A DNA stretch of 64,000 nt, from assembly GCA_043228905.1 (NCBI GenBank), contig JBHGNT010000018.1, positions 4,340,001-4,404,000 on the forward strand, given 5' to 3'. The notes below the pieces were generated by a model. It made no database searches. It saw nothing but the letters and a program-made list of their open reading frames with translations, and was not told where the DNA came from. The position numbers were made by a program, and so were the translations under genes. Positions 1 to 64,000 of the stretch are shown in pieces; positions within the stretch are counted from its first letter, which is position 1; each line of letters starts with the position of its first letter. The stretch is from Azolla caroliniana. Lineage: Eukaryota; Plantae; Polypodiophyta.

Positions 1-1014
1 CGAAGCGTTTCGATGCTATTGTAGCCGTCGTCGATCGATATACTAAGATGGCACATTTTGTGCCTTGTACTAAGGCCATCATTAGTGAGGAAACCGCAAC
101 CCTTGTCATGCGTGAGGTATTTCGACATCATGGCCTCCCAGACAGTATCATCTGTGATCGAGGACCTTAATTCATCTCCAAATTTTGGAAGCATCTCTTC
201 AAGATGCTCAAGGAATCTTGCAACCTCTCCTCTGGCTACCATCCCCAAAACGATGGGCAAGCGGAACGAACAAATCAAACACTGGAACAATATCTTCGGT
301 GTTATCTGAGTTATCAACAGGACGATTGGGTTGATATTCTCCACTTTGTGGAGTTTGCGTATAAAAACACTATTCACTCCTCGACTCGGGTCTCACCATT
401 TTATGCTTATACCGGTTCTCATCCTTGCTGGTATGTGATCGACATTCCGGAGCTACCTACCAATCCTCGTGCCGAGGATCATCTGGAGAGGCTACGCAAG
501 ATTCAGACGGATCTATCTACTCATCTTCGTCATGCTCAACACACTCAGAAGACTTATGCAGATCGTCATCGGCTTCCCTCCTCTTTTGCCATCGGGGATC
601 GAGTATGGCTCTTACGTCGTCACATCAAGTCAACTCGACCGCGCGACAAATTGGATTATTGACAACTCTGTCCTTTCCGTAATACCGGCAAGATTAACGA
701 TGTCACCTTCCGCCTTGATCTTCCATACTTCTCTTCTTGAACCTTATTAGGCCAATACTATTCCCGATCATGTTACACCACCTCCGCCCCCGCTTGAGTT
801 GGACACCGGCCCGGAGTATGAAGTTGTTGCTGTCCTCGACTCCAAGTTTGTTCACAACAAACTTTATTATTTGGTTGATTGGCTCAGCTATAGTCCGAGC
901 GAACGTACTTGGGAACCCATCGAGCATGTCGCCAATGCTCAGGATCTTCTTGCTCATTTCCATTGAAAGTATCTGGACAAACTCGGTCCACAATCAGTGT
1001 TGACTCGTGGTCTT
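1..1014 (+). pseudogene. Ty3/gypsy chromovirus (Tcn1-like) integrase core, GPY/F region and chromodomain, frameshifted
   Basis: ORF 204-662 has HPQNDGQAERTNQTLEQYLRCY. About 815-965 translates to EYEVVAVLDSK...YYLVDW..Y...ERTWEP (chromodomain). PPT aagggggggatag at 1015-1027. Confidence 0.9.
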
Positions 1015-1027
1015 AAGGGGGGGATAG

Positions 1028-1432
1028 TGTTATGATATGGCAAGACTCGAACCCATAACCTTATGTTATATGGGTCGAGCTCTTGATCATTACATTATCT
1101 ATTGTAATACGTAGGATATTATTTTCATTTAAGTTTTACTATAGAAAATTATCTTATTTTCCAGATTTCTCTAGAACATTCTACAAACTTCAGGACTATT
1201 CCTGAGAACACTATAAAAAGAGGCACAAGGCATTATTTCAAACCAAATTGGTTCAACGCCAGTCTTAAGCCTCATAGTTATTTTTTACTTACTCTACACA
1301 TAATATATCATCTGTTATCATCATCCTCTCTCTCTCTCTCTTGTGAGTCTTACGCAGTCCATCCTCTTAGTACTAATAGTACTTACCTTCTCTAGTACTA
1401 ATTCTGTCTCTGTTTTAGTACTATTCCTGATA
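1028..1432 (+). repeat. 3' LTR of the Tcn1-like chromovirus
   Basis: Starts TGTTATG right after the PPT, has TATA ctataaaaag near 1211, and ends near cctgata where copia RNase H coding (VSDLTMIYCDN) resumes. Confidence 0.7.
1033..1103 (-). promoter_or_regulatory. tRNA-like A-box/B-box module, antisense, at the 5' end of the chromovirus LTR
   Basis: Minus strand reads TAATGTAATGATCAAGAG...AAGGTTATGGGTTCGAGTCTTGCC, with tRNA-like spacing of the A and B boxes. Confidence 0.55.
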
Positions 1433-1956
1433 GGTGTCTGATCTGACGATGATCTATTGCGACAACGTCAATAGCATCCAGTTGGAAAATGTTGAGCGGC
1501 AAGCTCAACCGGATTCGGATCGGCTGAATAAGCCTGAGTTGGATCGACATCCAGAAGGATGAAGCCGGATCGGTGAGACGGATCGGACGGATCGGCGAGC
1601 CGGTGAGCAAGTCAGCCGGTGAGCCGGGGAGCCGGTTAGCTGGAACAAACAGTAACCAGAAGCCTAGTAGTCGCCTAGACTACTAGGTAGTTAATAGTCT
1701 CGTAGTTAGTGTCAGACGCTCGAGTGAGCCTTGAAGTACACAGTACTTTTGTTAGTTCCATGAGGACTTGTATAAATAGTGCTATTGAGCACGTTGTATG
1801 TACAGAGTGTTGATATAATTTTTGAATTTAGATTCTTGTTCTGCTCTCTCTGTCTCTCCCAAGGACTCTCTGTATTCTGTGTATTATTCTCTCTCTCTCT
1901 CTCTATTGCTACGCAGCCAAGCTGTTGTCTTACGCTTCCACACATACGTTTTCACA

Positions 1957-1968
1957 TGGTATTAGAGC
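1957..1968 (+). promoter_or_regulatory. Primer binding site (tRNA-Met-i) of copia A
   Basis: TGGTATTAGAGC directly after the LTR end, one mismatch to TGGTATCAGAGC. Confidence 0.9.
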
Positions 1969-2058
1969 GTGAGGGTTGAAGAACTCTGCAACAGACATTT
2001 GCTTTCACAAGACAAACCCTACAGGTTGCGAGAACAGAACAGTAGACAGAGAAAAAAT

Positions 2059-3259
2059 ATGGACAAAGGTATGGTGAGTTCACTTCCTACAGAGACGCTC
2101 GACCGGAGCAACTATGCGTCTTGGTCATACAAAATGCACCAGTACCTATTGAGGCATGGGTATTGGAGTTTTGTGGAATGAATGAATGAGGTAGCACCAT
2201 CGCCTGCACACAAGGACTTTCCGGTATGGGAGCAAGGAGCGAGCCGAGTATTATACTACCTCGTGTCTTGTGTGCACGACCAAATGCTCGACTACATCAG
2301 GGCTGCAAAGACGCCAAAGGAGGCCTGGGAAAATCTGCGTAAGATTTTCACCGCAAGTACCACAGCCCGTAAGTTGTAGCTCTGGCAAGAGCTGAACAAC
2401 ATCCGACAAAGAGATATGTCAGTTACGGACTACACCACCAAAATAAAGGAGATTTGCGACGCGCTCAGGTTCATCAACGTGATGGTGGACGAAGACGAAA
2501 TGGTACAAATCTACCTTGGTGGTCTAGCGCAAAGGTACAGGCCAATCCGGACAGTGATCTGCACCCGGGAGAAACCACCAACCTTCTTCGACTTGCAATT
2601 GATGCTGATGGTCGAAGAAAACCACGCGAGTGGGTCCAGGACCACTCAATCAGACAACCGGATGTTGTACACGGAGGCGGATAGGCCCCGTGTGTGTGGG
2701 GGACGAGGTGGGTCGGCATGCATTGGAGGCGGCCGACAAGAGTAGGAAAGAAGGCACAGAGAACGTGCCAACAACAGTTCCGGGATTTCCACAAGGGGGA
2801 GTCAAGGCGTCGCCGGAGGCCGGCAAGACAAATCCGCCATGGAATGCTGGTACTGTGGCAAAAGGGCCACAGAGAAAGTGAGTGCTAGAAGAGGTGCGCT
2901 GATTCGGATAGATCTGGATCCGACAAAACCGGTCAGGAGAACCGGCAAAGCTCGCACTACGCGCAAGGATCGAAAGGATACGGAACCGGGAAGACCGGTA
3001 AGGAGCTAGCCTTGGTGATGAAGCACGAGCCAAATTCGATGAAGAAGACCACTTCAAAATCGGAGGAAGTATGGTATGTTGATTCCAGTGCGTCGAATCA
3101 CATGACGAGCCACAAAGAGTGGTTCTCCATCTTGGAGAAACCGGAACAACCGGGGGTCGTCCAAACCGGAGACGACACTTCTCACCCAATCGTGCATGTC
3201 GGAGAAGTCCCTTTGAGCCACGTCGAACAGAGGGGGAAGCTGATGAATGTATTACATGT
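2059..3259 (+). pseudogene. Copia A gag and protease N-terminal part (stops, frameshifts)
   Basis: LDRSNYASWSYKM (copia gag), CWYCGK.GH.ESEC zinc knuckle near 2845-2885, WYVDSSASNHMT protease motif near 3070-3106; interrupted by element B. Confidence 0.9.
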
Positions 3260-4305
3260 TGTCGCGAAGTTTCGCGTTCGCGTGTAGGAAGAGGCGGAAC
3301 CACGGGGGCCTTGGACCAAGGAGAGAGTGTGAGAGAGAGAGTTGCAGATACACAGAAAGAAAATAAGAGCAAGAAACATGAATCCAATTACTATAATCAA
3401 TAGCTTACAACTCGAACAGTTACAACCGGCAAACCGGTAATGGACCTAACACGGGGTCCTACTCACGCACACAGACGACAACCACTCGACTCGAAGAAAC
3501 AAAAAGGGGGGGGGGGGGGGGGGAGAGAGAGCCTCTATTGGAAGCACACGGGTTGTCCACGAAGCAGAGGCAGCGAACTCTCGACACCCATAGAGAACGA
3601 TGATCGGAGGAGAGAGAGCTCGACCCTCGGTTCTGCAGCAGCACTTCGTCCTCGCCAACACGCGATCCCTTTTCTTCCTTCTCTCCCTCCATAAGTAGTT
3701 CGCCAAGGGGAGACCCTCCTTCCCTAGTCAAATCGCTTTATTCCTTGTCCCTTTCGACAGAGCTACGCACAAATCCCCTAATAAATGTGTACTACCTAGT
3801 ATTTTCATCAGCTGACCTAATTATGAATTATGCACAAAATATCAATTCTCGCGTTGTCGCGAAGATTCGCGTGTGCGTGTGCTACTCGAGCGACCACCGG
3901 GGTCTTGGACTGGGGAGGATGTTTGTAGAATTATTGAAGAGATGACGATCATTGTAAGATTAGATGAAATTGGTTTACTTGAGAAAAAGAAAGATTGTAC
4001 ACTTGAGAAGTAGAAAAATATGAAGAAGATAAAGACAAATATAATTATATTGATGATAATGGTGTTGGTGATATCACATATTGAGCCCCCCTTACACAAG
4101 CCCAACTAGAAGCTTTTATAGGTCTTTCCATGCTTGTGACATGCACAAAACCATGGGCTAAAACCATGGTTTTGTGCACACGGTTTTGCTTATGTCATGC
4201 ACAAACCATGGGTTTAGAACCATGGTTTTGTGCACATGGTTTTCTAATGGTTGTTTCATCTATAATTCATATATGGAAAGTAAATACATAAAATCTACAC
4301 TATAT

Positions 4306-4376
4306 GATAGTTGTCCTAGTGGTAAGGCAATTATCTTGTATCTTAGAGATGCAATGTTCAAACCTTGCTTGCACCC
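4306..4376 (+). promoter_or_regulatory. tRNA-like A/B-box module in the U3 of element C 3' LTR
   Basis: GTCCTAGTGGTAAGGC ... GCAATGTTCAAACCTTGC; a better-preserved copy is at 7216-7287. Confidence 0.6.
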
Positions 4377-4713
4377 CTCTGTATGAACTCAAGTGCCACT
4401 AGGCCTTAGGAGGCTTATTTGCTAAGTGTATGTGCAATGTTGCACATCCTTGGTTTATTCGTGTCACTCAGTTTCACACCGTAGCCGAAAATCGTCACAA
4501 CATCCACCCCCACCAAACCCGCACATCCTCCAGTATGTGCCAAGAAAGGTGAAGAGGTGAGATCTTTGGTAACGGTGATCAACCGAGTTCCTCCGCACGC
4601 TCGTCGACCTTGTCTGACTTCGTCTTCCACTTCGAGTATGCCCAATCTTTCCAACTGAACCACCGTAGCCACCCGATCCACCATATTCGGCGCTCACACC
4701 TTCTTCCCCGATG

Positions 4714-6609
4714 TCATCGATCTGACCGCTCACACCTTGTAGTAGATCTACTGAACGATGTCATCGATCCGACTGCTCTTCCTTCGTCCACCGCGTGTGT
4801 CCTTCGATTGGACTCCTGGCCACTCCTCGCGCTCACCGTCTTCAACTGGGTGTTGTGGATCGTTCGTGTTGATCTCCGATTATGCCAGGTTTGCCCTTGT
4901 CCGGATCGGTCTCCGTCGATCGCTTCTTGGCTTGGTTGGCCTTCGTCTGCATTCGCATTTCGCCGAGTTGGGCTCGACCGATTGATTCTGGCCGGGTCGA
5001 CCCCCTTTTGGATCGGGATCATCCGATCGATTTCCTCCGAATCAAGTTTCGGCCGGGTCGGCCCCGGTCGATCATCTCCCATGTGGTTCTTCCTTCGTTC
5101 GGGCCAGAATCCTGGCCGGATCGTCTTTCGGTTCGACCGGTTCTCGACTCTTCCTTCCTTCCCGCATGCCGCCTTTCCTTTGAACTCAACTGCGACTTCA
5201 TCCTTGGCCTCCTCGTCGGCCACATCCTTCCCTCCGTGTATGTTTGCCTCGAGCCATATTTTCTCCTCTCTGCCACCTCCTTTATCTTCGGTCTTATGTC
5301 GACACACAGTCTCGACTGCCGAAGTCTTCAGAACCAGTGTGAAGGAATCCCTTCGTTCATGCACATTTACCTTGTCTTCCTCATCGCCCTTCCGGTTGTC
5401 CGTTTTTCCATCCACACATTCCGTCTCTTCGGTGTCACGTTGGGGCACGTGCACAACCGCCGAAGTCTCTAGTATAGGTGTGGGGATATCCTTTCTTCCT
5501 CGATCTTCTTCCTCCTTGTGTTGGGCCTTCGTCTTCTCGTCACCACCTTCCATCTCTCCGGTCTCACGTTGGCACACGACCGCAACCGCCGAAGTCTCTG
5601 GAAGAAGTGTGGAGAAAGTCTTGACATGGCTATCTGTTGTCGACTCGTTCATAGCCACCTCCGACTCGATGTTATTTGTCATGGCTACCTCCTCAATCTC
5701 TTCAGACTCAAACACTTTATCTCCCTCGATCATGCAAGATTTTCTCATGCTTGCACCTTCATCACCTGATGTTTCGTACACAATGCGTGTTCCGAAACAT
5801 TTATCCTCCCTCGAAGTGGCGTTCGCCGTCCTCGAGTCATCGGCCTCCTCCTTGGCCGTCGTTTCTTCGTAAGACAAGAAGGTGACTTGTTTCGCACCTT
5901 CTCTCTCAGTACCGTCATACCGAACCTTAGCCTTTGTATTGGCCACTTCATTAACCCGCATTTGTTGGGAGGCCTCTTTTTCCTCGATCACCATTCGCCT
6001 CGGTTTTGTCTCCCTTTTAAGCTTCATTTCTTTTGTTGGTGTCGCGTTGTTGCACCTCGTCCCTCTTCGATCGTCCCTCATGGGCAATCTTGTTGTCGTC
6101 GATATTCTCGCTCGCCCCTTATCGTGTAGTCGGCATACACTTTCCACCTTGCTCCAATCCTCAATGAGGCCCTTGGCACCGTCATCTTCTTCGAGTTTGA
6201 GGCCAATAGCCATCCTTTCCATTCGATCGATTGACTTCACAAACATAAGGACCTTATCGACCCCCACCAATCTTTGTTCCCGCTCCGAGAGTTGAGAAAA
6301 ACGACGCTCGAAGTCTACGAATGATTGTGTCGCGCCTTGGTGGGTCTTCGCTGATGTCACCCATTGGTCGAAGTTGCGTCGATCTCGCCCCTTCAGTCTC
6401 TCATAGCCATATTCCTCCAATAGAGCCTTCTCGAAAGTAGCCCACGAATCATGAGCTTCTAGAAGCTCTTTTACGTCTTTGAAGATCGGTTGAGACACCA
6501 CCTGACAAAAGTACTCCAGCCTCATAGCTTCGTCCACACCTCTTGAATCCATCTCCGCATTGTAGACTTTAAGAAAACTTTGGACTTCAGTGCTGTTGAA
6601 ATAGCTCAC
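4714..6609 (-). CDS. Gag-derived protein of element C: capsid-like N-terminus, acidic repeats, basic tail. The original ORF probably ran ~6703 to ~4500 and now has two stops
   Basis: The N-terminal ~165 aa align by eye with the Gag of B (FLKVYNAEM...FERRFSQLS...VLMFVKSID...WSKVESVC). Repeats ILETSAV..QRETEETE. A WWIGW motif lies in frame beyond the TGA at 4714. Confidence 0.8.
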   Translation of the reverse strand: MSYFNSTEVQSFLKVYNAEMDSRGVDEAMRLEYFCQVVSQPIFKDVKELLEAHDSWATFEKALLEEYGYERLKGRDRRNFDQWVTSAKTHQGATQSFVDFERRFSQLSEREQRLVGVDKVLMFVKSIDRMERMAIGLKLEEDDGAKGLIEDWSKVESVCRLHDKGRARISTTTRLPMRDDRRGTRCNNATPTKEMKLKRETKPRRMVIEEKEASQQMRVNEVANTKAKVRYDGTEREGAKQVTFLSYEETTAKEEADDSRTANATSREDKCFGTRIVYETSGDEGASMRKSCMIEGDKVFESEEIEEVAMTNNIESEVAMNESTTDSHVKTFSTLLPETSAVAVVCQRETGEMEGGDEKTKAQHKEEEDRGRKDIPTPILETSAVVHVPQRDTEETECVDGKTDNRKGDEEDKVNVHERRDSFTLVLKTSAVETVCRHKTEDKGGGREEKIWLEANIHGGKDVADEEAKDEVAVEFKGKAACGKEGRVENRSNRKTIRPGFWPERRKNHMGDDRPGPTRPKLDSEEIDRMIPIQKGVDPARINRSSPTRRNANADEGQPSQEAIDGDRSGQGQTWHNRRSTRTIHNTQLKTVSARSGQESNRRTHAVDEGRAVGSMTSFSRSTTRCERSDR

Positions 6610-6741
6610 TTGCTCGACTACCCTATCGATGGCTTGTTGGGCTTCATTTCATCTTTTCCCTTCTCTCAGAAACTCCATCATCCTTTTTGACATTGCCTTC
6701 ATGAGATATTCACCGTCTATCTTCGTCCTCCCCTGCTACTC

Positions 6742-6759
6742 TTCACGTCGGGTTCACCA
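6742..6759 (-). promoter_or_regulatory. tRNA-Trp primer binding site (same PBS at 12439-12456, 28714-28731, 37239-37256, 48556-48573, 59117-59134)
   Basis: Plus strand TTCACGTCGGGTTCACCA matches the 3' 18 nt of plant cytosolic tRNA-Trp (from memory), 4-5 nt from the LTR. Confidence 0.9.
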
Positions 6760-7215
6760 AATGATGTCGCGAAGATTCGCGCGTGCGTGTGCTACTCAAG
6801 CAACCGCCGGGGTCTTGGACTGGGGAGGATGTTTGCAGAATTATCGAAGAGATGACGATCAATGTAAGATTAGATGAAATTGGTTTACTTGAGAAGAAGA
6901 AAGATTGTACACTTGAGAAGTAGAAAAATATGAAGAAGATAAAGACAAATATAATTATATTGATGATAATGGTGTTGGTGATATCACATATTGAGTCCCC
7001 CTTACACAAGCCCAACTAGAGGCTTTTATAGGTCTTTCCATGCTTGTGACATGCACAAAACCATGGGCTAAAACCATGGTTTTGTGCACACGGTTTTGCT
7101 TATGTCATGCACAAACCATGGGTTTAGAACCATGGTTTTGTGCACATGGTTTTATAATGGTTGTTTCATCTATAATTCATATATGAAAAGTAAATACATA
7201 AAATCTACACTATAT

Positions 7216-7287
7216 GATAGTTGTCCTAGTGGTAAGGCCTAAAATCTTGTATCTTAGAGGTGCAAGGTTCAAACCTTGCTTGCACCC
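7216..7287 (+). promoter_or_regulatory. tRNA-like A/B-box module in the U3 of element C 5' LTR
   Basis: A-box-like TGTCCTAGTGGTAAGG, AGAGGT variable loop, perfect T-arm-like hairpin GCAAGG-TTCAAA-CCTTGC. Confidence 0.7.
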
Positions 7288-7489
7288 CTCTGTATGAACT
7301 CAAGTGCCACTAGGCCTTAGGAGGCTTATTTGCTAAGTGTATGTGCAATGTTGCACATCCTTGGTTTATTCGTCTCACTCGGTTTCACACCGTAGTCGAA
7401 AATCGTCACAACAGCGTCCACCCACGTAAGAGCCGGTTCATGCGCCTTTCTCCGATTCCGCCTATGGCCGGTTTTCTTCACGACATCCA

Positions 7490-10290
7490 CCCCCACCAAA
7501 CCGCACATCCACCAGCATGCGCCAAAGATGGGTAGATACAGAGGAAAACCGGCTTCACTCATCGCTCTCTAATTCTTCGTCGGGCCCGAACCGATCGTCG
7601 TCGTCGCTCTCGCTCACCAGCTCCGGCTCGTCTTCGAACCGCTTCTTGAACGCTTTGATCCACTTCCCGGCCACTGGTACCGCTACCGTGACCCGTCGAG
7701 TTCCACGAGGTGGTACATGCCGTTGTCGTTCGCGCTCGTCACCGTGTAGGGCCCGAACCATCTCCTAGCAAACTTTTGCACCGCCTTGCGCTGATTGTCG
7801 GGGCTGTTGTCGTATACTAAGACCCAATCGCCTTCCTCGACCTCCTTTGGTCGCAACCGGTGCTTCCGGTTGAACTGGGTCTTGTTCCGCTCCCTTGCCG
7901 CCCGTAGCTTTTCCTTCGCATGTTTCATGTCCTCCGGCCTCCGCTCGAGTTGCTGAATCCGCGCCACCAGCAACTCCTCTTAGCTTATCTTGTCCTTCCA
8001 GTCTACTGCCGCCCACAAAGAAACCGTCCATTCCACCAACATTATCGGCTTCTGTCCATACATCAACTCTGCCGGCATAAACCCTGTCACCAAACTGTGC
8101 GTAGTTCGGTCCGCCCATATTGTGTAAGGAAGGAGCCACGGCCAATTCCCGATCTGCCCTCCGCATGCACGCACCAACGCCTTTACGATCGGCGCGTGCC
8201 CACGTTCTACCTTCCCGTTCACCTCCGGATTGTACGCCGTAGTGAGGGAGAGTTTGACCCCTAGCCGGTCGAACAGCTCCTCAGCTTCCTACGCATCCAG
8301 CTCTCCCCGGTTCGCCACGATCCTCCTGACGCACCCGTACCGACACACTACCTCTTCGATCATGAACTGGCATACCGTCATGGTTGTCTTGTTCTGCAGT
8401 GCACGACCTTCCACCTGGTTCGTTATGTCTTCCCGCGCAAGCACCAGGTATCACATCTGCCCTACTCCCATCGGCATCGTCACCAAGTCCACCATCCACT
8501 TGAAATGGACCGTAGGCGGGTAGGTCGGGTGTAGCTCATCCCGATGTCGGACTACGGAGTGCATCTGACAGCTTTCGCAGGTCGTTACGAACCGATGCAC
8601 GTCCCGGTACAACCCCGTCCACCAGTACTTCTCCTTCAGCTTCTCGAATGTGGCCCACGTTCCGCGGTGCCCGGCCCAGGGACTCTCGTGAAATGCCGCC
8701 AGTAATTCCTCCTCTTTTTCTTTCTTTGCCACTACTCGGAGCGGGATGCCGTTTCTTTTCTTTGGGTGCCTCCATATGCACCCGTCCCGTAGGAAGAATC
8801 GGTATGCCTTCTTCCGTACCCGGCTCGCCTCTTCTCTCGTCTACGCTACGTCCGACGTCATCGCCCGTAGGAACCTCTCGATTGGGAGCCACTCCCTGTT
8901 GTAGCTGCTTTCGTCGAATTCGTTAAGCGCCGGAGTGTCCCCTTTCCTCGTCGTCACGTTAGCCGACCCGAAGAAGTCCTCGCCGACTTCTTCGTCATCT
9001 GAAACCATGCCTTCTTTGTCGTTGAACCTCGCTCTCGAAAGCATGTCGTCCATGGCGTTATCCTTTTCGGAGATGTGCCGTATCTCCGGGTTCAGGGACT
9101 TAATGTACGCTATCCACCGGAGCATTGCTAGGTCCGACGCCGCGCATCCGGAAACCATGCCGAGTATCGGCAAGCAGTCCGTCTCGATTATTACCTCCAT
9201 CCTGATCAGGTAGTCCCTGTCAGCCTTGACTGCCGAAACGATACCCCATAGTTCGCACTTGACTTGGGAGTATCCTCGCAACCGCTCGCTCAATACCTTC
9301 GCCCCGAACCGGATTGGGAACCATGCGCCGTCCTCGTCCTCCTGGTTGATCACCCACCCGATCCTAGTTGATCACCCAGCGAAGGCCTCCGCGAACTCGT
9401 GTACGGTTGGTCCGATTCCTGCATTACGGATGGTCACCCTGTTGACAGGTTGCAGGTCTTGAATGAAGCGTAGCGTGCCGTTCTTCTTCGACACCGTAAA
9501 CCACCGACTCGAATATGGGGCACTTGACGGTTCGAGGATGCCCATCTCCACCTTTTGCTTCAGAAGCTCCATCAACTTCGGGATGTGAGCTCTCGGCACC
9601 GGAATCGGTTTGAGATTCCACGGTACATGTGGTACAGTGAAGATCACCATCGGTTCGACGATCGTCGGGTCCACGCACCCGATCTCCTCCAGCGAGAACG
9701 CAAAGGCTTTCCCATGCCTTCCGAGCATTCTCGAAAACCTATCCTCCTCCACCGGCAGTACAAAGCCACCCCCACCGACCTTGAGCTCCCGTAGCGTTAT
9801 GTCGGTGAACCGGTGCCCTATGCCAGCCGGATTCCGTAAACTTGGGTCCGACGTGACCCCTTTTATCCGCTCCTCGTTGCCCTCCGGTAAGGGTGCCGCG
9901 AGTGGCCTCACTTTCCGGTCCACAGTCTTGTACTTTATATCCATGCGGGCCGTCCGATCCGACCCGATCCTTTCCCCGAAGTCCGCGATGACTTCGTACA
10001 TTCCCATCGAACTGACCGGAACGGTCCGGTCTTCTCTAAGGTCTTCACCGATCACCTTTCGCAACTCGCCCAAGGTGTCGTCAAAAGAGACCTTCTTCAT
10101 CGGGGGAGAGGACTCCGCATCCCCTGAGCCGCTCCTCCGCTCGCTTCCTCTCCCAGTCGTTGACGTTGACTATAGTACAACCTCCGTTTTCGGAGAACCA
10201 AAACTTCCTACCTACTGTACATGTGTGGGGTTCTTCAGGTACGTCCGGACTACTGCGGCCCCACGCCTCGATAGCCCTCTCTAAAAATCC
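7490..10290 (-). pseudogene. Element B pol (RT with catalytic core deleted, RNase H, integrase)
   Basis: PYSSRWFTVSKKNGTLRFIQDLQPVN (RT N-part) is joined directly to GWVINQEDE...RFGAK (RNase H). HESPWAGHRG..C..C zinc finger, NGKVERGHAPIV, WFGPY. Confidence 0.9.
10225..10290 (-). promoter_or_regulatory. Putative -1 ribosomal frameshift signal (G_GAU_UUU + pseudoknot) of B
   Basis: Heptamer 10290-10284 sits just before the gag-PR stop; 6-nt spacer; 12-bp stem (2 mismatches); loop GUGGGG can pair with downstream CCCCAC. Confidence 0.7.
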
Positions 10291-12416
10291 CCTCGGCTGT
10301 CGCCACCGAGGGTCTCGCGATTCCTCTCATGGTTCAGACGTATGGTCATGAATTGGACGGAATGTCGATTGTCTTGGCTCTTGACGCGCGCGTACGCCGA
10401 ACCGTTGTCTAGCACCTTCGTCTCCATTCGTCCTGCCGTAATGTATGGTTCGCCGAGAATCACCGGGTGTGAGGATGTTTCCTGCACGAAGAAATGTTGA
10501 TCTATCTCAACGTCACCGATCTTTACGCGTACATTCGGGTACGCACCATGCAGCTCCTCCGTAGCACGCGTCGCCACGTGTATCTTCCACCCATGCTTGG
10601 TGTTGATCGGCCATTTACCCTTCTTGTAGAAATCCATGGACATCAAGTTGATCTCGGACCCATGGTCTACTAAGGCCACCACCGGTTTCGGAACGTCGCC
10701 GATCCGCACAGGGGTTTCCGTAGTTGCCCTAGCCCAATGCGGCTTCGCGTAGTGACTTTCCGCCAACTCGTCTTCTAGAGCCATGTCTTCTAAGCGCGTA
10801 GTCCGTACCTCCACTAGCTTCTCCGGTTCCGGCTCCGTCGAGAGCCTCTTTCGCTTCACCAAGTCTACGATAGAGTTGTGGAACTCCCTCTTGGCGATTC
10901 CCAGCACCTCCCGCAACGACAACTCCACTTTATTGTTGAGGATCCGCTCTTCAAGGACCTTCCGTAGGTCCGTTGCTCTCTCGATTTCGGTGCTCAACCG
11001 AAACCCCGCCTGCTTCTTCCCATCCGGCGCGCCTAGGTTGCCGGCACCGGTCGGTTTCGGTTCGAACCGGGTCTCGTACCTCTGCGGGGGACCGACCCCT
11101 CCGGCCTTTCCTGCCCGTTTGTCTTCCACCAGAACCTTGTAGTTATGGCAAGCGGCTTCTACGAAGCCCGTTTTCTCTTCGACCGGATCGTCCCATCCTG
11201 TGACCTCCTGGACCCGTTGTTCTGCGCGGTTCGCCTCTTCCTTCTTCAGCCGAACTCCGGAGAGGCCTTCTAGCACTAGCGGCCAGAATCCGGAGTCCTT
11301 CACCTTCCGGGTTTCATCACCACTGACCCGTATTCCCGCCGACACTGAGTAGTTAACGGCTTCTACATGCCGTGTTGCGGCCTCTTCCATCAACCTCTTC
11401 ATTCCGCCGCGCCCCGTATTCAGTTCTAGGGCTCTCCGGGTCTCGCTCGCGTGCACCCGCCCATTCCAGAGGTACACCACGTTGGTCCTGAGTGCGTCGG
11501 GGAAATCCGCGCAATCCTTTCAAACATGACCAATCGCGTCCCACCACATGCACCGCTGCCTAGCCGGCGGCCTCCGGTCGCGAGGTTGTTCGCCGTTGTC
11601 TCTCCGGGTCTGTGCGATCTACAGGTCGCGCACCATCTGTGTCAGCTCCTCCAGAGCCGCTCCTCTGGATGGGCCTTTGACCACGTCGTACGATGCTGAC
11701 CCCGACTCCAGCCAAATTCGGGTCTCTTCCTTCCTACCGGTTGGCACCGATACCGGCTCCTCAAGCCTCCTCGCCGAGAGCGGTCCTGACTCCGACGAGC
11801 TTTCGTCGCTCCACTCGCGCCATTTGTCGAAACGGCTGCAGACCCGTTTTACCACGGCCCAGTCTGCCGTCAGCCCTTCGTTTGTCTCCAATAGGAGACC
11901 CACCTTTTCCCTGTCGAGCGCGTCCACCGACTTGACAAACAGTAGTACTCGACTCATTTCGAGCACGGTCCGGTCCAGCGTCGACAGCCGCACAAATCGT
12001 TTTTCGAACTCCTGGAGGAGCGCCGACGTGTTCCTCCCTTTTCCGGGGCTTTCCACCCACGCCATGAAGTCCCGCCTCGACAGCCGAAGCGAGTCATCAA
12101 ACCCGTACTTCTCGAGGAGCTGCAGCTCGAACTCCTCCCAAGTTTGGCATCCGGCCACCACCTCGAGCACCTCCGCGTGGATGCTCGGCGTCACCACCTG
12201 AGGGAATCCGGACAGCCGCCTGTCCACCGGGATATCCCTCATGATCATTTCTGCCCGGTAAGCCTCCAAATAACTTGTGGGATTCTTCCCACCGAATCGG
12301 CCTATGCTACCGACGATCGATTCAATGGCTCTGTCGAGGGTACCCGTCCCCTTGCGAGCGCTCACCAACCGGTCAACGGCTGCCGCCATTGCCTCTGCTA
12401 GCTCCGATCCCCTCAT
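10281..12416 (-). pseudogene. Element B gag-protease
   Basis: ORFs 11619-12575 (RFGGKNPTSYLEAYRAEM) and 10281-11480 (VALVDHGSEINL aspartic protease, VILGEPY); CMWWDAIGH knuckle remnant near 11525-11555. Confidence 0.88.
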
Positions 12417-13137
12417 CTTCCAACTCCTTTGCCGCATGTTCATGTCGGGTTCACCAATTATGTCGCGAAGTTTCGCGTTCGCATGTAGGAAGAGGCGGGA
12501 CCACGGGGGTCTTGGACCAAGGAGAGAGAGAGAGAGAGAGAGAGTTGCAGATACACAGAAAGAAAATAAGAGCAAGAAACAGGAATCTGATTACTATAAT
12601 CAGTAGCTTATGACTCGAACAGTTACAACCGGAAAATCGGTAATGGACCTGACACGGGGTCCTACTCACGCACACAAACGACAACCATTCGACTCGAAGA
12701 AACAAAAAGGGGGGGGGGGTAGAGAGAGAGAGAGAGCCTCTGTTGGAAGCACACGGCTGTCCACGAAGCAGAGGCAGCGAACTCCCGACACCCACAGAGA
12801 ACGACGATCGGAGGAGAGAGAGCTCGGCCCTCGGTTCTGCAGCAACACTTCGTCCTCGCCAACGCGCGATCCCTTTTCTTCCTTCTCTCCCTCCTTAAGT
12901 AGTTCCCTAAGGGGAGACCCTCCTTCCCTAGTCAAATCGCTTTATTCCCTGTCCCTTTCGACAGAGATACGCACAAATCCCCTAATAAATGTGTACTACG
13001 TAGTATTTACATCAGCCGACCTAATTATGAATTATGCACAAAATATCAATTCTCGCGTGCACCCACGTAAGAGCCGGTTCATGCGCCTTTTTCTCCGATT
13101 CCGCCCATGGCCTGGCCTATTTTCTTCACGACAGCGT

Positions 13138-16100
13138 TCTGACTATCACGAAGAACCTGGTGTCAATCGGTCAGATCGTTGACCAGGGGATGTAGGTGCG
13201 GTTTACGCACCTCAGGTGCTTCATTGAGGATGAGGGCAAGATTATTGCGCAAGGGCGTAGAGATGGGAGGATGTTCATCCTCGACACCAATGACATTAGA
13301 ATCGCTCTATTTCCAAAGGACAGAAGGTCGAGTCGGATATCGACCTGTGGCATAAGCAGGTCGGCCACGTCAACTATCGGAGGCTTCAAGACCTGCAAAC
13401 GAAACCAGTTGTTTTCAGTTTGCCGAAGTTTAGTGGTCGGAAGGCCCCAATATGTGAAGCCTGCCAACTCGGGAAGCAACACCGTCTTCCATTCCCCACT
13501 GAACAAAACCGTAGCAGTAACAAGCTCCACCTTATTCATTCAGATGTATGGGGACCAACACAGAATGTGAGTCTTGGCGGGAGTCGATACTTCGTCTCCT
13601 TCATCGACGACTATAGCCGGCACATATGGATCTACCTCATTGAGCAGAAGAGAAAATTCTTCGATTGTTTCCGGAACCTCCAAAGCATGGTGGAACGGGA
13701 ATCAGAGAGGAAGATCAAGTGCCTGCGGTCAGATGACGGAAAAGAATATTTTTCCGGCCAATTCAACAGTTATCTACAACAAACAGGAATTTGGAGAGAG
13801 TTCAGCTGCAGATACACATCGGAGAAAAACGATGTGGCAGAGAGGAAGAACTGGTCAATTGTCGACGCGGCAAGGGCAATGCTAGAAGAGAAGAGCATGC
13901 CCCATTTCTACTGGGCGAAGGCGGTCCGGACGACCGTCTACATCCAAATCCGAATCGGTGACAAGGTGTCAATGCATGAGCTATATTTCGGGCGCAAGCC
14001 GAATTTGCGACACCTTCGGATATTCGGTAGCATTGCATATGTGCATGTGCTAGATGAGAAGCGGAGGAAGTTGGATGCAAAGTCGGAGAAATGCATCCTC
14101 GTCGGTTACTCGCATGAGCAAAAGGGGTATAAGTGTTATAACCCCCGGAAGAAGCAGGTCCGAGTTAGCCGCAATGTCGAGTTCGATGAAACGGCATCAT
14201 GGTCCTCCATACCAACTCCGACTTCGGACCCCGACCCAATCCCGGAGGATGAGGCTAGAGAGCCTGAACCGGCCCAAGAAGAAGAAGATGAATCCGGAAC
14301 ACAAGAAGAGAGTTCAAAATCGTTTCGGTTGAGTGGGCCGAACGAGAGACTAGGTCAATCCGACCAGTCAGATGAGGAACCAGCGAGTAGTGAAGACTCT
14401 GTCATGCTCTCCCCATGCAAGGAACCGAGGAGACGGTTCACTCACAAAGAGAAGGGGAAGAAGAAGATTCCGGAATACGAAACCGGCAACGTTGAGTCGG
14501 ATCAGAGCAAATCCGACTCCGGAAAGGACCTGGCCAAGAAGCGCCCCAAACCGGGTAATACCAAGTTACGTCGGTCTTCCCGCCAGAAGAACCCCGTGAC
14601 GCGGTACGGGTACAATGAGTACATGGCGCATCACTATGCGTACATGACCAAGGTGGCGGAAGTGCGTGAGCTAGAGAGCTATGCAGAAGCAGCAAAGGAT
14701 GCCAATTGGCGTGCCACTATGGAGGAAGAAATGCGGGCACTTGATGCCAATGACACATGGGACCTAGTTGACCCTCCCCGACACTGTAAACCGATCAGAT
14801 GTAAGTGGGTGTAGAAGGTAAAGTACAATGCCGACGGTTTGGTTAACCGGTACAAGGCCCAGTTAGTGGCGAAGGGATACACGTAGACCCACGGAATAGA
14901 CTACGACGGTTCGTGTGGTATTGGCAGTTGCTGCGGCAAGGGGGTGACATCTTCACCAGATGGACGTGAAGAATGTGTTCCTTCAAGGCGATCTTGAAGA
15001 AGAGGTCTTTATGACCCAACCCCCCGGTTTCCAAACGGAGATGAACAAGTCGGCGGTATGCCGGCTGAAGAAGTCACTCTATGGCCTGAAGCAAGCCCCC
15101 CGACCTTGGAATGCGAAGATCACGCACCGGTTGCATAAGATGGGGTTTGCAGCCTCCAAGTCCGACTCTTCGTTGTGCATCCGACAAGGTCCGGACGATC
15201 CGGTTTGCATTTTGTTGTATGTTGATGATCTAGTCATCATCAGACCTAGACTCGATGAAATCAGCTGAGTCAAGGCCCAGCTGTTTGATGCATTTGAGAT
15301 GAAGGATCTGGGGGACCTTCATTATTTTCTTGGGATTGAGGTGATCGAACCCCTGATGGCATATTTCTCTCACAGAGACACTATGTGATGAATATGATGT
15401 ACAAGTTTGGCATGACGGAATGCCGACCGATATCCACACCCCTGGACCGGAACCAAAAGCTCCATCCCGACTCCGAACCAGCCTGCGATGAGAAACGGTC
15501 CCGAACTGACATCAGCTATCCGGTCGGTGTGATTAGCCAATTCTTGCAGAAGCCGATCGTAGAGCATCTTCAGTGCGCACACCGAATACTACGATATGTG
15601 AGCAGCACGAAGGACTGGGGACTGTTATACCGGTGAGGTATAACCGAAGAACTAGTCGGTTACACGGATGCCGACTAGGCCGGCGATCCATCAGATCGCC
15701 GATCAACTTCCGGTTACATGTTCTCCCTTGGTAGCGCAGTTGTTGCGTGAAGCAGCCAAAAGCAGCCAACAGTGGCTCTGTCGAGCACTGAGGCTGAATA
15801 TCGGGGCGCTATCGTTGCCACCTGTGAAGCCATTTGGCTTCGGCGACTGTTGCAAGACGTGCGGATCGAAGTGCCGACCCCGATCCTGATCTACCGCGAC
15901 AACATAAGCAGCATGCAGCTTGCCAAGAACCCCGTATTCCATGCTCACACAAAGCACATAGAAGTGCACTACCACTTCATGTGTGAGTGTGTCTTGAGTG
16001 GTGAAGTCAAACTTCGGTATGTTCATACGAATTGGCAAGTCGCTGACATCTTCACCAAACCGCTCGGATCGGACAAGTTGCAACACTTCACCGAAATGCT

Positions 16101-16728
16101 TGGTGTTCAGCATCTTGACGTGCCACACTTGAGGGGGAGAACGGGCAAAGACACCGGTGAGGGAAGAACCGACAAAGGGAGAGACAAAAAGAAGAAAGGA
16201 GTCGAGTCGACAAAGGAAGTGGACACATCCGAACAAGTCGGAGCAAGCGGCAGCGGCGGTAGAGTCAAGAAGGATAGAGCCGACTGGAAGAAGAAGGCCA
16301 AGACCCGAACATGGTCCGATGTGGAGAAGGGCCTGGAACTGGAAAACGAATCGGGAGCGATCGATTCAGACAAGAGCTGGAACGAATCGGAGACAGCCGA
16401 TTCGGTTCAACAGACGGATTCGGAAGAACCGGATCAATTCAAGGCCAAGAGGACGAGATGGCAGCAAAAGTCGACGCCAACACGAAGGAATCGGCGGGTC
16501 GACAAGCGCCGAAGTCACAACAACGAGGGAGCTGATTTGGGCCTGTTGAGCAGACAAGGCGACCGAGGAGGTTGAGATGCGCAAAAACAGAAGGGTCGCG
16601 GCAAACGGGACCGGACCGGACGAGGAGCGCGAGCAAGGCGGAGTGATGCTAGAAGGAGCCGGGTGGAAGGATTGGCTACCATGGACACTAACACTACGAT
16701 CCAACCTCAAGTTGAGCTTGAGGGGGAG
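13138..16728 (+). pseudogene. Copia A pol: end of protease, GAG-pre-integrase/integrase, RT, RNase H and C-terminal extension
   Basis: LWHKQVGH; IHSDVWGP..FIDDYSR..LRSD; MDVKNVFLQGDL; LLYVDDL; ALSSTEAEY..HTKHIEVHYHF..ADIFTKPL. Several stops and small deletions. Confidence 0.93.
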
Positions 16729-17107
16729 TGTTGAGCGGCAAGCTCAACCGGATCCGGATCAGCTAAATAAGCCTAAGCCGGATCGGCATCCGGAAGGATG
16801 AAGACGGATTGGTGAGACGAATCGGACGGATCGACGAGCCGGTGAGCAAGTGAGCCGGTTAGCTAGAACAAACAGTAATCAGAAGCCTAGTAGTAGCCTA
16901 GACTACTACGTAGTTAATAGTCTCGTAGTTAGTGTCAGACACGCGAGTGAGCGTTGAAGTACGCAGTACTTTTGTCAGTCCCATGAGGACTTGTATAAAT
17001 AGTGTTATTGAGCACGTTGTATGTACAGAGTGTTGATATAATTTTCGAATTTAGATTCTTGTTCGGCTCTCTCTGTCTCTCTCGAGTACTCTCTGTATTC
17101 TGTGTAT

Positions 17108-17164
<57 letters not shown>

Positions 17165-17959
17165 GCTACACAGCCAAGCTCTTGTCTTATGCTTCCACAC
17201 ATACGTTTTCACAAAAAAGAACCCCGTCTTTCACGACCGGATTAAGCACATCGAGGTGCACTATCATTTTGTCTAAGAGCGCGTTCTCTCTGGTGATGTA
17301 GAATTGCCACATGTTCCGATAGATCGACGGGTGGCCGATATCTTCACCAAACCCCTCGGCTTCGACAAGTTGTGGCAATTTTTTGGTGCATTGGGTGTGC
17401 AGTACCTCAATATGCCAAACTTGAGGGAGAGGAATGCAAGGAAGAATGAGAAAGACGACTGAAAAAATCGAGTCGGAAAACGATTTCGATTTCGGCTCAA
17501 TTGAAGAAGTCGGAGTGCACGGGACGGCTAATGAAGCCGAGATTGGACGCAGGGGGGGCCACCAGAATAGAGCCCAAGTCGAAGCCAACCGAAAAAGGGG
17601 GAGGCAAAGTCGGGAAGACCAAGACACGGACATGGTCCGATGTCGTGAATGGTCTGAAGATTGCGAATGAGTTCGAGACAGCCAATTCAGACAAGAGGTG
17701 GAACGAATCGGAGGCACCCGATTCAGAAGAGGAGTTCGATTCGGAGAAGCCGGATCAACTCAAGGCCAAACGGACGAGAAGGCAGCTGAAGTCGACATCG
17801 ATAGGTCGAGAAGGGCCGAAGTCGCAACAGTAAAGGAGCTAAAATGGGCCTTATGAGCAGACAAACCGACCGAGAAGGTCAAGGTGCACGGGACCGGACG
17901 AGTCATGGAAAGCAGGACCGGACCAGACAAGGAGCGCGAGCAAGGCAAGAGAATGCCAG

Positions 17960-18661
17960 TAGCAATGGGCCCGGTTTCGGCTCAAACCGAACCGAACCGA
18001 AAAACCGTGGCTTAACGGTTTTATAGGTTCGAAGATAAATAAACGGTTTGGTTTGGTTTCAAATGTTATGAATCGATTTCGGTTCGGTTCGGTTTTGAAT
18101 TTACCGATTTATCGGCTTATCGGCTTATCGGCTTATCGACTTATCGGTTTCTGTTTATGTGGTTTGGTTTAAAGGTTTATAGGTTAAAAAATACGCATAA
18201 ATTTTCCCTATAGGCTCTAACTTTCAACTTTTAATTTTAAACTCTTGTTTTAACTTATTAAATTTTATATGCATTATATGTAGAGTCTCCTTTCCATTTA
18301 TGATGATCAAATATGATAAGTATGATGATCAAATTTATGATAAGTATGATGATCAAATTTATGATCATTATGATGACAAATTTTATGGTAAGTATGATGA
18401 CAAAATTTATGATAAGTATGATGACAAAATTTATGATGATTTTCTCACACAAATTTATAATAAGTATGATGATTAATATCAATAAAAAATGGTTTGGTTT
18501 GGTTTTAAATTTTTCGTAAATGGTTTGGTTTAACGATTTGGCTCTAAACAGTTCGGTTTAAATGGCTTCAAAATGTTTTTAACAGTTTCGTTCGGTTTTT
18601 ATTATTAATAAATGGTTTGGTTTGGTTTCAAGGCCAAGAAACCGAGCCGGGCCCATTGCTA
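17960..18661. mobile_element. hAT-type non-autonomous DNA transposon (MITE)
   Basis: 15-bp TIRs tagcaatgggcccgg/ccgggcccattgcta; degenerate 8-bp TSD aatgccag/gacgccaa (single copy in the related copia A near 16643); subterminal AACCG/CGGTT repeats. Confidence 0.85.
18299..18475. repeat. ~21-bp minisatellite inside the MITE
   Basis: About 8 degenerate units of tttatgataagtatgatga(t/c)aaa. Confidence 0.85.
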
Positions 18662-19199
18662 GACGCCAAGGGGAGCCGGAGGAGAGGACCAACTACCATA
18701 GACACAAACACTACGATCCGACCTCAAGTTGAGCTTGAGGGGGAGTGTTGAGCAGACAAGCTCAACCGGATCCAGATCGTATGAATAAGCCAGAGCCGGA
18801 TTGGTATCCGGAACAAATAACCAGATCGGTGTCCGGAACCAAGAGCCGGATCGGAAAGATGGACCATATTGTAACCGGTAGGCCGTTAGAGGCCTATGAA
18901 TCTAGCCTAATACGTAGGCGTATTTTTGGGAGTCAGTGTCAGTCGCTCGTATGAGCATTGAAGTACTTGTTAGTACTTCTATTAGTCCTTTTAAGGACTT
19001 GTATAAATAGTGTTTTGTAGGACAATTGTATGTACATAGTATTATTATTATTTTGAATTGAGTTTTGTTCTGCTCTCTCAGTCTCTCCCGTGTAAGGTTT
19101 CCATTAATCATGTGTCTATATTCTGTTTCTATCCGGATAAACCAGTTTGTCAAAGCATCCACATATTAACTTTGACACACATTATGTGATCTACTATAA

Positions 19200-20180
19200 G
19201 TGTCAAGAAATTTTCAAATACAACATAGGGATGAGGCCATTCAACATTCTCCCGCACGTACATTTCAAACACATTGTTGATCTCATAACAATGCCAGCTA
19301 TATGAATTAAGTGAAAGTTACGGCTTTACAAAAGAAGACGACTATCATTGTTTGTTGATTTCTTCTCAAAGATGTTTGCAAGTATGGTGTTATTCAAATT
19401 GTCAAGGAATGTGAAAAACTACATTTTGATGAAGTTGGACCCGTCTTTGAAAACCTCATGATCCATGAATTTTGGACAATGTCCTGCAATCTACAAGCCA
19501 ATGGGAAGATGAAAAGAAACCATAGTCCAATAATTAAAGCATCGGTGACTGTGTCTTATGGGAAAGTAAATGATTGACCATGGCTTTTTCCACATGCATT
19601 ACAGGTGGATCAAATGACCCACAATACAATCACCGGTTACATGTCCACCACGTTTATGATGGGCCAAAACCCGGTGATGTCCATCAAGAATATGCTTTTC
19701 AATTGAGTTGTGTTCTCATTGGATGAAGGAATGTCAAGAGAAGAATTGTTTGCAATTAGATTAGCAATTATAGAAGTGACTAGTGGATGTCGAATATGCA
19801 ATTTTGCTACATCGGGAGACCCAGTATCATGATAAGATCAATTCAATAAGAAACATCATCCATGAGTGAGGAAACTTGAAGAAGGCGACTTGGTGCATTT
19901 ATATACTAACAATCTCAGTAATCAAAACAATAGTGTCCAAGAGTTTGCTTTGGGCCATACGAAGTACAACAAACCAAATAACCTATGACAACAATGCGTA
20001 GTGAGTTGGAGAATTGGAAATTGAACAAAAATCTTCAAGAAATGAGAAATGATGCATCTTATTTGGACACTACATGAAGAAGGTCATCATGAAGACCAAT
20101 ATGAGGGCTTGACCACTACAAACAAAGAAGACTACAATGAGAATGCACATGTTTGAGGATATGTGGGTTTTGAAGGGGTA
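19200..20180 (+). pseudogene. Highly decayed Phygy-like integrase and 3' end
   Basis: ANGKMKRNHSPIIKA near 19497-19541 matches ANGKIERGHSPIVKA of F; EEGDLV; family PPT-proximal motif gcacatg..gaggatatgtgggtttt-gaagggg at 20145-20178. Confidence 0.7.
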
Positions 20181-21485
20181 AGTTTCATGTTGCCTATAAT
20201 AGATAATATGAATCCCTCTAAATTAGGGATTGGTTCTGATTGCAAAGGTTGTATGAAATAATAATGTCAATCCTTCTCCAATTTTTTAGTTAATTTAGGG
20301 TTTCGATCTTTCTCTCAGTTAATCCTTCTTCTCCAATTTTTTACGTCTCATATATCTCCTTATCATGAACCTAGATGTTTGACCCACACACAAACATGTT
20401 GGTTGTGATCATGTCATGGCATGGCGTGTGCACAAGGGAAAGGTGAAGGACAATTCATTTCACACTCAATAAAAAAGGTTGAACAATGGGAGAAATAGTT
20501 CAAGAGGAAATGTGTGGGAACATTAAATAGCTTCATTAGTTAGCTTAGTTAGTAAATTCACTTGTTAATATTCAACGAGGGCTCGTGCATGTTTGAATCT
20601 TAGTTTACACCAAAAATGCTAAAACCAATTACTTTCAATAGCCATGATGGTGATAGGTGGTTAGACACATCAAAATAAGAACCCATGCATAATTAAGAAA
20701 AGCAAACTCTTAAGTTTGACAAAGTGGGAAACACTCCAAACAATTATAAAAGTGTGCTTAGAGCAAAAGTTCGGTGGTATTTTGTTTGGTGCGACTTTAG
20801 GGTGGAAATGTTTTTGTTTCTTTCTAGTTCCTCTTCTTGAACTTAGGATATTTTGGTGGAGGGATTTATTGTGGAAAGGAAGATTGTCTTTTTGTGCTAG
20901 TGGAGATCATCTCTCGACACAAACTGATTGAATTCTACAAGGGATCATGAAGACATAACGGCCCTTAGCCTTCAATCATATCGTTTTTTCTTCTTCCATC
21001 TAGCCCACCCTAAATCAAAGCTCAATGCTTGAATTGGATAGTTTATGTGATTTATTTTATCCCCTATGAGTCTAAGTGTGTCAACCATTTTGAGTGACCA
21101 CATTAATACACTTACAATGGATTCATAACCTCCTGAAGGCCATAACTATTCTTCTTGCCTTCTACATATCGTGTCACATAGCCAATATCCCTATATGCGA
21201 GAAACTTGACCTTACAATATTAAGAGACACATTGCGTCATGACTGAAGCTTTGCCTCATTTGAACCAAAGCCATTTGCAAAGAACATTTATGGAGCTCAT
21301 CAATAAATCCTACTTGTCTACCAAGTCTAATAATGAAACTTGCATATAAAAACAACCAAGGCTAACATGCCAAATTATCTATCTATCCAAACCAACTCCA
21401 ACCATTATGACACCTTGAAAGTGCCCTTCTAAAACTATAAACCAATCAAGCTACCTAATTAGTGACAAGAGGAGTTTAACAACTA

Positions 21486-22150
21486 GACTTATAGAATAGG
21501 GTTTAATTAAATAGAGATTAAAATATTTGTAGATATGCACAATGAAATGGTTCAAACTTTGTACCTAGATTTTATGAAACATTGCGATGACTACAAATAA
21601 AAACCCATATCTTAGGATATAAAGAAAGTTTCATAGGAAAGTCCATGGATATGCAAATACATCAAACCTACTCTATAAGCTCATACAAAGACATGACCTA
21701 CAAATGGCACCATGCACTCACTCATCCTAGCATCTAAATTTCTAAATGTAACTTCAATCTAAATATACAAAAGGTTCAAAATCATACTTTTCGTTTATTA
21801 TACAAAGGCTTCTAAGTATTATACAAAGGGTTCAAAGAGACTTATTGAATAGGATTTAAATAGAGATTAAAACAGTTGTAAATATGCACAATGAAAGGGT
21901 TCAAACCTGCTACATACATTTTATGAAACATTGTGATGACAACCAATAAAAACCCATATCTTAGGATATAAAGAAAGTTTCATAGGAAAGTCGATGAATA
22001 CGCAAATGCATCAAACCTACTCTATAGAAGCTTATGCAAAGACATGAGCACCAAATGACACCATGGCCTCACTAATCCTAGTATCTAAATTTCTAAATGT
22101 AACTTCGATCTAAATATTATACAAAGTGTTCAAAATCATACTTTTCGTTT
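21486..22150. repeat. Diverged tandem duplication, period ~353 bp
   Basis: gactta..gaatagg..aaatagagattaaaa...aaaatcatacttttcgtttat occurs at 21486-21798 and 21839-22150. Confidence 0.85.
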
Positions 22151-24355
22151 ATTTTTCTTATTAAGGTTATTTTATACATGTTTCTAAGCTAAGCGCATCA
22201 TAACACATCCATTCCTTCTTGCTCCAAGTGCATATTTCATATTTGATACATCTTCATCAATCCATCTCTTGATCAAAACCCCAAAATTCCTCTCATGCAA
22301 GCATACATCTTACACTCTTTTCACATGACAAGTGCTAGGAGATGGATAAGAAGTTGTATCCTTTATGTTTTCCATGTTTGAGAGAAAGATCAAAGAAGAT
22401 AGGGCTTTGATAGAGATTATATGATGGAAATCAATTGATTTTTGGAGTGAGATGGTCAATTGATGGTGGTAATGCCACCCAATGTCTACAAATCTATAAA
22501 AAATGGAGATGATATGAAGAGGAATCCTTGACACGTTGAAGGTCTCATCACTTCAAAAGGTAGAAAAAGATAAAGAACCAAAGATCTCGAAAAAGGTCTA
22601 ACATGATACATCATGTTTACCCTTGAGCTTCCTATTATTGATGCATTGACATCAACGCGATCAAGAAAGTAGTAAGACAAATTCATCGATAGAGTTGAAT
22701 TTGCTCACTTCAACATGCTGATAATTGAACTCCTCTCCACATTCAAAACTTATTCAATCATGTAGATAATTTAGGGAAGTCAACTCTTCATTGCCACAAA
22801 GTTCTAATGTTCCTTCGAGTTGTTGACATGAAAGATTGGGAGATCTTGGGTGTTCTCTTGGAGGATATGACCACCAATAATGGGCTTGGAAAGTCATGGG
22901 ATGCAGTGAAGTGAGTGGGCAAATATTTCAACAAATGATATTGGTGGCTTTTAGATGACCAAATAGATGACTCTTGAATATTAGATGCAAATTTAACTTC
23001 AACTATTATAAAAAATAGTAGCGAGCCTACAAGTTTGAGAAAGTTCAATAAAAAAGGGTATCCAATCCAAGAATGCTAGTTAAAGACATTGTGGTAACTA
23101 CAAAAGTCATTAAAGTGAGGTGGGTGCAACCTAACACCCAATAGATGAAAGACAAGGCTTACATGGGTGGAGAGAAAGTTAAAGAAAAACTAGATGGATG
23201 TAGTTATGTTGGTAAGGTTGTCGAATGGGGACCATGAGGTCATGGCTTCAAACCCGACATTCCACAATGGCATCTAATAAATCAAGAAGATAGCTATGGA
23301 GTAATAGAAAGGTGAGAAAATTGGGTCTTGAACCCAATAGGGTTAGTACTCTAGCAACTTCCCCACTATGGACTAGAGTAAGGTAATTACAATAAAAAAA
23401 GGTAGAAAAAAACCAAGTATTAGACGTTACCTAGGATTGAAACAAAATATAACAAGATATTTAATTTGTAATTGGTTTTGGACAAGGTATGCGAGAAGGT
23501 TCATTCAATTGAAGAGCAAGTTGCGCACGCTTCTAGAAAAACCAATGTGGGGGTTGACAAAAGGTTAAATAGAACCAATGAGATGATAAGATATACCAAA
23601 TCCTCAACTAAGCACATAACAAATAAAATTCTAAGATTGTCAAGATAAATAAAGGTAATAAAGGCATATTAGAAGTGATTGTCGATGTGACATTTGGATG
23701 ATACCAAAGAGTGAGGTAGAATATCTATTTTGGAATCAGTTGTGGATGAGGTATGTGAAAAGGTTCAAGCTAGTGAAGAGCAAGCTATGGAGGTTAATGA
23801 AAGATGTGAGAGAACCAACAAGATGACAAGGAATATCAATTTAGCCTCAAACTATCACAAAGATAATGAAATATCTAAGACACGCAAGACAAAGATAATG
23901 AAATATCTAAGACAAATGAAAATTAATAAAGGGATCTTGCAATTAATTGTGGATGTCGCATCCAAGATGATGCACATGGTTTGTGGGAGGATGTCGGAGA
24001 AGGTTCAAGAAAAAAGAGAAAAGAGTTCTAAATCCACACATGTGAAAGAGATGTCACATGATATTTTCATGAAGGTAAAATAACGTGCCCGAACTATCAA
24101 TGATATCAATGAACAAATCAATATTGCCAACAAACTGAAGAGGTTCAAAAATATGTCCCTAATTTGTGATGGATGTGTATCCGTAGGAGTTGGGGGATGA
24201 ATGAAGGAAATACACATAGAGGGAGTGAAGAAAACATTAAAGCACAAATACTACATGTGATATGGTTGAGAAGTATTTGATGAACATGTTCGTTAATGCA
24301 AATAGGATGTCAAACCAATCACTCAATGGACCAAAATATAATCCACCTTTGAAAA

Positions 24356-24854
24356 TAACAATCGACAACGATTCGGTTTGAGAGGGTCCAAACCGAACCG
24401 TTAAATTTTTTTTGAAACCTGAACCAAACCGCGAAACCGTTAAACCGAACTATTAAACATTGTTCAAACCGTAAAACCGTAAAAACCGTGGTTTCGTGGT
24501 TCGGTTTCGGTTTTGAACATAGGTCAAAATTTTAATTTTTAATTTTTAATTTTTTTAAATTTATAATATTTCATGATTTAAAATTTTTAAAATTTTTATG
24601 ATATTCCTGAAATGTGAGAATAAGGTCTAAAAATGAAAAGATTGTTTAAAAACAATTTTTGAATTTTTTTAAATTTTTTTTAAAAAAAATAAAAAAATAA
24701 AAACCATTAAACGGTTTAAACCGTGGTTTTTGACTATTGAAACCGAACCAAACCGTTTTTAAAAACCCAAACTTGAACCGAACCATTAAGCCATTAAACT
24801 GTGGTTTCACGGTTCGGTTTGGTTTGGTTCAAACCGAACCATTGCCGATTGTTA
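24356..24854. mobile_element. hAT-type MITE
   Basis: TIRs taacaatcgacaa/ttgccgattgtta; perfect 8-bp TSD TTTGAAAA at 24348-24355 and 24855-24862; AACCG repeats. Confidence 0.92.
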
Positions 24855-25720
24855 TTTGAAAATCAAATTCAATATGGGAGGACGGTTGGGGTTGAACCCT
24901 ACATTATGTGTGCATAACACATACCTAGAATTATGGTTATCTCAAGATTATATTGCACAATGATCATACATACTATCATTCATTTTTGAGCAAAAATGAA
25001 AAAATTATAGGATAGGACATTTTCGGGTTGTACATTAATGAATGTACATTCAAAGTTGCCATGTCCTATAATTTCTTTCTTTTGCTTTCCAAATACTTTT
25101 TTCCTATTAGTTGAATTTTCATTAACATTAATCGTAAAAGGTTGTGTGTGATCCCATATTTCCACTATCGTCTGTCTTTACACACAAGGTACGTGGGTGA
25201 GCTTGTCATGTCAACAGTCTTGATGCAATGCTAAAAACGATAAACTATAGAAGCTAAGCCTAAGTTAAGAAACAATAGAGATGATATGTTATGCACTAAA
25301 ATATAATGTGATATACATTACCAGATATTCTAGATGTCCCCCAAAATGATTGATCATACACTTGGTTTCTTGATTGAAAGTTTTAAAATAGATAACCATG
25401 ACAATGTAGCGTTGAACTTGTATGATTTGCAACATTAAGATTGTGGATGTAATGGATACACCATTTTAGTTTGAGATCATGAGCACTTTTTCGCAACACA
25501 AAGGAATGGAAATCAAGGGTAATGCTAAGATATGAAAGAGTAAGAGCAAAGGAGAAATGGAGAGAAGAAGGCAATGCCAAAACCTTTGACGTCAAGTGGA
25601 GGGGTGGTATCTAGGAGGGAAAGAGAGAATAAGAAAATGAGTGAATGGATTTGAAAGAGCATGAGAGATTAAAAAGAACAAATACAATAGCTTACCTCCA
25701 TGTACTTCAACCATGTGCTA

Positions 25721-27545
25721 CTTTTTTTTTCTTCTTCCAAAAAAGCATTTCTACTTTCATTAGTTAAGGAAAAGTACATAAGATAATATACAACTCATAT
25801 GTTACAAGCAACTTTGCATGGCTACAAGAAAACAACATGTATAAATGAAGCAACAAAGCCTCAGCACAGAATTACTCGACAGAATCCCCACAACATGAGC
25901 CTCATACAACCCACATTCAGCAAAGACACCCTCCAATCTCTTCACAATTCAGCACCCACCTCTATGTTTGGTACCCTTGGAGGAAACAGCCACCGGGGTG
26001 GCTGTTAAATCCACTTTGTATTGTCATCCACCATCTGTAGCATCGGAGAACCTCTCCGTTCAAGAAGGAAGCAGTATCTAGCTTCTTCACTCGCATCAGA
26101 GGGTCCCTGAAGGCTGTCAAAATTTCCTTGTAGTGTAGAAATAAGATTAAACCAAATCATCATTAAACTCTCAGCCGATGGGGTTCGCTTCCTGGTAAAT
26201 GACTCCTTGCACCTAGATTCCCACACTTGCCAAACAGTAAGGCCAACCACTAAAAACCAAATATCTATGTACTGTTCATGTATGTAGAATGAACCTCCTT
26301 GAGATGCAGGTTGTACAATTCCATTCACCACCTTTAAAGAATGACTATTTCCATTCCACCCATGAAACCATGCAGCTGATTCAATAGCTAACCAAACAAC
26401 TACAGCACTTGATACTTGAACTTCAACCCCGCATCGAGCTAGAATTCTTAAGCTCCTCGTCCAAACTTCTTGGGTTGGCGGGCAACTCTACAAACAATGT
26501 GCAATGTCCTCCAAACTCGCTCCACAATTACTCATGTCAGCCCTTTTCCCCAGCCACTCACTGGTTGGAACAACCTGATAGGTGATTAACCAAAAAAACA
26601 CCATGACCCACTCAGGGAGGGATGAGTTCCATATCCTGCTCCTGGTTTTATCCACGAAGATCGAGTCGACAACTACATGGGACCATTTGTTGAGACACTT
26701 CTCACGATGGAAGCATAAATGTCTTCCCAAGCGAGTTGAGTTGTCAAAGAAACCACGTGATTTACCTTCTTTGTCCCTCCACGTATATTCTGCTAGATCC
26801 CATTCTAAACACTCGAGTGGCTTGCCTTCAACTACATACAAGATCCAATCCTCCTCAACCTCAACGACTGATGGATTCACCTTCCATTTCTTATCGTCTC
26901 GTGCCACAATTCTAATCGGGGACCAACGAGCACTTGCAACTATTGATCCCAATTGGATGATCTTCCCATTCTTTCCTAGACCCTTGGCATTGATAAGTTT
27001 TCCAGCATCATCACATTGTCCGAACCATTCACCCTCTTCCCCATTACTAATAGGAACAGAGTAAACAACTTTATCGACTAGGTCAAGCATCTTCCTGCCA
27101 TTTCTGAACTTTCCCACGTCTTCATATAGTTTATCCCGATTAATAGGGGACAACTGCATCCAATTTGCCATTGACTGAATCCCAACACCATGCAATATAG
27201 CCTATCGCATACCCTTGCTCTGGCCAAGCATCTTCCCCTTTGTCAACTTTAAGGTCTCCTTCCACAATAGGGATTAGTGCATCCATTCAACATTAGTACT
27301 TGGACCTATACGGCTAAGATGCCCATGGAGCATACCCCACGCCTTCATCACTGACATACATGTGCGATGAACCAACCGATTAGATTGCCTAAGCTTTAAG
27401 TCGATACAAAATAGCCATGATTTATGTGGCTTCCAATGCGCACCAAGTCGTGAACTCCAAAGGATGCTCCTATTAAAAATCAACGTTTTCCATAACTCAT
27501 TTTCGGGCAGTAAGCTCCTTACCAATGTATATGGATAACAACACA
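25721..27545 (-). mobile_element. 5'-truncated L1-type LINE (ORF2 C-terminal part, 3' UTR, poly-A)
   Basis: IWNSSLPEWVMVFFWLI...C..EDIAHCL.SCP....VW (zf-RVT-like), WQVWESRC; A-tract appears as a T run at 25722-25730 on the plus strand. No TSD found. Confidence 0.8.
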
Positions 27546-28009
27546 ATCACACTACATGAATAGGCAAGAAAAACACCACAACAAGTAGACTCCTCCCTGA
27601 CCACCTTATTCTTCTTGCTTTATAAAAAGTTCTCTTCTACTAAATAACCTCCCCTTGCTTTCTTTTTCACGTTTTTTTTAGAACTTTTCATCGAGTCCTA
27701 TTCTTAGCTATGACACAACGATTTTCTAATCGTCATATCTCCCTCATCCGAGCTCCAAATTTAGAGATTTAAAAAGCTATGGATAGCTCTCTTCATAAGA
27801 GTTCAAACGAATGAGTTATGAGTGTTCGTTGTAGACTGTGTTTTGGTGGCCCGCTTTTTTCTTCTTTTACTTTTCTCCATGTGTCTTGCTTTTAGTTTCA
27901 CTTATCCTCAAGACCTTTGTTCGTGTTCTTGCCCTCCGGATGTGAATGCTCCATACCTTATATTCTTGTAGTCTTCAATAACCTGAATTCTAAAAACACT
28001 TTCACACAA

Positions 28010-28830
28010 TCGAACCCGTGTTGGCCCGTCTTCTCGGCTCTTCCGACCAAGTCAGCATTTCCATGGTTCTTCCTCCACTAGCAGTCGGCTCGGGTGATGA
28101 CCATTTGTCATTCCATTCTTGTCATTCGTCGAAATGGCTCCATACCCTTTATATCGTGGCCCAGTTGGTCGTGAGCCCGTCATCCATCTCCAAGATTAGT
28201 CCCACTTTTTCTCAGTCTCATGGGTTGACCGCATTGATAAACAATAGCACCTTGCTCGTATCAAGCACAGTTCGGTCCAGTGTCGACAACTGGGTGAATT
28301 GCTTCTCAAACTCCTGGAGAAGCATCATAGTGGTTCTTCCCTTTCCGAGAAGCACGGCCTACTTCATCAACTCCTTCTTCGACATTCGGAGGGAATCTTC
28401 CAACCCGTATCTCTCGAGGAACCGCTCCTCGAACTCCGACTAGTTTTGACAATCGGCTTGCAACTTGAGCACCTCATGCGAATCCGGATAGTCGGCTATC
28501 TTCTAGAATATCCCGCATCAACATTTTGGCCTTGTAGGCCTCCAGATAGTCAGTCACATCGCATCCGTTAAATCGTTCAGACGCCCCAACGACGGTTTCG
28601 ATTGTCCTATCGAGGCCCGCAAATCCGTCTCTCGCATTCATTAGGTAGTCCTTGGCCGCCACCATTACGTTAGCAAGTTCTCCGCCCTTCATTGTAATCT
28701 CCCCTGTCTCCCTTTCACGTCGGATTCACCAAAGATTTCGCGGAAATCCGTTGCTTGCGGGTCGGCTTGGGCAAAACCACTGGAGTCTCAAAGCAGGGAG
28801 GATGCTAATGGGTGATGGGAGTCATGCATG
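28010..28830 (-). mobile_element. Remnant K of a Phygy-like element: gag N-terminus, tRNA-Trp PBS and U5 end of the 5' LTR
   Basis: MKGGELANVM...LDRTIETVVG..RFNG.DVTDYLEAYKA is homologous to B gag; PBS 28714-28731; LTR end similar to B/D from 28736. Outer boundaries not resolved. Confidence 0.75.
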
Positions 28831-29442
28831 GGTTCCTAGGTGTTGGCCGATCTGGCTCCTGTGTCTAGCTACGTCAGATGGGGTCGGGATCAACCGATTC
28901 CTTTGAACGACCGAACCGGAGCGACTGCGCACGTACGCGTCCTCGCAACTCCAAAGCGACCGTGCACGTACCCGTCCTCTCGACTCCTTTCCGGATGTAC
29001 ACTTCTGCATGGAGAAACCAACTCCTCGAAAAGAGCCTTCGAAACCATGTTCATTCCACGACCTATAGACAACAAGCTCTGGGTGTTGTGATGGCATGTG
29101 CAAGCTGAGGCTACCATAAGCTGAGCACTCTGACGATGAGCACACAGGCTTGCAGGTTCATGAAAACAAGTGCACGGGAAGGATCGTGATCGAGGACAAG
29201 AGTGAGAGAGAGAGAGCAAGAGATAATTAAGGCAACACACAACACGAGCCCCAAAACAAATACCAGTAAATCCAATTAGATGACGAGTAAAGTAGATACA
29301 AACGGCTCAAGGCCGGCAAACAAATTAACACTATGACACACGACTGTGAGCCTCTGATCGAGAGCACATGGGCTCACTTCTGCATGCGGAGGCCTCACTC
29401 AGATGTCACCAAACAGAGCGGAAAAATAGAGCCTTTCCTTCT

Positions 29443-29772
29443 TGTTATCCGTGGGATTGTAAGTGTATGAGTGAGTGTATAAGTGTTGGTACGTGGATAG
29501 ATAATTGAAGTCTTTGTATTAAAAGTCATTTGTAAGTGTATGGGCAAATTTGCACATAAGTGTGAGTATATTAATATATTAAACACATGCACATTTATGT
29601 GAATGTGTGCAAATATGTAAAGTGGGTAGGTTGTTGGAAGGTTATATAACTAACCTACAAACCCCATTGTATGTTCTTTATTTGTAACCCTCATGTAATG
29701 TACCTATATAACCCCACCCAAGGGGCATGAATGAATGATATAGAAATAGTAGAAGTTTTGCCTCTCAACATT

Positions 29773-29822
<50 letters not shown>

Positions 29823-30168
29823 TTACGTTCAACCAACGGCTCCACCCCCCACCTATCAACACTTCTCTCCGAATCCCCAAAACGACGATCCTGACAACAA
29901 ACATCTTCCCTTCCTTTTATAGCTAAGGAGAGGGAGGGTCCACATCACGTACAACTATTATGACAACCGTTTTCTTGTCAGAGATCTTCCCCATGATCTC
30001 CTCCCATCACTTACCCATTATTCCCCTCTTTTTTTGGGACATTATGTACATATTAAAATATTCCTATTTGTACGTTTCTAACAACCCTTTACACCTTTCA
30101 TTTCCCCTAACTTCCCTAAGTTTGTACATAAATCCCTCTTTACATGTACACATGTGCACGTCCCCAAC
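29443..30168. repeat. LTR-like fragments: possible plus-strand solo LTR ~29443-29903, and a minus-strand LTR end at 30168 next to a PPT
   Basis: TGTTA start, TATA ctatataa near 29704, (CT)n at 29775-29820; ...ccccaaca followed by tcctcccttct. No partner LTR or clean TSD found. Confidence 0.35.
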
Positions 30169-33100
30169 ATCCTCCCTTCTAGTAGATTTTCTCGCCATTG
30201 CCAGAATTCTTCACAAGTCTTGATGATGGGTTGAAGCAGTCGATATGGGCGATGATGGGTTGTTTTGGATTGAGCACGGTTGTCACAAATCTTGATGAAG
30301 TCTTTGACTAGCTTCTATTGTTGGGGCCACCAATAGGTCCGAGAGATGAGTTCTTAAGTTTTGGCGATCCCAAAATGGATTGCAAGAGAACCATCATGGC
30401 ATTGAGTTATGATGTAAACTTGGCACGACCCTTCCAAGTCATAGACTACATTGTTCCTAAGGAGTAACCTGTCTTGAAAGAAGAATTTTTCAAGGTCATC
30501 TCGATGTGATCGATGAGTTGGGTCATCGAAATGTGCTTTGATTTCTTGAGCAAAGCGATCGGTTGAAGTAGTTATAGTGATTTCAGCAAGGAGGGTCTCG
30601 TCTTGGAGTATATATATTTTTGAAGATTTCAGCAAGGAGGGTCTCGTCTCGTCAACATACATTGGGATTGTTGGTCGTATGCCTTGTCCCCAGGGCAAGG
30701 TGCTAGCTCTGGCCGCCTAGAAAGGGCATCGGCTTTGCTATGTCGGTGTCTTGGGTGACACGTGATTTCGAAGTCATAGTCGGCAAGGAAAATTGTCCAT
30801 TGAGCTTGTCGGCGATTCAAGGTGTAGGTAGAAGTAAAATAGAGAAGGTTTTTGTGGTCGGTTATGATCTGAACACGGTGTTGGGCCCCAGCTAGGTAAG
30901 ACCTCCATTCCTCGAAAGCAGATATAATGACTGCAAATTCCTTATCATAGATTGGTTAGTTGATTTCAAGAGTTGTGAACTTGTGCGAGTGCTAAGATAC
31001 TAGGTGGTGTACCCCATCGTTGTCGGTCTATGAGAGGATAGCGCCGATAGCATAGTGTGACGCATCTATTTCCACTATGAATGGCTTCGTTGGGTCAGGA
31101 TGAAGGAGTATTGGGGTGGTCATAAAGGCATATTTAAGCGACATGAATGCAATTTGTTTTGCCAACATCCAACAGATGGGTTGGTCCTTACGAGTAAATA
31201 AAACCAATGGTTGCACAATATTGGAGAACCCTTTAATAAATCGACAATAGAAAGTTGCAAATCCAAGAAAGGATTGAACGACTCTTACCCAGGTGGGAGG
31301 TTTCCATTCTTAAATTGTGGCCATTTTCCATTGATCCATGGAAATACCATTGGGAGAGACGATGTAGCCTAGAAATTCCACAGAAGGCTGATCAAACACA
31401 CACTTTTCGTATTTGGCATAAAGACCGTTTTCCCGAAGTCTTGACAACACCAAGCGGACATGTTGCTCATGGTGTCGAGATCCGGACAATAGATGAGAAT
31501 GTCATCTAAATAGGCCACCATCAATTGGTCGAGATACTCCCAAAAGATATCATTCATCATGTGTTGGAATACGATAGGGGCATTGGTTAGACCAAATGGC
31601 ATGACACAATACTCAAACAACCCGTATCGGGTTTGGAACGTCGTCTCCCTTACAAATAGATACTAAGTTGTAAGCCCCCCATAGATTGATTTTTGAGAAC
31701 ACTCATTTGGTTTGGAGGCGGTCCAAGACGTCTAGAATCAATGGTAGTAGGTGGTGATTGCATATCATTACCTTGTTAAGTCCTCGGCAGTTGACACATA
31801 GATGCAAGGAGCCATCCTTTTTGTTGACGAACAAGATTGGTGCCCCGACTGAAGATTTTGAGTGGCGAATGAACCCTTTTGCCAAGTTTTCGTTGATGTA
31901 TGCATGGAGCGCATCCGACTCTGGCTCGAATAACCCGTAGATGGGACCAAAGGGAATATAGGCACCATCAAGGAGGTTGATTGGACAGTCATACGGCTGA
32001 TGCTCTGGTAGTGGATCTGCATTCTATTGCTCAAAGACATCAGAGAACTCTTGACATTTTGAAGGAATTGAGGTTGGTGATTTGACCATAATAGCAGCTT
32101 GAGCCTTCATGTGTTCTATGCCTATGTTAAAAAAAGAGAATTTGTCCCCTATCCCCAAACAGGGTGGTGATCCTCAGGCCTCATCAAAACGGCTGGAGTT
32201 CATATGACACAAAACAACATCCAAGCTACTGTTAGCTTTGCCAATACGAGTGGTAAAGTCGATGAATTTCCTACGCCAATCCACAATGGGATTGGGCTTT
32301 ACTAAGTTCCACGTCAATCCTAGAATGATAGGATGCTGAGGGGAAGAAATTAGATCGAAAGCAATCTTTCCTGATGATATCCCACAATGAGCTCTAGTGG
32401 AATCGTTCCCTCTATGATGGCACCCGATAGGAGCGGTCGTCCATCAATAACCTTGACTGGAATAGGCTTTGTTTTTGCGACCTTGGGGATGGAGTGTGTA
32501 TGGCCAAAAAGCATGTCCATAAACATGTTGTTCCTCTAGAATCAAGTAGGGTGGTGGTGCGTATCACCCGGGTCCCTACCTGCAAGCTCATTGGTACCAT
32601 AAAACCATTTCGAGATGGCGCCTCATTAATAGAGCTAATCATCCCAATGATGGAGTCCAGCTGCATAGCTCTTACTACACATGGGCACTTCCGTTTCCCA
32701 ATACGTGGCTACCTTTCGTCGGAGAAGAGGTAGCAAGATGATTGGACATGCCATAGTAGAAACACAAGTTGTTGTCTCGTCGATGTTGTTGTCGTGCACT
32801 GAGCAACAATCAGGGCCCAACTTTATCCACCTCTATCGGCATAGGTGAATCAATGGTTCAAACTTGGTTAGGGACATATGGCTAGGTTGGAGATTGAGAG
32901 AAGGAAGAAAGCGAGAAAGAAGACAGCCCAAGCCTTACTGCCCGGGCCATACGCTCCTCTTGATGGAGCTCAACGAGGCGATTATCACAACGTACCGCCA
33001 ATGTTATCGCTTCGTTCAATGAGGTTGGCTCGGGAAATTTTAGTAATAAATTTGTTACATCACCTCTCAATCCCTAGCGGATTGATCGCGTAGGGCTTGA

Positions 33101-35212
33101 TCACCCCATCCCACATCCCAAACAAGTTGGTGGAATTCAGAGGTGTAGGTGGATGCCACACGATTACCTTGTTGTAGGGAATAGATCTTAGCAAGCAGAG
33201 GCCATCGTCAATCTGTCTCTCTAAAAGTACTTTCAAACTCAGTGAGAAAAGCTAGGAAATCTTCCAAAAGCAATGGTGTCATTTCTGTTAAAGACGAATC
33301 GTCAATCCACAATAAAGGAATGCGCTGAAATACACAATTCGGAAACACAAAAGAAAATGTGCAGAGATTTTATGTGGAAACCCTAAAGCGGGAGAAAACC
33401 ACGGAGAATGGAGCTTCACTATATATAGTGAACATACAAGGACATGATTAGAGTACAACACTCTCTAATCTGAGTGTATCAACCACGCAGAGCTCTTATA
33501 GAACACGGTTATGGCGCCGCTCTCACAGTCTCTCTTCATGTTCTCACTCTTCTCTTTCGTTCTCTACAACAAAGGATCACACATTGTTCTACTTCACTCA
33601 CACACACTACTAACACTACTTGCCCTGGGTGTATTTATACCTATACCTTGTATGGGCTATTTACAAAAGTGGCCACTACTACACAACACTACTATTATTA
33701 TCTATAATAATGAGTGCCCATCAATCGACCCTAGTTTGATTGTCCAGTCTGTCCAACTAGTCAGCCTGGTCATTGAGCATCTGGTCGGCCCGACTAGTCG
33801 GTTGCGTCTTCGACCTGGATCTCCTTTTTGTCAACTTTCTCGCAGTCGACTTTTCAACTATCAATACTCGGCCCGAGCCATCAAGCAACTGAAAAATTAA
33901 ATGAACTACAGTTGGAGCAAATTCGGAAGGAATCTTTTTTACTGTTAGAAGAAGACCAACTACAAGCTATGACAGCTTTAGAGCACAAGCAAAGGCAAAC
34001 CAAGGCATTTGTAAATCGACACCGACGGAAAACCGAATCTCAATTCGGAATCGAGAAACCAGTACTGGTTTTCCAGACCAAGATGGGGCGATGCCAGGAA
34101 AACTTTGGTATAGATGGACGGGACCAGTTTGGATCATGAATAGTAAAAATGGTACGTATCAACTGGGAACCCTATCAGGTGAGATTTTACCGAAGTGGGT
34201 CAATGGTTTCCGGCTTAAACCATATTGTGGACATATGCCGAAAAATCCATTCAAGGATGAATCGGAAGAACACTAAAAAAACTAAAAAATCTAACTATAG
34301 AATATTTTCTTGCCAATTCATAACTAACTCTCACGAAGAGATTCTTGGAGTAATTTCAAAAGGCTATAAGTAAAGGTAGTGGAGGCGTATTTCTATTAGT
34401 CATTATTACTATTTCTAGCCATCACTCCACTAGTACGCCTACTCATTACAACATTAATAGTACTTTTATTCCCTAGGCATCATGCAAAAAATTAATCTCT
34501 TAAAACCTATTTCTATAATGACTGTTTCACCACAGAAGCAGAAACGCATTCGAGCTCACAGGTTTTTTTATTTTTCTCGCCATAGCCCAGAGCGTTGTCG
34601 TGCCTTTCGGCTCCGGATCGTTGCGTGAGTCGGGTGGGAACCGCCGAGGTTTTGGACTAGGAGAAAGAAGAATATGAGATGAGGCTAGTAATGAATAGAT
34701 TATTAGAAAGAGAGATAGAAATTTCGTGAATCCCACGAGTGTATTGTATTCGATTAATCAATATTTAGATAAGAATATGTATTTAGATTGAAAGAAAGAT
34801 ATAAGAAACTTGTGAATCCCACAAGTATAGATTATATTATTTTCGTGAATCCCATGATTATATTAATCGGTTGGTGTTTTCGGAAATATATCCAATTTCC
34901 AAATATTTCACACGCCTATTACATTGTGCTCCCCATCCTTATGTAGTGATGGGAGAGACTAAGCATAGCTACATGCTTTTTTTCTAATATGTTCATGCAC
35001 ACTAAATGTACATGTGATGCTTTTCTAATCCTTGCTTTTATTTGCTAAATATAGTGCTCATGCACGCTAGATGTGCACGAGTCACTTTTTAGTTGCTTGC
35101 GTTTTTTTCTATAAAATATTCACACACTCTAAAAATCCACGATTTACCTTTTAATAAAGGTAGGCGCAAATAAAGGACTTATAGTTATTAAATCTATTTA
35201 TAAAACACTAAA

Positions 35213-35284
35213 GATAAGGTAGCATAATGGTAAAGTTGAGGTTTGGCTACGTGGAGGTACATGGTTTGAATCTTGCCCTATGCA
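35213..35284 (+). promoter_or_regulatory. 72-nt tRNA-like module in element D LTR (second copy 37878-37949)
   Basis: GATAAGG-TAGCATAATGGTAA...GGAGGTACATGGTTTGAATCTTGCCCTATGCA: A box starts at position 8 and the B box is at the T-loop position; T-runs follow. Confidence 0.65.
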
Positions 35285-35374
35285 CGTGATAAATATCTTG
35301 ATATTCTTATTTTATTTATTGGTGATAAATATCTTAATATTCTTATTTTATTTATTTATATGTAATTAAATCGG

Positions 35375-37222
35375 TTATATTATTTTTACTTTTTCACGTA
35401 GTGTACGAAATACACTACGACACTCGCCCCCTCCGAACCCGCACATCCTCCGGTATGTGCCGAAGTTGCCGATGCTCGTTGTCTCCCCTTCATCCTCCGT
35501 TTGTCCCGCTATGTCAACTTTGTCTCTCCATTTTGAGTAGACCCATTCTTTCCACCCGAACCATTGTCGCCATCCGATCCACCATATTCTTTGTTCTCTC
35601 TCGTCATATTCTTGGCCCTTGTCATTCGTGGTAGTGTCTTTTACTGGCCTCTTTCTTGTCTTCATCAACCTTGACTTTTTTCCGGATCGCTCTTGTCCGA
35701 TCGACTTTCGGCTAGGTCGGCTTCCATCCATATTCGCGTTCGGCCAAGTCAGACTCAGTCGATCGGTTTTGACCGAGTCGACCCCTTTTCGGGTCGGCTT
35801 TCTTTCGGGTCGTCTTTCGACCGAATCCTCATTCGCCCGGTTCGGCTTTCGTTTGTGTCGTCTTTCGGCCGAATTCTCTTCCTTTCGGTTCGGCTTTCTT
35901 TCGGGTCGACTTTCGGTCGAATCCTCTTTTACCCGGTTCGGCTTTCTTTCAGATCGGAATCCCGTCCGGATCACCTTCCATCCTAACTGGCTTCCGACTT
36001 TACCTTTCTTGCCGCCACCTCCCGTCTCTCCGGTCTCACGTTGGTTCTCGGACACAACTGCCGAAGTCTCTAGAATTAGTGGGTAGGAATCCTCGGTATT
36101 ATCATCCTCCATTGTTTCACCCATAGCCATATTCTCGGCTATCTCTCCGTCGTATGCATCGACTTCGACCTTTGTTTTCTCTCCGCCACCTTCCGTCTCT
36201 TCGGTCTCACGTTGCCTTTCGAACGCAACCGCCAGAGTCTCTAGAATCAGTGGTGGGGAAGTCTCGATATGGCCATCCGTCGTTGATTCGTCCATAGCCA
36301 CCTTCGATTCGATGTCATCTTTCGTGGCGACCTCCTCAATCAAGTCCTCTTTGCTCTCTTTCACTGCATCAATTATGCTTACCCCTTTTTCACCCGATGT
36401 TTCGGACACTTGTATTCTGAAATCTTCTTCTACACTTGGGTTATCGGCCTTATCCTTTGTCGTTGTTCTTTCGCAAGACAAGAGGGTAGCTTGTTTTACA
36501 CCCTCTTCCGTCGCACCATCATGTTGTATTTCGGCCTTCATATCGGCTCCATCGTTTGACTTCAATCGACCATCCTTCATCGGCCATGTCGTTGACAAGA
36601 TTCTCATCTTCCTCTCATCATGTCTCCGGCATACCCTTTGGACTTCGGCCCAATTTTCGGTAAGGCCGTTCGCACCGTCATCATCTTCGAGTTCGATCCC
36701 AATGTCCATCCTTTCTTTCCGATCGATCGATCTTACGAACATTAAGACTTTATCTCCTCCCACCAATCTTCGTTCCCGCTCCGAGAGTCGAGCAAAACGA
36801 TTCTCGAACTCTAGGAATGCTTGTGTTGCACTTCGGTGGGTCTTCTCCGATGCCACCCATTCGTCGAATTCTCGTCGATCTCGTCCCGTCCATCTCTCAT
36901 AGTCATATGCCTCCCGTAAAGCTTCTTCAAAGGACTCCCATGTCGAGTTTTGTTGTTGTATCTTGTGGATTCTCTCTTGTAGTTCGTCCGAGGCCACCCG
37001 ACTAAAGGATGTCACTTGCAATTCTTCCGGTATCCCACATCGTATCATCTCCGCCTTGTAGTCACGTAGATAGCGTGACACATCGTTTCCGTTGAATTGT
37101 CCGTTTCGTTGTACGAGCCGCTTTACTGCCCCCGTGATCTCCGACATCACCCGTTGTTCTTGTAGCATCCGCTCGAACATCATCATCATCGTTATGCTCA
37201 TTGCCTCTTGTTGATTCTCCAT
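35375..37222 (-). CDS. Intact 615-aa Gag-derived protein: capsid-like domain, acidic repeats, basic repeats, Trp-rich motif
   Basis: ORF starts just after the PBS and reads through the PPT into the 3' LTR; FNGNDVSRYLRDYKAEM; RPERKPNR repeats; IWWIGWRQWFGWKEWVYSKW. Confidence 0.88.
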   Translation of the reverse strand: MENQQEAMSITMMMMFERMLQEQRVMSEITGAVKRLVQRNGQFNGNDVSRYLRDYKAEMIRCGIPEELQVTSFSRVASDELQERIHKIQQQNSTWESFEEALREAYDYERWTGRDRREFDEWVASEKTHRSATQAFLEFENRFARLSERERRLVGGDKVLMFVRSIDRKERMDIGIELEDDDGANGLTENWAEVQRVCRRHDERKMRILSTTWPMKDGRLKSNDGADMKAEIQHDGATEEGVKQATLLSCERTTTKDKADNPSVEEDFRIQVSETSGEKGVSIIDAVKESKEDLIEEVATKDDIESKVAMDESTTDGHIETSPPLILETLAVAFERQRETEETEGGGEKTKVEVDAYDGEIAENMAMGETMEDDNTEDSYPLILETSAVVSENQRETGETGGGGKKGKVGSQLGWKVIRTGFRSERKPNRVKEDSTESRPERKPNRKEENSAERRHKRKPNRANEDSVERRPERKPTRKGVDSVKTDRLSLTWPNANMDGSRPSRKSIGQERSGKKSRLMKTRKRPVKDTTTNDKGQEYDEREQRIWWIGWRQWFGWKEWVYSKWRDKVDIAGQTEDEGETTSIGNFGTYRRMCGFGGGECRSVFRTLREKVKII

Positions 37223-38091
37223 CTCCTTGCCACCCGCCTTCGCGTCGGGTTCACCAACTGTGTCGTGCCTTTCGGCTCCGGATCGTTGCGTGAGTCGGGT
37301 GGGAACCGCCGAGGTTTTGGACTAGGAGAAAGAAGAATATGAGATGAGGCTAGTAATGAATAGATTATTAGAAAGAGAGATAGAAATTTCGTGAATCCCA
37401 CGAGTGTATTGTATTCGATTAATCAATATTTAGATAAGAATATGTATTTAGATTGAAAGAAAGATATAAGAAACTTGTGAATCCCACAAGTATAGATTAT
37501 ATTATTTTCGTGAATCCCATGATTATATTAATCGGTTGGTGTTTTCGGAAATATATCCAATTTCCAAATATTTCACACGCCTATTACATTGTGCTCCCCA
37601 TCCTTATGTAGTGATGGGAGAGACTAAGCATAGCTACATGCTTTTTTTCTAATATGTTCATGCACACTAAATGTACATGTGATGCTTTTCTAATCCTTGC
37701 TTTTATTTGCTAAATATAGTGCTCATGCACGCTAGATGTGCACGAGTCACTTTTTAGTTGCTTGCGTTTTTTTCTATAAAATATTCACACACTCTAAAAA
37801 TGCACGATTTACCTTTTAATAAAGGTAGGCGCAAATAAAGGACTTATAGTTATTAAATCTATTTATAAAACACTAAAGATAAGGTAGCATAATGGTAAAG
37901 TTGAGGTTTGGCTACGTGGAGGTACATGGTTTGAATCTTGCCCTATGCACGTGATAAATATCTTGATATTCTTATTTTATTTATTGGTGATAAATATCTT
38001 AATATTCTTATTTTATTTATTTATATGTAATTAAATCGGTTATATTATTTTTACTTTTTCACGTAGTGTACGAAATACACTACGACAGCGT

Positions 38092-40860
38092 TTCTCACAG
38101 CCATCACTGAGTGACGATTTGTTAATCAATGACGACAACATGCCGATTGTCACATCTAACAACTTGCGCCGCTAGCTCGTTCACAATAAGTTACAGGGAT
38201 TTTTGAAAGTCGTAGAAACAGAGCCGCACCCGAACGTGGAAGCTTTGTTGGCAAAAATCGATGTCTCGACGATCACGAATAATAAGGTACGGGCCGTGTT
38301 GGAGATGCCAAGAGGCGGGTTCAACGCTGTCAACAAGGTCACAGAGGATGTTTTGCGGTCCTATTTCGGTGAATATTCGCCCTCTGCCAAAGCGTATTAG
38401 ACATAGGGAGTTAGGGATGTGTTTTTCATGAAGTTGCAAAATTTTTATTGGAAGTAGGGTTTGTTAGTCCCAGATTCTACTGTATGCCCAAAAAGAGAGC
38501 CGGATTTATTATCGCCGCTTATGAAGGCGAAGCTTTCGATTGCGGGCTACTGTTGGCAAATGCTCTAAGAGAGCAACTAAACGGAGTTTAGAAACGAAAA
38601 CCAATGAAGCCAATTTTTGCTTGTTGGTTATTAGTATTATTTCCGACTACAGAGCCGAAAAACCGATCAGAGGTGCGTCGGTTGCCTCAGGTACAGTCAT
38701 CTCGAGCCAGACGACAAGTCCAACGGGAAGAGTGGAGGGAAGAAGAATCAACGGAGGACGATACCATTTAGACCGAGATTGACCAACTGGAACCAAGGCA
38801 CCAACAAGAATCAGAACAATAACAGTCGAGACCACAACCCGAACCTACCCAGCAATCGCCGACTCCACCGCCGGAGTCTCAACCACAGAGGATGCAACAA
38901 CGAGGGACGACAGACGAGCAACCGTCACAGTAGCAAGAATCGAGACGAGTTGACATTGACCAGCAACCGCCAAAGCAACGAAGGGTGAAACAACGGTCCC
39001 AAAGATATGCTAGACCAGAGCAAGAACAACCTGTGCAGAAGAAAAAGAGAACTAATGATCAAGCCGCCCAAAGCACACAAATACCTCATGTCAATCCAGA
39101 TGACACGTCACGAGTTCAAAAAGGGCAGGCATCAACGGCAACGGTGCAAGAGGCACTCGGTTTTTCAGACATCCTGGCAGCAACACATGAGCTAGCTGCC
39201 ATTCTGCAGTTCGGAACATCATATGAACTGGTAGAATGGTTAGCTAAAAGACTGCAAGAAGTGTCGGAATGAATTGCGCGAGACCACAGAGATCAAATAA
39301 TGATCCAGAAGTCATTATGTGGAGCTATCGAACCAAACGAGCAAGTGGAAGTGGATAGAATTGGTCGACAGTGACATGCTAAAAATAGAGGTGAAGCCAT
39401 TCAAATACCACCATTACATGAGGCACTGGTGGAAGTACACCGTGAATATGAAAAGGCTAACAGAGCGGCCAGGGATATGGCCGAATTATACAAACAGGCT
39501 ACAATAGCTGCAAATGTACTTAATGTAGAGTATAAACGAATGCAGGCAAAAAACCAGCAATTGAAAAATAAACTGCAAGAAGAACAAGTGGCTCTAGAAA
39601 AAGTGAGAGAACAGATATTCCAGCCAGAGTCACAAAGACAACCTTTGGAGACAGATTCGGAATTACAAAAGAGGTTGTACCAAGCCGAACAAGCACAAAG
39701 AGAGGCAGCAATTAAGGCGGAAAAGACTGAGGACCGGTTAAGGGAAATGGAGGCTCGATTACAGTCAGCAAAAACGACTGCCGACAGATGTTTAGGGGAA
39801 AAGGATAATGTAATACAAGATTTACACCAACAGTTAGCCCAACAGCAAGAGACTACAAGGCAACAAGTCGAGGAACTGGAAGAGTATGTCAAGAGCCAAG
39901 AGACTTGTTTTACAACATAGTTGGCTGGTAAAGACAAACTGATAGACGAAATCAACGGAAAAATTATTCAGCAGCAGAACAACTGGAATGAAGAGAAAGC
40001 GAAGCTGGAAAACTGATGTGCAGAAATTCAAACAGTCTCTGAGAAAGGACGACTTGACCTCTTAGTGGCACAAGCTAAACTGATGCGGGCAGAAGGGCAT
40101 ACCAATGCGGTAATCATTGATTTACGGAAAACATTGGCAACAACACAGTTTGAGGCTAGAATGACTCAGGACAGGGTTCAAGCGATCATTAGACGTCACC
40201 GAATTAACACCCTAAAATTGGTCAATGAATCGCTGGAGAAGGGTTGGCAAACATGGTCAGGACAAGCTGCGGAGCTTCAGCTATTAAGAGCCGACAGAGA
40301 AAATAGGAAAGTTCAGGGCAAAGGCTTCCTCAAGATGTCGGAGGAAGCAATGACCACAATTTAGGAAGATATTGCTAAGGACCTATACGACATGGCGGTT
40401 TATTTTAAAGAAGAAATTAACCGAATCATGCCGTAATTCGACAAGCATGATGTCGAGACACCCGTCGAATTAAACAATATCGAAGTCGAAAGAGTCACCA
40501 AAACACCTGGACTCGGGGCACCAGAAGCAGGAATAGAAACGGAGCCAAGACCATCGACCGAAGGAACAATTCGACAAGCATGATGTCGAGACATCCGTCG
40601 AATTAAACAATATCGAAGCTGAAAGAGTCACCAAAACACCTGGACTCGGGGCACCGGAAGCAGGAACAGAAGCGGAGCCAAGACCATTGACCAAAGGAAC
40701 CCGACAGGAAAACAACAACGGGGAGGATACCGAAGATGAACACGAAGACGAGGAAGGTGTGGCAACACAGGAGGCAGAACCTTCATTATTTGACATTTTG
40801 CAGGACGACGCAGACGAGGATTTGGAGGAGGAAGATCATTCCTCAGAGCAGCAGGAGTAA
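38092..40860 (+). pseudogene. Decayed extra ORF of element H (globular N-part, long coiled coil, acidic tail); probably starts near 34518, before insertion D
   Basis: Same-strand ORF pieces 38203-38400, 38985-39272, 39429-39920 (heptad-like, Q/E/K-rich) and 40065-40364; DE-rich end at 40860; ~133-bp internal duplication 40435-40700. Confidence 0.65.
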
Positions 40861-42677
40861 AGGGTTCCTGTGGGTTCGCCGGACAACATCCTAGCCCACG
40901 AGCATGCCAAGTGTTACCCGGACAAGTATGAATGTGTCAGAATCAGAAAGATGTTCGGAGTCAGAGTCAGAGTCGGATCGACAGTTCGGATCGATGACTC
41001 AGCAAATAGCCGAATAGGACATAGTTAGTTACGAAGTTTTGTAATTCTTGTTAAGTATAAGCAGTAGGATTTCTTAATGAGAAAAGACCTTCGGGTTACC
41101 TATAAAAGGAACCAAAGGCATTGTAAAAATCTATCGTTGTATTTAGTAATATAAAGTTTGGTTAGGAAATCTCTGTGTACGGATTGCTTCTTGTCATCTA
41201 TTTATTTCTGTCTAAGCTATATTACATAAGTCGCGATCTCGGTGTCTGTTATCACCGATAAGTTTACAGATAATTCGTATCTATTCGTCTAACCACAACT
41301 TCTTGATAGAACATTCGAGACGAACGTTCGTCTTATACTGTGTCGGTAAAATAGCAATTGTCGACCGAAAAACAGTCTTCGACTGTCAACACTTCTTGGC
41401 CCGAACAATCGGCTCATCCCACTGGAGGGACCTATTCCTAACAAACTCCCCCTTCACTCCTGTGGGAGGAGTCTGTTATTCATGTCCTCTATCGACAGAC
41501 TCTAATTCTGTCCATTGTTAGGTTCTTTGTCATCATGTCAGATCCATTGTTGTCAGTATGGATCTTCACAAGGGTAAACTCTCCTTCTTCTACTTTCTCC
41601 CGCAACCAGTGATACCTTCTTTGTATGTGCTTGGTCCGGTAGTGGTATATAGGAGTCTTGGCTAGGTGTATGGCACTCTAGCTGTCACATTGAAGCAAGA
41701 AATCCCTTTGCTTCATTCCCAACTGGCTGAGAAAGTTTCTCATTCAAATCAGCTCCTTCCCGGCCTCTACCACTATCATATACTCTTCCTCTATGGTCGA
41801 CAGGGCCACAGACTTCTACAGTCGTGACTGCCACAACACTGCTCCCCCTGCATAGGTCATCATGTACCTTGCCATGGATAGGCTTGAATCTACTTCCCCC
41901 GACATGTCCGAGTCGGTAAACTCTTCGAGCATGGGTTTTCCGACACCATACCGTAGGCATACCCTCGAGGTGCCTTTTAAGTACCTAAGTATCCAGTTCA
42001 CCGTTGCCGTGGCGTGGCCCGTCCAGAAGCGTAACATTGTGTAGACAAAAGATAACGTGAAAGTGAGAAAGGAATCACTAGGATTATGGACGGAAGAGAT
42101 AAAAGAGTAGAGATAGAGTAAATAGAGATTAACAAGATAAGATATAGAATGATATTTGAAAGGATAAAAGAGGTTTATAATTATTTGATGAAAGAGTTAC
42201 AAAATGGTTATGACCATCGTTGATCCTTCGAACTTTGTCTCAAAACAAGGCAACCGCTCTTCTCATTCTGGAGAGTAGATCACAATCTTCCCTTTTAGCT
42301 TTCGATGAGGGTAAGACTCGAACATCCGCCCTTAGAGTTGAGCACCACGACCGCCAAACTAGCTCATTTCGTTTATTGTCTTTCTTCTTGTCTATCTCTT
42401 TCTATCTTATGATATCTCTTATCTAATATAATTCTATTTGTTTTGATTGATATATCATACAATATAGTTCTTCGATTTCGATTCCTTCGATATCCTTGTG
42501 ACTACACTCCCTTCTCCTTTTATAAGAAGGGGATGGTTTTGCATGTGGGCCATATGTCACACATGCAAAGAGGGCTCTTGCATGTGTGCTATATGATGCA
42601 CATGTAGTACATTACATGGTTTAGACTATACAATGCTACTTCAAATAAAACAACACAATTTATTTTACACATATAAT

Positions 42678-42988
42678 GAGTATTGGTTAAATGGTGGGCT
42701 TTGAAGTTCATAATGTGGAGGTTGTTGGTTCAAGTTTCTGTTGAGTATTGGTTAAATGGTGGGCTTTGAAGTTCATAATGTGGAGGTTGTTGGTTCAAGT
42801 TTCTGTCGCCCATGTAATACAATATATGGTGCACATGTAGTACATTATATGTTTTAGGATTTAAACCATAGAATATTACTTCAAATAATACAAGACATAT
42901 AGTTTTATATATACTACAATATTAGGGTAAATGGTAAGGTTTCAAAGTCATAGGGTGGGGGTTATTGGTTCAAGTCCTCTCTTGTCCA
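42678..42988 (+). promoter_or_regulatory. Three tRNA-like modules in F 3' LTR (42678-42742, 42743-42812, 42916-42988)
   Basis: TGGTTAAATGG...TTCATAA...GGAGGTTGTTGGTTCAAGT twice (65-bp tandem duplication), and TAGGGTAAATGGTAAGG...GGTTCAAGTCC. Confidence 0.65.
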
Positions 42989-45900
42989 TGTAATATGATA
43001 GATATGTTTTATTTGCCTCTACATATAATGTATAATATTATCATAGTGTGTTGTTAATATTACCTTTATAAAACAATATCAAGATATATTTTATTTTAGT
43101 TACGTAAATTTATCTTTTTGTAGACTTTTAAGGTGAAGCTTTCGTACACAAGCACCCAATCCCCTTCTTCTATCTTCTTATGTCGAATTCGGTGAGTTTT
43201 ATCAAAACGAATTTTATTCTTTAGTCGAGCCTCCTTCAATTGTTGGGTTGCTAATTCTACATCTTCAGGCTAACACTCTAATTGTTGAATTCACAAAACA
43301 AGCAATTCTTCTCTGCTCACCTCCTCTCTCCATGGAATAGATGTCCATGACATAATTGATTCTTCTATTGGCATGATGGGCTTTTGACCAAGTATCAGTT
43401 CAACTAGCATATATCTTGTTACCGAACTATGTGTTGTCTGATATGCCCATAGTGCATAAGGTAACATGCGTGGCCAATCTCTTATTCTACCTTTACAACT
43501 TTTCACGATCGCCTTAACTATTGGGCTATGTCCTCTTTCAATCTTTCCATTAGCCTCTGGATTATATGCAGTTGTAAGCAATAATTTGACCCCTATCCGG
43601 TTGAAGAATTCTTTAGCTTCATCAGAATCAAGCTCTCCTCTATCTGCAATTATTTTACCAACACACCCATAACGACATATTACATCTTCTACTAAAAATT
43701 TACATACAGCTCTAGTTGTTTTTAGTCGTAGTGGTCTTCCTTCTACTTGGTTTGTAAGGTCTTCTCTTGCTAGTACTAAATATCACATTTGACCTTCCTC
43801 AAGTGGCATTGTCACTAGATTGACCATCCATTTATAATGCATTGATGATGAATATGTTGGTTTTAGCTCATCTCGATACCGAATAGTTGAATACCTCTGG
43901 CAAACCTCACAGGTTTCCACAAATTTCATTACATCTTTATACATATGTGGCCACCAATACTTTTCTTTCAACTTCATAAATGTCGCCCATATGCCTCTAT
44001 GTCCTGCCAACAAACTATCATGGAATTCAATAATTAATTTTCTCTTAATGTCATCCTTACAAATGACTCGAAGAGGATTTTCGGTTGGCCTTTTTGGACG
44101 CCTCCATAAATGCCCTTCATGTAAAAAAAACTTGAATGCCCGTCTTCGAAATTTATTTAATTGCTTCTTCGACCATGATGGGTTGGCTTCTTGAGTCTTT
44201 AGAAAATTTCCTATTTCTAACCATTGACCTTCATACTCCGTGTCTTTGAACATTATGCTTACATTAAACTCATCATGAGGCTTAATGGATACTTTATGAG
44301 CAACTTGATGGCTTGTAGTTGCCCAATTCTTATCTTTAGCTTGCATCACCCTTTCATTTATGAACCTTGCTCTTGACAACATATTTGTGACTGGGTTCTC
44401 TTTGCCCTTTATATGTCGTAATTCTGGGTTCATGGTTCTGATGTATGCAATCCACCAAAGCATTGCAATATCTGGTGTGGTGCAACTTGCTATCATTCCG
44501 ATGAGTGGCAGACAATCTGTTTCAACCACTACATCTACTCCGATCAAGTAATCTCTATATGTTTTTAATGCAATAAGCAAACCCCACAATTCTCGTTTAA
44601 CTTGTGCATAGTTTCTTTGTCTTTCATTTAATATCTTTGCTCCAAATCTGATAGCATATCGATGTTGGTCTTCATCTTCTTGGTTGATAACCCAACCGAT
44701 CCCAATTGGGCTAGTATCAACTGTCACTATAATTGTTCTTTCACATGTGTAGTCTAGTTGACGAAGAACTGGTGCTTTCAATAACGCTTCTTTCAATTGT
44801 TGAACAACTTGTGTATGTTCATCAGTCCAAATAAACTTCTTCCCTTTTCTTAAAAGTTGGTAGAGAGGATCTGATACATGTGCAAAGTGTGGTAACCAAA
44901 TATGATAAAACACACATGCATCTAAAAATCTTCTCACCTCTGTTACCGATTCGCAAACCTCCTTCATATTTTGTATTACGTTAATTTTGATCGGTGATGG
45001 CTTCCTCCCATACCAGCCACACATATGACCAACTATCAAAACTTCGTTCTGCCCAAAGCTTGACTTTGTTCATGATAGTGTCAAATGTAACTGCTCAAGC
45101 TTATTTAAAATACTCTCACAATCATTAATGTGATCCATCACAAACTTTCTGCAACCATTTCCATCCATAGTCTCATCTTTCTCTCTTTCTAAGCATCCCT
45201 TAATAGGAATATCATCTAAAAATGACATAGTTACCTTTGGGATGTACTCATGTAGAACTTTGTTCATTGCATTCATCATATGAGAAACTGAATTTGTCGC
45301 ACCTTGAGGTAGAGTGCACATCCGAACTAACCCAATTGGTGTTTTCACTGTTGTCATATTGCAACTATCAATTGGTCGTATCCCGAATATAGGTCTCCTA
45401 TAGAGTAAATCGCTCTCCCAGCAAAAGCTTCTGCAAATTCATCAACAATCAGTCCGATTCTTGCATTTCGGATTGTGACTTTGTTGACTAGTTGTAGATC
45501 TTGAATGAATCTTAGAGAACCATCTTTCTTTGGAACGGTGAACCATCGGTTGGAATATGGTGCGTTGGAAGGCTCTAAAATCTTCATCTTGACTTTATCC
45601 TTCAATAGCTCCAACAACTGAGGCAATCGAGCTCCTGGTACTGCAATAGGTTTAAAATTCCATGGAATATGAGGGATAGTAAATATTACCATTGACATGA
45701 CCACCTTTGGGTCTACACAACCAATCTCCTTAGCTTTGAATGCGAACGCTTTCCCATGCCTAAACATCATTTCTTTGAAAGTCGAGATCTCTGATTGTAG
45801 AAGAAATTCACCCCCTCCAATTCTCAAGGTATTTATTGTCTCCGAAGTGAAGTGATGTCCGGTCTTCTCTATTGGTCGAAGCATAGGCTCGGTTGCTATT

Positions 45901-46312
45901 GCCTCCATCTTCTCTTCGCTACCAATGGGCAATGGTGTTGCAGCAAGTTTGACCTTTTTGTCTACTGTTTTGTATTTTGTATTAAACATAAACTTTCTAC
46001 TTCTTCATATTTACAATTATACCTATCAATCTCGTAATACATATCAATTGAGTTTACATGTATCTTTCTAACACTCTCATCCTCTTCTTTCAAATACATT
46101 TCTAACTCTTCTATAGTATTTGCAAAAGAAAATTCGTCCATAACACTTTCAATGTGTTCTTCCATTTCGAGTACTCCATTATCCTTCAATGCATGTTGAA
46201 ACAAATTAACATTCTTTTACAAGTTCCTCTTGCATTCATACATCCTAGTCACACATATAACACCACTTTCAGAAATATGAAATGACTTATTCATATGTTG
46301 TAATGCCCTACG

Positions 46313-46375
46313 TGAGGGTCTTTTAATAATGGGACTATTGCAACCCTCATTTGCAACAGTCCTAATCAAAAACCT
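46313..46375 (-). promoter_or_regulatory. Homologous frameshift pseudoknot of F
   Basis: GGUUUU-UGAUUA, then a 12-bp stem GGACUGUUGCAA/UUGCAAUAGUCC; loop UGAGGG pairs with downstream CCCUCA. Confidence 0.72.
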
Positions 46376-49245
46376 GATTATCAAAATCATCACATTCTTT
46401 TGGTATCTAATGATCATGAAGCTCTTGCTTGTTTCTCTCATGATTTGGGCGAACTGTCATAAACTGTACAGTTCTTCGTCCATCTTGGCTTCGAATCATC
46501 GCATAGGTAGAACCATTGTCAAGGACTTTGGTCTCCATCCGTACCGCTATGATGTATGGTTGCCCCAAGATTATCCGATAGGTAGATCCTTGCTACACAA
46601 AGAAATGTTGATCTACCTCTATATCACCAATAATAACCTTTACATTTGGGCATGCACCAAATAAATCTTTGGTGACTGATGTGACTGCTTTTACGCGCCA
46701 ACCATATTGAGTATCAATTGGTCATTTACCTTTCCTGTAAAAATCAGCACTCATTATATTTATTTCAGAACCATGATCAATAAGTGCCATCACCGAGTCT
46801 GGAACATTTCCAATCTTCACATGATGCTCAGTAGTGGCTCTTGCCCAACATTTGCGAGAGTAGTGGCTTCTTGTCTCTATTGAACTTATCATTGAGTTTG
46901 ATGCATGTTGAGAGTCAACAATGATATTGTTCGACTCGTTGCTTACCACTTCATATGCCACCTTCGGATTTGTTTCTTTAACCTACTCATTTACTTGCTT
47001 CTTTCTTCGCACAATATCAATTATTTCATCATGAAATTCCTTTTTTGCAATACCTAACACTTCTCTTAGTGTAAATTCTACTTGACTATCTAGTATTCTT
47101 ATTTCTAAAATTTTCTTTAAATTTGTATCCTTTTCAATATCAGACATTAATTTGAATGAAGGACCAGATTTACCTTTTTCAACTTTTGCGTCCATCTCTT
47201 TTCTTTTGCTTTCTCTTGTTTCATGCTTTTTTGTTGAGCCAATCTCATCATCCGACCTTTTACTTTTTTCTTCCACTATCACCTCATGGTCTTGGTGTCC
47301 TGCCATCTAAGCATAGACTATCATAGCATCTACCGGAACATCCCATCGAGTATTTTTCCTTACAGAATCTCCAACAACACGAAGGTCTTCCATCTTCGTC
47401 TTTTGCTTTTGTGCGGAACCTTCTCCCAAAATGATGATCGGCATGGCGTGTCATCAAGACGCATTCCTGTCTTTGCCGAATAGTACATTGCAGAAGCCTT
47501 CTTTGTTTCAGCTTCTTCAAACTTAACCTTAACACCACCATCACCAAAGTTCTTTGTAAGTGGACTTCTAGTTTTAGTTAAGTAATTGTTACCATTTTTG
47601 CAATAGACCAAGTCTCAATTTTCCATGTCTTTATATTCCGCGCAATCGCATAATCGATGTTCGAGACTATCACACCACATGCATCGAGGTCGAAATGGTT
47701 CCTTGACCTCGAAGTCTGACCATTCTCAAGCTCTGCCACTTTAATTGTTGGATATTTCATACTTTGAACTACATCATCAAGCAAAGCCTCACTCTTAGTT
47801 CTGGTCACCTCTTGTTGTTGATGCACTATTTCGTGTGATGGTTCTCGACCAAGTCTTTGAACTTCCATGTTTTGCTCAAGCCGATTCGTGATTCCCACAT
47901 GTGGTATTTGTAGCATTGCGCCATTCCTTTCAATTCTTGTCATAAATTTATTACAAGCATTTGTTACCTCAATCCAATTTGCAGTTATACCATCCTCAGT
48001 ATTTGGTAACTCAAGCATAAGTTCCAATTCTTTTCTATATCTCTTGTCAATTGCCTACAAAAATAAAGCAACCTTTTGCCAAGACAAAGAATTTCTTTCT
48101 TCCGGCTTTAAGTGTCCATACAATCTATCAAACTCTTTTTTCGTGTCAGCCACAGATAACCCTTTATCTTCTTTTAAGATCCATTCATGGAATGAACGCA
48201 TAGTAACGCAAGAGAAATCCTCACGAGCATATTCAGAATGCATTCCAATCCAAACTATGCAATGTTTCTATTTCATAAATTCTATCTCTTAATTCCATGT
48301 CCACAAATTTATAAAAGTTTGCTATCATATTGGCATCATTCATACTAGACATTTCCATTTCATCATAATATATATTCACATACTTCAAAATATTTGTGCC
48401 ATCAAACATACCAATCTTCTCTTGGACTTCTCGTAAGGCATGAAATAATCAATCTTGATTCAACTTTTCAATAAACAACCTTACCGGATACATTGTACTC
48501 GTACTTGCCATGTTGATGTTGATCTTTACTTTAGATGTCTCTTCTACTTCCCTGTTTCACGTCGGGTTCACCAAATTGAGTCGTGGCGTGGCTCGTCCAG
48601 AAGCATAGCGTTCCACAGACAAAAGATAATGTGAAAGTGAGTAAGGAATCACTAGGATTATGGACAGAAGAGACGAAAGAGTAGAGAGAGAGTAAATAGA
48701 GATTAACAAGACAAGATATAGAATGATATTTGAAAGGATAAAAGAGGTTTATAGTTATTTGATGAAAGAGTTACAAAATGGTTATGACCATCGTTGATCA
48801 TTAGAACTTTGTCTCACAAGGCAACTTCTCTTCTCATTCTTAAGATTAGATCACAATCTTCCCTTTTAGCTTTCGATGAGAGTAAGCCTCGAACCTCCGC
48901 CCTTTTGTAGTGAGTTGAGCACCACAACCGCCAAACTAGTTCTTTTCTTTTATTGTCTTCCTCTTTCTATCTTATGATATCTCAAGTATCTAATATAATT
49001 CTATTTGTTTTGATTGATATATCATACGATATAGTTCTTCAATTTCAATTCCTTCGATATCCTTGTGACTACATTCCCTTCTCCTTTTATAGGAAGGGGA
49101 TGGTTTTGCATGTGGGCCATATGTCACACATGCAAAGAGGGCTCTTGCATGTGTGCTATATGGTGCACATGTAGTACATTACATGGTTTAGACTGTACAA
49201 TGTTACTTCAAATAAAACAACACATTTTGTTTTACACATATATAA

Positions 49246-49410
49246 GGAGTATTGGCTAAATGGTGGGCTTTGAAGTTTATAATGTGGAGGTTGTTGGTTC
49301 AAGTCTTCTCTCGCCCACATATAGTTTTATATATACTGCAATATTAGTGTAAATGGTAAGGTTTCAAAGTCATAAGGTGGGGGTTATTGGTTCAACTCCT
49401 CTCTTGTCCA
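49246..49410 (+). promoter_or_regulatory. Two tRNA-like modules in F 5' LTR
   Basis: Consensus-matching A box TGGCTAAATGG (49253-49263) with B box GGTTCAAGTC; second module TAGTGTAAATGGTAAGG...GTCATAA...GGTTCAACTCC. Confidence 0.68.
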
Positions 49411-52400
49411 TGTAATATAATATATATGTTTTATTTGCCTCTATATATAATGTATAATATTATCATAGTGTGTTTTTAATATTACCTTTATAAAACAATA
49501 TCAAGATATATTTTATTTTAGTTACGTATTTATCTTTTTGTAGACTTTTAATGTGAAGCTTGCGTACTTTACGACACCACTGCCCAGTGTTCTCTTCATG
49601 TATCAACTTATTGTTCGCACAGCAAAAGCTATGTCTAATCTCGTGCAGACCATAGCATACATTAGACTGCCGACGGTTGAGGCATATGGTACTTTCCTTA
49701 TCTCAGCCTTTTCTTTCTCCCTTCTCGGGCATTGCCTTGTATTTAACTTGCAATTAGTCGATAACACAGAGCCGATCGTCTTTTCTTCTGTCATGTTGAA
49801 TCTTTCTAGGATCTTCGTCACGTATTTCTCTTGTGACAACCACAACACTTTCTTAGTTTTGTCTCGAACTATGTGCATCCCTAAGATCTGTTTAGTCGGA
49901 CCAAGATCTTTCATGGCAAGCGACTTGCCTAGAGCTTTCTTCAAGCTTCTAATATTTCTTGTATCTTGACCGACTATCAACATGTTGTCTACATATAATA
50001 AGAGAATCAATAAATCACCTTCATCGTACCTTTTGACGAACACACAATGATCAGCCTATGTTTTCTGGAACCCATGTTCCACCATGAAGGACTCGAACTT
50101 CTTGTACCATTGGCGTGGAGCTTGTTTTAGGTCATACAAGCTTTTTTTCAGTCGACACACCAGATTCTCATTCCCTTTCTCCACAAAACCTTCAAGTTGC
50201 TCCATGTAGATCTCTTCATCCAACTCCCCGTGCAAGAATGCCGTCTTGACATCCAACTATTCAACCTCCACATCCATGCTAGCAGATATACTCAGAACAG
50301 TTCTAATGGATGTCATCTTCACGACTGGAGCGAATATTTCGTCAGAGTCGATACCCTTTTTCTGTTAGAAACCCTTCACCACAATGCAGGCTTTATACCT
50401 AGGCGCACTGTCAACTTCTCCAGTCTTCACCTTGTAGAACCATTTGTTCTTGAGTGCTCTCTTACTTCTCAATAATTCTACCAGGTCATAGGTGTAGTTT
50501 TCATGCAAGGAGTCCATCTCATCTTGCATCGCGTTTAGGCATTTCTCTCTGTGCTCGTCGACACTGGCTTCATCATAGCATTATGGCTCACCTTCATTAG
50601 TCAAGAGGATGTATTGATTGGCATATGTTGTTGGTGCTCTCCTTCCACTCGTTGTCGACTCTCGTTCGGGTGTCTCTCCCGACTCTCCTCTTTGCTTGGG
50701 TTCATATATGTCGATCGGTTTTTCAAGGTTGGACGACTCCAACTCGTATTCCTCGATCGACCTTAACAGCTCTGTCGACAATCATGGAGAGAGGATGAAT
50801 CGAACTGACCTTAACTGCCCTTTATATTCGACACCATTGTCGGTTCGGATAGCCTTTAACTTTCGACTCGACTCCCGTTCGGCTCTTGCCTAGAAATCCT
50901 TGAAGAATGACAATACTTGATCTTTTGACTTTAATACAAAAGCCCACAACTTCCAACTGTAGTCATTGATAAAGGTCACAAGTATTGTCCGCCTCGGTGT
51001 GACGAAGCATCTACATAGCACTCATCAATGGCATTTCTCTTCTCTTTGGTGGTCTAGAGTGGAATGTTGCTCTGTTCTACTTTCCAACTAAGTTGTCGAC
51101 ACACTTCTCTAGGTGCACTCCCTTTACCTCTGGTAGAAGCCTCTGGTCGGCCAACAAATGCAGTCCCTTCTCACTGATGTGGCCTACCCTCTTATGCCAT
51201 ATCTGTCCTGCCGAGTCAGTTGCCACATTCACTTCCGAGTTGCACAGTCGGGCTTGCATCATATACAATGTGCCTTCCTTCTGTGCTCAAGCCACTATAA
51301 GATTTCCTCAGTAGAACTTCCACTTGCCATTCCGGAAATTACCACTGTAGCCTTCGTCGTCCAGTCTTCCTATCGATATCAGATTCAATCTTATATCGGG
51401 GACGTGTCGAACATCCTTTAGAGTTAGCCGACACCCCGTCGGCCTCGTCAAGCAAACACTTCCGATTTCGGCTACCCTGCACTCCCCACTGTCACCCATC
51501 TTTACATAACCATGGTCACCGGCTATGTAAGTCAAGAAATACTCTTTTGATGGAGTTATGTGGAAGGATGCACCGGAGTCAATCGCCCAAGTGCATTCTT
51601 CGCTCACAAGGTTTGCACTTGTCTGTTCGCAAATGAACAACAGTTCTTCATTGCTCATAGCAATGGCTGAAGTGCCCTTTTCATCAGGAATCTTCCTGGG
51701 TTCAACACCATTACCGACACTTTTTTCCTTCCTCATGTGTCGGCAATCCTTCTGGAAGTGTCCACGTTTTCCACAATAGAAGCACACAAGCTTACCTCTG
51801 GACTTCAACCTGGCTTGAGACTTTTCTCTCCTAGGTGGACTTCTTTGCCAGTTCCTCCCTCTATCGATGTGTTGAGTCAAATTTGACTCCAACTAGACTA
51901 GAACACCCTTCTCCTTCCTTCTCACTTCCTCATTCAGGATGCTTGTCTTCACCGCTTGTAAAGACACGTTCTCCTCTTGACATGAGGTGCTGAGAGTAAC
52001 GACCAGGTTCTCCCAGCTATCCGGCAGTGTGCACATCAGCAAGATGGCCTGCATGGTATCATCGAGGGGAAACTTGGTTGCAGCAAGTTGATTCACAAGA
52101 CCTGACAGCTTCTGCCACATTTCGTGGGCATTCGTGTCGTTCGCCACATGCTAAAGGACACTTACATGGACGCATTGTCGGATGGTGGCCACCGCCTTTC
52201 TGTTGAGAATTTTCCATTCTGACTCTAATACCCCCGTGGGTATTCCTCCTCTATCAATCGGCTCGTACAGGTCTTTGACTATGAGAAAGTCCTCCATCTT
52301 TATCTTCCAGTCTGCATAGTTCTGAGAGTTCAGAACTATCATTCCTGGGAAGCCGCTAACACCTCCTTCCATGGTTGCACCTCAAGCTCTGATACCAGTT

Positions 52401-53754
52401 TGTTGAGAGACGAATCGTCAATCCACAATAAAAGAATGCGTTGAAATACACAGTTCGGAAACACACAAGACAATGTGCACAGATTTTATGTGAAAACCCT
52501 AAAGCGGGAGAAAACCACGGAGAACAGAGCTTCACTATATATAGTGGATATACAAGGACGGGATTAGAGTACCACACTCTCTAATCTGAGTGTATCAGCC
52601 ACGTAGGGCTCTTACAAAACACGACTATGGCGCCGCTCTCACAGTCTCTCTTCACGTTCTCACTCTTCTCTATCGTTCTCTACATTAGAGGATCACACAC
52701 TGTTTTGCCTCACTCACACACACTACTAACACTACTTGCCCTAGGTGTATTTATATTATACCTTGTATGGGCTATTTACAAAAGTAGCCACTACTACACA
52801 ATACTACTATTATTATCTATAATAATGACTGCCCATCAGTCGACCCTAGTGTTGATTGTCTAGCCGGTCCGACTAGTCAGCCTCGTCATCGACCATCTAG
52901 TCGGCCCGACTAGTCGGTCGTGTCTTTGACCTGGATCTCCTTTTTGTCGACTCTTAGAGTCGACTTTCTCGCAGTCAACTCTTCAACTATTGGTACTCGA
53001 CCCGAGTAGTTTGCTCCTCCTAGTCTTTGATTGTCGACACTTCTTGGCCTGAACAATCGGCTACTCCCACTAGAGGGATATATTCCTAATAGTTTCCACC
53101 AAGGGAGCAAACCACACCTCCATTGGTTCCGTCAATAGTGAACCCAAGTGACCGACCTGGTGGGAACATGTGGTGTAATGACGGGGCTGTAGGCGGATGA
53201 TGAGGTGGATCTGATTAAGGAAGCTGTGTAGTCATGAGCGCATTCCATCGAACATATCGGGAAGGTTAACTTTGGGTTCATCGTAGGGTTCTTGGTATGG
53301 TGGCAGTGGGTTGAGTGTGATGGTTGGGGTAACAGAGGATGTGGTAGACTGAAGCTCAAGTAAAAATTTATGAAGGGTAGCATTCTCGGCTCGAAGTTGT
53401 TCCAAAGCTACGAGTATTTGAGGTAGGCTATCGGTAGGATCGGGCATGACTTTCAATGTGAGGTTAACGGAGGGTGGGAGAGGGCGAAAAGAAGGAGAAC
53501 TAGTTGTTAAAGACAAAAGTAAAAACAGAATTACAAGAGCTTACTGGTAGGAGCAAGGATGCGATTCTCAAGTGCAGAAGAGCAAATATCATTAACTAGT
53601 GTTGTTCACCTTGAATTCATTCAAGGTGACCTCAAATACTTATACTAAGCAGTTGTTGCATGCATGTGATACAATAGAGCATGTCTGTACACATCCATGT
53701 GCCACATGTAAAGAATACAAGGGAGCAATTATACACATAAATTGATCGTATATT

Positions 53755-53824
53755 GGATATGTTGTGTAACATATAACACTAAATTATACTACAAGAGGTC
53801 AAGAGTTCGAATCTTGACGTAACC
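53755..53824 (+). promoter_or_regulatory. tRNA-like module at the outer end of the chromovirus J 5' LTR (antisense to J)
   Basis: AGAGGTCAAGAGTTCGAATCTTGAC: B box inside a 7-bp stem GTCAAGA/TCTTGAC; A box degenerate. Confidence 0.55.
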
Positions 53825-56268
53825 TAATTATGTTGGTCTCAACATATTTGGTGTTTTGTGAGATTTCAAAAGTTTTCTTCATGTGTGTCTCATTAGAATG
53901 GATATTCATACTTTTTTCTTTTTTCTTTTTTCTTAAAAAGATACGCCTTGGTATTATAAAATCATAAGAAATACAAAGTTGTGTTGGATATACTAACTGA
54001 TTCCCTCGTACTCTCATCATGGCCGATTTGATGTGTATATACAATAACCACACATAGTTTTTTGTACGTTGATGTTCAATATTCCTTGCGGTTAAAGATT
54101 CAGGTTCCCTTATATACAACCACCATCGAATTAGTCTTAATGTGTGAATAAAACATACACATATGAGCTCAATGTTGTAGGTGTGACACTCAAGTCGTCA
54201 ACCCCTCTTAAGGTCATCATAGCATTTGCTAGTTCCACAACATGCGGAGCATGTAAAAAGCAAGTGATAAATTCTCTATTAGTCATTCCTTGCACACCTT
54301 GCCTACCTTTATATTTGGTTGATTTGGTGCCATAATGCAACTTCAATACCTAGTTTATGGCTATACGATGTTAGATATAATCAATGATCAGCCCCAAGTT
54401 CCCCATATGTGCTCTTAGAGTGCACATTTTGTGATAGTGCCCCAAATGAGGAGTGGCTAGTCTGCAACTCGACCATATGGGTCGATAAGGTGTTAATCTA
54501 GGAAACCATAGATGTGTAGGACACAATGTATTTTGGAAAGAGAGAAATAGGTAATAGGATTGGCTAATCAAGTCAACTAGAATATTTTGTGAGCAAGTTA
54601 TGATGTACTTAGTCTTGAAGTATGTGTCATTGACTTCAAGATAAGTACTATCTAGCACTAGCCTGTACCTAGGGAGTTGGTCATATTAAATGACAAGTCA
54701 GTTGATAGAAAAGGAATATCTCCACTACTATCAATTGACTTGCACATTTAATGTTATACTTAGACCAAACATAGAAAGCAATCCACTTTCTTTTCACAGT
54801 GGTTGGCTTGATTATCAGTCCCCACTAATTTTGTAGTGAGTTGGTCCATATCCTATCTAAGCTCTAAGGTGTGAGTGCATGGGAAAACTACCATTGTGAG
54901 CTACTCTCATATGTAATAGAAGTTTTGTTTTCATATATCCCATCTCTATAGTTGTAACTCTATATACCTATCTAATCGATTCTCAATATTTCTAACATGG
55001 TATCAGAGCGAGAGGTTGATCTAGATTAGGTATATACGGGATATACCTATCTAATCAATTCTCAATATTTCTAACATGGTATCAGAGCGAGAGGTTGATC
55101 TAGATTAGGCCTTGTCCACAAATGTTGCAGTTGCTCCACTACGCATTCGCCCACCTCCATTGTCTAATGGAAAGCTAGATGGAACCAACTACACTCTATG
55201 GAAGTTCAAAATGTCTGCCATTTTGGACTCCTAGGAGTTGTTGGAGACAATCATGGGACCCACAGGAGGAGACCCTGAGCCCATGACGACATTTGGCCCT
55301 GCACACCCTACCACATCAATCCCTCCAAATGTTGATCTACTTCGAGCCCGGAAGAGAAGGAATGTTGATGCATTGTGTACCATAGTCAGTGGTGTATATG
55401 ACTCTGTACTAACATTAGTGCAACATACAACCAAGGCACATGAAGCTTGGAGCATATTGGCCAGCCAGTATGAGACCAAAAACTATACAAGGATAGAAAA
55501 CCTTGAAATCAGCTTGCTGTAGAGAAGCTCGCCGATGGAGAGAAAGTAGAATCCTTTGTAAAAAGGATTAAGGATCTTCAAGATTAGCTAGCGGCTGTTG
55601 GAGTAGTCGTCTCTCAAGAGGATATGGCTCGTCGGTGCATTCGAGTACTTCCTTTCAAGTATGATGGCATTGTGACAGCATTGAACACTCAGGTTCGACC
55701 CATTCCTTTAAAATTTGATGAACTAAGTGCGATGCTGCTTGAAGAGGAGCTTCGGCTGAAGGTAAGAGAAGGAAGGTAAGATTCAACATTGTCTCTAGGA
55801 CTAAGGGTATGGCTCATCGGTGCATTCGAGTACTTCCTTTCAAGTATGATGGCATTGTGACAGCATTGAACACTCAGGTTCGACCCACTACTTTAAAATT
55901 TGATGAACTAAGTGCGATGCTGCTTGAAGAGGAGCTTCGACTAAAGACAAGAGAAGGAAGGGAAGATTCGGCATTTGTCTCTAGAACTAAGGGTAAAGGG
56001 GCATCCAATTCAAAGAATGCAAATAGGATACCAAAGAAGAAGTTCAATGGATCGTGTTTCTATTGTGACAAGAAGGGTCACACAATCAAGGATTGTCGGA
56101 AGAAGATGGCGGACGACAAGAATGGTTCTAGTAAGACCTCTTGGAGAGAGCCCGAGTCCGCCAACAATGTCGTAGATGAGCTTGAGTTATGGGTCGCAAC
56201 TAAAGAAGTGTGTTCTTCAGTTGACACCCAAGTTGTCGACGACTCTTGGATTCTCGATAGTGGAGCGT

Positions 56269-59200
56269 TGTCATGCCTTTCGGCGCCGGATCGTTGCGTG
56301 AGTCGGGTGGGAACCGTTGGGGTTTTGGACTAGGAGAAAGAAGAATTTGAGGCTAATCTAGTTATGAGTAGATTACAAGAAAGAGATATAGAAACTTGTG
56401 AATCCCACAAGTATAGATTATTAGATTTATTACTATTTAGAATCCTAATTACAATTTATCATAGATTGGAAGAGATAGATTATATAAAACTTCCTGAATC
56501 CCACGATTATATTAATTGGTGTTTTTAGGAAATATATCCAATTTCCCAAATATTTCACACACACACCCCCATTACATTGTGCTCCCCATCCTTATGTAGT
56601 GATGAGGGAGTCTTAGCAATCCATGCTTTTTCTTCTCTAACTATAGACTCCATGCTTTTCCTATAGATAGACTATATGCTTTATCTAAAGTGATCATGCA
56701 TTTTCTAACTTGTGCGTTTTTTATCAACTATAGTGTTCACGCACGCTAGATGTGCATGCGTAGTTTTTTCTTTTAGCATGTGTTTTCTTTTAACTAAAGT
56801 TTATCCTAGGTGAACTAACATTTCTATGTGGAACATCTACCTTTTAACACTAATGAAATGCTAGTGCAATGGTAAGACATTACAATCTTGCCCTACCCAT
56901 GTAATGCTTTTTTTGATATTTTCTTCTTCTTTTTTTCTTCATATTTATTCAATCGGTTATTTTATATTATTTTCTCATAGTGTACAAAATACACTATGAC
57001 ACTCGCTCCCTCCGAACCCGCACATCCTCCGGCATGTGCCGAAGTTGTCGGTGATTGTTAGCCTTCTCCATCCAATTGGTTTCGTCACTGGTCATTTTCG
57101 GTTGCCGGCTCTGTCCGGTCGCTAGTTTTCAGCTGCTTGCTCCACCCTGTTTCTGGTTACCGTCCCTCATAATTCTTCTTTACTTGTAGTACCCTCCGTT
57201 TCTCTCGCTATGTTGACTTTGTCTCTCCATTTTGAGCACAACCATTCTTTCCACCCAACCCATTTTCGCCATCCGATCCACCATAGTCTTCGTTCACTCT
57301 TTGCATAGTCATGGCTGATTGTCGCGGCTCCTCGTGCCCCTCTTGAGCATAACCATTCATGTCTTGTCAAATTTTCTTGGCCCGCTTGGTCCTTGTTATC
57401 CGTGGTAGTGCCTTTCCTTGGCCTCTTCCTTTGTTTATCAATGTCGATTTCTTTTCGAATCTCTGGTTGAGTCGGATTAGCTTCTTTTCGAATCGGTCTC
57501 GTCCGATCGTCTTTCGGTTGGATCGGCTTTCGTTCCAATTCATATTTGGCCGATTCGGACTCGGTTTATCGGTTTTTACCGATTCGGCCCCCTTTCAGGT
57601 CGGTTTCAACCAATCAGTTTCCGTCCGTATTTGCTTCCTTTTCCTCGTTTTCACCAGCCTCGACCAGATCGGTCTCATCTGGTCGGCTTTCGGTTCGAAT
57701 GATTTCCGTCCGCGTCGAACTCAACGAATCGGATTTTGTCTGAATCCACTTCTGCTTGCTTCAACTTTCGTTTAGACCGGAATTCCGGCCGGATCATCTT
57801 CCGTCCGAACCCACTTCCAGCTTTACATTCTTTGCTCCCACCTCCCGTCTCTCCGGTCTCACATTGGTTCTCAGACACAACCGCCAAAGTCTCTAGAATT
57901 AGTGGGTAGGAATCCTCGGTATTATCATCCTCCGTCGTTTCACCCATAGCCACCTTCTCGGTTATCTCTCCATCGTATGCATCGGCTTCGACCTTCCGTC
58001 TCTTTCGTCACCTTTTTTTTCTCTCCGCCACCTTCCGTCTCTTCGGTCTCACGTTGCCTTTCAGACGCAACCGCCGGAGTCTCTGGAATTAGTGATGGGA
58101 AAGTCTCAATGTGGTCATCCGACATTGATTCATCCATAGCCACCTCCGATTCGATGTAATCTTTTGCGGCGACCTCCTTAATCAAGTCCACCTCGCACTC
58201 TTTATCTCCATCAATTATGAAAGCATCTATTATGCTTACCTCTTTCTCATCTGAAGTCTCGAACACTCGTATCCCAAAATCTTCTTCTACACTTGAAGTG
58301 GTGTTCGCCACTCTTAGCTTATTGGCCTTATCCTTCGCCGTTGTTCTTTCGCAAGACAAGAGGGTAGCTTGTTCTACTCCCTCTCCCGTGGTACCTTCGT
58401 ATTGTATTTCAGCCTTCATGTCGGCTACATCATTTGTCCTCAATCAACCATCCTTCATGAGCCATGTAGTTGTTGACAAGATTCTCATCTTCCTCTCATC
58501 ATGTCTTCGGCATACCCTTTCAACTTTGGCCCAATCCTCAGTAAGACCGTTCGCACCGTCATCATCTTCGAGTTCGATCCCGATGTCCATCTTTTCCTTC
58601 CAATCAATCGATCTTACGAACATTAAGACTTTATCCTCCCCCACCAATCGTTGTTCCCGCTCCGATAGTCGAGCAAAACGATGCTCGAACTCTAGGAATG
58701 CTTGTGTTGCACTTCGGTGGGTCTTCTCCGATGCCACCAATTCATCGAACTCTCGCCGATCTCGTCTCTTCGATCTCTCGTAGTCATATGCCTCTCGTAA
58801 AGCTTCTTCAAAGGACCCCCATGTTGGGTTTTGTTGTCGTATCTTGTATATTCTCTCTTGTAACCCATCCGTGGTTACCCGACTGAAGGATATCACTTGC
58901 AATCCTTCCGGTATCCCAGATCGCATCATCTCCACCTTGTATTCACGTAGATAGTGTGACACATCATGTCTGTTGAATTGCCCGTTTCGTTGCACAATGC
59001 GCTCTATTGCCGACTTCATCTCCGACATCGCACGTTGCTCTCGTTGCATCCGCTCAATCATCATCATCATTATGCTCATCACCTCTTGTTGATTCTCCAT
59101 CTCCTTGCCACCCACTTTCACGTCGGGTTCACCACTTGTGTCGTGCCTTTCGGCGCCGGATCGTTGCGTGAGTCAGGTGGGAACCATTGGGGTTTTGGAC

Positions 59201-59728
59201 TAGGAGAAAGAAGAATTTGAGGCTAATCTAGTTATGAGTAGATTACAAGAAAGCGATATAGAAACTTGTGAATCCCACAAGTATAGATTATTAGATTTAT
59301 TACTATTTAGAATCCCCATCCTTATGTAGTGATGAGGGAGTCTTATCAATCCATGCTTTTTCTTCTCTAACTACAGACTCCATGCTTTTCCTATAGATAG
59401 ACTATATGCTTTATCTAAAGTGATCATGCGTTTTTTATCAACTATAGAGTTCATGCACGCTAGATATGCATGCGTAGTTTTTTCTTTTAGCATGCGTTTT
59501 CTTTTAACTAAAGTTTATCCTAGGTGAACTAAGCTTTCTATGTGGAACATCTACCTTTTAACATTAATGAAATGCTAGTGCAATGGTAAGACATTACATT
59601 AATAATATGGAGGTGCAAGGTTCGAATCTTTCCCTATGCATGTAATGCTTATTTTGATATTTTCTTCATATTTATTCAATCAGTTATTTTATATTATTTT
59701 CACGTAGTGTACGAAATACACTACGACA
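56269..59728 (-). mobile_element. Non-autonomous gag-only LTR element E, an older relative of D (LTRs 56269-57001 and 59139-59728)
   Basis: Perfect TSD GCGT; tRNA-Trp PBS 59117-59134; ORF fragments 58444-59121, 57940-58443, 57675-57953 and 57167-57538 are colinear with the D protein. Confidence 0.95.
59569..59640 (+). promoter_or_regulatory. 72-nt tRNA-like module in E 5' LTR (the 3' LTR copy at 56855-56900 is internally deleted)
   Basis: TAGTGCAATGGTAAGAC A box; GGAGGTGCAAGGTTCGAATCT B box. Confidence 0.72.
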
Positions 59729-59947
59729 GCGTCCCAACATATGACCAGTAATCGTGACTAGTATAGCTCTTGGACACCTCTACAAGAGCCCATCAGTGTT
59801 GTAGTCGGGAACAATGCTCGATGTTCAGCCAAAGGAAACGAAACTGTCTCCCTCAAAGCAACGACTGGCGGGACAAAGCATCTCTCTCAAGTGTTGTACG
59901 TGCCAAATCTCAAGAAGAATCTATTGTCCATTTCTGCACTGACCGAC

Positions 59948-62900
59948 TGATAGGAACTACACGCTCCCGATGAACAATGCTCGGCCACAACCGAGCTTAG
60001 AATCAAAACACAGAAAAACGGGGAATGAATGCACGACACAATGGAGAGAAGAGTACACAGGATGTTTACGTGGAAAACCCAAACACAGGAAAAACCACGG
60101 CAGTCCACTAACTGCTAACTATCACTATGTAACAATATACAATAGATGAACACAGAGGCAACGACCTCTTGTTCACTGTCTTCGCCACAGGCAGCGGTTA
60201 CAACAGAGATACGAACTCTTCGTCTCTTTCTCTCTATCTCTCTCTCTCTGTACACTGTTGCGCTCTAATCTTGCGCCAACAAGAATGACAACAACTCTAT
60301 ACTAAGTTTTCCCTAAGTCATATTTATACTAATATGACTTTTCGGCTATTTACAAATATAGCCCCGATGGCCTCTCAGGAAACATATTTCCGAATATGTC
60401 CCTTCATCCGGTGAGCACTTCTCACCGGACCTTCACCATCCAGCTCTTGCCGAGTACTCCTCATCCGGTTCTCACCGGGTCTTCCGTAGCTGGGTACTCC
60501 TCATCCGGTTCTCACCGGGTCTTCCGTAGCCGGGTACTCCTCATCCAGTTCTCACCAGGTCTTCCGTTGCCGAGTACTCCAATCCCATTCGGAGGGACCT
60601 GTTTCCTAACAAACTCCCCCTTCACTCCGGCATGGGATGTCTTACTAGTCTGATCCGCTTCCGACATGCATCCAGCTTGTCAGGTATCAGTACTTTGGTC
60701 AGCATATCTGGCCCGTTCTCGGCCGTGTGGATCTTCATCAGCGCGAACTCTCGGTCTTCCACTTGCTCCCGGATCCAGTGATAACTACGCTGGATGTGCT
60801 TTGTCCTGGAGTGGTACGTTGCGTTCTTAGCAAGGTGGATGACACTTTGACTGTCGTAGTAGAGCCAGTATTCATCTTGCCGGATACCGAGCTCTCCGAT
60901 GAAGTCCTTCATCCATAGTATTTCCTTGCCGTCTTCCACAGCCGCCATGTACTCCGCCTCCGTGGTTGACCTTGCAACCGTCTTCTGCAGCCTCGACTAC
61001 CACGAAACAGCTCCCCCTGCATATGTCATTACATACCCGGATGTAGACCGGCTGGTATCCACATCAGCTGACATGTCCGAATCGGTAAAACCGTCAAGTT
61101 GAGGTTTACCGGAGCCGAATCAGAGACACATGTTCGAAGTGCACTTCAAGTACCGGAGTATCCATTTGACCGCGTTCCAGTGCTCCTTGCCGGGATTGCT
61201 CATAAACCGGCTCACCACTCCGACTGCGTATCCTATATCCGGTCGGGTACACACCATTGCGTACATTAAGCTCCCGATGACAGAGGCATATGGAACCTTC
61301 ATCATATCAGTCTTCTCTACTTTCGTCTTCGGGCTTTGCTTACCGGATAATCTGCAGTTTGTCAGGAGTGTCGATCCGACCGGTTTCGCTTCTAACATGT
61401 TGAATCATTGAAGCACCTTTGTCACGTCTTTCTCTTGTGACAGCCACAATTGCTTCGTTGGCCGGTTCCGGATGATATGCATCCCCAGCATCTGTCTTGC
61501 CGGACCCAAGTCTTTCATTGCGAAGGTTCGATTGAGAGCCTTCTTCAACATCCGTATTTTGGCTTGGTCCCGTCCGACGATCAACATGTCGTCCACGGAC
61601 AGAAGGAGTATCAGGAAGTCGCCTCCTTCGAACTTCTTCACAAACACGTAGTGATCGGCCTGCATCTTGTGGTACCCTTGATCGGTCATGAAGGAGTCGA
61701 ACTTCCGGTACCATTGTCGGGGAGCCTGCTTCAGTCCGTACAGGCTCTTCTTCAACCGGCAAACCAGGTGCTCCTTCCCTTTCTCCACGAATCCTTCCGG
61801 TTGCTGCATGTAGATCTCCTCTTCGAGGTCACCGTGAAGGAATGTCGTCTTCACGTCTAGCTGCTCTACCTCGAGGTCCATGCTTGCCGCTATACTCAGC
61901 ACCATCCAGATGGAGGTCATCTTTACTACCAGGGAAAATATCTTGTCGAAGTCCACGCCCTTCTTCTGCTGGAACCCCTTCACCACAATCCTCGCTTTGT
62001 ATCTCGGGGGGTTGCCGGCATCTCCCGGTTTCAACTTGTACACCCACTTGTTTCGGAGTGCCGACTTTCCTTTTGGCAACTCCACCAATTCGTACGTATG
62101 GTTCTCATGCAGGGAATCCATCTCATCATGCATGGCACTTAACCATTTGCGGTTGTGGGTGTCATCCTTCGCTTCTTCGAAGCTTTCTGGCTCTCCCTCA
62201 TCGGTCAGCAGCACATGCTCTGCATCCGGAAATCTCCGGGGGGCCCTTCCCTCTCTGAGAGGATATCTCCGTCTTTGGGCTTCGGTAACCGGCTCCTCCA
62301 TTTGCTCTTCATCCGAATCCGATTCGGGGTCTTGGCTGGTTCCGGTTTTAGCTTCCTCTTCTGCCGGTTCGGTATCCTCACCGTAAACGGCTGGTTCCTC
62401 AAGTGCTAACTGGTCTCTTGCCGGTTGGGTCTGCTCATCGTAGAATCAATCCTTAACGGTCGACTCGGAGTTCATTATCTTCTTCTCCGACTCCCAGTCG
62501 GCGAGCACCTTTCCTCCATGAAGATAATATCTCGACTCCGGAATACCTTCTTGTCGGTCAGGTCCCACACTCGGTAGCCAAACTCATCGTCGTCGTAACC
62601 GAGGAATATGCATGGCCGGGTCTTTGGATCCAACTTTCCTCTCCGGTCCTTAGCAACATGCAAGTACGCGAGACACTCGAACACTTTCAGATGCTGGTAG
62701 GACACTTCCTTACCGGTCCAGACTCTCTGTGGCGTGTCTCCATCCAAGGGCACTGAGGGTGATCTGTTTATCACATACGTCGTTGTCGATAGCGCCTCAG
62801 CCCAAAACGTCTTGGGTACTTTTGCATGCGCCAGCATACTCCGGACCCTCTCCATTATGGTCCGGTTCATCCTCTCGGCCAGCCCGTTTAGTTCCGGCGT

Positions 62901-64000
62901 CTTTGGCACGGTAAATTCGAGCCGGATTCCCTTCGAGCGACAGTACTCCTCGAACTGCCCCCGGTATTCACCTCCGTTATCTGCTCGAACCGCCTTCAGC
63001 TTCCGGCCGGTCTCTCTTTCCACTCTCGCGTGGAGCTCTTTGAAGACGGATAGCACCTGATCCTTCGTCTTCAACGGTGTGGCCCACAACTTCCGGCTGT
63101 GGTCATCTATGAACGTCACGAAGTGCTGCGATCCTGCATGTGACTTCGTGTCCACTTGACACACATCAGTATGCACCAACTCCAATGGTGCATTACATCC
63201 CATCGGTGGCCTTGGTCGGAAGGAGGTTCGGTTTTGCTTATTGGCCAAACAGTCAGTGCACTTCTCCAAGTGCCACAGCTCACCGGCAGTATCAGATGCC
63301 ACGTTCACTTCCTCCGGACATTCATCAGGTATAGCGTGTTTACCTTCCGGGCCCGAGCCACAATCAGGCTTCCTTTGCTGAACTTCATAACACCGTTCCG
63401 GATGCTACCCGTGTAGCCTTCATCATCTAGCCGACCGGCTGATATTAGGTTTAGACGAACCTCTGGAACGTGTCGGACATCCTTCAGCAGCAGCTTGCAT
63501 CCGGTTGGTGTTGTCAACCACACGTCTCCTATGCCGACAATTCGACATGTACCTTCATTCCCCATCCGGACACAACCGTGATCACCGGCTGAGTAGGATG
63601 AGCAGCATTTCCAGTCCGGGGTAAGGTGGAACGACGCTCCGGAGTCGACCACCCAGGTCATCTCGTCGTCCGCAAGGTTTAGCTCACTCTCCTCGGTGAT
63701 GAGCATCAACTCTTCTTCACTTGCCGCGATTGTCGTCGTTCCCTTCTGGTCCGGCCCCCTCCGGTCTTTACCGTTCCGGTCCGGTGTCCGCTTCGAATCA
63801 GTACCGTCGGTTTCCTTGTCTTTTCGAAAGTGCCGACAATTCTTCTGGAAGTGTCCCGGCTTGCCGCAATAGAAGCAAGTAGGCCTCCCCCTTGACTTTG
63901 ACCGTGTCCCCGACTTTTCCCGGTTCTGGGGACTACGGTTCCTTTGTCTTCCGCATTCCGATTCGGTAAGAAGCTCTTTGGAATCAGAGCTCGTATCCTT
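59948..64000 (-). mobile_element. Tnt1/Tork-like Ty1/copia element M (3' LTR 59948-60611; continues beyond the window)
   Basis: LTR TGATAGG...CCTAACA; PPT 60612-60623; HSRTKHI RNase H, LDVKTTFLHGDL RT, LVHTDVC..ADNGGEY..AERMNRTI integrase, WVVDSGASFH protease, CFYCGKPGH. Confidence 0.93.
60405..60580. repeat. ~39-bp tandem repeat in the U3 of the M LTR
   Basis: gtactcctcatccggttctcaccgggtcttccgtagc repeated about 3-4 times. Confidence 0.85.

Follow-up and report, generated by a model that had tools for sequence, protein, structure and literature searches.

Antisense tRNA-like A/B-box cassettes in the U3 of Phygy-type LTR retrotransposons of Azolla, a putative TFIIIC docking site

Long terminal repeats (LTRs) of miniature elements have been described with polymerase III (Pol III) promoters, whose presumed role is to transcribe the element. 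Closest to the present case is Helenus (TRIMp3; Kojima 2024, PMC10886601), in which both LTRs carry a tRNA-derived segment, conservation centres on boxes A and B, the tRNA is judged non-functional, and SINE2/tRNA capture is the proposed origin. Helenus elements are non-coding TRIMs of 311–1263 nt with short LTRs, Selaginella being the sole plant case in the text we draw on, and in the consensus LTRs examined there the cassette lies in the sense orientation, fit to transcribe the element (PMC10886601). According to the same paper, the Cassandra TRIM also has a Pol III internal promoter in its plant LTRs, 5S-derived and driving the transcript of the element; the paper adds that similarity to part of a tRNA is seen in ‘not a few LTRs’ of Repbase, its own analysis covering TRIMs only. 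The elements described here, found in a 64,000-nucleotide stretch of Azolla caroliniana DNA (the window), share with Helenus the tRNA-derived type of sequence with A and B boxes in both LTRs, an ancestry recognised by geometry and not by covariance model, and share with Cassandra a Pol III-type promoter in a plant LTR. In contrast to both, they are 3460–7572 nt long and carry gag or gag-pol, and their cassettes are antisense and therefore unable to make genomic RNA. In long elements with coding capacity, a cassette that is reversed and optional calls for another use.

We scanned both strands of the window with the textbook A-box and B-box consensus, allowing at most one mismatch and 43–48 nt from T8 to G53. 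The scan returned 11 matches in the 64 kb, whereas 12 dinucleotide shuffles averaged 0.25 matches and never gave more than 1; ten were the copies named in a preliminary description of this DNA, whose claim of real A/B cassettes with tRNA geometry is thereby upheld, and the eleventh is a sense-strand segment at 48938 in the 5′ LTR of element F. All ten positions listed there stand, but they reduce to five different modules (C, D, E, F-a and F-b), the copies at 42678 and 42743 being halves of a perfect 65-nt tandem duplication. The primer-binding sites (PBS) and open reading frames place the elements on the minus strand, so the cassettes are antisense, and all five modules occupy the same place and strand in U3. 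As had been proposed, T8 falls between the TATA-like box and the LTR 5′ end, 191 nt from that box in C, 274 in D, 247 in E and 161 in F. The cassette-bearing LTRs (590–1130 nt, with a TATA-like box) also proved as dissimilar as had been supposed: compared with the cassette masked, long alignment was obtained for D/E alone, C and D sharing a single 23-nt match.

Element C (3855–7413, minus strand; 3559 nt) is nested in the 3′ LTR of element B and has a gag-like open reading frame, LTRs 97.4% alike and a PBS at 6742–6759; no reverse transcriptase was found in it. Its cassettes, identified by motif scan and box conservation, lie on the plus strand at 4305–4376 in the 3′ LTR (3855–4502) and at 7215–7287 in the 5′ LTR (6765–7413), the latter divergent from the TATA-like box at 7022–7031 (minus strand). 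A bidirectional promoter in C was considered and rejected, as the inverted second half-cassette (minus strand, 7317) is missing from other C-family copies. Element D (34596–38087, minus strand; 3492 nt; PBS 37239–37256) is the youngest, with 826 of 827 LTR positions identical, and has plus-strand cassettes at 35213–35284 in the 3′ LTR (34596–35422) and 37878–37949 in the 5′ LTR (37261–38087). Element F (42005–49576, minus strand; 7572 nt; LTRs 94% alike; PBS 48556–48573) has a degenerate gag-pol with Pfam matches to RNase H and the integrase Zn-binding domain. Its 3′ LTR holds module F-a at 42677–42813, including the tandem duplication (42677–42806), and F-b at 42916–42988; its 5′ LTR holds F-a at 49246–49317 and F-b at 49338–49410, the latter 54/73 identical to F-a, all on the plus strand. 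Element E (56269–59728, minus strand; 3460 nt; PBS 59117–59134) has a cassette with consensus A and B boxes in its 5′ LTR (59139–59728) at 59569–59640 (plus strand), while the 3′ LTR copy at 56853–56900 (plus strand) keeps the A box and has lost the variable loop and B box to a 27-nt deletion. The 5′ LTR of element B (12461–13133, minus strand) has no cassette.

One PBS, a putative complement of tRNA-Trp, is common to six elements in the window. Target-site duplications (TSDs) of GCGT flank C, D and E on both sides, with CCGT/CCAC at F. These features match the hallmarks of the Phygy clade (Neumann 2019, PMC6317226), as had been suggested: a 4-bp NCGN TSD, one shared tRNA-type PBS (tRNA-Trp in 81% of members) and a place among non-chromovirus Gypsy elements. 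Phygy members are 7656–9968 nt long with a polyprotein filling the interior (PMC6317226); F, at 7572 nt with degenerate pol, contrasts with C, D and E, which are derivatives of about 3.5 kb lacking reverse transcriptase, and the LTR cassette present here goes unmentioned in those parts of the clade description that we draw on. Among named homologues, proteins of Riccia and Adiantum come nearest. Identity of C–F with RLG1 was ruled out because RLG1, in the source text used, carries a chromodomain (PMC7466625).

Beyond the window, public contigs yielded eight further copies among 57 LTR junctions, including one further family, and all eight lie in the same place and on the antisense strand. Together with the sharing of modules by LTR pairs, this indicates that the module is passed on as part of its LTR and that the copies are probably not scattered SINE insertions. 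The module is optional, as the preliminary description had held from element B: it is absent from 17 of 23 spanned Phygy LTRs and from B-type LTRs, and it can be partly degraded, as in the boxes of two outside copies (L074 and L011). A profile derived from the cassettes had matches at E<1e-8 in 297 kb confined to Phygy U3, and read depth over the cassette showed no spike. In the chromovirus element A, the 3′ LTR (from 1029) has a weaker antisense tRNA-like cassette (1032–1104, minus strand) at its 5′ edge; 114 nt separate T8 from the TATA-like box at 1211, and the arrangement is that of the Phygy-type LTRs. Decayed tRNA-like pieces occur outside LTR U3 too (window 23194–23266, L028 and L049). 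Searches of viral contigs gave no match to the PBS, no locus for the element A integrase, and one match to the variable-loop/B-box motif, which had no A box and was judged unrelated by eye; a search for the primer tRNA gene (tRNA-Trp) found none in viral and genome contigs.

In 14 of 16 copies, G18 and G53 are 35 nt apart, and each of 11 promoter invariants is present in 12–16 of the 16, as tested for a type-2 Pol III promoter; the A-to-B spacing lies within the 30–60 bp of such promoters and of TFIIIC sites. The B box reported as GGTTC(G/A)A does not apply to the D copies, both of which, like L045, have T instead of C at position 56. In the D 5′ LTR cassette, C makes up 51–59% of read depth at that position (four runs, contigs), and about 41–49% of depth in D is not C, a share that reference bias may affect; the asymmetry between T56 and A57 in that depth may be an artefact, one loose end suggesting that A57 copies are clipped. 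Of the recommended checks, the scan against shuffles succeeded, whereas the Rfam tRNA model had no match in the window or in two small stretches, ARAGORN at default settings found no tRNA in the window, and ARAGORN -ps80 called one in only 3 of 19 stretches; the tRNA ancestry of the cassettes therefore rests on motif geometry.

Boxes have outlasted the cloverleaf. Between families, identity is 0.63 in the A box and 0.74 in the B box, against 0.44 in the anticodon arm and 0.30–0.32 in the flanks, and parsimony changes average 0.78 at nine box invariants versus 2.79 elsewhere (permutation p 0.00045), although these cross-family tests are partly ascertained, because the families were first found by motif, and the compared pairs share branches. 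Comparison of five outside copies of the C and D/E families with the window copy shows differences at 4 of 45 invariant cells and at 72 of the 215 remaining cells (p 0.0006); taking D as the reference gives 6 of 45 versus 64 of 215 (p 0.026). The F-a and F-b paralogues agree at 11/11 invariants and are 69% identical elsewhere (p about 0.02). Conservation of the boxes in excess of other positions is seen across families but not within family D, where 2 of the 11 invariants and 11 of the 61 remaining positions carry variants at ≥15%. Within families, identity is 0.71–0.75 in the upstream flank versus 0.82–0.85 in the boxes. Retention extends beyond the boxes to T33, T36, A37 and the variable loop (G43–T47). 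Loose ends starting at 37906–37917 keep the A-box core and spacing in 7/7 among those listed, which are not independent, and the arm between has diverged. Stem pairing is 49–65% (chance, 41%) with no covariation, and the consensus fold, at -0.05 kcal/mol, is not that of a functional tRNA cloverleaf. Some C and K copies are compatible with a long hairpin that closes the B box, a reading rejected because the alignment as a whole does not support it.

The T-runs said to follow most copies did not survive scrutiny as terminators. TTTT occurs within 40 nt at 47–60% of D/E/F LTR positions, so that T-runs there are at chance level; 4 of 16 copies have no oligo-T terminator within about 70 nt, and the rest are at chance. 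C has no TTTT between the B box and the LTR edge, and in C and A the first TTTT comes 205–685 nt after G53, so that a transcript would read out of the LTR. The flanks upstream of the cassettes are AT-rich (0.64–0.84 AT).

We put at about even the chance that this decayed tRNA-gene cassette is a TFIIIC docking site that would keep the adjacent Pol II promoter open. Pointing away from the TATA-like box, the cassette stands head-to-head with the LTR promoter. It may go back to a single capture, of a tRNA gene or of a tRNA-derived SINE head, and may have spread between lineages by U3 exchange; bound TFIIIC would let TFIIIB land about 50 bp upstream, between cassette and TATA, with local nucleosome depletion or a barrier effect, and the outward orientation would spare the Pol II promoter from Pol III read-through. 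TFIIIC is described as relieving nucleosomal repression, accepting A–B spacings of 30–60 bp and placing TFIIIB about 50 bp upstream (PMC11346459). Recurrence of place and strand in LTRs of C, D/E and F that are otherwise unalignable, in all eight outside copies and again in a chromovirus LTR counts for TFIIIC docking, as do the cross-family retention of box invariants, their sharing by the F paralogues and the loss of the fold. Counting against it are T56 in the youngest element and the lack of a family-D box excess; retained non-promoter positions and a fixed spacing where TFIIIC accepts 30–60 bp; and the many LTRs without a module, the tRNA-like pieces outside U3, and reports, on mixed evidence, that DNA and H3K9 methylation impair TFIIIC or Pol III. 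Among the papers listed in our literature search, none was a plant TFIIIC barrier study. A bolder version, which we consider unlikely, is that two distant lineages of coding Gypsy elements, Phygy-type and chromovirus, independently recruited the outward-facing promoter of a tRNA gene as a U3 module that can be exchanged and that brings TFIIIC beside the Pol II promoter, so that the element would stay transcribable in methylated nests: a self-carried Pol III insulator against silencing.

Some of the same observations would fit a passenger relic: an ancestral U3 would have taken up a tRNA gene or SINE head on one occasion and carried it since, the box pattern being left by its SINE or tRNA past and by motif-based discovery. 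T56 in young D and in L045, boxes that have degraded (L074, L011), the even spread of variants within family D, the module's absence from 17 of 23 spanned LTRs, tRNA relics elsewhere, and within-family flanks not far below the boxes all suit this account, yet against it, family-assigned copies and F paralogues keep the invariants while stems pair near chance or modestly and between-family flanks are at background, and strand and place recur on three gag branches (many unlabelled rows of the gag tree having unspanned LTRs) and in a chromovirus; we consider it unlikely. Rather improbable, to our minds, is an antisense Pol III RNA unit, whose outward short or read-through RNAs, complementary to the 3′ U3 and the end of pol, would tune the element's own silencing or act as a decoy. 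Both boxes, AT-rich upstream flanks and kept anticodon-loop and variable-loop bases accord with such a unit, and foamy virus LTRs offer a precedent for Pol III small-RNA genes (PMC3993851), but there is neither a conserved fold nor a maintained terminator, C and A reading out of the LTR and T-runs elsewhere being at chance. We are more doubtful still of primer-tRNA pairing, by which the complement in 3′ U3 RNA would pair with the D-, variable- and T-loop regions of the packaged tRNA, to the benefit of initiation or of minus-strand transfer. On this account the cassette should be strictly antisense, sit in U3 with a fixed spacing and keep non-promoter loop bases, and there are precedents in the U3 half of the bipartite PBS of Ty3 (PMC5371799) and, judging by a title, in HIV-1 U3-R; however, positions 59–73 match the PBS-inferred primer end at 4–8 of 15 (null about 4; p<0.05 in 1/13), position 36 is T in 10/13 where the Trp anticodon ends in A, and degenerate box positions (11–13, 57) and 24–32 vary freely.

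Among known systems other than TRIMs, the foamy virus Pol III miRNA cassettes are likewise A/B-box units in the LTR of a coding retroelement, but they have hairpins, terminators and proven small RNAs (PMC3993851), in contrast to the cassettes here, which have neither conserved hairpin nor terminator. Ty3 also has a Gypsy U3 complementary to tRNA arms; its short complements to primer arms (PMC5371799) differ from the whole tRNA-gene geometry seen here, where the 3′ part of the primer is unmatched. The tDNA insulators and extra-TFIIIC sites resemble the cassettes in that their A and B boxes organise chromatin independently of tRNA production, although those described are host loci of yeasts and animals (PMC11346459), and the literature searched held no plant-LTR case. 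If TFIIIC docks at these LTRs, the cassette would be a cis-encoded route by which transposons resist silencing. It would also allow insulation of the tDNA type to be tested naturally in plants, since one genome contains LTR families that have the module and others that lack it, as well as C56 and T56 subfamilies.

Six minus-strand elements in the window share one PBS, presumably of tRNA-Trp type, and GCGT duplications flank three of them, C, D and E; the GCGT TSDs match the Phygy pattern, as would a Trp-type PBS. The Phygy row of the supplement table in Neumann 2019 gives a 4-bp NCGN TSD, a tRNA-Trp PBS in 81% and a length of 7.7-10 kb (PMC6317226). Elements C, D and E, each ~3.5 kb, contain long gag-like ORFs (4717-6648, 35378-37321 and 57940-59172) whose tails are charged and repetitive; these ORFs have no Pfam match, a search for RT in the three elements found none, and pol is missing from all of them. 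They are related non-autonomous families, D having been active very recently. Element F, at 7572 nt, has a degenerate pol whose nearest named homologues are from Riccia and Adiantum, which would suggest a bryophyte host, probably a moss. Elsewhere in the window, a 237-aa frame (26488-27201, minus strand), also without a Pfam match, resembles by eye the C-terminal region of a non-LTR retrotransposon.

Scanning the window with a type-2 promoter consensus, allowing at most one mismatch, gave 11 matches, against 0.25 in shuffles. These recover the ten tRNA-like A box/B box copies that the preliminary description placed antisense in U3, plus a single F segment in sense orientation. The ten collapse to five modules (C, D, E and two in the F LTR, F-a and F-b), all in U3, antisense to the element and directed away from the TATA-like box, with 161-274 nt from cassette T8 (tRNA-style numbering) to that box. 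ARAGORN and Rfam called no tRNA at the window cassettes; the D cassette has T at position 56, and the 3' copy of E is missing its B box. The T-runs that were said to follow most copies did not hold up: they occur near cassettes at chance frequency, and none lies 3' of the B box within the C LTR. The sense segment in F (48874-48947, minus strand), ~150 nt downstream of the F TATA-like box and called 'Leu' by ARAGORN -ps90, has a counterpart near 42310-42370; the inter-box interval of the two LTR copies differs by a 7-nt indel, and the segment could be due to chance. In the C and F LTRs, the interval separating cassette and TATA contains nested palindromes (4131-4243, 7041-7153, 42538-42604 and 49105-49171), possible Pol II cis-elements.

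A PBS scan of public metagenome contigs, covering 19 of 64 parts, yielded at least 119 loci, 39 of them with 300 nt of flank or less; we retained 57 that showed a Phygy-like LTR end with 350 nt or more of sequence upstream, mostly from one accession series and so not independent hosts. Among the loci listed, the kilobase upstream of the PBS held six cassette matches with at most one mismatch, every one antisense and none sense; L011 (two mismatches) and L074 (via family alignment) bring the cassette-bearing loci to 8 of 57. By family, these eight split into three C, two D/E and three of another LTR family, K. Where the 5' start of the LTR could be recognised (23 LTRs, two of the start calls being doubtful), 6 have a cassette; when 23 negative LTR regions, chosen by hand, were searched with a relaxed profile, no match exceeded 21 nt. 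One locus, L079, begins as in C for 80 nt and then continues into a different, cassette-free U3 body. Cassette-bearing LTRs are spread over three branches of a 32-row gag tree, and the B clade, with 14 rows, contains none; B is the Phygy-type window element without a cassette. The cassette tree separates C and K from D/E and F (support 96/97), whereas the gag tree groups C with D/E (100/100), a conflict that may point to U3 exchange. The D LTR and its cassette are present in public-run contigs under four organism codes, with no depth spike over the cassette in those contigs.

Three outside loci show other arrangements. The LTR of L021 is only ~125 nt, a C-like start being joined to a K-like end ~125 nt upstream of its PBS, which suggests LTR-internal deletion or modular exchange. 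At L028 (2244-3027), a ~370-nt tandem repeat upstream of a Phygy LTR has a decayed initiator-type tRNA-Met gene per unit, and L049 has a decayed tRNA-Arg(CCG) gene (1150-1224) outside a B-type Phygy LTR, ~150-200 nt from it.

Compared across families, the A box is 0.63 identical and the B box 0.74; the value is 0.56 for the variable loop and 5' side of the T-stem, 0.44 for the anticodon arm and 0.30-0.32 for the ungapped flanks. In 14 of 16 copies, G18 and G53 lie 35 nt apart. Nine box invariants show 0.78 changes per column versus 2.79 at other columns (p = 0.00045). Because the families were discovered by the motif itself, we ran an extra comparison on copies grouped by LTR similarity: in five outside C and D/E copies, whose pairs share branches, invariants differ from the window copy at 4 of 45 positions and others at 72 of 215 (p = 0.0006), or at 6 of 45 and 64 of 215 with D as reference (p = 0.026). 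The paralogues F-a and F-b have 11 of 11 invariants in common and 69% identity elsewhere. Stem pairing is 56, 49 and 65% versus 41% by chance; the stems show no covariation and the alignment has no consensus fold. T33, T36, A37 and G43-T47 are also retained, which promoter selection alone leaves unexplained.

A second lineage has a similar arrangement. Element A, a plus-strand chromovirus with an integrase and chromodomain (PF00385, E = 5e-14), carries an antisense cassette at 1032-1104 (minus strand) in its 3' LTR, which starts at 1029, with a TATA-like box 114 nt away. A matrix built from 12 Phygy copies gives it a score of 19.0, where 297-kb shuffles gave 0.1 matches above 18; four more matches exceeding 18 fall elsewhere than in such U3 (window 23246, L080, L018 and L028). 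The B box of this cassette conforms to consensus, but the A box departs from it at two sites, both G to A, and the cassette was seen in two copies only. In L063 the U3 block is 67% identical to that of A and scores 17.1; the block (1384-1586, the counterpart of window 1029-1230) belongs to a TRIM-like junction between two unlike LTRs, and ahead of the LTR that holds the block lies a Met-type PBS, with a purine tract just ~25 nt from it. The chromovirus cassette is a lead toward convergence, short of proof.

We infer, with about an even chance of being right, that the cassette is a TFIIIC DNA docking site placed head-to-head with the LTR Pol II promoter. Of the readings considered, this one fits best. 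The cassette, being antisense, is unable to produce genomic RNA; it has neither fold nor terminator but retains its boxes. TFIIIC would bind these boxes as a DNA site, and TFIIIB would land ~50 bp upstream, between cassette and TATA box; TFIIIC can relieve nucleosomal repression (PMC11346459). That the cassette instead yields an antisense Pol III RNA seems improbable. A Ty3-like primer-pairing site, which would account for strand and spacing, is more doubtful still: it fails at the 3' part of the primer and, if the primer is Trp, at anticodon position 36 as well.

That the cassettes are passengers is unlikely, though less so than either of those two readings. The following observations weigh against a function of the cassettes. 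Decayed tRNA-like pieces occur outside U3 too, as at 23194-23266 (plus strand; matrix score 23.1), an isolated segment with no LTR context seen. Within families, identity is 0.71-0.75 in the upstream flank, 0.82-0.85 in the boxes and 0.65 at positions 20-43. Element D, its LTRs identical at 826 of 827 positions, transposed very recently with T56 in its cassette; in four runs, C makes up 58, 57, 51 and 59% of the depth at position 56. Of the 72 D cassette positions, 13 have variants at 15% or more, the 11 invariants accounting for 2 and the 61 remaining positions for 11, and there is therefore no excess conservation of invariants inside family D, in a comparison that is a weak test given its contigs and 80% filter.

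The cassette arrangement is a real feature with a putative function. Among the entries listed, a search of mainly open-access literature turned up no account of cassettes of this kind in LTRs of Phygy elements or of mosses. Closest among the known systems compared is Helenus (PMC10886601), from which the window elements are set apart by size and coding capacity and, judging by those Helenus consensus LTRs that were seen, by orientation.
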